The notes: a model not told the origin generated them from the letters alone. A DNA stretch of 64,000 bases from Azolla caroliniana (GCA_043228905.1 JBHGNT010000009.1:7254001-7318000); one strand, 5' to 3'. Numbered from the stretch's first letter, positions 1 through 64,000 are shown. Program-made: numbers and translations.

Positions 1-730
1 AATGTTTCCCACGAATTAGGTAAGGTCATCAACAATAAGATGGCCTTAAGCTTATCATCAAAGGAAGGTAATCTAAAGTCTCGCAATTGTGAGAGAGTAC
101 CTATAAACGAGATAAGAGCTCAACTACACATTTTGACTCATCAAGTTACATACACACTAGCTTACACATGATACACACTCAATTTACAAGTGTGGTAATT
201 TCATAAGTTACGCTTTCCGCGTCTCCCATAACTAAAACATAGTTGTCAGGCTCTTTAGATCCACTAAGATCTCATTTGGTACAACCATTTTGATGTAAGT
301 GATGGCCTTCTTATTTAGTTTTATCCATTCTAAATCTGTCATATCTTCGGGCTTGACTTTAAAAACTGCCCCTTCACAATCGTTAAGCAGAATGTCTAAA
401 ATTTTCCATCTTTCCATAAATCAAAACACTACCTTCAAATCTCTTTATCTCAAACAAGCTTTTGAATAAGAGGAGCTAGTAGTCATATTTGCCTCAAAAG
501 TTAAAAAACTAATCACCAAAAAAGGTAAAATCACTTTATGTCTTGTGCACGATCACTTAACGAGACAAATTCTTCGCGATTAAACTCTCTAGCTCTGATA
601 CCAGTTGATAGAGATGTGATGGCATGGTCAATTGCTCCAAAACACCAAGGGAGTGGGTTGTTGTGTGAGGAGAGAGAAAGTAGGGAAAATTGTGCAGAAA
701 AATGGAGAGGAAACCCTAACCGTTAAAAGT

Positions 731-3700
731 TGTAAAAACAAATAGGGTGCGGAAGCAATAGAAAACAGAAAACAGAGAACAAGTTTAATGGAGAGCTTAA
801 CAGTACGCGGGAGAGACACAAAGAGAGCAAAACAAGAATCACTACTCAAAAAATTATATCAAGATTCTGTACATAGTATGTGTACAACGAACACTTTTAT
901 ACAAGTCCATACAGACTGACAGAAGTACGGTGTACTTCAATGCTCACTCGAGCCTCTAACACTAACTACGAGAGTATTAACTCCCTCGTAGTCTAGCTAC
1001 TACTAGGCTTCCGGTTACTGAAGGATCCAGCTAACCGGCTCCCCAGCTCACCAACTCTTTTGCTCACCGGGTGCTCACCAGCTCACTGATCTGTCTCGCT
1101 CACCGGCTCAGGCTTGTTCAGCCGATCCGGCTCCAATTGAGCTTGCCCCTCAACACTCCTCCTGAAGCTCAACTTGAGGTCCGGTTGTAGTGTCAACGTC
1201 TGTGGCAACTGGTCCTTCTGCTCGGCTCCTTCTGGCGTCACTCCACCTTGCTCACGCTCCTCGTCCAGTCCGGTTCTGTTTGCCCCGACCCTTCTTGTTT
1301 TGCGCACCTCGACCTCCTCGGTCAGCTTGTCTGCTCAAAAGGCCCAATTCAGCTCCCTCGCTGTTGTGACTTCGGCGCGTGCCGGTTCGCCGATTCCTTC
1401 GTGTTGGCGTTGACTTTCGCTGCCTTCTCGTCCTCTTGGCCTTGAATTGATCCAGTCCTACCGAATCGACTGTCTCTGATTCGTTCCAGCTCTTGTCCAA
1501 ATCGGTCGCTCCCGATTCGAGGCCCTTCACCACATCGAACCATGTCCAGGTCTTGGCCTTGGCCTTCTTCCTTCGGTTAGCTCTGTCCTTCTTGACTCTA
1601 CTGCCACTGCTGCTTGTTCCGACTTGTTCGGATGTGTCGACTTCCTTTGTCGATTTGGCTCCTTTCTTCTTCTTGTCTCTCCCTTTATTGGTTCTTCCCT
1701 CACCGGCGCAATCGGCAGTCTCTTAGCCTTTGCCCGTTCCGGTGTTTTTGCCCGTTCTCCCCCTCTAGTGTGGCACGTCGAGATGCTGAACACCAAGCAT
1801 TTCGGTGAAGTGCTGCAACTTGTCCAATCCGAGTGGTTTGGTGAAGATGTCGGCAACTTGCCGATCCGTGTGAACATACCAAAGTTCGACCTCACTACTC
1901 AGGACACGCTCACGCACGAAGTGATAGTGCACTTCTATGTGCTTTGTGCGACCATGGAATACAGGGTTCTTGGCGAGCTGCAGGCTGCTTATGTTGTCAC
2001 AGTAGATCAGAATCGGGGTCGGTACCTCGATCCGTAGGTCTTGCAGCAGTCGCCAAAGCCAAATGGCTTCACAGGTGGCAACGGTAGCGCCCCGATACTC
2101 AGCCTCAGTGCTCGACAAAGCAACTGTTGGCTGCTTTTTGCTACTCCACGCACTGGTATAACAATTCCCGGTCCTTTGTGCCGCTCACATACCGCAGTAT
2201 TCGGTGTGCACATTGAAGATGCTCTACGGTCAGCTTTTGCATGAATTGGCTAATCACACTGACCGGATAGCTGATGTCGGGTCGGGTGATGGTCAAATAT
2301 ATAAGGCTTCCGACAATTTGTCGGAACCGTTTCTCATCACAGGCCGGTCCGGAGTTGGGATAGAGCTTCTGGTTCCGGTCCAAGGGTGTAGAGACAGGTT
2401 GGCATTCTGTCATGCCGAACTTGTACAGCATATTCAACACATAGTGCCTCTGTGAGAGCAATATGCCGTCGGGGGTTCGGATCACCTCGATCCCAAGAAA
2501 ATAATGAAGATCCCCCAGGTCCTTCATCTCAAACGCATCCAACAACTGGGACTTGACTCGGCTGATTTCATTGAGTCCGGGTCCGGTGATGACCAGATCA
2601 TCAACATACAACAAGCTGCAAACCGGACCGTCCGCACCTTGCCGGATGAACAACGAAGTGTCAGACTTGGAGGCCGCAAACCCCATCTTACGCAACCGGT
2701 GCGTTATCTTCGCGTTCCAAGCTCGAGGGGCTTGCTTAAGGCCATAAAGTGACTTCTACAGCCGGCATACAGCTGACTTGTTCATTTCCGACTGAAAACC
2801 GGAAGGCTGGGTTAGAAAGACCTCTTCTTCTAGATCGCCTTGAAGAAATGCATTCTTCACGTCCATCTGGTGAAGATGCCACTCCCTTGCCGCAGCAACC
2901 GCCAACACCACACGGACCGTCGTCATCTTTGCTACCGGAGCGAAAGTCTTGTCGTAGTCGATTCTGTGGGTCTGCGCATATCCCTTAGCCACTAACTGGG
3001 CCTTGTACCGGTTAACTGAACCATCGGCGTTGTACTTTATCTTGTACACCCACTTACATCCGATCGGTTTACAGTGACGGGGAGGGTCAACCAGGTCCCA
3101 TGTCTCGTTGGCATCAAGTGCCCGCATCTCTTCCTCCATAGTGGCATGCCAATTTGCATCCCTTGCCGCTTCTGCGTAGCTCTCCGGCTCACGCACTTCC
3201 GCCACTTTGGTCATGTACACATAGTGATGCGCCATGTACTCATTGTACCCGTACCTCTTAATAGGTTCCTTCTTGCGGGTTGACCGGCGTAACCCACCGT
3301 TACCCGGTTTGAGGCCCTTCTTGGCCAGTTCGGTCTTCAGTGCCGAAGAACCGTCATTTTCCTTTCAGAAGTCGGATCCGCTCTGATCTGACTCATCATT
3401 ACTGGTTTCATAATCCAGCATCTTCTTCTTCCCTTTCTCTTTGCGCATGAACCGTTTCCTCGGTTCCTTGCGCGGGGAGAGCACGATAGAATCTTCATTA
3501 CTCGCAGGTTCCTCTTCTGGCTGGTCGGATTGACCCAGTCTCTCGTTCGGTCCACTCAACCGAAACAATTCCGGACTCTCTTCTTGAGTCCCAGATTCAT
3601 CATCTTCTATCTCGACCAGTTCACGCTCACTAGCCTCATCCTCCGGTATTGGGTCGAGTTCGGAAGTCGGGGCCAGTAAGGCATACCATGATGCCGTCTC

Positions 3701-6012
3701 ATCAAACTCAACATTGCGGCTAACTCGGACCTGCTTTGTCCGGGGGTTATAACACTTATACCCCTTTTGCTCATGTGAGTAGCCGACGAGGATGCACTTC
3801 TCCGGTTCTTCCTTTCGGCCACACCGTTTTGCTCCGGTGTGTATTTGCAGCTGAACTCTCTCCGAATTCCTGTTTGCTGCAGATAACTGTTGAATTGGCC
3901 GGAAAAATATTCTTTTCCGCCATCTAACCACAGGCACTTGTTCTTCCTCTTTGATTCCCGTTCCACCATGCTCTGGAGGTTCCGGAAACAGTCGAAGACT
4001 TCGCTCTTCCGCTCAATGAGGTAGATCCATGTGTGCCGGCTATAGTCGTCGAAGTATCGACTCCCGCCAAGACTCACGTTCTGTGCCGATCCCCATACAT
4101 CCGAATGAATAAGGTCGACCTTGTTACGGCTACGGTTTTGTTCGGCGAGGGATGGAAGCCGGTGTTGCTTCCCGAGTTCGCGGGCGTCACATAATTGGGC
4201 CTTCCGGCCACTAAACTTCGGCAAACTGAAAACAACTTGTTTTGTCTACAGGTCTTGAAGCCTTCGGTAATTGACGTGGCCAATCTGCTTGTGCCACAGG
4301 TCGATGTCTGATTCGACCTTTTGTCCTTTGGTGAACAAGGCAGTGCAGTCATTGGTGTCAAGGGTGAGGAGTGTCTTCTCCGGTTTCGACAACTCCGGGT
4401 TGTTCCGGTTTCTCCAAGAAGGAGAACCACTCTTTGTGGTTCGTCGTGTGATTTGATGCACCGGAATCAACGTACCACACTTCCTCCAATTTGGAAGTGG
4501 TCTTCTTCATCGAGTTAGCCTCGTGTTTCATCACCAAGACTGGCCTCTTACCGGCCTTCCCGGTTCCGGATCCTTTCGATCCTTGCGCGTAGTGCGAGCT
4601 TTGTCGGTTCTCCCGACCGGTTTTGCCGGATCCAGATCTGTCCAAATCGGCGCGCTTCTTCCATCACTCGCTTTCTCTGTGGCCCTTTTTTCCACAGTAC
4701 CAGCATTCCATGGCGGATTTGTCTTGCCGGTCTCTGGCTCCACCTTGACTCCCCCTACTTGTGGAAGTCCCGAAACTGTTGTCGGCACGGTCTCTGTGCC
4801 GTTGGTCTTGCCCTTGCCGGACGCCTCCATTGCGTGCCGACCCGCCTCGTCCACCACGCCCACGGGGCCGATCTACCTCGTCCACCACGCCCACGGGGCC
4901 GATCTGCCTCTGTGTACAGCATCCGGTTGTCGGTGGGTGCACTTGTTGACGCATCGGCGTGGTTCTCCTCTACAAGGAGCATCGATTGTAAGTCGAAAAA
5001 TGACGGCGTATTCTCCCTCGTACATATAGCTGTTCAGAAAGCTCGGAACTTAGACGCCAGGCCCCCAAGACAGACCTATACCATCTCGTCTTCCTCTACC
5101 GTGACGTTGATAGAGGCAAGCGAGTCACAAATCTCTTTGATTCGGGCCGTGTAATCAGCCACCAACATGTCCTTCTGTCGGACATTGCTCAACTCCTGTC
5201 GGAGTTGCAGCTTCCGGGCTGTGGTGCTTGCGGCGAACACCTTCTTCAGGTTTCCCCAAGCCTCTTTCGGCATCTTGGCATCTCAGACGTGGCTCAGCAG
5301 CTGGTCTCCGACACTGGACGCAAAGTAGTACATCACTCTACTTGTCGATTGTTCCCACACCGGGAAGTCCTTGTGTGCCGCATCAGGTGTTGTGTCGTTA
5401 GCTCCGTCGACATAGCTCTAGTAACCATGCCCAAGCAGGTACTAGTGCACCTTGTATGACCAAGATGCATAGTTAGATCTGTCGAGCTTCTCCACAGGAA
5501 GCGAGCTAGCCATTCCTCTATCCATTGTTTTTTTGGTTCTAGGTTTTCTTCTTGCGAAAGCGTATGTCAGCTACAGAGGTTCTCAACCCTCGCACTCTGA
5601 TACCATGTAAAAACAAATAGCGTGCGGAAGCAATAGAAAACAGAAAACAGAGAACAGGTTTAATGGAGAGCTTAACAGTACGCGGGAGAGACAAAGAGAG
5701 GAGAACAAGAATCACTATTCAAAAAATTATATCAAGACTCTGTACATAGTATGTGTTCAGCAAACACTTTTATACAAGTCCATACGGACTGACAGAAGTA
5801 CGGTGTACTTCAATGCTCACTCAAGCATCTGACACTAGCTACGAGAGTATTAACTCCCTAGTAGTCTAGCTGCTACTAGGCTTCCGGTTACTGAAGGATC
5901 CAGCTCACCGGCTCTTTTGCTCACCGGGTGCTCATCGGCTCACCGATCCGTCTCGCTCACCGGCTCAAGCTTGTTCAGCCGATCTGGCTCCAATTGAGCT
6001 TGCCCCTCAACA
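731..6012 (-). mobile_element. Element B: full-span but defective Ty1/Copia LTR retrotransposon
   Basis: LTRs 731-1155 and 5606-6012 (TGTAAAAAC...CTCAACA). TSD AAAGT at 726-730 and 6013-6017. PBS-Met at 5595-5605 abuts the LTR; PPT at 1156-1163. Confidence 0.95.
1150..5525 (-). pseudogene. Disrupted gag-pol of element B
   Basis: Fragments in Copia order: gag (ARKLQLRQEL, zinc knuckle CWYCGKKGH), protease (WYVDSGASNH), integrase (IHSDVWG, QNGVAERKNR), RT ([15 protein letters not shown]), RNase H (SSTEAEY, RTKHIEV). Contains stops, frameshifts, a 31-bp duplication near 4845-4905 and internal deletions. Confidence 0.93.
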
Positions 6013-6260
6013 AAAGTCTTTACCTCATTATGAGAGATTTGGGACCAATTATTATTGAGAGTAACTTTTAGGTCATTTGTGCATGTTCACATATCCAATG
6101 ATCAAAAGTTATAAAGATCGTAATGTAAACACCTATAGCTCCCCAAATTGGGGCCAAAGATATAGTAAAGATAGGTCTAGAAAGCTCTAGTAGGGAACTT
6201 TCACATAAAAGGGTCAAAATATACAAAAAAGGAAAGTCCTTGGGGCTTTTATTCCCAACA

Positions 6261-6337
6261 TGTATATGTCTATGTCTATGTCTATCTATGTCCTATGTGT
6301 ATGTGTATGAGTATGTGTATGTGTATGTGTATGCGTA

Positions 6338-6408
<71 letters not shown>

Positions 6409-6410
6409 GT
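6261..6410. repeat. Compound hexanucleotide microsatellite (CTATGT)n/(GTATGT)n
   Basis: Directly visible tandem hexamers starting immediately after the LTR end at 6260. Confidence 0.95.
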
Positions 6411-7850
6411 AAAGGTACATACCAATTCACATGTGTCACACAATCTTGTGACTAGATAACAACTTCTTTCACGTTAGAGCATTGTTGAGAATCAATTAGA
6501 TGTGCACCCTTTTACACATGAGGCAAGGAAATAGTGGGTTCCAATCCACCTTCAAACTTACAAAAAGACTACCTAATTTCTTTTAGAGGACAATGGTAAT
6601 AACTCTAAACGTTAACCTTAAAGAGAAAAAGCTTAGTATGGTAATGCATTAATAGACTTAACTTAAACATTAATCACTCATAAATCAAGAGTAATGAATA
6701 TAACTATAAGAAATCACAAAGAAATATTACCAACTAAATCTTTGTGTTTGTCAACCATTAACATGCACTCATCCCACTCAAGCTCATGAAGATGTTACAA
6801 TGATTAAAGAATATTGAAGATATTAGGATAGGCTAATGAAAGAGATTAAGCCACTGAGAGATTTAGGGAGCTCTAGCTTAAGAATAGAGTGAGAGTCCAA
6901 AACCAAGAAGAGGAAGTATAAAAGTTTATACTCTCATTTTTATAGTTCTCTTACAACTAGTTGTTTACAACTTTGGCCTTCTTGATACCTTCTTTTTCAT
7001 AGTTCCTATTCCCTAAGATCTTTTTAGAGAGTCTTAGTGAGAAGCACGTTCTACCTTGTTCTCCAATGGTTGTTGTAAGTCCAAGTGTACCCTCAAAGTG
7101 TAACAATTTATGACCACATATAAAGACACATGTAATCACATCAAACTAGACAAGGAGATGACATTGAGCTCCGTGCACCTCACGGAAACACCTCTATAGA
7201 TTGAAAGAGTTTTGCCTCTCATCGATATCATTAGCCTTGGGCTCAGACTAGCATATTCCCTCTCGGTGGCAAACTGGGCAAAAGTGGTTATCAAACACTT
7301 CTAAGCTACTAACTAACTTAGCTTAAAGGATTAACACTTAATCTCTATCTCTTTCTCTCTTGCTTTACTCTCTCACACACAATGACAAAAACGTGAAGAC
7401 AAAGAAGCTAATTTATTATCAACCACACTCCTTGATACAAAGGGATAAAGCACCATACAAAGAGGGAGAGATTAGGGTTTATCTCACTTAGATCTAAACC
7501 CTAATCTCTCTTAGCTCTAATGAAGTCTTAAGGAGATAGAAGAGGAGCTCTAATACACTAATAGAAGGAGAAATCTCAAGAATGGAGAAGAGCTACAAAA
7601 GTCACCAAATTTTGGTTTTTATAGCTATAGTAGAGTGGAGGCCTTCTTTGCACATTAGGTTGTTCATTGGAGTACATTTCGTCCTATTTCTTTTCTTTTA
7701 TCCCCCTTTTCCTATGGATAGTTGAGCTCTTTGTCCTTTGTTAATGCTACATTCTCCACAACCGTTGTGCTAGGTTCCAGATCCTTAACACTTCCCTGGT
7801 TCAATACCCTCACGATCCCACTCAAGCTTTCACAAACACATGAGAATGTC

Positions 7851-8226
7851 CCAACATCTTTGGTAAACTTAACATGAAACCAAGGTAAAGGAAGATGGTC
7901 AAGATCTCGAATCAATAGAATATTTTGCCCAAATGATGCTAGTGATGATGGAACAAATGTTCCATGAGCAATACAATGTGACTTACCTTAGACCCTAAAA
8001 ATATAGTGGAGACTACTCCCTATTTTGATGGGAGGGATGTCTCCCTTTTCTAAAAATCATATAGGGGAGATCTACAAATGAGAAGAAACTCCCAAATAAG
8101 AAGCTTGATAGATTCGTATGAGTGGTGCCATTAGGTCTACATCTCGCAGCAAAGGACTTCAAACATTTAGCCAAAACTAGGAAAATTTTCAAGCGACACT
8201 AAATGAAGAGTGGTGTTTATGACTCT
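7851..8226 (+). mobile_element. Old relic of the tRNA-Trp-primed Gypsy group (LTR end, eroded PBS, gag fragment)
   Basis: ...cccaaca (ends 7856) + tctt + tggtaaacttaacatgaa (7861-7878), which is the Trp PBS tggtgaacccgacgtgaa with only C>T and G>A changes. Downstream tttgatgggagggatgtctcc translates as FDGRDVS, matching FNGKDVS in G gag. Confidence 0.6.
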
Positions 8227-9299
8227 AACATATTACAAAAAATGAACTTGTGGATTGAAGAGAGTCCTTAGGGAGGGGATGAGTGCAACAACCACATTGT
8301 AGGAGTTCAAAAGGAAGTTTGGGCAGTTGTTCCCTTTTGTTCCTTGAAGCAAGGGATGCAAATAATAGGTGTGACATGGGGACTCTATGAAAAGGTATTG
8401 CAATTACTTCCATTAACGTGTCAATGAGATGATGAGTCCTATTTGGCTCCTATAGCTCTAATAAAGGGAATGACTCAACCTTGTACAAACCCAATCCCTA
8501 TTGAAAAGTTATAAAATGAGAGAGAGAGAGAGAGCTCATTGTTGGGATTTCATTTTTGGGAGACGTGCACATTCTTTATTTTAATAAGTTTTCATGTGTC
8601 AATGAATCATGAGGACATGAGGGCGCGTTGAATCATTAGGATTTTATTCAAGAGGAGATCATATAAGTAAATGGGATGGTTGCCAAAAGTGCATGGAATT
8701 ATGTTGAATAGATGTTGAAGAGGATGAAGCGAAAATTTAAGCCTTTGTTACTTGAATATATCAATTTACACCACTTTTTTTCCAAAAAAGGAGCTACTTT
8801 CCCATTAGTTATGAGAGATTTTTACAGAAAGACTATACAAGTATATAAGGGGGGGATCACCGCCCGGCCGAGTTCAAGAATATGAGACTACATACATATC
8901 CTCTCTTACTTTCTACTTAATGTAAGTAGGTATCTAGAGAGCTATAAACGAGTGGCAATCATCATCGGCCAACACGAGCCCAATCCTCTTTGTCACCCTC
9001 ATTTATTTTCCTCATCGCAAACCTTTCTCTTATTCTCTCTTATCACTATCTTCTTCTTATCTATTGTTCATCTTCCGCCTCCTCACTTCCCACTCTCTTT
9101 TTTTTTTACCAAAAACATTTTCTTCATTAGTAGAAATTCTACATACATGACAAAATGATTAGACTTACAACCTTATAAAGGTTGTAGTCGTGGTAGACCA
9201 ATAAAAACTACAAAGACTCAAAGCATAAAACTACAAAGAACGGTGAACACATACAGGAATCTTCTTTCCATTCATGTGATCATTGGCTTAAACACTAAA

Positions 9300-9790
9300 C
9301 TCTAATGAGAACATTGCAGGAGACTATCTTTCGAATTGGAAGCATATGAAACAGTTCATGTACTTTCTCTAAGACTCCACACTCAGCATATAGATCAAGC
9401 AATGCATTGCCAATAACCTGATCTCTCTTCAACCTGCCCATCTCTTGCATATCCTGTAATGATAACATTGCAGGAGACTATCTTTCGAATTGGAAGCATA
9501 TCAAATAGTTCATGTACTTTCTCTAAGACTCCACACTTAGCATATAGATCAAACAATACATTACCAACAACCTGGTTTCTCTTCAGCTTGCCCATCTCCT
9601 CACTCTTTACATGCATTTCTCTGCCCTTTTCTATTGCTCCAATGCTAGCAACAACTTTAAATATAGTACCTACAAATGTGACAGAAGCTTCAACCCAGTT
9701 CTGAATTAGAAGCATATCCTGTAATGAGAACATTGCAGGAGACTGACTATCTTTTGAATTGGGAGCATATCAAATAGTTCATGTATGTGA
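9300..9790 (-). pseudogene. PLS-class pentatricopeptide repeat (PPR) gene fragment
   Basis: ORF 9395-9733 contains VVGNVLFDLYAKCGVLEKVHELFDMLPIRKIVSCNVIITGYARDG, a classic PLS PPR motif. The segment recurs three times (~9308, ~9465, ~9727) with broken frames. Confidence 0.8.
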
Positions 9791-12700
9791 CTTCACTCCA
9801 GAAATTCGTTGAAGTTGCATCTTCTTTGGAATATACTTCATCAAATACAACAAACACCTGCAAAAGAAAATGCTTCTACTTTCCTTGTCCCCTCATGAAA
9901 GTTTGCTTCAGCCCCCAACAACGTCATCACTCATCCTTATGAAACAAAGAAAAACATGCTTCCTTTTCCCCAACCAACATGTCACTGATTACCACCAACG
10001 TCCACATCAACCATCTCGTTATAGCATAGCAAAACCTATACATACCAAACAAAAACATAATGCCACTACTCTCTTAATCCCCTCATGAAATTTCGCTTCT
10101 TCCCTCGATACCATCACTCATTCTTTACAATTTTCTTCGTTTTCCTCACTTCCCACTCTTTCTCCCTAATGTTATTGCCCACTTCTTCACTTCACTCCAT
10201 CATTGGTTGATTTCTTCCTCCCTCCTCGAGTGGTTTTTTTAAGGCTAGACACCACCCTCATTACAGTGGTTGAGAAGTTTCTGGGCTTTTATAGAAGTTT
10301 TGAGAAGTTTAAATTAGGTGAATCATTCCCTCAAATTACGCATATGGCCTAAGATATATAGGGCCTATATTAATTCATAATTATAAAAATAAACCTTCTT
10401 ACTTTTGGACCAGTTCTTTTTTAAATTTACAAATATGGCCCCAATATTTGAGAGGCCACAACTCACACATTGTTTGCTCCGATGAGTCGTTAACGTATAT
10501 CTGTCACGAACATTTTATAACTATGTATAGCGAGAAAGAGAGAGAGAGAGATTCATATGAATAGAAAAGTAAATAATCTATAGTCTCATTGGTGAAATAT
10601 CAAGAAATGTTTATTAGATAATAACATGTCAAATCAATATTATAGGTCATTCATTACTAATGTTTGTGCTTCGGGAAATGGCATTCAACATGCTTGGTAA
10701 GTTGGGTACCTTCTTTGACTCACAATGGTCTCTTGAAAACGTACTTGGCTTCCTTGGTTTGCCCAAGGCATCCAATAGCACCAAGCTTAAGGTGTCGACA
10801 CACGAGACAATGTAGGTAGTAGAGCACTATTGGTAAAATTACAAGCAAAAGTTGACTATTTTGGGAATGTATATTTCTTCTTTTCCCCCTTCAAAGCTCC
10901 CCATTTATTTGTTTATTGGTTCAACTTATTTAACATTAGCATTCTAACCCAAAATCCTAATTTGAATCCTAAAACAATTATCCATGTGATAGAGTTTCAC
11001 CATTATCACAGGTGCATAGTTTTTTCAAAGGAGCTCTAATCAATGGATCAATTTCGTTGATGCTTTATGACGCTTATTATGGTCTATACTTATAAGTGAG
11101 GGAGGAGGTGCATGGTAGTCATTTGTGAATTTACGCCTTCATGTATTCTTGCACAGTTGGAGGCTTATGTTGCACATTGAAACGACCAATAGCACAAAAG
11201 GAATTCACATAAAATTAATTGGTTTCAAACTAATGAACTTTGCATGTTAATTGTTTAAATGCTTACACAATTAATGAATACCTTAGTTAAACTAATTTGA
11301 TAAATGATATTTATCATCGGTGTATCGTATACATTTGTTGAACCCTAACTAAGACATAAAAACCCATTTTTTGAGAAAACAGAAAGACATAAAAAACCAC
11401 TCTTGACATTTCTCTAAACCGAAGTGTGGCATTCACTACTTCCATCACATTTCCAAATAAAATATGGTGTGACTTGCAATGAGTTTTCATGCATAAAGCT
11501 TCATAATAAAAAAGACATTATTGATTCAAGCGTGTAGTTACACCCACATACATGTGAGTTACCAATAATCTCCGTGCCACTTATTAATATATAAATGGTT
11601 TACATCAATGAGATTTGAAAGCATGAATACGTATAGAGGGAAACTAATCTAATAAATCAACAATAAACACATTCATGGTTATTCTATGGGCAAGTGGTAC
11701 AATTTATAACCATTCAATAACGATGTAATTCTCTTCCAATATCTTCACTTGACATGTCGTAATTCCTAGTTTTGTATAGGTGGAAGAGTTTTGATTATTT
11801 CACAATCAATAAAAGTTTAGAAACAAAGTATAATTCCCAATATGAGTAGCCAATGAACTTCATAATGTAAAAGTGATATTATGAGCAACATGAATCTTAA
11901 ATGTTTCTCCAACAAATGTGACTTCATGAGGCCTTATTTCATGCCAACTATGACTACTGAAACCTTATTCCTACACGAAGCCTTATTTCACCTCAACAAA
12001 CAAATGGCTTTGTACACTGCATGAACTTTGAACACAAACATCACGTCATTATTGTGCATGAAGATGCGTGCACAAAGATCTTACTGTCAAGATATCAACA
12101 ATGGGTAGTTTATTCGAAAAGTTTGGGTAGATAAGAGATTGTTACATGATACATCTTAGTAATTGATTCCTCTTTTTTGGGCATGAAAGTGTAACAAGAA
12201 GGATGTGCATGAAAGCATACAAATACCCTAATGATTTACTCCACAAAAGCTCATTACATTTTTTGTGTGAAAAGCTAAATGTGAAGATTTGTGTCTAGAC
12301 CATTTAAAATTGTTATGTCTAAAAACTCATATATTTCTATGTGAACACCTTTTTTTCCAAAAACAAAACTCCTTTCATTAGTTATAAAATTTACAGCTAA
12401 GAATGTTATATACAAAAGTCCCAAAATAAACGATAATTCTATCTTATGTGGAGGCCCACTAACTCAAGAAAGGGAGAGGACAACCATTGTTGGATGACGG
12501 CTAATCGTTGTATTTCAGCTCCATTAGATCTACCCATGATATCATCGTATTGGCTCTTTAGTGTGGCTACACCTTGATTCTTTGTTAAAACTAATTTACT
12601 TAAATTTATACTAAAAGGAAGTTTAGAGGGGCTTGCACTACATGCACACACACTTTGTTTTAGCAATGCACAATATGTGACTACTGGCAAGTAGCAGGAT

Positions 12701-13644
12701 ACATGTACACACCCACACACATAAGAAATATTTGCAATGTATGAACATTCAATTGTGCTATTACAACTTAAATGTAGGAAACTATGGGTAGGCCTCTGAG
12801 GTATTTTGCTACACACTTGAGAGTCAACACATATTTCATAAGCACTCATTTTAGGTCAAATAAACATGAAAATTAATGGGAAATGGAACAACCCTTTGTT
12901 TCATACTAATTTTAGTTTCGTCTCATCCTCTCCCAACTATTGGATACCTCGGATATAAAGACACCAAGTAGGTATATCTCAAAATTAAAACGGCATAGAG
13001 AGAATAAACTATAAAATGTTAACCATAGCCATTTTAACACTCATCAACACATCACCATTGAAATTTTTGAGGGGCAGGGGGAGGATGAACTTGGGCACAC
13101 CTACACCACTCGGCGTCTCCCTCACTAAAGCAGTAAACCAAAGAATAACCAAATGCCACCAGTATCAGGCTTCAAAGTCACTCGTCATGTAGAATCAATT
13201 AAGAAGATAAGGAAACGTGAGTTACCTTGCCTACAAGCTCTGGAGAAGATACCATTTACATCAAAACCACAGGCCACACCTGCATTGAAACCCTTCAATC
13301 CGTCGCTCCTTTTCAAGAGACTTGGATGGAAATGAAAGTAGTCTCGGCACATAGACATTTGCTTTATATAACATACTACATCGCATAATATCTTTTGTAC
13401 CATGCTCAAACTGTTTTTTTTTCGGTGATTGGGTACACATACCAATTATTGCAATCAATTGTCTCGTGGGCCAAATTTGGTCTTAAAAGACGTTATTATA
13501 TCTTCCAAGTTCCTTTCTTTCTTTAATAAACCCCTTCATGTCACGGTAAAGAACTATGTTATTTGGCATTCTAACTGTAAAGAATTGAGTGTATGATTCA
13601 ATGCAGTGGAATAAAGATGTGTGTGTGTGTGTGCGTATGAGAGA

Positions 13645-16446
13645 TAGATAGATTATATTGTCGTCTTCGGAGGTCAAATATGACCTATGAGACCAAAAAT
13701 ATTACATTTCACGTGATACGTGTGAAAGTGAGTAGTGACTCTCGATCTTCAAGAACTTTACCAATGAATGTTGCAATCGAGAGTGCACATTGTGGTTGTG
13801 AGAGGAATTCATTCAAGGATTGGGCTCGGTCGAAGAGATGTGGAAAGCATGGTCGAATATGATCAAAGGCAGAGCATTGTATCAAAATGTGATACTCAGA
13901 CTTGTGAACTTGTTTAGGGCAAAGTGTGCATAGCTGACCACTCTCATCACTTGTGCCCCAATGCCCTATCTCACATCGTAATGCATGTGAGCTAAGTCGC
14001 ATGGAAGCAATGGTTTGAATGATAGATAACGCTATGGACTCTAACATGTATCGATGTGTACGATTTCCCCGTTCCGCAAAGAATATGGTTTTGTAGTTAG
14101 GTGCAACATGTATAGTATAATGTATGAAGCGTGAGCCTCCACATTTGTCCTATGTCATGATACATTGGCGTTGCAAAAAGACCTCATTTATAGAGGAATC
14201 TAATGATGCTTCATGAAGCAAGTGTCTCGCATCCCATCTACCAAACCATTTTTCTATATCTTGCATCCAACCAGAACACAAATTTTTGCTTTTATGTGTC
14301 TTTCAGATATTTTTGCATGCTTCCCATGCAATTCTAGGAAGTCGATGTGAGGGAATTTTTTGAACCTTAAGCATGTATTCACCAACCCTTTCCATGGCCA
14401 TGATCTCAATGGGAAGTGATCCCGTCTCAAGGAAGAGGAGGGCGTAGGGCGTTTGTTTCATAACTTGTAGAAATTTTGTAAGAAAATGTTTTTGGACATT
14501 TTCAAACTCTTTCCACATAGATTTAGGGATGCTACCACCCCATACTTCCACCCCATAGAGAAGAACCAGTGTCACCAAAGTGTCGAAAAGATATTTCTTG
14601 AGGACCCAACACTTAATATCTCCAAGATTGCATGTGTTCTCAAATGCATAGTATGCTCGCTTACCCGCCTCTAAGCGACGTGTAGCATATTCATTCCATC
14701 TATGATTTGAAGGAACTTCAAGGCCAAGATATTTGAAGCTTTCCACACATTCAAGTGGCTCATTGTTGTACATAATGCATGGTTTATCTCTTTTTTGGCT
14801 CTTAACAAGCATCTTTGTTTTAGAGCTATTGACACTTAATTTAGTATGCATGCAAAACATTTCCAATGCCCTCACAAGCTTTTGTGCATCTCCTAAAGTA
14901 TTTGCAAAAAGCACTACATCATTTGCATATAGCAAAAGCATAATCACAACATTCCCAATGACAACTTCTTCAACACATTATTCCTTTGCAAACTTGGTAA
15001 CCGTTTCTTCCAATTCATCAATGCATAGACCAAATAGTGTTGGTGAGAGTGGGCATCCTTGCTTAACACCAATAGTGCTTTTGAAAAAATCTGAAAGTTT
15101 ATCTCTCATGCGCACACAACATATAACCTTGTCATAAATTCGGGAAATTGCAAGCATATATTCACTGGGCACCTCAAGTTCTTCCATTCACCTCCAAAGA
15201 TGCTCACGAGGTACCATATCAAAAGCTTTCTTGAAGTCTACAAAGCAACAATATAAACCTTTACATCTAAGGCGTCTTTCCTCCATTAATACTCGAATGG
15301 TGACAAGGTGATCAATGGTGCTATGGTGTTTTCAAAAGCCAGCTTGTCCATAAGCTCTCTTACCATTTTTTTCAGCCCATACACTTATCTTTGATTCCAT
15401 TATACATCCAAACAGTTTTGCCATTAATGAGCCAACCATGATGGTTCAATAGTTGTTTACATTATTTACATCTCCACCTTTATGTAAAGGTTTGATCCAA
15501 TTTGTAGTCCAATCGTACGACATACCATGTTGCAATGCATCATTAAACATATCGCTTATCCATACATGTGCTTCCTTTCCTGTCCATTTGAGCATTTCAG
15601 CCTTTATACATTGAAAATCGCTTGCCTTTCAAGAGGCCAATTTCTTAAGTCCTATGCATATATCTTCAATTGTAAAGAAGGGAGAGATCACATCATCTTT
15701 CCGGCAAGAGATATCTCATATAAATTCTTACAATGCATAGACAAGTCGTGAAGAGTTAAGCCACCATAACTCTCAACACGTTTCCCCTTGAGATTTCCCC
15801 AAAATTTAGCACATGCATGTGCTTTCTCTTGCGTTTGGATAAATTGTTGAGTAACTTCCCATATTCTTCTCTTTCTTTGAATAAGCCTTTTATACTCATG
15901 CAAATGCTTTTGGTAATTCTCTTTCTCCTTAACTACATCCAAAACCATAAGGCACTTTCAAGCTTCACGACATTCTTTATCAAACCATTTTTTCCTAAGT
16001 TTCTTGGTGCATTTCCAAGATGTACGGTTGGTCGAAAAACATTTGTTTGTATAGGAGAGAATGAATTTCTTGAAAGCTTCCCATTTGCATTCTAGTGTGG
16101 CACCATGTTGTATCTTTGTCATTCGTAACATATCCTCAACCATCTTGGAATACATGGGCGCTCACTTAAGGTTCATGCTCAAGTGCGGTTGTTTATTATC
16201 TTCAATAGCCTTCTCACAATCAAACTTATGCATACATTTGAGATCAATAAATAAATGCCTATGATCAGATTCCGGTGTCCATTCACCAAGTGAGAATTTA
16301 TGTATACGATCCAAAATACCTTCAGAAAGTAGCACATAGTCAATCACACTATTTCCATTGTGTTTTCTACATGTAAAACCATTAGTGTTGGGCCATAAGG
16401 AAATACCATTTGCAATAAGCAATCCAGTACTATTGCACATTTGTAG
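13645..16446 (-). mobile_element. 5'-truncated non-LTR retrotransposon (LINE; RTE/RTEX-like architecture), decayed
   Basis: End of AP-endonuclease (SVIDYVLL...ESDHR) at 16162-16445. RT motifs GVKQGCPLSPTLF, LLYAND, FKYLG at 14303-15500. C-terminal LRCEIGHW...CTLC...EYHILIQC at 13709-14047. Short 3' UTR ending in (CTAT)n. Confidence 0.9.
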
Positions 16447-16717
16447 GAGAGAAAGAGAGAGAGAGACGACACAAATAGACAAAAAACAAGAAAATTGTAT
16501 TCACAAGAAAACAATAACCAACAACTTACAAAGAAGAGAAGGAGGTGCTTATGTAGTCACCTTCTCTCTATATTCTCTCAGTGCAACCACCTCTTGGGAA
16601 AGAGGTGGAGATTTCACTACTTACTAACTATGTGTCATAGGACTAACTTTTATGACACATTAGTTATGATACAAGGTAATGGGGTATTTCCACACTATGG
16701 AAGTTGAGTTTGATTCT

Positions 16718-16792
16718 TGTAAAGAATGGGAGGTGTAGATGATGTTATGTAGCGGAAGTGAGCTTTGTGTGTGTGCGTGCGTGCGTGATGCA

Positions 16793-16873
<81 letters not shown>

Positions 16874-17044
16874 AACAAGAAAACTGTATATTACCTCCAA
16901 CTACAACTAAGTTACAAAGGGTTGGTTTAAATACCAACTAGTCTAGGGCAAATGCCCTTTCTACTAATTAAAGAAATGTCCTAGTAAGTTGTCCACTGCC
17001 TAGCGTGAACACTTCCTATGGGAAGTTGAGTTCGATTCTCAACA
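16718..17044 (-). mobile_element. Solo LTR of the C/K family
   Basis: TGTAAAGAAT...GATTCTCAACA flanked by ATTCT at 16713-16717 and 17045-17049; no internal region. Confidence 0.88.
16798..16868. repeat. (GA)n microsatellite inside the solo LTR
   Basis: About 35 perfect GA units. Confidence 0.97.
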
Positions 17045-18819
17045 ATTCTCAACACGCCCCTTCAAACACAACTTCCCGATTGTTGGATAGTCAGCTTGGG
17101 TCTTGATTGGTATCTGGGTCGGCTTCAGTAGTTGGATGTGTACTTGACATGAAGTCGAGAGGTTGTACCATGTATATCTCCTCATCTAATTTGCCTTGGA
17201 GAAAGACGTTCTTTACGTCCATTTGATGGAGAAGCCACCCTTTGGCTACTGCAAGCGCGATAACAATCCAGATTGTTGTCATCTTTGCCACTGGGCCAAA
17301 GGTCTCTTCATAATCAACCCTGTGTGTTTGTGCATACCCTTTTGCGACTAGCCAAGCCTTATACCAATTGACGGTGTCGTCAGCGTTGTGCTTCACCTTG
17401 TATATCCATCGACATCTGATTGCTTTCCTGTGAGGTGAGTGGGGGACAAGATCCCATGTCTTGTTCTTAGAGAGAGCTTGCATCTCCTCGTTTGTCGCTT
17501 CAACCCATCGTGGATCCTTTGCAGATTCTACAAAAAAAATTGTCTCTTGGACCATCGCCACCCTCATCATAAAGGCATAAACATTCAACGAGGATAAACA
17601 TCCGGCCTTCCCTTCGACCATGAGCGATAACTCAACCTTCCTTTTCAATGAAGCAACCCCCGTTATTGAATCGGACTTGCATGGCTTGCTTCACGATTTG
17701 GACGACTGAGACCAGATTCTTCATTATAGTTGGAACATGGAATTTGCTCTAGCCACATCACAAACATTCCGCCACGATCGTTGTAGTCAAAATTTGAGGC
17801 AAAGTTGGTAAATTGTCGGCTTGTGAAAGCCGGCTCACTTTTCTTCTTCCGACATTCTGCCTCATAATGGCTGAATTTGCCACAATATCCACAGTGGACG
17901 TAGTTTTGTCAACTTGGTCTGGCATGATGGCTCCCCTTTTTGCCAGATGTTCCTCCTCACATGTTTGCGATGTCTTATCGGTAGTAGAAGTTGTGCTCAT
18001 GGGATTGTCCTTGGTTGTGTCAGCCTTGGCTAAATCGACCTCTTCTTCCACGGTCATGTCCCCTTCCTCCATCCGAGTTCTAATAGAGCATGTATCATTC
18101 TTGTACATTGCTCCTCGTTCAAACATGATTTTCTTCTACTAGTAACATCAATTGGAGATCGACGGAGGGAGGATTCTCCCTTGCAAGGACGACTGACCTT
18201 ATTGTGCCGAACCGAGGTGCTAGGCCACTGAGGCATATTTGCACCCTTTCATCGTCGTCAATGTTAACATTGATCGACCCGAGGGAATCGCACAACTCCT
18301 TGATCTTCAATGTGTAGCTTCCAATCAACATATCCCTCTGCTGAATGCTATTCAACTCTTGATGGAGTTGCAGTTTCTGTGCAGTTGTGTTGGCCGCGAA
18401 GATCTTTTTGAGGTTTCCCCATGCCCCTCGAATATAGTTGAGCATGTGATCATGAATGCATGATGCAAGGCAATACAACACACAGCTTGCCGCTTGCTCC
18501 CATGCTAGGTAGTCGGCGTGTGTGAGGTTGGGTTGTGCTTCTTGTGCTCCCTCAATATAGCTCCAATAACCTTGGTCAACAAGTGAAAAAGAATATGTGC
18601 GGAAGCTTTATAGACATAACTAGGTAACAACAGACAAAAGACAAAGAAGATTAGGAAGGTTTAATGGAAAGCTTAATCAACACAGCCTACGCGGGAGAGA
18701 CAAAGAGAGCAGAACACACAAAACTCAATTCCAAAACAATACTCTAAAACTTTGTACATACAAAGAGCACTTTTATACAATTCCATACGGACTGACAGAA
18801 GTACTGACACGTACTTCAA

Positions 18820-21046
18820 ATTTATCGGTTGTTGATGGAGGCATTTCAGGAGTCTTGTCAATGTCTATCTCATCTGGATTCACCTAAATCAAGTAATATT
18901 CTAGTATCATGATCATGATTCATAATTTTAAGACCATAACCAATTAACGAGGCTCGTTAATTGACCTATAAATGACTTGTTTAGACTCTAAACGTCAAAT
19001 GTCAAATATGAATAAGAAAGATGCAGACCTGCATTGGAAAACCAGCATGAGTTTGAAAGCTCCGAACAAGCCTTAAGTTTTCTCTAACATATACTAATCT
19101 CTCCACTTGTTTCACCATCAAACGATTCCTCCTTTTTTTATGTACCAACGCATGTGCATTCCAATTTCTTTAAGCAACTCCACAAGAGCAATCCTATGAT
19201 ACAAAGTATTCAACAAACAACATGAACATATGTCATTGTAGAAGATTAATAACATTGAAACAATAAAAAAAAAACTATAATACCTAGGACAATACTCTGC
19301 AAGCTAATGATTGTAGTAAGGGCACATTATCCCCATATCTTTCCCACCATGAGACAGGTTTACATTTTGCAATGTGTCATGATGTATATGATTAAAACAT
19401 ATGATTTTAGCCACAAATTATTCATGAATCCACAATGTCACATTGAACTATATCGAAATTTCAGCCCTCTTTCTCAATTAGATAAACTACTTTGACTAAA
19501 AGGGCAAGTGATCCCCCTCAGAAGGTGCGTTCGGGGTTTCATTAGTGGTATTTTTGAAGAAAATACGAAAATTTCACCTCTATTTGGGCATAAACAACCT
19601 CGACACTCTCAAAACAAATTTTAATCCACTTGCATTTGGGCATAAACACAGAGAAACAATTCAAACATGCGTATGTATGTTACAACTCTATGATAAATAC
19701 TAATATCGTCTCCCTATATGTTACTTAATGAGTTAATTAACTATATGGGAAAGTCATCACATAACGAAAATTTCAGCCCTCTTTCTCAATTAGATTTTAA
19801 TCCACTTGCGTTTGGGCATAAACACATAGAAATCATCCAAATTTCAAACATGCATTTGTATGTTACTATTCTATGGTAATTACTTTAATATCATCTCCAT
19901 ATATGTTACTTAATAAGTTAATTAACTATATGGGAAATTCATCACATAATGGAAATTCCAGCCCTCTTTCTCAATTATATATGCTACTTAATCGATTCTA
20001 TAGTAAATTTCAAATCTATTTGAGAGTATTTTCTGAAATATTGAGCATAAATACTTAGATACTCTCAAGACATGTATTTAATCCACTTGCATTTGGGCAT
20101 AACCACACATAAATGATAAATCATTCAAATTTAAAAAATGCATATGTAATATGCATGCTATTCTATGGTAATTACTTTAATATCATCTCCCTATATGTTA
20201 CTTAATAAGTTAATTAACTATATGGGCAAGTCATCACATAATAGAAATTTGAATTTCAGCCCTCTTTCTCAATAATGTATGTTACTTAATCTAGATTCTA
20301 TAGAAAATTAAAAAAATTCAAATCTATTTCAGAGTTTTTTCTAAAATACTAAGCATAAATACTTAGATACTCTCAAGACATATATTTAATCCACTTGCAT
20401 TTGGGCATAACCACACATAAATCATTTAGATTTCAAACATGCATATGTAATATGCATGTTATTCTATGGTAATTACTTTAATATCATCTCCCTATATGTT
20501 ATTTAATAAGTTAATTAATATACGGGGAAGTCATCACATAATGGACTTTTGAATTTCAGCCCTCTTTCTCAATAGTGTATGTTACTTAATCTAGATTTCA
20601 TAGAAAATTTCAAATCTATTTTAGAGTTTTCTAAATTTTTTGAAATATTTTCTATTTTGAGACCTTGTAAACATATTTTAATCCACATTGCATTTGGGCA
20701 TAAACAGACCAAAATCATTCATACATGCACATATATTATGACAAAATTACCTTTGAAAATGAACTAAAACAATGCTTGCATCCTGTAGGCTGCTTCTAAA
20801 GACCAGCGTAAAAGCCTTTAACCTACAAAATGAAGACAGTCATGAGTCATAACAAAAAACCCCAATTGTTTACTTTTTCTGATTTCACTACTAAAAAAAG
20901 CCCTAGAAAAGTATTTTTTTTAATTATTTACAAATTTAGGCTTATAAAATAATGATAGTTCCAAAAGGTAGAATACGTTTAGAATACGTGTGGGTATTCT
21001 AAAACGTACTCTATGTGTAAAATACGCGTTTTTTAACAACAAAGAT
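18820..21046. mobile_element. 2.2-kb AT-rich non-coding insertion in the D LTR (possible non-autonomous DNA transposon)
   Basis: LTR homology to B stops at gtacttcaa (18819) and resumes at ttcaatg (21047). TTCAA occurs on both sides; terminal inverted similarity is weak; no credible ORF. Confidence 0.6.
19450..20720. repeat. Degenerate tandem repeat, unit ~180-310 bp, 4-5 copies
   Basis: Anchor ttaatccacttgcatttgggcataa at 19621, 19797, 20078, 20386, 20678; aatttcagccctctttctcaat also recurs. Confidence 0.9.
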
Positions 21047-22842
21047 TTCAATGATCATCAATGAGCCTCTACACTAACTCCCAAAATATATTCCTCTACA
21101 GAATATCTATCCAACGGCTTCCCGGTTTACATACCACTACGGCCTCTCGTTGCACACCCGATTTACGCACCCAATGTTGAGCTTGTATCTCAACACTCCC
21201 CCTCAAGCTCAACTTGAGGTTCCACCTGCTCTTCCGGATCTTCACTCTGGCTTCTCCTGGCTTCACGCCTCGCTCGCACTCCTCGACCCGTTTGATTCCG
21301 CGCGCCTCGACCCTTTCGGTCGGCTTGTCTACTAGTGTGACCTTTCTCAGCTCCCTTGCTATCATGGTGTTGGCGCCTCTTCCACTGCCCTTTCCTCTAC
21401 TTGGCCTTCAGTTGATTCGGCGTCTCCGAATTGGCTGTCTCCGATTCATTTCTGCTCTTGCCCGAATTGGTTGTCTCCGATTCATTTCTGCTCTTGCCCG
21501 AATTGGTTGTCTCCAATTCGTCCCCAATTCGTCTTCTGTCTTCAGACCCTTAACCACATCAAACCATGTCTTGGTCTTGGCCTTCTCGCCCTTCTTTGCT
21601 TCAACTCCCCCTTGTTCGGCTAACTTCGGCTCTTCCCTTTGGTTGTTGCCATTGTTTCCACCTTCGGCTTCTTCAGCCGACCCGAAATCGAATTCTTCAT
21701 CCGACTCAGCTTCGCGGTCACTTCCGCTCCTTTCCTGCTCCCTTTCCTAGTCTTTTCTCCCCCCTCAAGTTCGGCATGTCGACGTGCCGCAAACCAAGTG
21801 CACCCGAGAATTGCCGCAACTTGTTGAGACCAAGGGGCTTGGTGAAGTTGTCGGCAGTCTGCCGATCCGTCGAAACATATGCTAGTTCGACTTCACCGGA
21901 GACGACACACACATAGACAAAATGGTAGTGCTCCTCAATGTGCTTGGTCCGGGTGTGGAAGACGGGGTTCTTCGCAAGTTGGATGCTGTTAAGGTTGTCA
22001 CAGTAGATCGTCGTCGGAGCGAACACCTCCACTTGCAGATCCTTGAGTAGCCTCTTGAGCCAAATGGCTTCGCATGACACGATAGCTGCTCCTCGATACT
22101 TGGCCTCCGTGCTCGACAATGCAACTGTCGGCTGCTTCTTGCTGCTCTAGGTGATCGCGGTGCTCCCAAGCAAGAAAGCGAACCCAAATGTGGATCTACG
22201 ATCGTCGACGTTTCCGGCCCAATCGGAATCTGAGTATCCAACGAGTTGTTCGGCAATACCGGTATGATATAGCAACGCCCTATCCTTAGTGCCGCAGACA
22301 TAGCTCAATATCCTTTGCGTGCATTGAACGTGTTCGTCCGTGGGCTGCGACATAAATTGATTGATCAGGCCAACCGGGTAACTGAGATCCGTCTAAGTGA
22401 TCATCACATAAATTAGGCTTCCGACAGTCTGTCTGGACCGTGATGGGTCACACGCCTCTCCCAAATCTCGGCGAAGCTTGACGTTTCTGTCCAGAGGAGT
22501 TGAGATGGACTTACAGTCGGCCATCCCGAACTTGAAGAGCATACCAACACTTAATGTCATTGGCTTATCAGTATGCCTTCGGGGGTGCAGATCACTTCGA
22601 TCCCTAGGAAGTAATGAAGGTCCCCTAGGTCCTTCATGTCGAATGATGTCACGAGTTGGGACTTTACGCGACCGATTTCTTCTAGGTCAGCGTCGGCGAT
22701 GACTAAATCATCAACATAAAGTAAAATACTAACCGGTCCACGTCGACCTTGCTGAACGAACAATGAAGAGTTCGATTTGGACGTCACAAACCCCATCCAA
22801 CGCAGCCACTGCTTGATCTTCGCACTCCACGCGTGTGGGGCT

Positions 22843-25800
22843 TGTTGTAATTCCGTGCTCGGCCACAACCGAGGAACAAGATCGATTCACAGAAAAACGG
22901 GAAATACAAGAATGCACGAAAAACAATAGAGAGAAGGGTACACTGGATGTTTTACGTGGAAAACCCTAAATGGGAAAAACCACGGGAGTGCAAGACTCCA
23001 ACTATCACTATACGCGGGGAATGTACAATGGCGAGCTGCAAGGCGACGACCTTGAGCTCGCTGTCCTCGCCACAGGCGGCGGTATTACACAGAGGCGTCG
23101 ACCTCTTCCTTCCTCTTTCTCTCTCACTCTCTTTCTCGGCTGCTCTCACTTCGCTTCCTCTCAGTGAAAACAGAAAATGAGCAACAACAACAACTGTTTG
23201 CCCTAAGTCATATTTATACACATATGACTTTCAGGCTATTTACAAATATAGCCTCAAGGGCTCCTGGCGAAAACATATTCACAAATATGTCCCCGCATCC
23301 GGATCTCTCTCTCTCCGGGTACATTCGTCATCCGGCTCCGTAACCGGGGTCTTCAGCATCCGGCTCCGTAACCGGGTACTCTTCACCATACGGTTCCGTA
23401 ACAGCCTCTGGGCTTGCCGTCATTCATCTCCGGACATCCCATCCGGAGGGACCGAAAATCCCAACAAACTCCCCCTTCACTTCGGCATGGGATGTCTCTC
23501 CAATCCGATCCTCTTCCGGCATGCTTCCAGCTTGTCGGGTGTAAGTACCTTGGTCAGCATATCCGACCCGTTCTCGTCCGTGTGGATCTTCGTCAGCACG
23601 AACTCCTTGTCTTCTATCCTTTCCCGGATCCAGTGGTATCTACGCTGGATGTGCTTCGTCCGGGAGTGATAGGCCGCATTCTTCGCAAGGTGGATGGCAC
23701 TCTGACTGTCGCAGTAGAGTCGGTACTCCTCCTGCTGGATACCGAGCTCTCTAATAAAGTCCTTCATCCATATTATTACCGACTCTATAATAAAGTCCTT
23801 CATCCATATTATTTCCTTGCCAGCTTCAACGGCCGCCATGTACTCCGCCTCCGTGGTTGACAGTGCAACCGTCTTCTGCACCCTTGACTGCCACGAAACA
23901 GCTCCCCCTGCATACGTCATCACATACCCTGATGTGGACCGGCTGGTATCTGCATCAGCCGACATATCCGAATCGGTAAAGCCGTCGAGTTCGGGCTTTC
24001 CGGAGCCGAATCGGAGGCACACGTTTGCCGTGTCCTTCAGGTATCGGAGTATCCACTTGACCGCGTTCCAGTGCTCTTTGCCGGGATTGCTCATGTACCG
24101 GCTCACCACTCCGACTGCGTATCCTATGTCCGGTCTTGTACACACCATTGCGTACATCAAGCTTCCGACGGCTGAGGCATACGGCACTTTCATCATATCC
24201 TCCTTTTCAGCCTTTGTCTTGGGACTTTGCTTGTTGGACAGCTTGCAGTTTACCGGGAGGGTCGATCCGACCGGCCTTGCTTCCGACATGTTGAACCGTT
24301 TAAGCACCTTTGTCACGTACTTCTCCTGTGACAGCCACAACTGCTTCTTGCTCCGGTCCCGGATGATGTGCATCCCTAGTATTTGTCTCGCCGGACCCAA
24401 GTCCTTCATTGAGAAGGTTCGGTGAAGAGCCTTCTTCAGCATCCGTATCTTGACCTGGTCCCGTCCGACGATCAACATGTCGTCCACGTACAGGAGGAGT
24501 ATTAGAAAGTCTCCTCCTTCGAACTTCTTCACAAACACGCAGTGATCGGACTGCGTTTTGTGGTACCCTTCGTCGGTCATGAAGGAGTCGAACTTCCGGT
24601 ACCACTGCCGGGGAGCCTGCTTCAGTCCGTAAAGGCTCTTCTTCAACCGGCATACCAGGTGCTCCTTCCCTTTCTTCTCGAATCCTTCCGGTTGCTGCAT
24701 GTAGATCTCTTCTTCGAGGTCACCGTGAAGGAATGCCGTCTTCACGTCCATTTGTTCTACCTCGAGGTCCATGCTTGCCGCTATGCTCAGCACCGTCCGG
24801 ATGGAGGTCATCTTCACTACCGGGGCAAATATCTCATCGAAGTCGACGCCCTTCTTCTGCTGAAACCCCTTCACCACGATCCTGGCTTTGTATCTCGGGG
24901 GGTTTCCGGCATCTCCCGGTTTCAGCTTGAACACCCACTTGTTTCGAAGTGCACGCTTTCCTTTCGGCAACTCCACAAGTTCATATGTGTGGTTCTCATG
25001 CAGGGAATCCATCTCCTCCTGCATGGCACTTAACCACCTACGCCTATGGGTGTCAAGCTTTGCTTCTTCAAAACTCTCCGGCTCCCCCTCGTCGGTTAGC
25101 AGCACGTGCTCTGGTTCCGGAAATCTCCGGGGGGCCCTTCTCTCTCTTAGAGGATATCTCCGTTCCGGAGCTTCGGTAACCGGCTCCTCCGTTTCCTCTT
25201 CATCCGAATCCATTTCGGGATCTGGGCCGGTTCCGGTATCAGTTTCATCTTCCTCGGCCGGTTCTGTTTCTTCACCGTCTTCGGCCGGATCCTCGAGTGC
25301 TAACCGGTCCCATGCCGGTCGGGACTGCTCCTCGTAGAGTTGATCCTCACCGGACGACTTGGAGCTCTTCATCTTCTTCTCCGACTCCCAGTCGGCGAGT
25401 GTCTTGTCCTCCATGAAGATGATATCTCGACTCCTGAATATCTTCTTGTCGACCGGGTCCCATACTCGGTAGCCGAACTCGTCGTCGCCGTAACCGAGGA
25501 ATATGCATGGCCGGGTCTTTGGGTCTAACTTTCCTCTCCGGTCCTTTGCCACATGCACGTATGCGAGACACCCGAACACCTTCAGATGCCGGTAGGATAC
25601 TTCCCTACCGGTCCACACTCTCTGCGGCGTGTCTCCGTCCAAAGGTACTGAGGGTGATCTGTTTATCACGTATGTCGCCGTCGACATTGCCTCAGCCCAA
25701 AATCCCTTGGGTAATTTCGCATGCGCCAGCATACTCCGGACCCTCTCCATTATGGTCCGGTTCATCCTCTCGGCCAGCCCGTTCAGTTCCGGCGTCTTCG

Positions 25801-28241
25801 GCACAGTAAACTCGAGCCGGATTCCCTTCGAGCGACAGTACTCCTGGAACTGCCCCCGGTATTCCCCTCCGTTATCTGCTCGTATCGTTTTCAGCTTCTT
25901 GCCGGATTCCCTTTCCACTCTCGCGTGGAGTTCTTTGAAGACGGACAATACTTGGTCCTTTGTCTTCAACGGTGCCGTCCACAGCTTCCGGCTGTGGTCA
26001 TCAATGAATGTCACGAAGTACTGGGCTCCGCCATGTGACTTCGTTTCTACTTGACACACATCAGTGTGCACCAACTCCAATGGTGCGCTACGTCTCGTCG
26101 ATGGCCTTGAGTGGAAGGAGGCTCGGTTCTGCTTACCGGCCAGGCAATCGGTGCACTTCTCCAGATGCACATGCTTCACTGGAATAAGGTTGTCTTCTGC
26201 AAGCCTCTTCATCCCCTTCTCACTCATGTGACACAGTCTCTTGTGCCACAGCTCACCGCCAGTATCGGCTGCCACGTTCAGCTCCTCCGGACATAGCCGG
26301 GAATTCATCAGGTACAGAGTGTTGACCTTCCGGGCCCGAGCCACTATCAGGCTCCCTTTGCTGAACTTCATGACACCGTTCCGGATGCTACCCGTGTAGC
26401 CTTCATCGTCTAGCCTCCCGGCCGAAATCAGGTTCAATCGAACCTTCGGAACGTGACGAACATCCTTCAGCAGCATCTTGCATCCGGTTGATGTCATCAG
26501 CCACACGTCTCCTATGCCGGCAATCCGGCATGTACCTTCATTTCCCATCCGGACACAGCCGTGCTCACCGGCTGTGTAGGATGAGAAGTATTTCTTCTCC
26601 GGGGTCAGGTGGAACGACGCTCCGGAATCGACCACCCAGGTCATCTCTTCACCGGCAAGGTTCAGCTCCCTCTCTTCGGTAATGAGCATTATCTCTTCTT
26701 CACTTGCTGCGAGTGCCGTCGTTCCTTTCCGGTCCTGTCCTCGCCGATCCGGACCTCTCCGGTCCGTGGCTCCCCGGTATGCACCGTTTCTCTCCGGTGA
26801 CTTCTTCGAATCGGTGTCGTCGGCTCCGTTGTCCTTTCGGTAATGCCGACAATTCTTCCGGAAGTGCCCCGGCTTCCCACAGTGGAAGCATGTGGGTCTT
26901 CCTCTTGACTGCGACCGGGTCCCCGACTTCTCCCGTCTTTGCGGACTCCGGTTCCATTGTCTTCCCCGTTCCGATTCGGTAAGCAGCGCCTTCGAGTCGG
27001 AGGCCGGTTCTTTATCTCTCCGACGCGCTTCTTCGTTCAAAATACTCGTCTTTACCGTTTGTAGGGACAAGTTATCTTCGGTGCAAGAGGTGCTGAGAGT
27101 CACCACCAAGTTCTCCCAGCTGTCCGGCAATGTACACATCAGAATGATGGCTTGCATTGCATCCTCCAACGGGAACTTGATCGCCGCAAGCTGGTTCACG
27201 AATCCCATGAACGTGCTTACGTGTTCCACCATACTCTCACCGTCCCGGTACTTGAGGTTCACTATCTTTCTCATCAGGGAGGTCCGGTTCAACGCATTCT
27301 TCCTCTCGTAGAGGCCCGACAGCTTCCGCCACATCTCATATGCGTTGGTGTCGTTCGCCACGTGTTGTAGAACACTCACGTCGACGTATTGCCGAATGGT
27401 TGCAACGGCTTTCCGGTTCAGAAGCCTCCATTCCGACTCAAGTACCCCCTTCGGTATTTCCGACCTGTCAATCGGTTCGTACAGATCCCGAACAATCAGA
27501 AGATCCTCCATCTTGATCTTCCAGTCGGCGTAATTCTGCGCATTCAGCACCATCATCCCCGGCTGCCCGCTGCTGCCGCCTTCCATTTTCTGTGTTACCG
27601 TCGCTCTGATACCACTTTGTTGTAATTCCGTGCTCGGCCACAACCGAGGAACAGGATCGATTCACAGAAAAACGGGAAATACAAGAATGCACGAAAAACA
27701 ATAGAGAGAAGGGTACATTGGATGTTTTACGTGGAAAACCCTAAATGGGAAAAACCACGGGAGTGCAAGACTCCAACTATCACTATACGCGGGGAATGTA
27801 CAATGGCGAGCTGCAAGGCGACGACCTTGAGCTCGCTGTCCTCGCCACAGGCGGCGGTATTACACAGAGGCGTCGACCTCTTCCTTCCTCTTTCTCTCTC
27901 ACTCTCTTTCTCGGCTGCTCTCACTTCGCTTCCTCTCAGTGAAAACAGAAAATGAGCAACAACAACAACTGTTTGCCCTAAGTCATATTTATACACATAT
28001 GACTTTCAGGCTATTTACAAATATAGCCTCAAGGGCTCCTGGCGAAAACATATTCACAAATATGTCCCCGCATCCGGATCTCTCTCTCTCCGGGTACATT
28101 CGTCATCCGGCTCCGTAACCGGGGTCTTCAGCATCCGGCTCCGTAACCGGGTACTCTTCACCATACGGTTCCGTAACAGCCTCCGGGCTTGCCGTCATTC
28201 ATCTCCGGACATCCCATCCGGAGGGACCGGAAATCCCAACA
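22843..28241 (-). mobile_element. Element E: young full-length Ty1/Copia (Tnt1/Tork-like)
   Basis: 624-bp LTRs 22843-23466 and 27618-28241 with 4 substitutions seen. TSD GGGCT at 22838-22842 and 28242-28246. PBS-Met 27603-27614; PPT 23467-23476. Confidence 0.98.
23477..27586 (-). CDS. Gag-Pol polyprotein of element E (1369 aa from first ATG)
   Basis: One open frame with CFHCGKPGHFRKNC, WVVDSGAS, LWHKRLCH, LVHTDVC, LNGLAERMNRT, MDVKTAFLHG, LYVDDML, ALSTTEAEY. Confidence 0.97.
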   Translation of the reverse strand: MEGGSSGQPGMMVLNAQNYADWKIKMEDLLIVRDLYEPIDRSEIPKGVLESEWRLLNRKAVATIRQYVDVSVLQHVANDTNAYEMWRKLSGLYERKNALNRTSLMRKIVNLKYRDGESMVEHVSTFMGFVNQLAAIKFPLEDAMQAIILMCTLPDSWENLVVTLSTSCTEDNLSLQTVKTSILNEEARRRDKEPASDSKALLTESERGRQWNRSPQRREKSGTRSQSRGRPTCFHCGKPGHFRKNCRHYRKDNGADDTDSKKSPERNGAYRGATDRRGPDRRGQDRKGTTALAASEEEIMLITEERELNLAGEEMTWVVDSGASFHLTPEKKYFSSYTAGEHGCVRMGNEGTCRIAGIGDVWLMTSTGCKMLLKDVRHVPKVRLNLISAGRLDDEGYTGSIRNGVMKFSKGSLIVARARKVNTLYLMNSRLCPEELNVAADTGGELWHKRLCHMSEKGMKRLAEDNLIPVKHVHLEKCTDCLAGKQNRASFHSRPSTRRSAPLELVHTDVCQVETKSHGGAQYFVTFIDDHSRKLWTAPLKTKDQVLSVFKELHARVERESGKKLKTIRADNGGEYRGQFQEYCRSKGIRLEFTVPKTPELNGLAERMNRTIMERVRSMLAHAKLPKGFWAEAMSTATYVINRSPSVPLDGDTPQRVWTGREVSYRHLKVFGCLAYVHVAKDRRGKLDPKTRPCIFLGYGDDEFGYRVWDPVDKKIFRSRDIIFMEDKTLADWESEKKMKSSKSSGEDQLYEEQSRPAWDRLALEDPAEDGEETEPAEEDETDTGTGPDPEMDSDEEETEEPVTEAPERRYPLRERRAPRRFPEPEHVLLTDEGEPESFEEAKLDTHRRRWLSAMQEEMDSLHENHTYELVELPKGKRALRNKWVFKLKPGDAGNPPRYKARIVVKGFQQKKGVDFDEIFAPVVKMTSIRTVLSIAASMDLEVEQMDVKTAFLHGDLEEEIYMQQPEGFEKKGKEHLVCRLKKSLYGLKQAPRQWYRKFDSFMTDEGYHKTQSDHCVFVKKFEGGDFLILLLYVDDMLIVGRDQVKIRMLKKALHRTFSMKDLGPARQILGMHIIRDRSKKQLWLSQEKYVTKVLKRFNMSEARPVGSTLPVNCKLSNKQSPKTKAEKEDMMKVPYASAVGSLMYAMVCTRPDIGYAVGVVSRYMSNPGKEHWNAVKWILRYLKDTANVCLRFGSGKPELDGFTDSDMSADADTSRSTSGYVMTYAGGAVSWQSRVQKTVALSTTEAEYMAAVEAGKEIIWMKDFIIESVIIWMKDFIRELGIQQEEYRLYCDSQSAIHLAKNAAYHSRTKHIQRRYHWIRERIEDKEFVLTKIHTDENGSDMLTKVLTPDKLEACRKRIGLERHPMPK

Positions 28242-29900
28242 GGGCTTGGTTTATTTCGTGAAGGGACTTCTTCAGATGGCATACCACCGAGGTGTTCTTT
28301 TCGGACTCAAATCCGGGGGGTTGTACAATGTACATCTGTTCCTCAAGTTCTCCTTGCAGGAACGCATTCTTTACATCCATATGATGTAAATGCCACCCCT
28401 TTACTGCGGCCACCACAAGCAAGACACAAACGGTTGTCATCTTCGAGACAGGTGCAAAGGTCTCATCGTAGTCGGTGCCGTGTTGTTGTGTGTATCTCTT
28501 CGCCCCTAACCGAGCCTTGTAGTGGTTGACAGAGCCGTCAGTGTTGTACTTGACCTTGTACACCCACCTGCATCCAATCAACTTTACACCCTTCGGGGCG
28601 TCAACTAGGTCCGAGGTTTCATTTTCCGCTAATGCATGCATCTCTTCCTCCATTGCGGCACGCCAAGTTGCGTCCTTCGCCACTTCTACATAGCTCTCCA
28701 GCTCATGCACTTCCGTCACTCGCGTTGTGTACACGTAATATTGTGCCATGTACTCATTGTATCTGAATCGCACCACGGGGTTCTTTTGGTGGGTGGATCA
28801 GCGTAATTGCTCATTAGCCGATTTTGAGGCCCCCTTGACCGACGCGGACTTCGTTTCCGAAGGTCCACCTTCGTTCTTCTCTGAGTCGGATTTTCTTCAA
28901 TCCAACTCGTCTTTATCAATGTCGTTGTCGCGGTAATCCGCGGGTATGTGTCGACATGGGCGGGACCACAGAGATCTCGGACGAGGAAAAGATGGGTGTC
29001 GAGAAGCCGATATCTCTCCGGTTCCGGCTGTACTGGTTGTGGCGCAAATTGGAACGATTCTGGATGCGTACTGGCGGCTACCGAACACGAGAGAGGGAGA
29101 GGAGAGATACCACGTTGTCGTAGTGTAGGTTGCACACTATGTGGAAATTATATTTTTGTCCCTCCGGATAGAGAATGGAGTGCTTGGTGAGAACCGGAAG
29201 AAAACGGCATACCGGCAAGGAAGAAAACGGCATACCGGCAAGGAAGAGCCGGATAAAGAGACATAAATGTAAAATAAAGGAAATACTCACTATTGCGCAG
29301 GGCGTGATTCGAACTCTGCACCTCCACGTTGACAAACCCCAACCTTACCATTACATTAACTTATCTTAAGTGTTTTAAATATAGATTTAATACGTATAAG
29401 ACCTTTATTTATGCATACCTTTATTAAAAGGTAAATCGTGTATTTTTTTAATATATGAAAAAGAAAAAACACGAGACACTAAAAATAACTCATGCACATC
29501 TAGCGTGCATGAGCCCTATACTTAGGAAATAAAAAAAAAGCATCACATGCACATTTAGTGTGCATGAACATATTAGAAAAAGCATGTAGCTATGCTTAGT
29601 CTCTCCCATCACTATATAAGGACGGGGAGCACATTGTAGTTGTTGTTGATTATTTGGATTAAGTATTAATCAATACAAAAATTATTCGTGGGATTCACGA
29701 TTTATACATCTACTTCTCTCTTAACACCCTAAGTACCAATTAATATAGTATACTCGTGTGATTCACGAGTTTCTTATCTTTCTCTTTGCTATTTACTCAT
29801 TATTAATCTCTATCTCACGAACTTCTTTCTCCTAGTCCAAGACCTCTGTGGTTCCCACCCGACTCACGCAACGATCCGGAGCCGAAAGGCACGACACAGT

Positions 29901-29918
29901 TGGTGAACCCGACGTGAA
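29901..29918 (+). promoter_or_regulatory. Primer-binding site complementary to tRNA-Trp 3' end
   Basis: tggtgaacccgacgtgaa is the reverse complement of TTCACGTCGGGTTCA-CCA, the 3' end of plant cytosolic tRNA-Trp as I recall it; 4 nt after the LTR. Confidence 0.88.
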
Positions 29919-29934
29919 GACGGGTGGCAAGGAG

Positions 29935-31317
29935 ATGGAGGCTCAACAAGCTAACAATATGATGGCGATGTTCGAACGGATGCTTCAAGAACAACGCACG
30001 ATGTCGGAGATTTCGGCATCAGTAGAGCGGCTCGTGCAACGCAACGGGCAATTTAATGGTAAGGATGTGTCGCGATATTTGCAGGACTACAAGGCAGAGA
30101 TGCTCCGGTGCCGGGCTTCGGAAGGACTGCAAGTGACATCCTTTAACCGGGTGGCGACCGACGGGCTTCAAGGGAGTATCCACGGGTTGCAACAACAAAA
30201 TCCGACGTGGGTAGCATTCGAAGAGGCGTTAAAGACCACGTTTGCCATCGAGGACTCCTCCAAGGCAACGCGGAGGGGATTCGAGGATTGGGTGGAAACG
30301 TCAGGTAAGGGGCTGAAGGTCCTCGAAGTGTTTTCGACATTCGAAAGTCGGTTCGGGAGGTTGTCCGCGAGAGATCAAACTATTCTTGCACCGGACAAAG
30401 TCATCATGTTTTTGCGAGCTGTGGACGTCCGGGACCGGAAAGATCTCGGAGTGCTTCTTGAGGACACGACCACCGAAAGCGGCCTCACCGAAACATGGGA
30501 AAGCGTGCGGGATATCGTCGCGCGGTACACGAAGAGGGGGCAATGGCTTGCCAACAAAGAAAAGAGGGTTTCGGAACCGATTCCGAAACCGAGAACGGGA
30601 CTGGAAGACCATCAACCGAGGGCTCGGGAGATTACGGCCGAAAAGGGAGTCGACGCGTCTACGGTGGAGCAGCTGCTGAAGGAGATGGAGAATCTAAAGA
30701 TCGCGATGGTGAAGAAGTCAGATGACCGCCCCACAAGCTCCAAATATACGGATCGACGGTGCATATGGTGCGATAGCGCCGAACACGATCGGAGGGATTG
30801 CGACGACCATAAGGAGGCGCTACGACGGGATCTCATCTACTACGAGGGAAACCGGATTCATTCGATGGACTCTCGGAAGCCACTCCGACCGAACTTCCGG
30901 AAAGGCGGCATGAAGAAGGTGCTCGAGGAGGAGTTAGCGGCAAGAAGCAACTATGCGACAACCGCGGGAATATGTGTCGGGGAGTCAACGGGAGCAAAGG
31001 CGTCTTTCTGGCCGGAGGTGCTAGGAAACACCGAGAAAACCGACTCCAACGATATCCGAAACACCGCGGAAGGCGTCCGGGAAGCTACGGGATGGGAGTG
31101 CCTTGTCGACAAGAATAGCATATACGCCCTGTGTCAAATACATGAGGTGTATGTGGACGAGAAACGACGGCGCACGGAGGATGCGGCCGGACCATCGAAG
31201 ATACCGGAAAGCTGGAACTCCGGAGGTAAGGGAAAAGAAAAGGCGACTCCGGCATTCAAGCTCGCCTCGGACATAGAACAACAAACCTACTTGAAAAGAG
31301 TGTTCGAGGAAAGAATC
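29935..31317 (+). CDS. G gag, part 1 of the gag-protease ORF (cut by element I)
   Basis: Open frame from MEAQQ with zinc knuckle CIWCDSAEHDRRDC; joins 36890 in frame (EERI|LDSR) after removing I and one GAATC. Confidence 0.9.
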
Positions 31318-31789
31318 TGTTGAGAATCGATGCTCCGATTAACCTTCACCGCTCGGCCACAACCGAGTAGTCGCGAATCAATGCAGCAGAAAATAGGAAA
31401 CACCGAGAAAGACACGATAACACAGGGATTAACGTGGAAAACCCTATACGGGAAAAACCACGGGAGTGCAAGACTCCAAACCAAAACTATGCACAGAGAA
31501 ATATACAATGGCGAGCTGCAAGGCAACGACCTTGAGCTCGCTGTCCTCGCCACAGGCGGCGGTATTACACAGAGGCAACGACCTCTTCGTCTTTCTCTCT
31601 CTCTCTCTCGGCTGCTCTCTTCACTCTCTCTAAGTGAGAACAGAAAATGAGCAACAACATCATCTGTTTGCCCTAAGTCATATTTATACACATATGACTT
31701 TCGAGCTATTTACAAATATAGCCTCAAGGGCCCTTGGCAAACATATTCACAAATATGTCCCCGCATCCGGATCTCTCTCCGGGTACATT

Positions 31790-31995
31790 CGTCATCCGGC
31801 TCCGTAACCGGGGTCTTCATCATCCGGCTCCGTAGCCGGGGTCTTCATCATCCGGCTCCGTAACCGGGGTCTTCATCATCCGGCTCCGTAGCCGGGTCTT
31901 CGTCATCCGGCTCCGTAACCGGGGTCTTCATCATCCGGCTCCGTAGCCGGGGTCTTCATCATCCGGCTCCGTAGCCGGGTCTTCGTCATCCGGAC
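31790..31995. repeat. 27-28-bp tandem repeat in the 3' LTR of I (7 units)
   Basis: Unit c(a/g)tcatccggctccgta(a/g)ccgg(g)gtctt. Confidence 0.93.
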
Positions 31996-32035
31996 ATCCC
32001 ATCCGGAGGGACCGAAATCCCAACAAACTCCCCCT

Positions 32036-35000
32036 TCACTTCGGCATGGGATGTCTCTCCAATCCGATTCTCTTCCGGCATGCTTCCAGCTTGTCGGGTG
32101 TGAGCACTTTGGTCAGCATATCTGAGCCGTTTTCGTCCGTGTGGATCTTCGTCAGCACGAACTCCTGGTCTTCTATCCTTTCCCAGATCCAGTGATATCT
32201 TCGCTGGATGTGCTTCGTCCGGGAGTGATAGGCCGCGTTCTTCGCAAGGTGGATGGCACTCTGACTGTCGCAGTAGAGTCGGTACTCCTCCTGTCGGATA
32301 CCGAGCTCTCTAATGAAGTCCTTCATCCATATTATTTCCTTGCCGGCTTCAACAGCCGCCATGTACTCCGCCTCCGTGGTTGACAATGCAACCGTCTTCT
32401 GCAGCCTCGACTGCCAGGAAACAGCTCCCCCTGCATACGTCATCACATACCCTGATGTGGACCGGCTGGTATCTGCATCAGCCGACATATCCGAATCGGT
32501 GAAGCCGTCGAGTTCGGGCTTACCGGATCCGAATCGGAGGCACACGTTTGCCGTGCCCTTCAGGTATCGGAGTATCCACTTGGCCGCGTTCCAATGCTCT
32601 TTGCCGGGATTGCTCATGTACCGGCTCACCACTCCGACTGCATATCCTATGTCCGGTCGGGTACACACCATTGCGTACATCAAGCTCCCGACGGCAGAGG
32701 CATATGGTACTTTCATCATGTCCTCCTTCTCAGCCTTTGTCTTGGGGCTTTGCTTGCTGGACAGCTTGCAGTTTGTCGGGAGTGTTGACCCGACTGGTCT
32801 TGCTTCCGACATGTTGAACCGGTGAAGCACCTTTGTCACGTACTTCTCCTGTGACAGCCACAACTGCTTCTTCTTCCGGTCTCGGATGATGTGCATCCCT
32901 AGTATTTGCCTCGCCGGACCCAGGTCCTTCATTGAGAAGGTTCGGTGAAGTGCTTTCTTCAGCATCCGTATCTTGACCTGGTCCCGTCCGACGATCAACA
33001 TGTCGTCCACGTACAGGAGGAGTATTAGAAAGTCTCCTCCTTCGAACTTCTTCACAAACACGCAGTGGTCGGACTGCGTTTTGCGGTACCCTTCGTCGGT
33101 CATGAAAGAGTCGAACTTCCGGTACCATTGCGGGGGAGCCTGCTTCAGTCCGTAAAGGCTCTTCTTCAACCGGCATACCAGGTGCTCCTTCCCTTTCTTC
33201 TCGAATCCTTCCAGTTGCTGCATGTAGATCTCTTCTTCGAGGTCACCGTGAAGGAATGCCGTCTTCACGTCCATCTGTTCTACCTCGAGGTCCATGCTCG
33301 CCGCTATGCTCAGCACCGTTCGGATGGAGGTCATCTTCACTACCGGGGCAAATATCTCGTCGAAGTCGACGCCCTTCTTCTGCTGAAACCCCTTTACCAC
33401 GATCCTGGCTTTGTATCTCGGGGGGTTCCCGGCATCTCCCGGTTTCAGCTTGAACACCCACTTGTTTCGTAGTGCCCGCTTTCCTTTCGGCAACACCACA
33501 AGTTCATATGTGTGGTTCTCATGCAGGGAATCCATCTCGTCCTGCATGGCACTCAACCACCTGCGGCTCTGGGTGTCATGCTTTGCTTCTTCAAAGCTCT
33601 CCGGCTCCCCCTCGTCGGTTAGCAGCACGTGCTCTGGTTCCGGAAATCTCCGGGGAGGATATCTCCGTTCCGGAGCTTCGGTAACCGGTTCTTCCGATTC
33701 TTCTTCATCCGAATCCATTTCGGGATCAGGGCCGGTTCCGGTATCATTTTCATCTTCTTCGGCCGGTTCTGTTTCTTCACCGTCTTCGGCCGGATCCTCG
33801 AGTGCTAACCGGTCCCTTGCCGGTCGGGACTGCTCCTCGTAGAGTTGATTCTCACTGGTCGACTTGGAGCTCTTCATCTTCTTCTCCGACTCCCAGTCGG
33901 CGAGTGTCTTGTCCTCCATGAAGATGATATCACGACTCCTGAATATCTTCTTGTCGACCGGGTCCCATACTCGGTAGCCGAACTCGTCGTCGCCGTAACC
34001 GAGGAATATGCATGGCCGGGTCTTTGGATCTAGCTTTCCTCTCCGGTCCTTTGCCACATGCACATATGCGAGACACCCGAACACCTTCAGATGCCGGTAG
34101 GACACTTCCTTACCGGTCCACACTTTTTGCGGCGTGTCTCCGTCCAAAGGTACTGAGGGTGATCTGTTTATCACGTATGTCGCCGTCGACATTGCCTCAG
34201 CCCAGAACCCCTTGGGTAATTTCGCATGCGCCAGCATACTCCGGACCCTCTCCATTATGGTCCGGTTCATCCTCTCGGCTAGCCCGTTCAGTTCCGGCGT
34301 CTTCGGCACAGTAAACTCGAGTCGGATTCCCTTCGAGCGACAGTACTCCTGGAACTGCCCCCGGTATTCCCCTCCGTTATCCGCTCGTATCGCTTTCAGC
34401 TTCTTGCCGGATTCCCTTTCCACTCTCGCGTGGAGTTCTTTGAAGACGCCCAACACTTGGTCCTTTGTCTTCAACGGCGCCGTCCACAGCTTTCGGCTGT
34501 GGTCATCAATGAATGTCACGAAGTATTGGGCTCCGCCATGTGACTTCGTTTCTACTTGACACACGTCAGTGTGCACCAGCTCCAATGGTGCACTACGTCT
34601 CGTCGGTGGCCTTGAGTGGAAGGAGGTCCGGTTTTGCTTACCGGCCAGGCAGTCGGTGCACTTCTCCAGGTGCACATGCTTCACTGGAATAAGGTTGTCT
34701 TCTGCAAGCCTCTTCATCCCCTTCTCACTCATGTGGCACAGTCTCTTGGGCCACAGCTCACCGGCAGTGTCGGCTGCCACGTTCAGCTCCTCCGGACATA
34801 GCCGGGAATTCATCAGGTACAGTGTGTTGAACTTCCGGGCCCGAGCCACTATCAAGCTCCCCTTGCTGAACTTCATTTCGCCGCTCCGGATGCTACCTGT
34901 GTAGCCTTCATCGTCTAGCCTCCCGGCCGAAATCAGATTCAGTCGAACCTCCGGAACGTGTCGGACATCCTTCAGCAGCATTTTGCATCCGGTTGATGTC

Positions 35001-36091
35001 ATCAGCCACACGTCTCCTATGCCGGCAATCCGGCACGTACCTTCATTTCCCATCCGGACACAGCCATGCTCACCGGCTGTGTAGGATGAGAAGTATCTTC
35101 TCTCCGGGGTCAGGTGGAACGATGCTCCGGAATCGACCACCCAGGTCGTCTCATCGCCGGCAACGTTTAGTTCACCTTCTTCGGTGATGAGCATGATTTC
35201 TTCCTCACTTGCCGCGAGTGCCGTTGTTCCTTTCCGGTCCTGCCCTCGCCGATCCGAACCTCTTCGGTCCGTGGCTCCCCGGTATGCACCGTTTCTCTCC
35301 GGTGACTTCTTCGAATCGGTGTCGACGGCTCCGTTGTCTTTTCGGTAATGCCGACAATTCTTTCGGAAGTGCCCCGGCTTCCCACAGTGGAAGCATGTGG
35401 GCCTTCCTCTTGACTGCGACCGGGTCCCCGACTTCTCCCGTCTTTGCGGACTCCGGTTCCATTGTCTTCCCCGTTCCGATTCGGTAAGCAGCGCCTTCGA
35501 GTCGGAGGCCGGTTCTTTATCTCTCCGACGCGCTTCTTCATTCAAAATACTTGTCTTTACCGTTTGTAGAGACAAGTTATCTTCGGTGCAGGAGGTGCTG
35601 AGGGTCACCACCAAGTTCTCCCAGCTTTCCGGCAATGTACACATCAGAATGATGGCTTGCATTGCATCCTCCAACGGGAACTTGATCGCCGCAAGCTGGT
35701 TCACGAATCCCATGAACGTGCTTACGTGTTCGACCATGCTCTCGCCGTCCCGGTACTTAAGATTCACTATCTTCCTCATCAGGGAGGTCCGGTTCAGCGC
35801 ATTCTTCCTCTCATACAGTCCGGACAGCTTCCGCCACATCTCATAGGCGTTCGTATCGTTCGCCACATGTTGCAGGACACTTACATCGACATATTGCCGG
35901 ATCGTCACTACGGCTTTCCGGTTCAGAAGCTTCCATTCCGACTCAAGTACTCCCTTCGGTATTTCCGACCTGTCAATCGGTTCGTACAGGTCCCGAACAA
36001 TTAGAAGATCTTCCATCTTGATCTTCCAGTCGGCGTAGTTCTGAGCATTCAGCACCATCATGCCCGGAGGCCCACTACCGCCGCCTTCCAT
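32036..36091 (-). CDS. Gag-Pol polyprotein of element I (1351 aa)
   Basis: One open frame nearly identical to E, with the same Copia motifs and a few non-conservative changes (LWPKRL, QAPPQW). Confidence 0.96.
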   Translation of the reverse strand: MEGGGSGPPGMMVLNAQNYADWKIKMEDLLIVRDLYEPIDRSEIPKGVLESEWKLLNRKAVVTIRQYVDVSVLQHVANDTNAYEMWRKLSGLYERKNALNRTSLMRKIVNLKYRDGESMVEHVSTFMGFVNQLAAIKFPLEDAMQAIILMCTLPESWENLVVTLSTSCTEDNLSLQTVKTSILNEEARRRDKEPASDSKALLTESERGRQWNRSPQRREKSGTRSQSRGRPTCFHCGKPGHFRKNCRHYRKDNGAVDTDSKKSPERNGAYRGATDRRGSDRRGQDRKGTTALAASEEEIMLITEEGELNVAGDETTWVVDSGASFHLTPERRYFSSYTAGEHGCVRMGNEGTCRIAGIGDVWLMTSTGCKMLLKDVRHVPEVRLNLISAGRLDDEGYTGSIRSGEMKFSKGSLIVARARKFNTLYLMNSRLCPEELNVAADTAGELWPKRLCHMSEKGMKRLAEDNLIPVKHVHLEKCTDCLAGKQNRTSFHSRPPTRRSAPLELVHTDVCQVETKSHGGAQYFVTFIDDHSRKLWTAPLKTKDQVLGVFKELHARVERESGKKLKAIRADNGGEYRGQFQEYCRSKGIRLEFTVPKTPELNGLAERMNRTIMERVRSMLAHAKLPKGFWAEAMSTATYVINRSPSVPLDGDTPQKVWTGKEVSYRHLKVFGCLAYVHVAKDRRGKLDPKTRPCIFLGYGDDEFGYRVWDPVDKKIFRSRDIIFMEDKTLADWESEKKMKSSKSTSENQLYEEQSRPARDRLALEDPAEDGEETEPAEEDENDTGTGPDPEMDSDEEESEEPVTEAPERRYPPRRFPEPEHVLLTDEGEPESFEEAKHDTQSRRWLSAMQDEMDSLHENHTYELVVLPKGKRALRNKWVFKLKPGDAGNPPRYKARIVVKGFQQKKGVDFDEIFAPVVKMTSIRTVLSIAASMDLEVEQMDVKTAFLHGDLEEEIYMQQLEGFEKKGKEHLVCRLKKSLYGLKQAPPQWYRKFDSFMTDEGYRKTQSDHCVFVKKFEGGDFLILLLYVDDMLIVGRDQVKIRMLKKALHRTFSMKDLGPARQILGMHIIRDRKKKQLWLSQEKYVTKVLHRFNMSEARPVGSTLPTNCKLSSKQSPKTKAEKEDMMKVPYASAVGSLMYAMVCTRPDIGYAVGVVSRYMSNPGKEHWNAAKWILRYLKGTANVCLRFGSGKPELDGFTDSDMSADADTSRSTSGYVMTYAGGAVSWQSRLQKTVALSTTEAEYMAAVEAGKEIIWMKDFIRELGIRQEEYRLYCDSQSAIHLAKNAAYHSRTKHIQRRYHWIWERIEDQEFVLTKIHTDENGSDMLTKVLTPDKLEACRKRIGLERHPMPK

Positions 36092-36594
36092 TTTCTGTGT
36101 TAACGTCGCTCTGATACCACTTGTTGAGAATCGATGCTCCGATTAACCTTCACCGCTCGGCCACAACCGAGTAGTCGCGAATCAATGCAGCAGAAAATAG
36201 GAAACACCGAGAAAGACACGATAACACAGGGATTAACGTGGAAAACCCTATACGGGAAAAACCACGGGAGTGCAAGACTCCAAACCAAAACTATGCACAG
36301 AGAAATATACAATGGCGAGCTGCAAGGCAACGACCTTGAGCTCGCTGTCCTCGCCACAGGCGGCGGTATTACACAGAGGCAACGACCTCTTCGTCTTTCT
36401 CTCTCTCTCTCTCGGCTGCTCTCTTCACTCTCTCTAAGTGAGAACAGAAAATGAGCAACAACATCATCTGTTTGCCCTAAGTCATATTTATACACATATG
36501 ACTTTCGAGCTATTTACAAATATAACCTCAAGGGCCCTTGGCAAACATATTCACAAATATGTCCCCGCATCCGGATCTCTCTCCGGGTACATTC

Positions 36595-36855
36595 GTCATC
36601 CGGCTCCGTAACCGGGGTCTTCATCATCCGGCTCCGTAGCCGGGGTCTTCATCATCCGGCTCCGTAACCGGGGTCTTCATCATCCGGCTCCGTAGCCGGG
36701 TCTTCGTCATCCGGCTCCGTAGCCGGGGTCTTCATCATCCGGCTCCGTAGCCGGGGTCTTCATCATCCGGCTCCGTAGCCGGGTCTTCGTCATCCGGCTC
36801 CGTAACCGGGGTCTTCATCATCCGGCTCCGTAGCCGGGTCTTCGTCATCCGGACA
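36595..36855. repeat. 27-28-bp tandem repeat in the 5' LTR of I (9 units)
   Basis: Same unit as 31790-31995; two extra copies account for the 55-bp LTR length difference. Confidence 0.93.
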
Positions 36856-36889
36856 TCCCATCCGGAGGGACCGAAATCCCAACAGAATC

Positions 36890-37546
36890 TTGGATAGCCG
36901 GGTAGATTTTTCGTTGCGGGAACTACTCGGAATAGCGAAGAAGGAGTTTCACGATCTTCTCGTGGATCTCGTGAAAAGGAAGAGACAAAGTACGGAGGAA
37001 AATGCTCCAAGGGTGAATGCAAATACCGTTTCAATGAACGACACCGAAGTGGAAGGCGAAATTCCGAACTCCCACTATACAAGGCCACACTGGGCACGTG
37101 CGACTACGGAGACTCCGGTCCGAATCGGCAACATCAAAGAACCCGTGCTAGCATTGATTGATCACGGATCGGAGATCAACTTGATGTCCAAGGAGTTCTA
37201 CCGAAAGGGGAAGTGGCCTATAAACACCAACCATGGATGGAAGATTCGGGCAGCCACGAAAACGACAGAAGACCTATTTGCGGCTTGTCCGGATGTGACG
37301 GTAAAGATCGGGGATGTCGAAATTGACCAAAATTTCTTTGTGCAGGATGAGGTTTCACATTCTGTCATCCTCGGCCAACCCTTTATCACGGCTTCACGGA
37401 TGGAGACGAAGGTGCTCGATAGTGGTGCGGCTTTTGCGCAAATTCGGAGCCAAAACGGAGGGAAATCCGTCCAATTCCTAACGGTGCCGGCAAATCACGA
37501 AAGGAACAAGAGGGAACTCTTGTCCCAAGTGAGAATGGATTTTTAA
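36890..37546 (+). CDS. G gag-protease, part 2 (aspartic protease)
   Basis: LALIDHGSEINLM and VILGQPF protease motifs; ends MDF-stop. Confidence 0.9.
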   Translation: MDSRVDFSLRELLGIAKKEFHDLLVDLVKRKRQSTEENAPRVNANTVSMNDTEVEGEIPNSHYTRPHWARATTETPVRIGNIKEPVLALIDHGSEINLMSKEFYRKGKWPINTNHGWKIRAATKTTEDLFAACPDVTVKIGDVEIDQNFFVQDEVSHSVILGQPFITASRMETKVLDSGAAFAQIRSQNGGKSVQFLTVPANHERNKRELLSQVRMDF

Positions 37547-37600
37547 AGCGGACTGTTGCGGAGTGGGGAAGTGATAGTCCGAGAAGCCCTGATACCCCAC
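37537..37600 (+). promoter_or_regulatory. Candidate -1 ribosomal frameshift signal (slippery heptamer + pseudoknot)
   Basis: G GAT TTT at 37537-37543 just before the stop. Stem 37549-37559 / 37571-37581; loop gtgggg 37563-37568 pairs with ccccac 37595-37600. The -1 frame is open into pol. Confidence 0.8.
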
Positions 37601-40600
37601 ACAGGAAGAAAACTCTCGGAGCAAAACAAGTACGAATCGGCCCGGATGGGGCATCTACGTACACGGCCGTAACCGGAGGAATGAAGAAACAATACCGACA
37701 AGTGGAGGATAAGTTACGGTCGGCATCAATAATAAAAGAAGACGAAGAAATCGTGGGAGTGATCGAGGAAGTGTTCTATGGGAATACACTACAACGGCTT
37801 GAAGAGCTTGCGGAAGATAAAAGCCAAGGGAACCGGGTAGTCCCGGTGGAATCGGTCGAGATGTACGAGATCGTTGCGAAAATGGGGCCGGATGCGCTCC
37901 GCAAAGAAGAAGCAATGGTAAGTACGAAATACAAGACCGTGGAGAAGAAGGTGAAACCGGCCGCGGGACCACTACCCGCCGATAGCGAACAAAAGAAGAA
38001 AGAAGTCTCGGGAGATCCGACACTTCGGAAGTCCGTGGATATCGGACATGCCTTCACAGATGAGACCCGGAAGAAACTTCGGATCGGTGGAGGTGGGTTC
38101 CTCTTACAAGAAGAAGAAAAACGGTTTCAAGAGATGTTGGAGCAACATGGCAAAGCATTCGCGTTCACATCGAGGGAGATCGGATGCATTGATCCAAAGA
38201 TAGTGGAGCCGATGGTGATTTTCACGATTGATCATGTACCGTGGAACCTGAAGCCGATTCCGGTGCCACGGGCGCATATTCCGAAAGTCATCGACTTGCT
38301 CAAGGAGAAGGTGGCGATGGGGATTCTAGAGCCATCAAGTGCTCCGTACTCAAATCGATGGTTTACGGTTCCGAAGAAGAATGGGTCACTCCGATTCATC
38401 CAAGACTTGCAACCGGTGAACAAGGTCACGATCCGGAACTCGGGAGTCGGTCCGATAGTGGACGAATTCGCGGAAGCTTTTGCCGGACGTGCGATATACT
38501 CCATCGGGGACCTATACTCGGGGTATGACCAATTCCAACTAGCCGTGGAGAGCCGAGACATCACTACCATGCGGACACCGATAGGACTAGTTCGAATGTG
38601 CACACTACCACAAGGAGCGACAAACTCGGTTGCACATATGATGAACGTGATGAACAAGGTGCTTCGAGATTGCATCCCGGAGATAACGATGCCGTTTCTA
38701 GATGACATTCCGATGAAAGGATGCGCGGTGGAAGAAAAAGATGAGACTATGGATGATCGGGGATGCCGAAAGTTCGTGGTCGACCATATTCATGATTGCG
38801 AGAAAGTGTTGCGAAAGCTAGAAGATGTGCACCTAACACTTTCCGGGGAGAAATCGGCATTCGGGCGAGAAGAAATATTGGTGGTCGGACATCTATGTGG
38901 ACCCTACGGCCGAAGACCGTCACCAACAAAGATCGATGCGATTCAAGCTATGAAGGAAGTATGTGAGTCAACATCGGAAGTCCGAAGGTTTCTGGGTGTG
39001 TGTGCATTCTATCACATATGGATTCCGCACTATGCACATATAGCGGACCCGCTCTATCACTTGTTGCGGAAAGGTAAGAAATTCGAGTGGAAACCGGAAC
39101 ACACTAAAGCCATGAGGAAGCTCAAGAAGACACTATGGAGGGCGGAATCACTTAAGAAGCCAAGCTACGAGCGGCCAATCATAGTAACGGTTGATACAAG
39201 TCCAACCGGTATCGGGTGGGTCATCAATCAAGCCGACTCGGATGGTTCGCGGTATCCGATCCGATTTGGAGCAAAGGTCCTCAACGAAAGGCAACGCGGA
39301 TATGCACAAGTCAAAAGAGAATTGTGGGGAGTCGTGTCGGCGATAAAATCGGATCGGGATTATTTGATCGGAGCTGAAGTGGTGATCGAGACGGATTGTC
39401 TTCCGATACTCGGGATGATGCGGTGTTGTACAATACCGGATGTGGCTATGCTAAGGTGGATTGCATATGTCAAGTCACTTAATCCGGAGGTTCGACACAT
39501 CTCGGGGAAGGACAACGCGGTAGCGGACATGTTATCGAGGGCGCGGTTTGAAGACGACATAACCGAATCAGATAATGAAGAAGTTTCCGAAGACTACTTC
39601 ACGTCAGAACACATATGCCGAGTGAACGTGATCCAAGAATTCCGGGAAGAAGAATACGAGGGGGAAACCTTGATGATCGGGAAGATGCTACAAGAGGTCG
39701 AGGATTCAACCAATGATAAAGAAAGGAGAGCCGAGATCCGAAGGAAGAAGAGGCAAGTCCAAAAGTTCTTCTTGGAAAACGGTTTAATATGGAGGACGCC
39801 GAAAAGACCGGATGGGATACCACTTCGAGTAGTCGGGACGAAAGAGCAACGAAACCGGATAATGTCCGAGTTCCACGAATCCGATTGGGCTGGACATCGA
39901 GGAACATGGGCAACTTTTGTGAAAATCAAGCAAAGATATTGGTGGAAGAACATGTATAAAGATGTCGCGGAGTTCACAGAAAGCTGCGAGAAATGTCAAG
40001 TCTACTCCGGGGTCCGACACCGAGATGAGCTGCATCCGACATTCTCACCGACAATCAACTTCAAGTGGATGGTCGACATTGTAGCTATGCCAACCGGGAT
40101 TGGACAAAAGAAATACTTGGTGTTAGCTCGAGAAGATCTCACAAACCAAGTTGAAGGTCGAGCGCTTCGGAGGAAAACGTGTGCCGCGGTGTGCCAATTT
40201 CTTTTGGAAGAAGTGTTTTGTAGGTACGGCTGCGTAGGACAAGTGATTGCGGACCGGGGAGAACTCGACTCGGACAAAGCTAGGGGATTCTTCGCCAAAC
40301 ATGGAGTTCGGTTAACGTTGACAACGGCCTACAATCCGGAGGCCAACGGGAAGATCGAACGAGGACATAGTCCGATCGTGAAAGCACTTGCGAAGGCATG
40401 CGACGGAAGGGTGAAGGATTGGCCACAAATGCTTCCGTATGCACTATGGGCGGATCGGACGACGCATAGCTCCGTGACCGGTTACATGCCGGCAGAACTC
40501 ATGACCGGACAAGCACCGGTAATGCCGACGGAAACCGCAATCGCGACATGGGCAATACTACCGTGGAAGGAAGAGATGAGCCGGGAAGAACTACTAGCGG

Positions 40601-41148
40601 TCCGGATACGACAACTGGAGGGAAGACCGAAAGATGTAGCGGAAGCGTCACGCCGACAACAAGAAGCATGGTTCCGGAACAAAAGCCGGTTCGACACAAA
40701 GCACCGACTACGACCGAGGAGGATTGAAGAAGGAGATTGGGTGATCGTCTATGATAGTAGCTTGGACCATCAACATACAACGATGCGGAAATTCGCGAAA
40801 AGGTGGTTCGGGCCGTACGAGGTTCGGAAGGTCTTCGACAACGGGACGTACCGACTGTCCGAGTTGGATGGAACAATACTACGAGTGCCTATAGCCGGGA
40901 AGCGGGTGAAGATTTTCAAGAAGCGGACCGACGACAAACCTTATGTGATCCAAGTCGAGGCCGACAACGAGGAGCAATCGGACGATGACCACAATGATAC
41001 GGGAAGCGAAGAAAGTGGATTACAACTCATAGTCGACATAAGGGGAGAATCGGAGGAAGCTTCGGATGAAGACGGATACGAAGAATCAAGAACTTCGGCA
41101 CATACCGGAGGATGTGCGGGTTTGGAGGGGGCGAGTGTCGTAGTGTAG
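37537..41148 (+). CDS. G Pol (RT, RNase H, integrase), probably reached by -1 frameshift; first in-frame ATG at 37681
   Basis: FIQDLQPVN, DLYSGYDQF, LPQGATNS, FLDD, VDTSPTGIG, ETDC, NAVADMLSR, HHCC, IADRG, NGKIERGH, GPY motif, acidic tail; stop lies inside the 3' LTR. Confidence 0.95.
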   Translation, partial: GFLKRTVAEWGSDSPRSPDTPHRKKTLGAKQVRIGPDGASTYTAVTGGMKKQYRQVEDKLRSASIIKEDEEIVGVIEEVFYGNTLQRLEELAEDKSQGNRVVPVESVEMYEIVAKMGPDALRKEEAMVSTKYKTVEKKVKPAAGPLPADSEQKKKEVSGDPTLRKSVDIGHAFTDETRKKLRIGGGGFLLQEEEKRFQEMLEQHGKAFAFTSREIGCIDPKIVEPMVIFTIDHVPWNLKPIPVPRAHIPKVIDLLKEKVAMGILEPSSAPYSNRWFTVPKKNGSLRFIQDLQPVNKVTIRNSGVGPIVDEFAEAFAGRAIYSIGDLYSGYDQFQLAVESRDITTMRTPIGLVRMCTLPQGATNSVAHMMNVMNKVLRDCIPEITMPFLDDIPMKGCAVEEKDETMDDRGCRKFVVDHIHDCEKVLRKLEDVHLTLSGEKSAFGREEILVVGHLCGPYGRRPSPTKIDAIQAMKEVCESTSEVRRFLGVCAFYHIWIPHYAHIADPLYHLLRKGKKFEWKPEHTKAMRKLKKTLWRAESLKKPSYERPIIVTVDTSPTGIGWVINQADSDGSRYPIRFGAKVLNERQRGYAQVKRELWGVVSAIKSDRDYLIGAEVVIETDCLPILGMMRCCTIPDVAMLRWIAYVKSLNPEVRHISGKDNAVADMLSRARFEDDITESDNEEVSEDYFTSEHICRVNVIQEFREEEYEGETLMIGKMLQEVEDSTNDKERRAEIRRKKRQVQKFFLENGLIWRTPKRPDGIPLRVVGTKEQRNRIMSEFHESDWAGHRGTWATFVKIKQRYWWKNMYKDVAEFTESCEKCQVYSGVRHRDELHPTFSPTINFKWMVDIVAMPTGIGQKKYLVLAREDLTNQVEGRALRRKTCAAVCQFLLEEVFCRYGCVGQVIADRGELDSDKARGFFAKHGVRLTLTTAYNPEANGKIERGHSPIVKALAKACDGRVKDWPQMLPYALWADRTTHSSVTGYMPAELMTGQAPVMPTETAIATWAILPWKEEMSREELLAVRIRQLEGRPKDVAEASRRQQEAWFRNKSRFDTKHRLRPRRIEEGDWVIVYDSSLDHQHTTMRKFAKRWFGPYEVRKVFDNGTYRLSELDGTILRVPIAGKRVKIFKKRTDDKPYVIQVEADNEEQSDDDHNDTGSEESGLQLIVDIRGESEEASDEDGYEESRTSAHTGGCAGLEGASVVV

Positions 41149-43024
41149 GTTGCACACTATGTGGAAATTATATTTTTGTCCCTCCGGATAGAGAATGGAG
41201 TGCTTGGTGAGAACCGGAAGAAAACGGCATACCGGCAAGGAGGAAAACGGCATACCGGCAAGGAAGAGCCGGATAAAGAGACATAAATGTAAAATAAAGG
41301 AAATACTCACTATTGCGCAGGGCGTGATTCGAACTCTGCACCTCCACGTTGACAAACCCCAACCTTACCATTACATTAACTTATCTTAAGTGTTTTAAAT
41401 ATAGATTTAATACGTATAAGACCTTTATTTATGCATACCTTTATTAAAAGGTAAATTGTGTATTTTTTTAATATATGAAAAAGAAAAAACACGAGACACT
41501 AAAAATAACTCATGCACATCTAGCGTGCATGAGCCCTATACTTAGGAAATAAAAAAAAAGCATCACATGCACATTTAGTGTGCATGAACATATTAGAAAA
41601 AGCATGTAGCTATGCTTAGTCTCTCCCATCACTATATAAGGACGGGGAGCACATTGTAGTTGTTGTTGATTATTTGGATTAAGTATTAATCAATACAAAA
41701 ATTATTCGTGGGATTCACGATTTATACATCTACTTCTCTCTTAACACCCTAAGTACCAATTAATATAGTATACTCGTGTGATTCACGAGTTTCTTATCTT
41801 TCTCTTTGCTATTTACTCATTATTAATCTCTATCTCACGAACTTCTTTCTCCTAGTCCAAGACCTCTGTGGTTCCCACCCGACTCATGCAACGATCCGGA
41901 GCCGAAAGGCACGACAACGTGCACCACACCGACTCAAGACACGCCTCTTATGTACACGAAACAAAGGGAAAGAAATGCACCCGACACCAACAGAGACACA
42001 AATATGCACAACCTGATATATATATATATTACACAAGCAAGATACACCTCCGGCTTCAAGCCGGACCAAGGTAGCTTAGGTTACAACAGTCGTCTACTGC
42101 CAAGCCACCGAGCGGGGTCTTGCACAAGAGACCGAATAGAAGCAAACCCCACTGAACGTACAGCTCTTCACTAGACTAAACCTTAAACAGACACGAAGGA
42201 GAAGAAGAAATCGAAGAACCCTAACCGAAAACAAGAAAGTAAGAAGGAGAAGAAGCTACCGAAATGAAACCCTAAACGAAATGGGTGGAAGAAGACCAAA
42301 GTAGAAACCCTATGAAAATAAGAATGAGATGAAGAGGAAGAACACTACCAAACCCTAGACCTAAGTGGTATACCCTCCTAACTCAAAATGGGCAACCCCT
42401 CTATAAGGGACCCTCCCTTCCTTTGATGGAACAAGGAGAGGGATGCGTAACAATGTGGGATAAATCCTGTATTACATGGGATTCTCTATCCCAACTTAAT
42501 TCCTATTCAACGCCATAAAGGCACCCCTATTATTCACACGTTTTTACAAGGGTAAGTGCAGATGATGCACTCCACCGATTCTTCCGATATTCCCCGGTTT
42601 CTCACCATGGCCCGGAATCTTCACGACATCCGCCCCCACCAAACCGCACGTCCACCGGTACGTGCCAAGTTCAGAGAAGGGTGAGAGATTCCGGCCGGTG
42701 AGGAACCGGTCTTCCGTAATCCACATTCCGGTTGTGCATTGGCCTCGCCGGTCCCAACCGTCAGCTCCGGTTCCTTCTCCGCGTTTGCCTCTCTGTAGAC
42801 TTGTTCGACCCGTTGGTAGGTCATTCGTCGCGATCCTATAGTGTGTGTGCTTCCCCGTTGGCCCTTCTTTCGACCGCATGCACGCTTCTCATCCCTTCGA
42901 ATACACGGTGTCCTCTGTCCGAGAAGCACCTGTGATGGTCCGCTTGGCCTCCTTCGACGTTCGCGTCGTCCTGATTCTCATTCCGCATTGATCTCCACCA
43001 CCTTGGTCCCCTCGCCGCCACCTA

Positions 43025-45545
43025 CCTTCTCCTTGGTCTTACGTTGCCACGGCGGCCGAACTGCTAAGGTCTACGAAACAAGTGTGGAGGATCCCTCTTC
43101 GGCCTTCTACGCGAGATCACCTGGACCGACAACTCATCTTTGCGCCTGTATTCCAGCTCTAGCACCTCCGTGTACCGTGCATCCCCTTCTCGTACTCGGC
43201 TCCGCCCGTGCCACACTCCGGTTACTTCCCATGCACGTGTCATCGGCCCTTGCCCGGCTAGATTGTGCATTGCCGCTTCTCCGCATACCGGTGTCCTCCG
43301 CGTCCAAGGAACACCCCATAGTAGCCCGCTTGGCCACTTTCGTCTTGCGCTGTTGCCACCCGTTTGGAGCCTTCCGCTTTGCGTCGTCCCCTCGCCCCCT
43401 CAAGATTGTTACCTCGGGTGCGGCTTGCCACGCCAGTCGTTGCCACTCCGACTGGACGACCGAGATCTCCGAAGCAGGTGTGGAGGATCATTCTCCGGCC
43501 CTTGTTCCTGTTTCTGGTTTCCAATCCATGTAGTCTGTTACGCGCCCGTGCTCTCGTTCCCAGCACCTCTGTGTGCTATCTTCCGCCTTCCTTGTTCGAC
43601 ACCGCATGTGCCGAACACCATCCCGTTCTCATGCTTCGCTTTGGCCCTTGATGGCCACTTGCACGTCTTCCGATCCACTTTCAGGTGCGCCCTTTCCATC
43701 TTAGTGCACCGCTCCTTGACCGGGTGTCCCCGACAACTTACTAGAAGATCACCATCGCTGCGTTCCGGCCCGCATTGCCTCCTTCGTTTGTGTGACGCCT
43801 CGGCTATTCGATGCTTTTGTTGTTGCCACCTTTGTCCCCTTGCCGCCACCTTCCATTACCCTCAGTCTCATGTTGCCACGTCGGCCGAACTCCGGAGTCT
43901 CCGGGCAGGTGTGAAGGATCCTTCTTGGGCCTCCAATTTGTTGGGTCACCGACTCGTGTACCAAGCACGTCTGATCTTTGTCTTGCCGACTCTGTCGGTC
44001 GGGTCCGTATACGGTTCGTGGCCACGTCGCCAGCTTGATACCTCTTTCCGCTGTTTCAGCCCTTGCTTTGTCGGATCCCATTCATCTACCGCCACTATCC
44101 TTCTCTCTAGGTCTCATGCCAGCTCTTGGGCCGACTGCCGGAGTCTCCGGATCGGTGTGAGGATCGTCGTAGGATCGCCCATCCGCACTTCTACGTCGTT
44201 TCTCGGGATCTCGTTCACCTGCCGCCACCGTCCATCTCTCTAGGTTTCATGCCGGCTCCGCTGCCGACTGTTGGAGTCTCCAGATCAGTAAGAGGATAGC
44301 CCATCCGTTGTCTTTGCCCTCATCCCCTCGCCACCACCGTCAGTCTCTTGGTCTTACGTTGGCTCCGTTGCCGACTGCCGAAGTCTCTAGCCCGGTGTGA
44401 AGGATCCTCCTTGGGCATGCGTCTTTCCGACCCCTTCCTTCTCCACATGTCGAGAGGCTGACTCGCTCCAGACCCTCTCCCGTGGTACTGATGTACCGTG
44501 TTCCAGCCTCTCCGTAGGCCTGCTCCTTCCTCCCTTCCGGATCGGTTATCCAGAAGTCCGCTCCGCCCGGTTCTTGTCCGGGTTCGTCCGCCACTCCGCA
44601 TTGTCGGGTCTCGTTCTCCTGCCACCACCATGAGTATCTTGGTCTTACATCAGATCCGATGCGGACCGCCGAAGTCTCTAGCCCGGTGTGAGGTGACCCA
44701 TAGGACTGGTCTTCGTTCTTCGCTTCCGGATCGTTTGTATTGGCCGTGACCTCCACGTCCTCGCCGCCAGTTTCCATCTCTTAGGTCTTCCATTGGTTCC
44801 CTGACGCAACCGCCTAAGTCTCGCGACGAGTGTGGAGGACCCATACTTCAGGCCGCCGCCTCTTTCTTTCTTCCCCCCGCCATCGATCCTCTTCTCGCGC
44901 TTCCCTACCATCTCCCTTCTCTCACGTTGCCACACTGGTCGAACTGTCGAGATCTCCGGTCAAGATGTGGGGATACCGATTCCGTAATGACTCCCGACGA
45001 CTTGTCCCAGGCCACCGACCCTTTTAGTGGTGTCGGTGGAAAGCATATGTTCTATGATCGATCAAGCCCCGCCTAGGCTTGATTCTCCAATGTCCGGAGT
45101 TTTGGCTCTGACACTGATCCCGCCGGACTCGTTCTGTACTCTCGATCATCTTCTTCCTGATTCCCGACCTTCTCCCGGTCGGTCTTTCTCCCCATGTAAA
45201 AGAGGGCGGCTCGTCCTGCACCCTCTCCCATATCGGCACCTTCATACCGAACCTTGCCGCTATCGCATGATCCACATCCGGATCGTGCTCCACCTGAATC
45301 GGAATGCCGACCAATCCGATTCCAAGTCGGGTCGACTTCTGATTCCGCTCCCTTCGGTGCCGCCTCTCATTTCCCCTTTCTTCTCTGCCGTAGCTCCGTC
45401 CTCGACCTCCTCACAGGCCGTTTCCCATCCATCTTTGTTGGCATCGTGCCAGGACTCCTTGTTGGCGCCTTCCATCTCTCCGGTCTTATGCCGGCACACG
45501 GGCTCGACTGCCGGAGTCTCCGGAATCCGTGTGGAGTGCTCTTCT
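43025..45545. repeat. Dispersed degenerate ~65-70-bp repeat in the F internal region (~10 copies)
   Basis: Consensus roughly tctcttggtcttacgtt...gccgactgccgaagtctc.....cggtgtg(g/a)aggat near 43030, 43440, 43860, 44105, 44235, 44345, 44635, 44775, 44920, 45475; one copy in H near 49015. Confidence 0.75.
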
Positions 45546-46467
45546 CCGCTCCCAACCTCCACCTTGGCCGGTCTTTCTCCGCAAGTTGAGAGGGTGTTTC
45601 GCTCCACACCCTCTCCCATGGTACCATCGTACCATTCCTCGGCCTCTGCTTGGGCCATGTCTGCCTTGTCCGGAAGGCCGACTTGCTTTGAGTCTTCGGA
45701 ATCCGCCCGCGTGCCAGATCTCTCTTCTTCATTGACCAATGCCTTCAAAGCCTCAAATGCTTCCCAGACCAAGGCTTCGACGTCAAGCTTCGCTGATCCT
45801 TCTTGTTGCGTGCCTGCTTCCTGCCATGATGGCACGCCGTCGCGCGTTATCTTCCTTTTTCCCTTCGCGGACCGGTCCTCGTCCAACCTTCGGCATACTC
45901 GTTCGACTTCCAACCAATCCAGGGTAAGGCCATTCGCTCCGCCATCATCTTCGAGCTCAATCCCGATGGCCTCCCGTTCCACTCGTTCGATAGACTAATG
46001 AAAAACAGGACTTTGTCCGCCCCCACCAGACTTTTCTCCTGTTCCGGGAGCCGAGCAAGTTGCCACTCGAACTCTCGGAACGTCTTCGTTGCACCTCGAT
46101 GGGTCTTCGCCGATGCAACCCTCTGGTCGAAGTTGCGTCGACCCCAACTCTTCCGCCATCCTCCATATGCTAGCAGGAGCACCTCTTCGAAGGCCTCCCA
46201 TGAACTATGAGCTTCTCGGAGCTCCTTCACTTCCGTGTGCATACAGACGGCGACAACCCGACAGAAGAACTCCAACCTCAACGCCTCGTCTACGTCTCAC
46301 ACCTCCATTTCTGTGTTGTAGGCTTCCAAGTAGAATGGGACTTTGTCCCCGTTGAAACGGCCTACTCTTTCGACCACTCACTCAATAGCTTGCTGCACCA
46401 CTTCCCGTCTCAACTCCAACACCACTTTAGCCACCATCTCCGCGAAGTCATCGTCTTCCGACTCCAT
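45260..46467 (-). pseudogene. F gag remnant with acidic extension
   Basis: MESEDDDFAEMVAKV...VERVGRFNGDKVPFYLEAYN...SWEAFEEVL...GADKVLFF is homologous to G and H gag; contains stops and a frameshift. Confidence 0.8.
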
Positions 46468-47380
46468 CCTCCCTTGTCTCCCTTTCACGTTTGGTTCACC
46501 AAAGATGTTGCAGTAATCTACGGGTCTGTGTCGAAGGCGGGACCACAAGGGTCTCTGACGAGGAAAGGATGGGTGTCCAGAAACCGACCTCTCTTCGGTT
46601 CCGACTTGCACTGGTTGTGGCGCAAACAAGAGCGATTTCGGACGCATACCGGCGACTACTGAACACGAGAGAGGGAGACGGAGGGATACCACGCGCGCAA
46701 CACCGACTCAACACACGCCTCTTATGTACACGAAACAAAGGGAAAGAAATGCACCCGACACCAACAGAGACACAAATATGCACAACCTGATATATATATA
46801 TATTACACAAGCAAGATACACCTCCGGCTTCAAGCCGGACCAAGGTAGCTTAGGTTACAACAGTCGTCTACTGCCAAGCCACCGAGCGGGGTCTTGCACA
46901 AGAGACCGAATAGAAGCAAACCCCATTGAACGTACAACTCTTCACTAGACTAAACCCTAAACAGACATGAAGGAGAAGAAGAAATCAAAGAACCCTAACT
47001 GAAAACAAGAAAGTAAGAAGGAGAAGAAGCTACCGAAATGAAGCCCTAAACGAAATGGGTGGAAGAAGACCAAAGTAGAAACCCTAAGAAAATAAGAATG
47101 AGATGAAGAGGAAGAACACTACCAAACCCTAGACCTAAGTGGTATACCCTCCTAACTCAAAATGGGCAACCCCTCTACAAGGGACCCTCCCTTTTATAGA
47201 ACAAGGAGAGGGATGTGTAACAATGTGGGATAAATCCTGTATTACATGGCATTCTCTGTCCCAACTTAACTCCCCTATTATTCACACGTTTTTACAAGGG
47301 TAACTACAGATGATGCACTCCGCTGATTCTTCCGATATTCCCCGGTTTCTCACCCTGTGCCGGAATCTTCACGACACCGT

Positions 47381-50300
47381 TGTAGCGTTATTCCGCGAGT
47401 ACGTGTAGGATCCCAGGCGGGACCGCGGGGGTCTTGGACTGGGGAGTAGAGGAGAAAGAATAAGATATGATATGGAAGCTTAGCTGAAGAGGAGAAGAGG
47501 AAAGAATAAGATTATCACATAGAAGGAGAGATCCGCGGAGGCAAGATACTAAACGAGTTATATTAAAACAAACGAATGATTACAACAATGGTGGCCGCAT
47601 GGGCCGCAGCAAACGACTATGAGAAAACCCTCACCGAAGATGAATAAGGAAACCCTAACCCTAAAACGGTAAGAACTCTAGACTAAGTGGTATACCTCCC
47701 ATACGCAAAATAGGCAACCCCTTTATAAGTGACCCCTCCCTTCCTTTTATAGCCCAAGGAGGGAGGGACCTTACAATGTGGGACAAAATTTCCCCTCTTA
47801 TTTCTATACACCATTTCCTAGTATACATGTGCACATGTTGCACACCACCGACTTGCCCCATTCCACCCCGGTTTCACACCGTAGCCGGAAATCTTCACGA
47901 CATCCACCCCCACCAAACCGCACGTCCACCGGTAGGTGCCAAGAAAGGAAAAGGGTGAGAGATTTCGGCGACGGTGAATAATCAGGTTCTTCGCCTTCCC
48001 GGCACCCGACCGTCTTGCCGGTCCCTTGCCGGCGCCGATCCGTCTTGCCAGCTCCTTACCGGCCCCGACCCGCCGGCTCCATCTGATCCACCACGACCAC
48101 CATGTGTCCCCAAACCGTCGGCTCCATCCGATCCGCCATATTCGACGTTCGCGCCTCCGTTCCCGATCGGTCGTCTCGAACGTCGTTGCTGACTTGGTCA
48201 CCCTGACTTTGTCCGCCGCGTATGTTATCTGATTGGGCCCCCGGTCACTCCGATCGCACGCCGGATGCCGCTCCTCGCGTATCGCGTTGTTCCACCTCCG
48301 GCTCAACCTTCTCCTCGCCCCGAACACCTCGTACAAACTCCCTTTGTTCCGCGCTCGCCTCCCTTAGGCTCTTTCCGTGTGTCGTTGTTGTCCTCCGAAT
48401 ACGCGCTCGTTCTTTGACCCTTAGATGACCCCATTCCGCACTCCTTGCTTCTTGTTTGCTCGTCGTGCTCTCTCGTCGTAGAGCGTACCGTCATCCCGAC
48501 CTCCATGTTGGTGTCCCTCGAGGCTCTCGTTACCGCCTCGCCTCGACTTGCGCCCTCTTGGCCCGCTTGACCTTACATGCCCTCCAGGAAGCTGCCGCAT
48601 TTTCTCTTCCCAGTGTGTACCCCGTTGTTCTCCGCGCACCATCCTTCGCTCTCACCACCCATCCGCCGATCCCGACATCTCTCCGTTTCGTCTCTCACCA
48701 CCCTTTTGCCTCTCAAAGGCTCGACCGGACCGCTATCACCGGTCACTTGTTGTGGCTCTTCCGAATACATGCTCGTTTCTTGGCCCTCGAGTGGCCGTAG
48801 TGCATGCTCCGTTTTACGCCGTAGTGCATGCTTCGTATTACGCGCCTCATCCGCCGTAGACCCGACCTCTGTGTCAGTCTCTTCGTCCGTCGTTGCCGTA
48901 GCCCCTTCCGACTCCGGCTTGCCATCTTGGCCCCGCTCATCCGTCTTCCCGCATCGGATATCCGCTCCGGTCCCCGATTCTGCATTGGCCTCCAACTCCT
49001 CGCCGCCACCCGCCGTCTCTTTGGTCTTACGTTGATCCGCAGCCGCCAAAGTCTCAAGAATGGGTGTGGAGGGTCCCCCTTGGTCTCGGCTCTCACCGAT
49101 CCATACTTGTCGTGCCCGGTAAGCCTCCTTCTCGCTTTTACCGGCTCCCATCATAACCGTAACCGTTCCAGTCTTGTCGGCTTCTTTCGGTTTGGGCCCG
49201 GTTGACTGGCCCCCGCTTCACTCTTCTTCCGCTTCGTCCGGACGTCGTTGTCTGCGGCTACCCCGCCTCCGATCGCGCAAGCCTCGATTACGTTGGAGCC
49301 TCTAAGAGCGGTGTGTGTAAGGTTGTTGCACCGTTACTTGTCTCCTCCCCACTCGATGTTTCGGGCCGCCATGTCCCGAATTCGTAGTTACCGGCCTCCA
49401 TGGCCATCCCTTCACCGCAAAGCAAGAGGGTCGCTTGCTCCCCACCCTCTCCCATGTCGCCATCGTACGCTCTCCCGGCCTCCATATAGGGCCCGTCTTC
49501 TACACTTAGGGAGGCTTCTTCCTCCGTATCCTCCGATCGCCTCCAACCCAACTCCATAATAAGCCCTCCTTCGGCTTTGATTTTCGCCTTCACAAACTCG
49601 CATGCCTCCCGTATTAGCGCTTCTAGGTCGAGCTCCTCCGAACCTTTTTGCGTCGAGCTCTCTTCCGGCGGTAGTGCGTAGTCACTCGCCGCTCTCTCTT
49701 CTCTGCTTGCAGGCCGTGTTGTGGCCTACCGCCTCGCATCATGTTGCCGGCACACCCATTCCACCTCGGACCACTCCTCGGTGAGACCATGTGCTCCATA
49801 ATCATCTTGAGGCTCAAATAGGACGCCCATCCTCCCCTCATGATGGACCGTCTTCAAAAATAGGAGGACTTTGTCCGCCCCCACCGATCTCCGTTCCCAC
49901 TCCGAGAGTTGAGAGAAACGACGCTTGAACTCTGGGAATACCTCCATCGCACTCCGATGACGCCTCGCCAACGCCACCCACCGATCAAACTCATGTCGAC
50001 CTCTTCCTTCCGGTTCCGCGTACCCGTACGCCTCCAATAGAGCTCCCTCAAAGGACTCCCCCGATTCGTGAGCTTCTCGGAGCTCCTTGACCTCTTCGTA
50101 CCTTGATACGGCCGCCACTCGACAAAAAAAATCTAGCCTTGTCGCTTCGTCCACACCCCGCTCTGTCATCTCGGCATTGTAAGCTCTCAAAAAATTTGGG
50201 ACCTCATTCCCATTGAACCGGCCGACTCGATCGACCGCCCTTTCGACGGCTTGTTGAGCCGCATCTCGCTTCGCCATCTTCTGTCCGGCTTCCATCAAGA

Positions 50301-50789
50301 TCTTTGCCATCATCTCCTCGAAGTCGAAGTCTTCTTCCATCTCCATGCTCCCTTGCCACCTCTTCACGTCGGGTTCACCAAATATGTCGCGTTATTCCGC
50401 GAGTACGTGTAGGATCCGAGGCGGGACCGCGGGGGTCTTGGACTAGGGAGTAGAGGAGAAAGAATAAGATATGATATGGAAGCTTAGCTAAGGAGGAGAA
50501 GACCCTCACCGAAGATGAATAAGGAAACCCTAAATGAAACCCTAACCCTAAAACGGTAAGAACTCTAGACTAAGTGGTATACCTCCCATACGCAAAATAG
50601 GCAACCCCTTCATAAGTGACCCCTCCCTTCCTTTTATAGCCCAAGGAGGGAGGGACCTTACAATGTGGGATAAAATTTCCCCTCTTATTTCTATACACCA
50701 TTTCCTAGTATACATGTGCACATGTTGCACACCACCGACTTGCCCCATTCCACCCCGGTTTCACACCGTAGCTGGAAATCTTCACGACA
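47381..50789 (-). mobile_element. Element H: 3.4-kb non-autonomous gag-only LTR element related to F
   Basis: LTRs 47381-47902 and 50385-50789 (the latter has a ~130-bp deletion). Perfect Trp PBS 50363-50380. 4-bp TSD CCGT at 47377-47380 and 50790-50793. No pol motifs. Confidence 0.92.
49726..50346 (-). CDS. H gag (capsid-like N-terminal part)
   Basis: AVERAVDRVGRFNGNEVPNFLRAYNAEM...GADKVLLFLKTV...GLTEEWSEV aligns by eye with G gag SVERLVQRNGQFNGKDVSRYLQDYKAEM...APDKVIMFLRAV...GLTETWESV. Confidence 0.8.
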   Translation of the reverse strand: MEMEEDFDFEEMMAKILMEAGQKMAKRDAAQQAVERAVDRVGRFNGNEVPNFLRAYNAEMTERGVDEATRLDFFCRVAAVSRYEEVKELREAHESGESFEGALLEAYGYAEPEGRGRHEFDRWVALARRHRSAMEVFPEFKRRFSQLSEWERRSVGADKVLLFLKTVHHEGRMGVLFEPQDDYGAHGLTEEWSEVEWVCRQHDARR

Positions 50790-52384
50790 CCGTACTCCGG
50801 CATCTTCTTCTTTCCCTTCTCTTTGTGCGTAAACCGTCTCCTCAACTTCCTGCACGGGGATTGCACGGCCAAGTCTCCACTACTCGCCGGCTCTGTGTCT
50901 GGCTGGTCATGCCGACTTCGTCGCTCATTTAGCCCACTTAACCTGAATAAGATTGGACTCTCTTCAGGAGCGTCGATGTCTCCTTCGTCCCGAGGCATTT
51001 CAGGCTCGTTGACCTCCTCATTCGAGATCTGAATGGAGTCGTCAGGGCTTGGAGGCAAAGGCAAGTACCACAATGTGGAATCATTGAACACAACATCACG
51101 ACTTACGCAAGCTTGTTTGGTTCGGGGGTTATAACACTTATAACCCTTCTGTTCGTTTGACTAGCCAACCAAGATACACTTCTCGGCTATGGTGTCCAGC
51201 TTTCTCCGTTTCTTCTTCAGCACATGCACATACGCAATGTTACCGAAAACCCTCAAGTGTACCAAGTTTGGCTTCTTCTTGAAGTATAACTCATGTGGCA
51301 ACACTCCTCCATTGGCAGATGCCCGATTTTGGAGGTAGACGGCTGTTCTGATCCCTTTGGCCCAATAGAACTTTGGCAGATGCTTCTCTTCAAGCATTGC
51401 GAATTGCCGCCTCCTCTATCGTCCAATTCTTCCTCTCGGCCACGCTGTTCTGCTACGAGAATTCGGGTCAAATTCCCTCCTTTTGTAGGTAACTCGAGAA
51501 CTGGTCGGAGAAGTACTCCTTCCTGCCATCAGACCTTAGGCACTTGATCTTTCGCCCAGTTTCCCATTCCGCAAGGCTCTTCACCTTCAGGAAATACACG
51601 AAGACTTCGTTCTTTTTCGCGATCAAGTACGCCCAAGTGTGCCGAGTGAAGTCATCGATGAAGGTTACAAAGTAACGGCTTCCTCCGATGCTCACATTCT
51701 GTGCCGGTCCCCATACATCTGAATGGATCACATCGAGTAGATTTCGACTCCGATTACGGTCGTTGGGGAATGGAAGTTGGTGTTGCTTCCCGAGCTGGCA
51801 GACTTCATAGATTTGGCCATTCCGGCCACTAAATTTTGGCAATCCAAAAACAATGTTCTTTGTCTGCATTTCACGAAGCTGCGGGAAGTTAACATGGCCG
51901 AACCGCTTGTGTTAATGACATAGACTAATGTAAGAATTAGATAAGGATAGGATATAGATGAATAAATAGATCTAGATAGAGAGGAGAGAGAGAAAGAAGG
52001 TGTCGATTCACCTTACCACCCCGAGCAAAGGGATCGAGACGGACTCGAGCCTCGATCGGCATCCCATACCACCGTCGTGGCATCGAGTCGTACCTGGTGT
52101 TGGCGCGCTCGCTACAAGAGTTGACCCACCACAAGACAGAGTCTAGACGTAGTTAACAAGATAATGAAATGAGGGTGGCTAGGCCTCTTATTTATAGCGA
52201 TACCCAAGGCCCCCAGGCAAGTTCACACTTGGCCTAATGGGTTGTCTCAATCCCGAGGATTTAAAAGTAATCCTCCCCTTCTTTACACTCTTGTTTAACC
52301 CTCACACTTATCCATGTGTATAGAATACTACGGTACATTCTCACCACGGGATATTATATGGTCATGCCCGTAACATACTCCCCC

Positions 52385-55300
52385 CTCTTTAAAACATTGC
52401 ACTCTTGCAATGGAAAGTTAGGGAAGTTAGTTCTGAGAGTATTTTCGCATTCCTATGTGGCATCTTTTATTGATGTATCCATCCATTTTATTTTTAATTC
52501 TCAGATTTCTTTAGTACGTAATTTTTTTGTTTTAACATTAAGAATTCTTTATGGTACATGTGGTTTAGAAGATAATTCTTCAAAAGTAACTAGAGTTTCA
52601 ATTGTAACTATATTGTCGCCAGAACCTAGAAGTTCTTTTAGACGACTCACATGAAAAACTGGATGAATTTCAACGCCATCGGGAAGAGCGAGACGATATG
52701 CTGATGACCCAATGCGTTTGAGGACTGTAAAAGGTCCACAAAACCGTGGGGCTAACTTAGCGCACTTACCCTTTGACAATGTCTTAGAATTGTGAGGTAC
52801 ACGTAAAAATACCTTCTGTCCACGGTTGAATACACGAGGTTGCCTATGATGATCAGCATAAAAATGCGCTCTATCTTGAGCTGTTTTTATATTATCTCGT
52901 GCAATATGCAATATATCTTGCATATCACGAAGAAAGGTTTGCGTACTTCGCAACTCATCATGATGTATATTGACATCAATCGGGGCTCGTGGCTAAAAAC
53001 CATACATCAACATAAAAGGACTATATCCCGTCGACGTATGCTTGGAGCTGTAATAAGCAAACTCCAAAATTGGGAGATAACGTTCCCATTTTGTTGGTTT
53101 TGCACCAACGTATGCTCGAAGCATGTCCTCAATAATTTGATTTACTCGTTCTGTTTGTCCATCGGATTGAGGATGATCCGTGGAGCTCATGCTCAACGTA
53201 GTTTCTAACTTCTTGAAGACTTGCGTCTAGAAGTCACTAGTAAACTTTGGATCTCGATCACTCACAATATCCATCGGTAACCCATAAAAATGAAATAACT
53301 CGTCAACGAATTGGTAAGCCAATTCAGGAGCTGTTACCGTGGTTTTAGTAGCAATAAATCTGGCCATTTTAGTTAGTCTATCAACGACAACCCAGATGGC
53401 ATCATGGCCTTTTTGGGTGCGAGGAAGGCTAACAATAAAATCCATGGATATACTTTCCCACTTATTATTGGGAATGTCCAAGGGATGTAAAAGTTCTGCG
53501 GCTTTAAGTCGCTCGGCTTTGTTAACTTGACATTGGTGACATTTAGTCACATAGCTATGTATGTCAAGACGCATCTTAGGCCAATAAAATTGAGTGGAGA
53601 TGAGAACGAGTGTACGATGTATTCTAGGGTGCCCTACTGAGGGTGCATCATGGCATTCAAAAAGAATCCTCTTTTTGACCTCGAGTAAATTTGGAACACA
53701 AACCTTCCCATTACGGTAGAGCAGACCGTTAGCAATGTGGAAGTATTACTTCGAGGATGTGGTGGTGTCTGTTCTAGACTCAACTCTTGCCCAGTATTTT
53801 TCAAAATAACTATCATCAGGATACTTTCCTCGGAGGTGATCATAAAGATCTGATGTTATTTCAATGAAGCTAAGCATGTTAACTTCACGGATACGACTTA
53901 GTGCATCAGGACAGTGTTCATGGAACCTTTACGATATCGTATGGAAAAATCAAAGTCCTGGATGAGATCAGCCCATCGTGCCTTACGACCTTTCCGGTCT
54001 TGTTGGTCACAAAAATATTTCAAGGACTCATGGTCCGTAGTTACCACAAAGCGATTTCCATAAAGATAATGCCGCCATGTTTTGAGTGCATGTATAACTG
54101 CAAATAATTCCTTTTCTTGAACGGTATACCGACATTGAGCAGAATCAAGTTTCTTACTCTCGAATGCTATTGGTTTACCATCTTGATATAAGACCGCACC
54201 TATAACATAATCGCTTCCATCGGTTTCAACCTCTAAAGGTTTTGAAGGATCGGGTAAAAGAAGTGAAGGAGCCTTGCAAACCAGGTCCTTGAGTTCCTTA
54301 AAGGCGAGGTCTATTGTAGCATTCCACACAATAGGTTTTGTAGACTTACGCGTTTGACCTTTTAGAAGATCAGTAAACGGCGTCGTCAATTGGGAGTAAT
54401 TACGAAGGGATTTTCACAAAAACCCGACAAAACCAAGGAATGATCGAATTTCTCGAATATTCCGAAGAGTGGACCAAAGCTTGATTTTCTCGATGCGAGA
54501 ATGATCAATTTCAACTCCTCATTCAGTTAGGAGATGTCCAAGATAAGTAATTGATTTCTTGAAGAACTTACATTTTGAGATCTTCGCATAAAATTGTTTG
54601 TCACGCAATGTTTCTAAAACAAAGCGGACATGTTTAGCATGTTCTTGTAATGTACGGCTATAAACTAAAATATCATCCAAGAAAATAACGACAAATTTTC
54701 CAAGTTGTTCTCGGAAAATGTTGAATTCATTTCTTGTTGAAATGTAGCCGGAGCATTAGTCAAACCAAAAGGCATAACCAGAAACTCATAATGGCCATAG
54801 CGCGTACGAAATGCCGTTTTAGGAACATCGTCCTCACTTATACGAATTTGATGGTAGCTAGTACGGAGATCAAGTTTCGTAAAATACCAAGCTCCTTGGA
54901 GACGGTCAATTAGATCGTCAGCCCGGAGCAATGGATACGAATTCTTGATCGTCACTTTATTCAAGCATCGGTAATTAATACACATACGCCATGTGTCCTC
55001 TTTCTTTTTAACCAAGAGAACTGGTGCACCCCATGGAGATTTACTATAACGTATATAACCCATTCGTAAATAGTCCTTGAGTTGCTTAGATACCTCATCC
55101 TCTTCAAATTGACTTAAGCGATAAGGAGGTATACTTATTGGTGCAACGCCAGGTACAATATCTACGATGGTCTATATTACGTTTAGGAGGTAAACCATCT
55201 AGTAGTTCACTCGGAAAAACATCACGAAAATCATTTAAGATTTCACCAAGTTGTTGTTGTTCAAAATATGTTAATTGAACCGAGACATTATCGATATTGT

Positions 55301-56801
55301 AAATGTGAATGTCTGGATCAAGAACACAATAAAATAGAGTAGAACAAGACAACTCGGATATTGATGGACACGAGGAAACAATCGAGAGGGATTGTTTTTT
55401 GACACATTGAATAAAATGAGTACAATCGTTCAATACAAAAGTTATTGAATGATGAACCCAATCAATAAATAAAGAAGAGTTTTTATTATAAAACCAGGGA
55501 TAACCCAGTATTACATCAGTGGTACAAAGATTCATTACATGGAAGTCTACTTCCTCTATATAAGTATCAATAGAAATTCCTAATGAATGAATCGCCCCAT
55601 TGATGTATTGTACTCTTCCATCAGCCAAGTGCACCGTATAGGTGTGATCACTTACGATGGGTTGGATTCCCCATATTTGAACCAAACGATCATTCTCATT
55701 CACAAAGTTGTGTGAGCTTCTCGAATCAAACAAAAATTGTACGGGAGATCCATTGATATACCCGTTTGCACGTAGTAAATCATTGGGACCCAATACACAG
55801 TGAGGGAAAGAACATTGACAATTACTTAAATGATGTGTATAGACCTAAAGGACATTAGGAATCTGACCTTTATGGTCTGCAGCTTTAGCTTTGCTGTCGT
55901 GCTCTTTCCGTTGGAGCTTTCGACATTGTTCTTTTGTATGACCCTTCTTTTTGCAGAATACGCAAAAAAGGATGTTGTCGCTTACAATCGCGATCCATGA
56001 ATTCGTTGGGTGTCTTGCGTTTACCAACTAATTGCGACTGCTTAGTCCCGGGCGCTTCGTTGGGTTTGTTGTGGTCCTTCTTCGAAGTGCGTTGATAGTG
56101 AAGAACTATTTCAACGGCCTCTTCGAAGGATTTTGGATCCTTATCGTGCACTATCCAATGATAGTCCGAATTGGGGATGCCATTGACAAAACAAGCTATT
56201 AACCAGTTGTCCCTTTCTAGACCCGATTTTTGCTTTTGGGTTCTAGCATGGTGGACATAGTCTTCTAGCGAGGAAAATTTCCGAATAGAGATGTTCATTA
56301 AAGCTTGTGTTGCCTCGATTCGAGAGGGAGGTTGCAAAAATTGGCCCTTGAAAACTGTGACAAAATCTGTCCAGGTATCGGGCAATTTCCCCAAAGTACG
56401 GAGCCCACGCCACTAGCCGGCGGCCTTACCCCCTAGTTCTCGGTTGATATATGCAATCTTCGTACTATTTGGCGTGGGATAGAGCTCAAAATGAGACTCC
56501 CATCGGCCCAGCCACGTGCAGATTGCTTCTTCGGTTCTTTCCTTTTTTTCTCCCGTAAATGGCTTAACGACAAACGATAACTCACCCTATCGCTCATCAG
56601 GTCTATTAGTCTCTCGTTGTAAACTAATGACACGTGCCTCGAGAGCACTTTGAGATGCCGAAGTTCGATCATCTGTTGAGCGGTGAAACTAAGGTATTGG
56701 GTTATTTGCGAAAAATACATCTCAATGGACATTTGTCCAGGAGGATTCCCTTGAGTTCCTTCCGCTTGAGCGGATGACATCGGGTCGTTATTTTGAGCCA
56801 T
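52385..56801 (-). pseudogene. Disrupted gag-pol of J with chromodomain remnant
   Basis: Fragments: [69 protein letters not shown]...HPVFHVS, terminal IKW...DAT*E. Many stops and frameshifts. Confidence 0.93.
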
Positions 56802-57984
56802 TAAATGATTATTTTTGGAAAAGAAATAGGATAAGGTCTGAGAGATAGTCATAACATCATGTCGTGATGTAAACATATCATGGGCGAACATTAATCGATA
56901 TCATTATCTCACGTCAATACCCCTCTAGACGTATGAGATGAGGTTCAAGATCATGTTACTATGGTAACACAAAGGTGTTTTAAAAACCATGGGGGCGACA
57001 AATAAATGTCTTTCCCTGATCTCTATATCGATTTTTTCATGGTGGCTCCCCGAGGCTCAACCATGTATGTTCGCGTCATGAATAGTTTATACACGAAAAA
57101 AATGTTAACAATAAACTATGTTTCCGTGCCCACATATGTGGTTTCGGCTCTTTAAGTCCTATTACGAGGACCCCAAAGTGCACTTAGACTTCTTAAATAT
57201 GTGTTATAGTCATATGTATCAACGATGTTATATGGTCTTGGTTATATTTGAACTCGAGACCTCGAGAACAAATGCATTAAACACTTGAGCCAACCAAGTA
57301 GGTTGCTCTTCTTGAATGTTTAATGTTTGACGCGTATAAGAGATATGCAAGGCATGTGCCCATATATGTTTTTTTAAAAGAAACATATATGTCAAGAGTC
57401 CTTATTTCGCCCTCATTTACTACAACTATGTTGGTACGTTACCTAACCTCAAGTCTCGTAATTACGATGGCATACGCCAAAGTGCAACCTAATGGTCAAG
57501 CCAAATGAGCCCTCTTTTCGTAGTAGGCCCACGTGGCCCATCACATGGTTACATCATTACGAATGCCTCTCGTAAGAATGATCTCATGGTGGCATCGTAT
57601 CCAGGTAATGAGGGAAGGATGTTGGATACGTGTGTCACAGGAGAGACCTCACATGAAGTGGGTCAAGCCCTACGTACTCAACATCATTATGGCTATCGGC
57701 GTTTCTTTACGTAACGAAATATCGAAGTCACCAACGGGGATTTCAACAATAAAAAATTGTTGAAAAAAGGGATGGTGACAACGCTATTCTCACAAAAATG
57801 TGAGGACGGCCACCAAGATCCTTTCCCCGAAAAGGAAAACATTCAATTTAAAATCACGTAATAACTTAAATACACATATGTATATTATCACATATATATG
57901 ATCAACTACGTATACACGTGACCACATATGCCTATATTAAACAAATCGTTATATTTAATAGCCAAAAATGACGTAATCGAGATA

Positions 57985-58245
57985 CGTAATCGAGGCATAT
58001 ACCTCTACGCACACGAGACATCCAAAAATAAGGGTTAATCATAATACGCAATTGAGGTATTGACCTCTTACGCATACGAGACTAAACGCATATCATTTAC
58101 AACGAATCGAGGTATTGACCTCATACGCAAACGTAACATATGTTTGTGAACGTAATACGCAATTGAGGTATTAACCTCGTGCGCATACAACACTCATCAC
58201 ATATTCAATCTACGTCAAATGAGGTATTGACCTCGTGCACATATG
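57985..58245. repeat. Array of five palindromic cores (GAGGT-N4-ACCTC) at ~56-bp spacing in the J leader
   Basis: Cores at 57992 (variant), 58054, 58109, 58165, 58221. Confidence 0.85.
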
Positions 58246-60597
58246 TAAACGTTTTATATAACCAATTAATTACCACTACAACATCATTGAATCTATAAAA
58301 AAAATTACATATTAACCATACACATGATTAAATTGGGAGAAGAAAGAATAGAAAAAACAAGAAAGATTACCGAAGTTCTATTGTTGATTGTTGTCTAGAT
58401 CAAGGCCGACCGCACATTGATCGATCGCCATCAATCAAGAACACAAAACACAACAAAAGAAACATTAGAAAATGAGCTTTGATACCAACTGTTAGAGACA
58501 TAGACTAATGTAAGCATTAGATAAGGATAGAATATAGATGAATAGATAGATCTAGATAGAGAGGATCGAGCCTCGATCGGCATCCCATACCACCGTCGTG
58601 GCGTCGAGTTGTACCTGGTGCTGGCGCGCTCGCTACAAGAGTTGACCCACCACAAGTCAGAGTCTCGATGTAGTCAACAAGATAATGAAATGAGGGTGGT
58701 TATGCCTCTTATTTATAGCGATACCCAAGGCCCCAAGGCAACTTCACACCTGGCCTAATGGGTTGTCTCAATCCCGAGTATTTAAAAGTAATCCTCCCCT
58801 TCTTTATACTCTCGTTTAACCCACACACTTATCCACGTGTATAGAATACTACAGTAAATTCTCACCACAGGATATTATATGGTCATGCCCGTAACAGCTT
58901 GTGCCATAGGTCGATGTCTAACTCGACCTTCTATCCTTTCGCGAACAGCACAGTTCCGACATCATTGGTGTTGAGGATGAACATCCTCCCTTTTCGACGC
59001 CCTTGCGCAATGACTTTGCCCTCTTCTTCGATGTAGCAACCGAGATGTGTGAATCGAACTTGCATCCCCTAGTCAACAATCTGTCCGACCGACACCAGGT
59101 TCTTGGTTATTTTCAAGACGTGTAGCACAGTCATGAGTTTCCCGCTCTCCCCGATGTGGTTGAGGGGAACTTCTTCGACATGTTCGATGGTATGCGTAGT
59201 CTCGTCACCAGTTTCGACCACTCCTTGTTTTTCCGGTTTCTCCAAGTACAAGAACCATTCCTCATGACTCGTCATATGATTTGACGCTCCGGAGTCAACA
59301 TACCACACCTCATTCGGTTTCAAGGTGTTCATCTCCATCGAATTGGCCTTGTGCTGCATTACAAAGGTTGGGCCCAATCCATTTTCTGCTCATTCGAAGC
59401 CCTTCGCATAGTGCGATCGTTGCCAATTTCCTTGTTTAGTCCGCTCGGATCCAAATGCGCGTTTCTTCCAGCACTCGCTCTCCCTATGGCCTTTCTTGCC
59501 ACAGTACCAGCATTCCGTGGCAGGTTTTCCTTGTTGGTTTCCAGTGCCGCCTCAACTCCCCCTGCTTCCAGTGTATTCTCCGTTATATAGACAGCAATTC
59601 GGAAAGCTCCGAACTTCGACGCTAACCCTCCGAGGCAGACCTGCACCATTTCGTCCTCCTCGACGTTTACATCGATGGAGGCAAGAGAGTCCTAGATGTC
59701 CTTGATCTTAAAGGTGAAGTCAACCACTAACATATCTCGTTGTCGAACATTGCTCAACTCTTGCCTGAGTTGGAGCTTTCTGGCTGTGGTGCTCGAGGCG
59801 AAAATCTTTTTCAGATTTCCCCAAGCATCCTTCTGCGTCTTCGCATCCCGAATGTAGCTTAGAAGCTGATCGCTCACACAGGATGTGAAACAATAGAGAA
59901 CTTTGCTTGCCGCCTATTCCCAGGCCAGGAAATCTCTGTGTGTCGATTCGGGTGCTGCGTCATTAGCTCCATCGACATAACTCCAGTAGCCATGCTCGAG
60001 CAGGTACTGGTGCATCTTGTACGACCAAGATGCGTAGTTACTTCCTGTTGAGAATCAAGCTCAACTTGGTCTAGTGTGTGAACTCACCTTGAGAGTGAAG
60101 AGACACCTCAACGGTCAAGAGTCACCATTATGTCACCACTTTGTATTCTAGCATTTAGTATGATTCATAGAATCATATTCTATGACACATAACTTATGAG
60201 CTTTCACATTCCCCATGCTCCATGAGCCTTGTAGTTAATGAAGAGAGAGGGTGACTACATAAAGCACCCTCCTCCCACCTTGTATAATGTTGAGTCTTTC
60301 TCCTTTGTCAATATACCTTTACCTTGCGTATTCCTTGTCTCTCTCTCTCACTCTCTCTCTCTCTCTCTCTCTCTCTCATACACACACATAACTCATATCA
60401 CTTCTGCTTCACAAGAATCAATCTCTTGATTCTTTACATGGTATCAGAGCAATTTGGTAGCTCGATCTAGCCCATTCCCCTCATCATGATCGTGCATTGT
60501 GATCTACGCCGACGACCAAGAACCGGCTCATAGCTATCGTAGCTTTGCTACATAGCTCGCATTTGAAGAGAGAAGAAGAAGAAGAAGAATCGACATA

Positions 60598-63500
60598 ATG
60601 AATACTCAAATGGGGAGCGCTCTCCCTACCGAGAAGTTGGATCGAAACAACTTCGCATCTTGGGAGTACAAGATGCATCAATACCTTGTCGGACAAGGCT
60701 ATTGGAGCTACATCAAAGGAGCGCATGAAGACCGACCCGCCGAAGCGGCTCCCGGATACACAACATGGGAGCAAGCCACAAGCCGCGTGATGTATTGTTT
60801 GGCAACATGTGTTCACAACCACATGCTCGGTTACATTCGAGAAGCCAAGACGCCGAAGGAAGCGTGGGAAAATCTACGAAAGATTTTCGCCGCCAACACG
60901 ACCGCGAGGAAGCTTCAACTCCACCAAGAGTTGAACAACATTCAACAAAGGGACATGTCCATCACGACATACACCTTGAAGATCAAGGAGCTTTGCGACT
61001 CGCTTGGCTCAATAAGCATAAGTATAGATGATGATGAGATGGTGCAAATATGCCTCGGCGGCCTCGCACCACGGTTCAGCGCGATGCGAACCGCTGTTCT
61101 AACACGGGAGAAATCTCCCTCCTTCTTCGAGCTCCAATCAATGCTATTGGTCGAAGAAAACCACGTGCGTACAAGGAGTAATGAGTCGGAAGGTCACATG
61201 CTCTACACGCACTCTAATGGAGGAAGAGGACGCGGACGAGCGAGAGGCCGATTCGGCCAAGGACAAGGCAGACGAGGTCCGACCTACGACAACAACTCCC
61301 AATTTCGGCCGCAAAACGGAGGCCAACGAGGAACCTTCGCAAGAAGGGGGAGCTTCCACTCCGGCCCCAGCCGTCAAAACACAACCGAATGTGGATATTG
61401 CGGAAAGCTCGGCCACCACGAAGACGAGTGCCGAAAGAAGATGCGTGAATCGGCTTCCACAAGCCGACAACTCATGAATTACGCACACAACTCCGACTAC
61501 GAAGATCGTGGTGGAATGTATGCGCACAACTCCGACCGTGGCGAAATGTACGGGCACAACTCCGACTACGAAGATCGTGGCGGAATGTATGCGCACAACT
61601 CCGACCGTGGCGAAATGTACGGGCACAACTCCGACTACGAAGATCGTGGCGGAATGTATGCGCACAACTCCGACCGTGGCGGAATGTTCATGATGAAACA
61701 TAGAGCAAACTCTATGTCGGCCGCTACCTCAACTAGTGCCTCCGGTCTGGAAGACGTATGGTTTGTTGACTCCGGAGCCTCAAACCATATGACATCCCAC
61801 AAAGAATGGTTTCTCGAACTTCGAGAGCCGGAGCGACCCGGTTATGTCGAAACCGGAGATGACACTACGCACCCGATTCGGCACATCGGCAACGTTCCGT
61901 TCGGCGAAAGAGGTAAACAAACATACATTAAAAATGTATTGCATGTACCCACCATCACAAAGAATTTGGTCTCAGTCGGCCAAATGATTGAGCAAGGGAT
62001 GCAAGTACGATTCGACCAAGAAGGGTGCTTCATCGAAAAAGAAGGCCGAATCATCGCACGTGGAAGAAGAGAGGCACGGATGTTCATTCTCGATTCGCAC
62101 GAGATGAAATCCGCCATGTTCGCGAAAAGCACAAAAGCCGACTCCGACATAGAGCTATGGCATAAGAGAATCGGCCACATCAATCTCAACAAACTCAAAG
62201 CAATGAAATCGAAAGGAGTCATCATCGGACTCCCGACATTCAAAGAGAAGGAGATTGAAGGTGTATGCGAAGCGTGCCAATTCGGCAAGCAACACCGACA
62301 CCCATTTCCGAAGGAGCGGAATGTGAGCAAAGGCGTACTCGACGTAATTCATTCCGATGTATGGGGTCCGGCTCAAACGGTGACATTCGGCGGATGCCGC
62401 TATTACGTGCTCTTCATCGACGACTTTTCTAGGCACACTTGGATCTACCCGATGCGGCAAAAGAGTGAAGTGTTCGGACACTTCCAAAATTTCAACAATG
62501 AAGTCGAGAAAGCCACGGGCCGACATGTACGATGCCTTCGATCGGATGGCGGCAAGGAGTACTTCTCGGACGATTTCACGGCGTATCTCCGAAAGGAAGG
62601 AATTCGGCGAGAATTCACTTGCCGACACACTCCGCCACAAAACGGAGTAGCCGAGCGCAAAAATCGGCACATCCTCGAAGTAGCACGGGCCATGATGAAC
62701 GAGAAGCATATGCCCAAGTCATATTGGGCCGAAGCGGCAAATACGACTGTCTACCTAATGAACCGGTGCACAACATCCGACGTGCACGAGGTCACTCTGC
62801 ACGAAAGATTCTTCGGAAAGAAGCCGAACCTATCGCATGTTCGGATATTCAGCTCCATTGCGTACGTGCACATCCCCGACGAGAAGTGTCAAAAGCTCGA
62901 CCCGAAGTCGGAGAAATGTATCCTCGTAGTATACTCACTGGAGCAAAAAGGGTACAAGTGCTACAACCCCTCAACTCGACAATCTCGAGTAAGTCGAGAC
63001 GTCGTCTTTGACGAGTCTGCATCCTGGTACGCACCAAAGACAACTTCGACTCCGACCCCGCTCGACCCGGAATCCACCGAACAAGAGATAGAGGATGAAG
63101 ATCACCTTACGCTCATGTTCGAAGAAAGTCCGATCACGACCCGACTGAGCGGACCAGAAGAGCCTTTGAGCGATCAAAGCACATCACCGCCTAGCCCGAA
63201 GATGGACAAAGGCAAGGCGAAATTGGCGGAATACGAAGACAATCGCTTCACCAATGATGAGTCAAGTCACTCACTCGAGAGTGAGTTTGGCGGTTTCAAG
63301 GTACCAATCGGAGCAAAGAAAGCCCTCATCTCTGCAAATGAAAAGCTTCGCCGATCCACTCGTGAAAAGAACCCCGTAAATCGATTCGGCTACAACGATT
63401 ACATGGCATACCATTACGCCTTTATGATGAAGGTAGCAACAGTACGGGAGCCGGAAACCTTTTCGGAAGCCGCGAAGGACCCGCGATGGATCGAAGCAAT

Positions 63501-64000
63501 GAACGAGGAGATGCAGGCACTACGGAAGAACGAGACGTGGGATCTCGTTCCCACCTCACCACACAAAAAGGCAATTGGATGCAGATGGATCTACAAGGTG
63601 AAGTATAACGCCAATGGTTCCGTCAACCGCTACAAAGCTCGACTCGTAGCGAAAGGATACGCTCATACACATGGCGTCGACTACGAAGAAACCTTTGCCC
63701 CGGTGGCAAAGATGACGACGGTGCGGACCGTAATTGCGATTGCCGCGGCGAAAGGGTGGCACCTCCATCAAATGGACATCAAGAACACCTTTCTACAAGG
63801 CGAATTAGAAGAGGAGGTGTACATGATACAACCACCCGGCTTCAACTCGAGCACCCATCCGAAAGTTGTATGCCGACTCAAGAAGCCACTCTACGGCCTC
63901 AAGCAAGCACCACGTGCTTGGCACTCGAAGATAATGCAATATCTTCATCAAATCGGCTTCCGTATGTCAAAATCAGACAACTCCCTCTACATACGAAGCG
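60598..64000 (+). CDS. K Gag-Pol polyprotein, partial (open to window end, so missing from the ORF track)
   Basis: Frame from MNTQMGSALPTEKLDR with CGYCGKLGH, WFVDSGASNHMT, LWHKRIGH, IHSDVWG, QNGVAERKNR, MDIKNTFL, LYGLKQAPRAW; no stop seen in the parts translated. Confidence 0.92.
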   Translation, partial: MNTQMGSALPTEKLDRNNFASWEYKMHQYLVGQGYWSYIKGAHEDRPAEAAPGYTTWEQATSRVMYCLATCVHNHMLGYIREAKTPKEAWENLRKIFAANTTARKLQLHQELNNIQQRDMSITTYTLKIKELCDSLGSISISIDDDEMVQICLGGLAPRFSAMRTAVLTREKSPSFFELQSMLLVEENHVRTRSNESEGHMLYTHSNGGRGRGRARGRFGQGQGRRGPTYDNNSQFRPQNGGQRGTFARRGSFHSGPSRQNTTECGYCGKLGHHEDECRKKMRESASTSRQLMNYAHNSDYEDRGGMYAHNSDRGEMYGHNSDYEDRGGMYAHNSDRGEMYGHNSDYEDRGGMYAHNSDRGGMFMMKHRANSMSAATSTSASGLEDVWFVDSGASNHMTSHKEWFLELREPERPGYVETGDDTTHPIRHIGNVPFGERGKQTYIKNVLHVPTITKNLVSVGQMIEQGMQVRFDQEGCFIEKEGRIIARGRREARMFILDSHEMKSAMFAKSTKADSDIELWHKRIGHINLNKLKAMKSKGVIIGLPTFKEKEIEGVCEACQFGKQHRHPFPKERNVSKGVLDVIHSDVWGPAQTVTFGGCRYYVLFIDDFSRHTWIYPMRQKSEVFGHFQNFNNEVEKATGRHVRCLRSDGGKEYFSDDFTAYLRKEGIRREFTCRHTPPQNGVAERKNRHILEVARAMMNEKHMPKSYWAEAANTTVYLMNRCTTSDVHEVTLHERFFGKKPNLSHVRIFSSIAYVHIPDEKCQKLDPKSEKCILVVYSLEQKGYKCYNPSTRQSRVSRDVVFDESASWYAPKTTSTPTPLDPESTEQEIEDEDHLTLMFEESPITTRLSGPEEPLSDQSTSPPSPKMDKGKAKLAEYEDNRFTNDESSHSLESEFGGFKVPIGAKKALISANEKLRRSTREKNPVNRFGYNDYMAYHYAFMMKVATVREPETFSEAAKDPRWIEAMNEEMQALRKNETWDLVPTSPHKKAIGCRWIYKVKYNANGSVNRYKARLVAKGYAHTHGVDYEETFAPVAKMTTVRTVIAIAAAKGWHLHQMDIKNTFLQGELEEEVYMIQPPGFNSSTHPKVVCRLKKPLYGLKQAPRAWHSKIMQYLHQIGFRMSKSDNSLYIRS
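61480..61686 (+). repeat. In-frame 69-bp (39+30) x3 tandem repeat between the K zinc knuckle and protease
   Basis: Encodes (YAHNSDYEDRGGM YAHNSDRGEM) x3 with minor variants. Confidence 0.95.

Follow-up and report, generated by a model that had tools for sequence, protein, structure and literature searches.

Nested arrangement of G, F and H

The window, by which we mean the whole 64,000-nucleotide stretch of Azolla caroliniana DNA that was analysed, contains a Gypsy retrotransposon, G, on the plus strand, lying inside the 3′ LTR of a second element, F, which adjoins a third, H; F and H are on the minus strand. The two LTRs of G (29116..29896 and 41136..41916, TGTCGT...CGACA) differ at 3 of 781 positions, and copies of its target-site duplication (TSD), ACGT, lie at 29112-29115 and 41917-41920. 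The primer-binding site (PBS, 29901..29918) follows after a 4-nt spacer, and a gag-protease ORF (29935..37546) encodes a capsid, a CCHC knuckle and a protease. This ORF is split by a young Copia element on the minus strand (31318..36884; TSD GAATC; LTRs 99.7% identical), without which G is 7,229 bp long; an intact relative of the ORF has 679 aa and 98% identity. The pol frame (37423..41148), −1 relative to gag-protease, encodes reverse transcriptase (RT), RNase H and integrase, and is overlapped by a pre-PPT hairpin (41098-41117) leading into the PPT (41098..41135 together). Pfam searches of G at E up to 0.1 detected these three pol domains and no chromodomain, additional RNase H or extra ORF. 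The nearest named relatives of the G proteins are from Riccia sorocarpa (55–74%) and Adiantum nelumboides (68%), and several families related to G exist.

F (5,642 bp) comprises a 5′ LTR of 871 bp (46506..47376), a PBS (46484..46501), a decayed long ORF (42629..46467) in which a capsid part is followed by decayed coding repeats, a pre-PPT hairpin and PPT (42629..42665) with a compensatory pair change relative to G, and a 3′ LTR whose U3 part (41921..42628) has been separated from its U5 part (28926..29111), the latter displaced through the insertion of G. The TSD copies of F are ACGG at 47377-47380, common to F and H, and ACGA at 28922-28925. H (3,409 bp) has a 5′ LTR of 405 bp (50385..50789; TSD ACGG at 50790-50793), which carries an internal deletion relative to the 522-bp 3′ LTR (47381..47902), and a PBS identical to that of G (50363..50380). 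Between them lie a capsid domain of 206 codons (49726..50346), a decayed acidic repeat linker (48141..49725), the remnant of a Trp/Arg-rich C-terminal motif (48060..48140, WRIGWSRRF...) and the pre-PPT hairpin sequence with the PPT (47903..47939). The first-pass annotation had described elements of about 5.6 and 3.4 kb without pol, and so they are: the best tblastn match to protease or pol in either has an E of 0.39.

Both window copies are pseudogenes. The capsid part of F is broken by two stops and one frameshift. In H, gag is interrupted by a stop after 206 codons, absent from most copies of the family in three DNA runs, and by a frame shift further on; its linker, homologous to the open linker of two intact relatives described below (L001 and L028), contains stops and frameshifts. 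The Trp motif was not found in F. The lesions in H exceed the number predicted from its 2% LTR divergence, and it would therefore seem that broken copies are mobile and that the satellite protein need not act in cis. An own gag and a long purine-rich repeat region had also been claimed for F and H. The gag is there, broken in both copies; the repeat region is only slightly purine-rich (A+G 63–64% versus 60% in G) and proves to be coding, as the decayed 3′ part of gag's own ORF. Inspection by eye had suggested a further gag-like remnant near 7930-8300, which tblastn did not confirm.

Shared signals and descent of the satellites

F and H, termed satellites here, bear the priming and integrase signatures of G's lineage, much as the first-pass annotation had proposed. 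All three LTR pairs begin TGTCGT and have the termini TGTCGT...CGACA in common. In each element a 4-nt spacer precedes TGGTGAACC..ACGTGA, with two mismatches in F; this PBS, kept across 16 aligned U5-PBS regions, is putatively of the tRNA-Trp type; no tRNA lies in the window. The TSDs are of 4 bp throughout (ACGG/ACGG in H; ACGG/ACGA, one mismatch, in F). The pre-PPT sequence, put at about 40 nt on first reading, resembles G over ∼45 nt more closely than 2000 of 2000 shuffles, for F as for H, and its hairpin shows pairing in 87 of 88 cells across 11 sequences, with one compensatory change. The interiors of the satellite LTRs had been thought unlike those of G. This holds for U3, which gave no match, but not for the last ∼80 nt of U5, which align at 65% over 95 columns (E 0.008); the U5 motif GACC-n5-GGTC/T is common to G and F/H.

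The 5′ LTR flanks of the satellites are NCGN in 6 of 10 cases and CpG-deamination products of NCGN in the remaining 4. In the available text of PMC6317226 an NCGN target site is reported for Phygy only, and G resembles the Phygy described there in its 4-bp NCGN TSD, its putatively Trp-type PBS, and its lack of a chromodomain or an extra ORF. At 7,229 bp it falls below the listed 7,656–9,968 bp, size being called insignificant for Phygy classification in the same text (PMC6317226). We call G Phygy-like, and its membership of the REXdb Phygy lineage is putative.

The satellite Gag is diverged but homologous to that of G, as claimed, with identities of 32% for H (E 1e-23) and 29% for F (E 6e-16), and of 31–33% per lobe between satellite and G capsids. 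In the capsid phylogeny the satellites form one group (34 of 89 rows, SH-aLRT 100), and in a 30-row tree from which chimeras were left out they form a clade supported at 100/100, whose stem measures 1.26 changes per site; the AU test rejects a grouping of H with G (p 1.7e-7). One clade on so long a stem argues that the satellites are not recent deletions of G, and the first reading of them as an independently evolving pol-less lineage is upheld by the tree. Nor is the capsid part neutral: omega (dN/dS) is 0.35 over seven sequences (2ΔlnL 88) and 0.51 over five sequences of families that retain only the C-terminal lobe (2ΔlnL 11), and these codon comparisons indicate that it is under purifying selection. 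F and H might still be taken for nothing more than recent derivatives of G-type elements, produced by deletion or substitution and with gag decaying neutrally, as the broken window copies would suggest. This reading, which we hold to be very improbable, already stands contradicted by the selection test as well as by the tree; U3 is moreover unrelated to G, and no pol was found in the 18 longer satellite loci.

The source of these loci is a single series of short-read assemblies, where contigs of high coverage represent collapsed repeats; the loci were chosen by their satellite-type gag rather than by LTR, with 60 of 64 parts scanned. Same-strand protease or pol was found in none of the 18 loci that continue for 1,300 nt or more beyond the capsid domain; among the 39 with at least 300 nt, the nucleocapsid region of G was found in none and the satellite tail in 29. 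L001, L028 and L031 are complete pol-less units with the order PBS-ORF-PPT. L001, with an internal region of 4.3 kb, is an intact relative present as near-identical copies in runs that contain the window DNA. Its pieces with 0–1 differences have depths of 1,647–2,451 in run X1 and 405–960 in X5; the corresponding depths for the window stretch, from the longest pieces among the matches listed, are 17–44 and 5–12. We infer that there are roughly tens of near-identical copies of L001. Summed depth, which is not a copy number, is several-fold higher in G pol bins than in F/H internal bins across three DNA runs. There is no L001 cover in run X16, and no RNA match to F or H appears among the matches listed. 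Contigs of run X15, a run presumed without certainty to be RNA, cover L001 in 30 of 30 bins but hardly or not at all the G pol bins; this is a weak hint of activity and not evidence of expression.

The satellite protein

The intact relatives have a single ORF, 1,419 codons at its longest, which spans the PBS to the PPT and encodes a predicted two-lobe capsid, an acidic repeat linker and a Trp/Arg-rich C-terminal motif; the earlier reading had overlooked both the motif, which is conserved, and the long linker with its open frame. The zinc knuckle (CCHC) is absent from all seven complete satellite ORFs, most of each being non-Gag linker, and no protease was found in the intact ORF. Pfam has no family for either gag, nor for the proteins P0001-3, P0006 and P0008, and both hits to P0005 are below cut-off. 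No relatives were found among viral contigs (41 pattern matches checked).

Residues 28–206 of H are predicted to form two helical lobes of the Arc/Ty3 type that superpose on retroelement CA (pLDDT 87). In structure comparison, ranks 1–28 are all retroelement capsids; the best matches, dArc1/Copia capsids, reach a Z of 10.2 over 159 residues, and the Drt2 structure a Z of 6.5. The overall rmsd of the best match is 8.8, that of single lobes 2.0–2.7. Foldseek returned nothing with E below 0.001 for this model, and a sequence-profile search of solved structures gave no matches. In the ESM Atlas, Retrotrans_gag clusters were matched at 0.91 by the N-terminal part, and the C-terminal 170 aa gave nothing usable. 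A model built earlier from an 8-row alignment had a poor C-lobe and was uninformative in Foldseek.

Several families have only one lobe. The N-lobe is deleted in L028, L031, L029 and L035-38, the C-lobe in P0178-80, and these deletions fall near the lobe boundary of the predicted capsid model. In addition, L046, P0023 and P0178-80 are recombinants in which G-type U5 and N-lobe sequences are joined to a satellite C-lobe or tail, an arrangement that fits co-packaging of G and satellite RNA. The claim that the satellites make their own capsid protein is not supported in that form, given the missing zinc knuckle, the several single-lobed subfamilies and the state of the window copies.

The linker, 200–1,100 aa long, behaves quite differently from the capsid. 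Its omega is 0.76–1.02, rising to 1.17 for four repeat units cut from blastn blocks, and its differences are spread evenly across codon positions (87/92/100). There are nonetheless no stops, where composition predicts 45; none of 500 neutral simulations at d 0.12 stays open, and all 16 internal repeat offsets are in frame. These counts show the linker amino acids to be evolving effectively neutrally, yet the openness of the frame is under selection. Indels of a multiple of three are not enriched between the L001 and L028 tails (8 of 27); the out-of-frame stretches are short and of low identity and may be alignment artefacts, so that we count them for neither side.

An open frame with neutral amino-acid change is also what would be seen if translation up to the 3′ LTR merely spared the RNA from decay, the protein tail being a by-product. 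The stop codons of L001 and L028, both 11 nt before the 3′ LTR, would suit such RNA protection; that of L031, in contrast, lies 176 nt before the LTR, directly after the Trp motif. The capsid omega is far below 1, and distant subfamilies preserve the motif in frame; synonymous changes occur among the five DNA copies compared. Long 3′ UTRs, moreover, do not predict nonsense-mediated decay in Physcomitrella, according to the available text of PMC6009662. We regard protection of the RNA as quite improbable.

The Trp motif stands in frame at the end of all seven complete ORFs (531–1,419 aa). For the C-terminal region of L001 versus L028, omega is 0.61–0.77 with intervals that include 1, so that the argument for the motif being selected comes from how it is conserved between distant subfamilies. 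GW/WG-containing motifs can serve as Argonaute hooks, and at least one GW dipeptide occurs in 6 of the 7 motifs. The protein could thus act on the host as a silencing suppressor binding Argonaute or, alternatively, on the helper as a dominant-negative capsid fragment limiting G, in the manner of Ty1 p22/p18. The motif of L031, however, has no GW, and the motif is richer in Trp and Arg than known Argonaute hooks. As to the dominant-negative form, having a gag-derived capsid C-lobe on its own is a feature shared with the Ty1 restriction factor p22/p18 and with Drt2, which the H model matches; p22/p18 belong to a Copia lineage of yeast and their inhibition is demonstrated (available text of PMC8458377), whereas in the satellites the lobe continues into a long tail within a mobile element, and any restriction role would be putative. 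These C-lobe forms sit in multi-copy helper-dependent elements, not in fixed host genes, and forms with only the N-lobe occur too. An action on helper or host is, in our estimate, unlikely.

Proposed packaging of the satellites and known parallels

The explanation we favour, as probable, is that F and H represent decayed members of an old lineage without pol, which is copied and inserted by G-type RT and integrase and whose protein serves as an adaptor bringing satellite RNA into helper particles. Very likely a G-type Pol, of G itself or of a sister family, mobilises the satellites in trans. How the protein would work is less certain: it is plausible, if rather short of probable, that the capsid lobe or lobes attach to the lattice of helper Gag and that RNA is held by the basic Trp-rich end, in place of the lost nucleocapsid, the linker needing only to stay in frame to join both ends in one chain. 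More speculative still is the full picture of a Gag turned capsid-docking adaptor, in which either lobe suffices and can, at need, be regained through recombination with the helper. Satellite RNA would then be loaded into helper particles by a new Trp/Arg-rich module that holds RNA, on a tether free to vary in length and sequence; we offer this as a possibility. Single-lobe subfamilies and the uptake of G's N-lobe make a capsid of the satellite's own doubtful and are better accommodated by an adaptor riding helper particles. Against the adaptor, the per-lobe identity between satellite and G capsids represents a large distance for co-assembly. A complex prediction for the G and H capsids, made without alignments, scored 0.18 against a mark of 0.34 and is evidence for neither side. 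A further observation counting against our preferred explanation is that the F subfamily, whose tail is decayed and without the Trp motif even in high-coverage contigs, is nevertheless abundant; one of its contigs, L008, has 8–17 stops per frame and another, L007, has 4 in about 500 codons.

Alternatively, the satellite Gag might itself build particles, alone or mixed, for satellite and helper alike, with the basic Trp-rich end in place of the zinc knuckle. Such a donor role has been proposed for RLG_Quinta (PMC11302176) and Sabrina/WHAM (PMC5738225) in the available texts; zinc fingers are missing from some retroelement NC-like proteins (PMC4974528), and the predicted two-lobe fold and constrained capsid described above are in keeping with it. 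Multi-copy single-lobe families, however, retain open ORFs and selection, such particles would have to make room for as many as about 1,000 acidic linker residues without a satellite protease, and G, if it frameshifts, would already yield Gag-PR in excess over Pol. We think a Gag donor rather unlikely.

The pairing of a helper with a gag-only partner is itself known, from wheat Cereba/Quinta, barley Sabrina/WHAM and TR-GAG. TR-GAG had been named as the parallel and is a valid one; the wheat and barley pairs are closer. RLG_Quinta and RLG_Cereba represent the non-autonomous and autonomous members of a centromeric chromovirus (CRM) pair of the Triticeae. As portrayed in the available text of PMC11302176, Quinta resembles the satellites as an old Gypsy lineage without RT and integrase that shares PBS, LTR termini and PPT with its helper, as F and H do with G. 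Its Gag homology to the helper is likewise clear only at the protein level, with recombination around gag, and its ORF joins GAG to a domain of unknown function, DUF1 (PMC11302176), comparable with the satellite tail by description. An intact gag-type ORF without RT and integrase is present in L001, L028 and L031, not in the window copies. Quinta/Cereba differ in being grass CRM elements with partly shared LTR interiors (PMC11302176); the lineage of F and H lives in a seed-free plant with a Phygy-like helper that is not a chromovirus, and its protein lacks a zinc knuckle, has a neutral linker and a Trp-rich end, and occurs in single-lobe variants.

In RLG_Sabrina/WHAM/Derami with BAGY2, DNA homology to the proposed helper is confined to the LTR 3′ end and PBS, Gag is homologous, and subfamilies stand at varied stages of gag decay, comparable to the open H-type and decayed F-type satellites; these elements are of the Athila lineage, with another tRNA primer, and no long open linker or terminal motif is described in the available text (PMC5738225). 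TR-GAG is similar in being an LTR element that has a single gag-type ORF and encodes no enzymes. It is described as an angiosperm element under 4 kb with a 5-bp TSD, the type element having a zinc finger and no internal repeats (available text of PMC4350172). H is below 4 kb, F and L001 are not; the satellites reach 5.6 kb, have 4-bp NCGN TSDs and a repeated linker, and their single ORF lacks the CCHC of a Gag precursor made up of capsid and nucleocapsid only.

We found in print neither a non-autonomous Phygy partner nor this satellite lineage and its protein architecture. The helper and gag-retaining partner system, familiar from angiosperms and among them the grasses, is thereby extended to a seed-free plant and a Phygy-like lineage, with a retained protein that has lost its nucleocapsid, can dispense with either capsid lobe, has gained a terminal motif and carries a linker selected for openness only. 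Packaging of non-autonomous elements is usually assumed to depend on RNA signals alone; the adaptor, if real, would show how such an element wins packaging in a helper particle and would supply a small cargo-loading module. Since the satellite ORFs have no Pfam match above cut-off, they have probably been missed or mislabelled in domain-based annotation.

A lineage without enzymes and its long open frame

The pol-less elements F and H, together with their relatives (the satellites), constitute one old lineage that lacks enzymes and has cis signals in common with the autonomous Gypsy element G (29116–41916, plus strand). The independent descent proposed in the first-pass annotation is borne out by Gag phylogeny: in a quick tree, the satellite capsids form one group of 34 of the 89 rows with an SH-aLRT of 100. 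In a careful tree without chimeras, they make up 15 of 30 rows, with support of 100/100 and a stem of 1.26 changes per site, and the clade adjoins the G family but lies outside it; the AU test rejects a forced grouping of H with G (p 1.7e-7).

A metagenome scan covering 60 of 64 parts of one assembly series yielded 60 loci with satellite-type gag, and a search for longer homologues gave eight proteins of 401–1,518 residues. Locus L001 comprises a PBS, a single 1,419-codon ORF whose stop lies 11 nt ahead of the LTR, and a PPT; L028 (895 codons) and L031 (635 codons) are similarly laid out. The 'long purine-rich repeat region' described earlier in F and H is indeed present, but these intact relatives identify it as the linker of one long protein, an acidic repeat region between the capsid part and a Trp/Arg-rich C-terminal end, and its purine content is only slightly above that of G (A+G 63–64% in F and H versus 60% in G). 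Of the 39 loci that extend 300 nt or more beyond the capsid domain, 29 carry the satellite tail and none the G nucleocapsid region; same-strand PR/pol is absent from all 18 loci with at least 1,300 nt. L024 has PR/pol upstream on the opposite strand, which we read as a separate element. Pieces of L001 with 0–1 differences reach depths of 1,647–2,451 and 405–960 in DNA runs X1 and X5, both of which contain window DNA; the longest listed pieces on the window stretch lie at 17–44 and 5–12, respectively, one high-depth gag piece per run being excluded. The depths suggest tens of young L001 copies, though this is not a measured copy number. Pieces from X15, a run only guessed to be RNA, span all 30 L001 bins (up to 1,123 nt, 98–100% identity), a weak hint of transcription.

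Both the capsid part and the open frame are under selection. Codon models put omega at 0.35 in the capsid part (7 sequences, 2dlnL 88) and at 0.51 in families retaining only the C-lobe (5 sequences, 2dlnL 11); pairwise counts are consistent with these values. In the linker, differences between L001 and L028 fall evenly on codon positions 1, 2 and 3 (87, 92 and 100), and omega is 0.76–1.02, or 1.17 over four repeat units. The linker contains no stops against 45 expected from composition and 17–36 in the five remaining frames, all 16 repeat offsets are in frame, and none of 500 neutral simulations run to half the divergence observed left it open; the high-coverage contigs are collapsed repeats, which biases towards open frames, though not frame-specific ones over the observed L001/L028 divergence. 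That the open frame serves to protect the RNA is a weakened alternative, because long 3′ UTRs did not predict NMD in Physcomitrella (PMC6009662).

The first 206 residues of the H protein were modelled with a pLDDT of 87, with predicted lobes at 28–110 and 115–206. Matches ranked 1–28 to this capsid model are all retroelement capsids (dArc1, Z 10.2); a Foldseek search with it gave no significant match. Seven complete ORFs were compared (P0002, P0006, P0008, P0010, P0179, P0180 and L031). Each has an acidic middle, a basic end and, last, a Trp-rich motif (W-x-I-G-W ... W-x-x-W-T/S-C/S-S-K-W; second half only in L031), and none has a CCHC knuckle. The N-lobe is absent from L028 and L035–38 at one breakpoint and from L029 and L031 at another, while P0178–80 have a G-type N-lobe without a C-lobe. 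Since such single-lobe families exist, a free-standing satellite capsid is disfavoured. L046 and P0023 join a G-type N-lobe to a satellite C-lobe; in separate lobe trees, the N-lobes of L046, P0023 and P0178–80 group with G and the L046 C-lobe with the satellites. The L046 chimera (L046:1014–2030) also has a G-type U5, and 3′ of it lies an unrelated antisense ORF of 1,137 codons (1937–5347, reverse coordinates).

G and the signals common to the satellites

G encodes gag-protease followed by RT-RNase H-integrase in the −1 frame, and its pol gave no chromodomain match. The gag-PR end (window 37536–37620) reads GAT TTT TAA, with a hairpin of −17.5 kcal/mol predicted just 3′ of it; a 'DF' ending occurs in 8 of 10 relatives, and P0160, an intact gag-PR relative, is 98% identical to G. 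A −1 frameshift after the protease, not before it, is likely, at what is presumably a frameshift signal. Among named relatives, those nearest to the G RT come from a liverwort, Riccia sorocarpa, and a fern, Adiantum nelumboides; judged by these, the host would probably be a seed-free plant, with a bryophyte as the likeliest kind. According to PMC6317226, Phygy elements combine a Trp PBS with 4-bp targets of the NCGN type. TatI elements likewise have a Trp PBS and 4 bp, but carry an extra RNase H that is not seen in G. We term G no more than Phygy-like from its TSD and PBS features.

Boundary reading upheld the claim that G, F and H have the same PBS, which we take to be of the tRNA-Trp type, the same spacer length and the same LTR ends, and their common pre-PPT sequence scored above 2000 of 2000 shuffles. 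The latter folds as a hairpin, with 87 of 88 cells paired across 11 sequences and one compensatory pair change; this was equalled in 2 of 500 shuffles, a score that kinship of the sequences can inflate. The LTR interiors had been thought not to resemble G, which is wrong for the last ~80 nt of U5. Targets were counted at 10 satellite 5′ LTR flanks in metagenome loci without a preceding PPT, with the L007 duplicate counted once and reversed LTR ends and one G-type LTR excluded. Six are NCGN and four NCAN/NTGN (chance 4e-6 and 4e-8), the latter being CpG deamination products of NCGN. Flanks of this type point to satellite insertion by a G-type integrase. Two solo satellite LTRs have 4-bp targets, ACGG/ACGG at L007:33–735 and ACGG/ACGA at L021:19–756.

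Candidate roles of the satellite protein

The satellite/helper system is real, and G-type Pol very probably copies and inserts the satellites in trans. The frame plausibly stays open because capsid lobe and Trp/Arg end would act in one chain; the protein may be an adaptor bridging helper lattice and satellite RNA, and its basic C-terminal end could reasonably stand in for the lost nucleocapsid. Counting against an adaptor are the abundance of the F subfamily despite a decayed tail without the Trp motif, the apparent movement of broken copies such as H, the identity of only 31–33% between satellite and G lobes, and selection on the last 170 codons that is not significant between two close families. 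Alternatively, the product might be a restriction or anti-silencing protein; an Argonaute-hook role is one that we presume conceivable.

A further rival is a Gag donor of the Quinta type. F and H operate like RLG_Quinta, which with RLG_Cereba (PMC11302176) is one published case of the helper/gag-retaining concept. Others are Sabrina/WHAM (PMC5738225), TR-GAG (PMC4350172) and a sugar-beet survey that lists 28 GAG/PROT-only families (PMC13570524). F and H depart from the TR-GAG definition in TSD, size and nucleocapsid. The literature searched, including an extract of PMC7466625, holds no description of such elements in mosses or Phygy; subscription papers, Repbase-type libraries or supplements may have one.

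Nested insertions and other elements in the window

Self-comparison and boundary reading revealed an old Copia with H and F inside it, both on the minus strand and arranged head to tail in the order ACGG-H-ACGG-F-ACGA. Both lie at one NCGN site, with a single 4-bp target copy common to the two between them (28922–28925, 47377–47380 and 50790–50793). G is inserted in the 3′ LTR of F (TSD ACGT) and a young Copia in the gag of G (TSD GAATC); minus nested inserts, G measures 7,229 bp, F 5,642 bp and H 3,409 bp. The LTRs differ at 3/781 positions in G and at 8/393 aligned positions, plus indels, in H; those of F differ at 24/681 in the U3 part versus 30/186 in the last part. Identity between the F LTRs (28926–29111, 41921–42628 and 46506–47376) is 96.5% in U3 but falls to 84% over the final ~190 nt, the drop beginning ~10 nt ahead of the G insertion. 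Two distinct RNAs in the same particle would account for the mismatch, as would gene conversion halted by G; LTR dating of F is unreliable.

The F capsid part has two stops and one frameshift, and the H ORF a stop after 206 codons with at least two frame shifts farther on. Another letter at the H stop accounts for 11,737 of 11,861 depth in X1, 2,054 of 2,380 in X3 and 7,362 of 7,521 in X5, so most of the family lacks this stop. Contigs of three DNA runs have an in-frame 222-nt gap in the H C-lobe (window 49752–49975), which makes them a further single-lobe variant present in the host.

A pair of young, related Copia copies (22842–28241 and 31318–36884) shows 90% identity; both have long open ORFs, and their LTRs carry a 28-nt tandem repeat in variable number. 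An older AT-rich Gypsy of another lineage (52000–58896, minus strand), nested in Copia, has no more than 25–26% identity to G pol. The window also contains a decayed LINE-like RT region, judged by eye (14300–16400, minus strand), and a tandem array of ~290–300-nt units (19584–20740).
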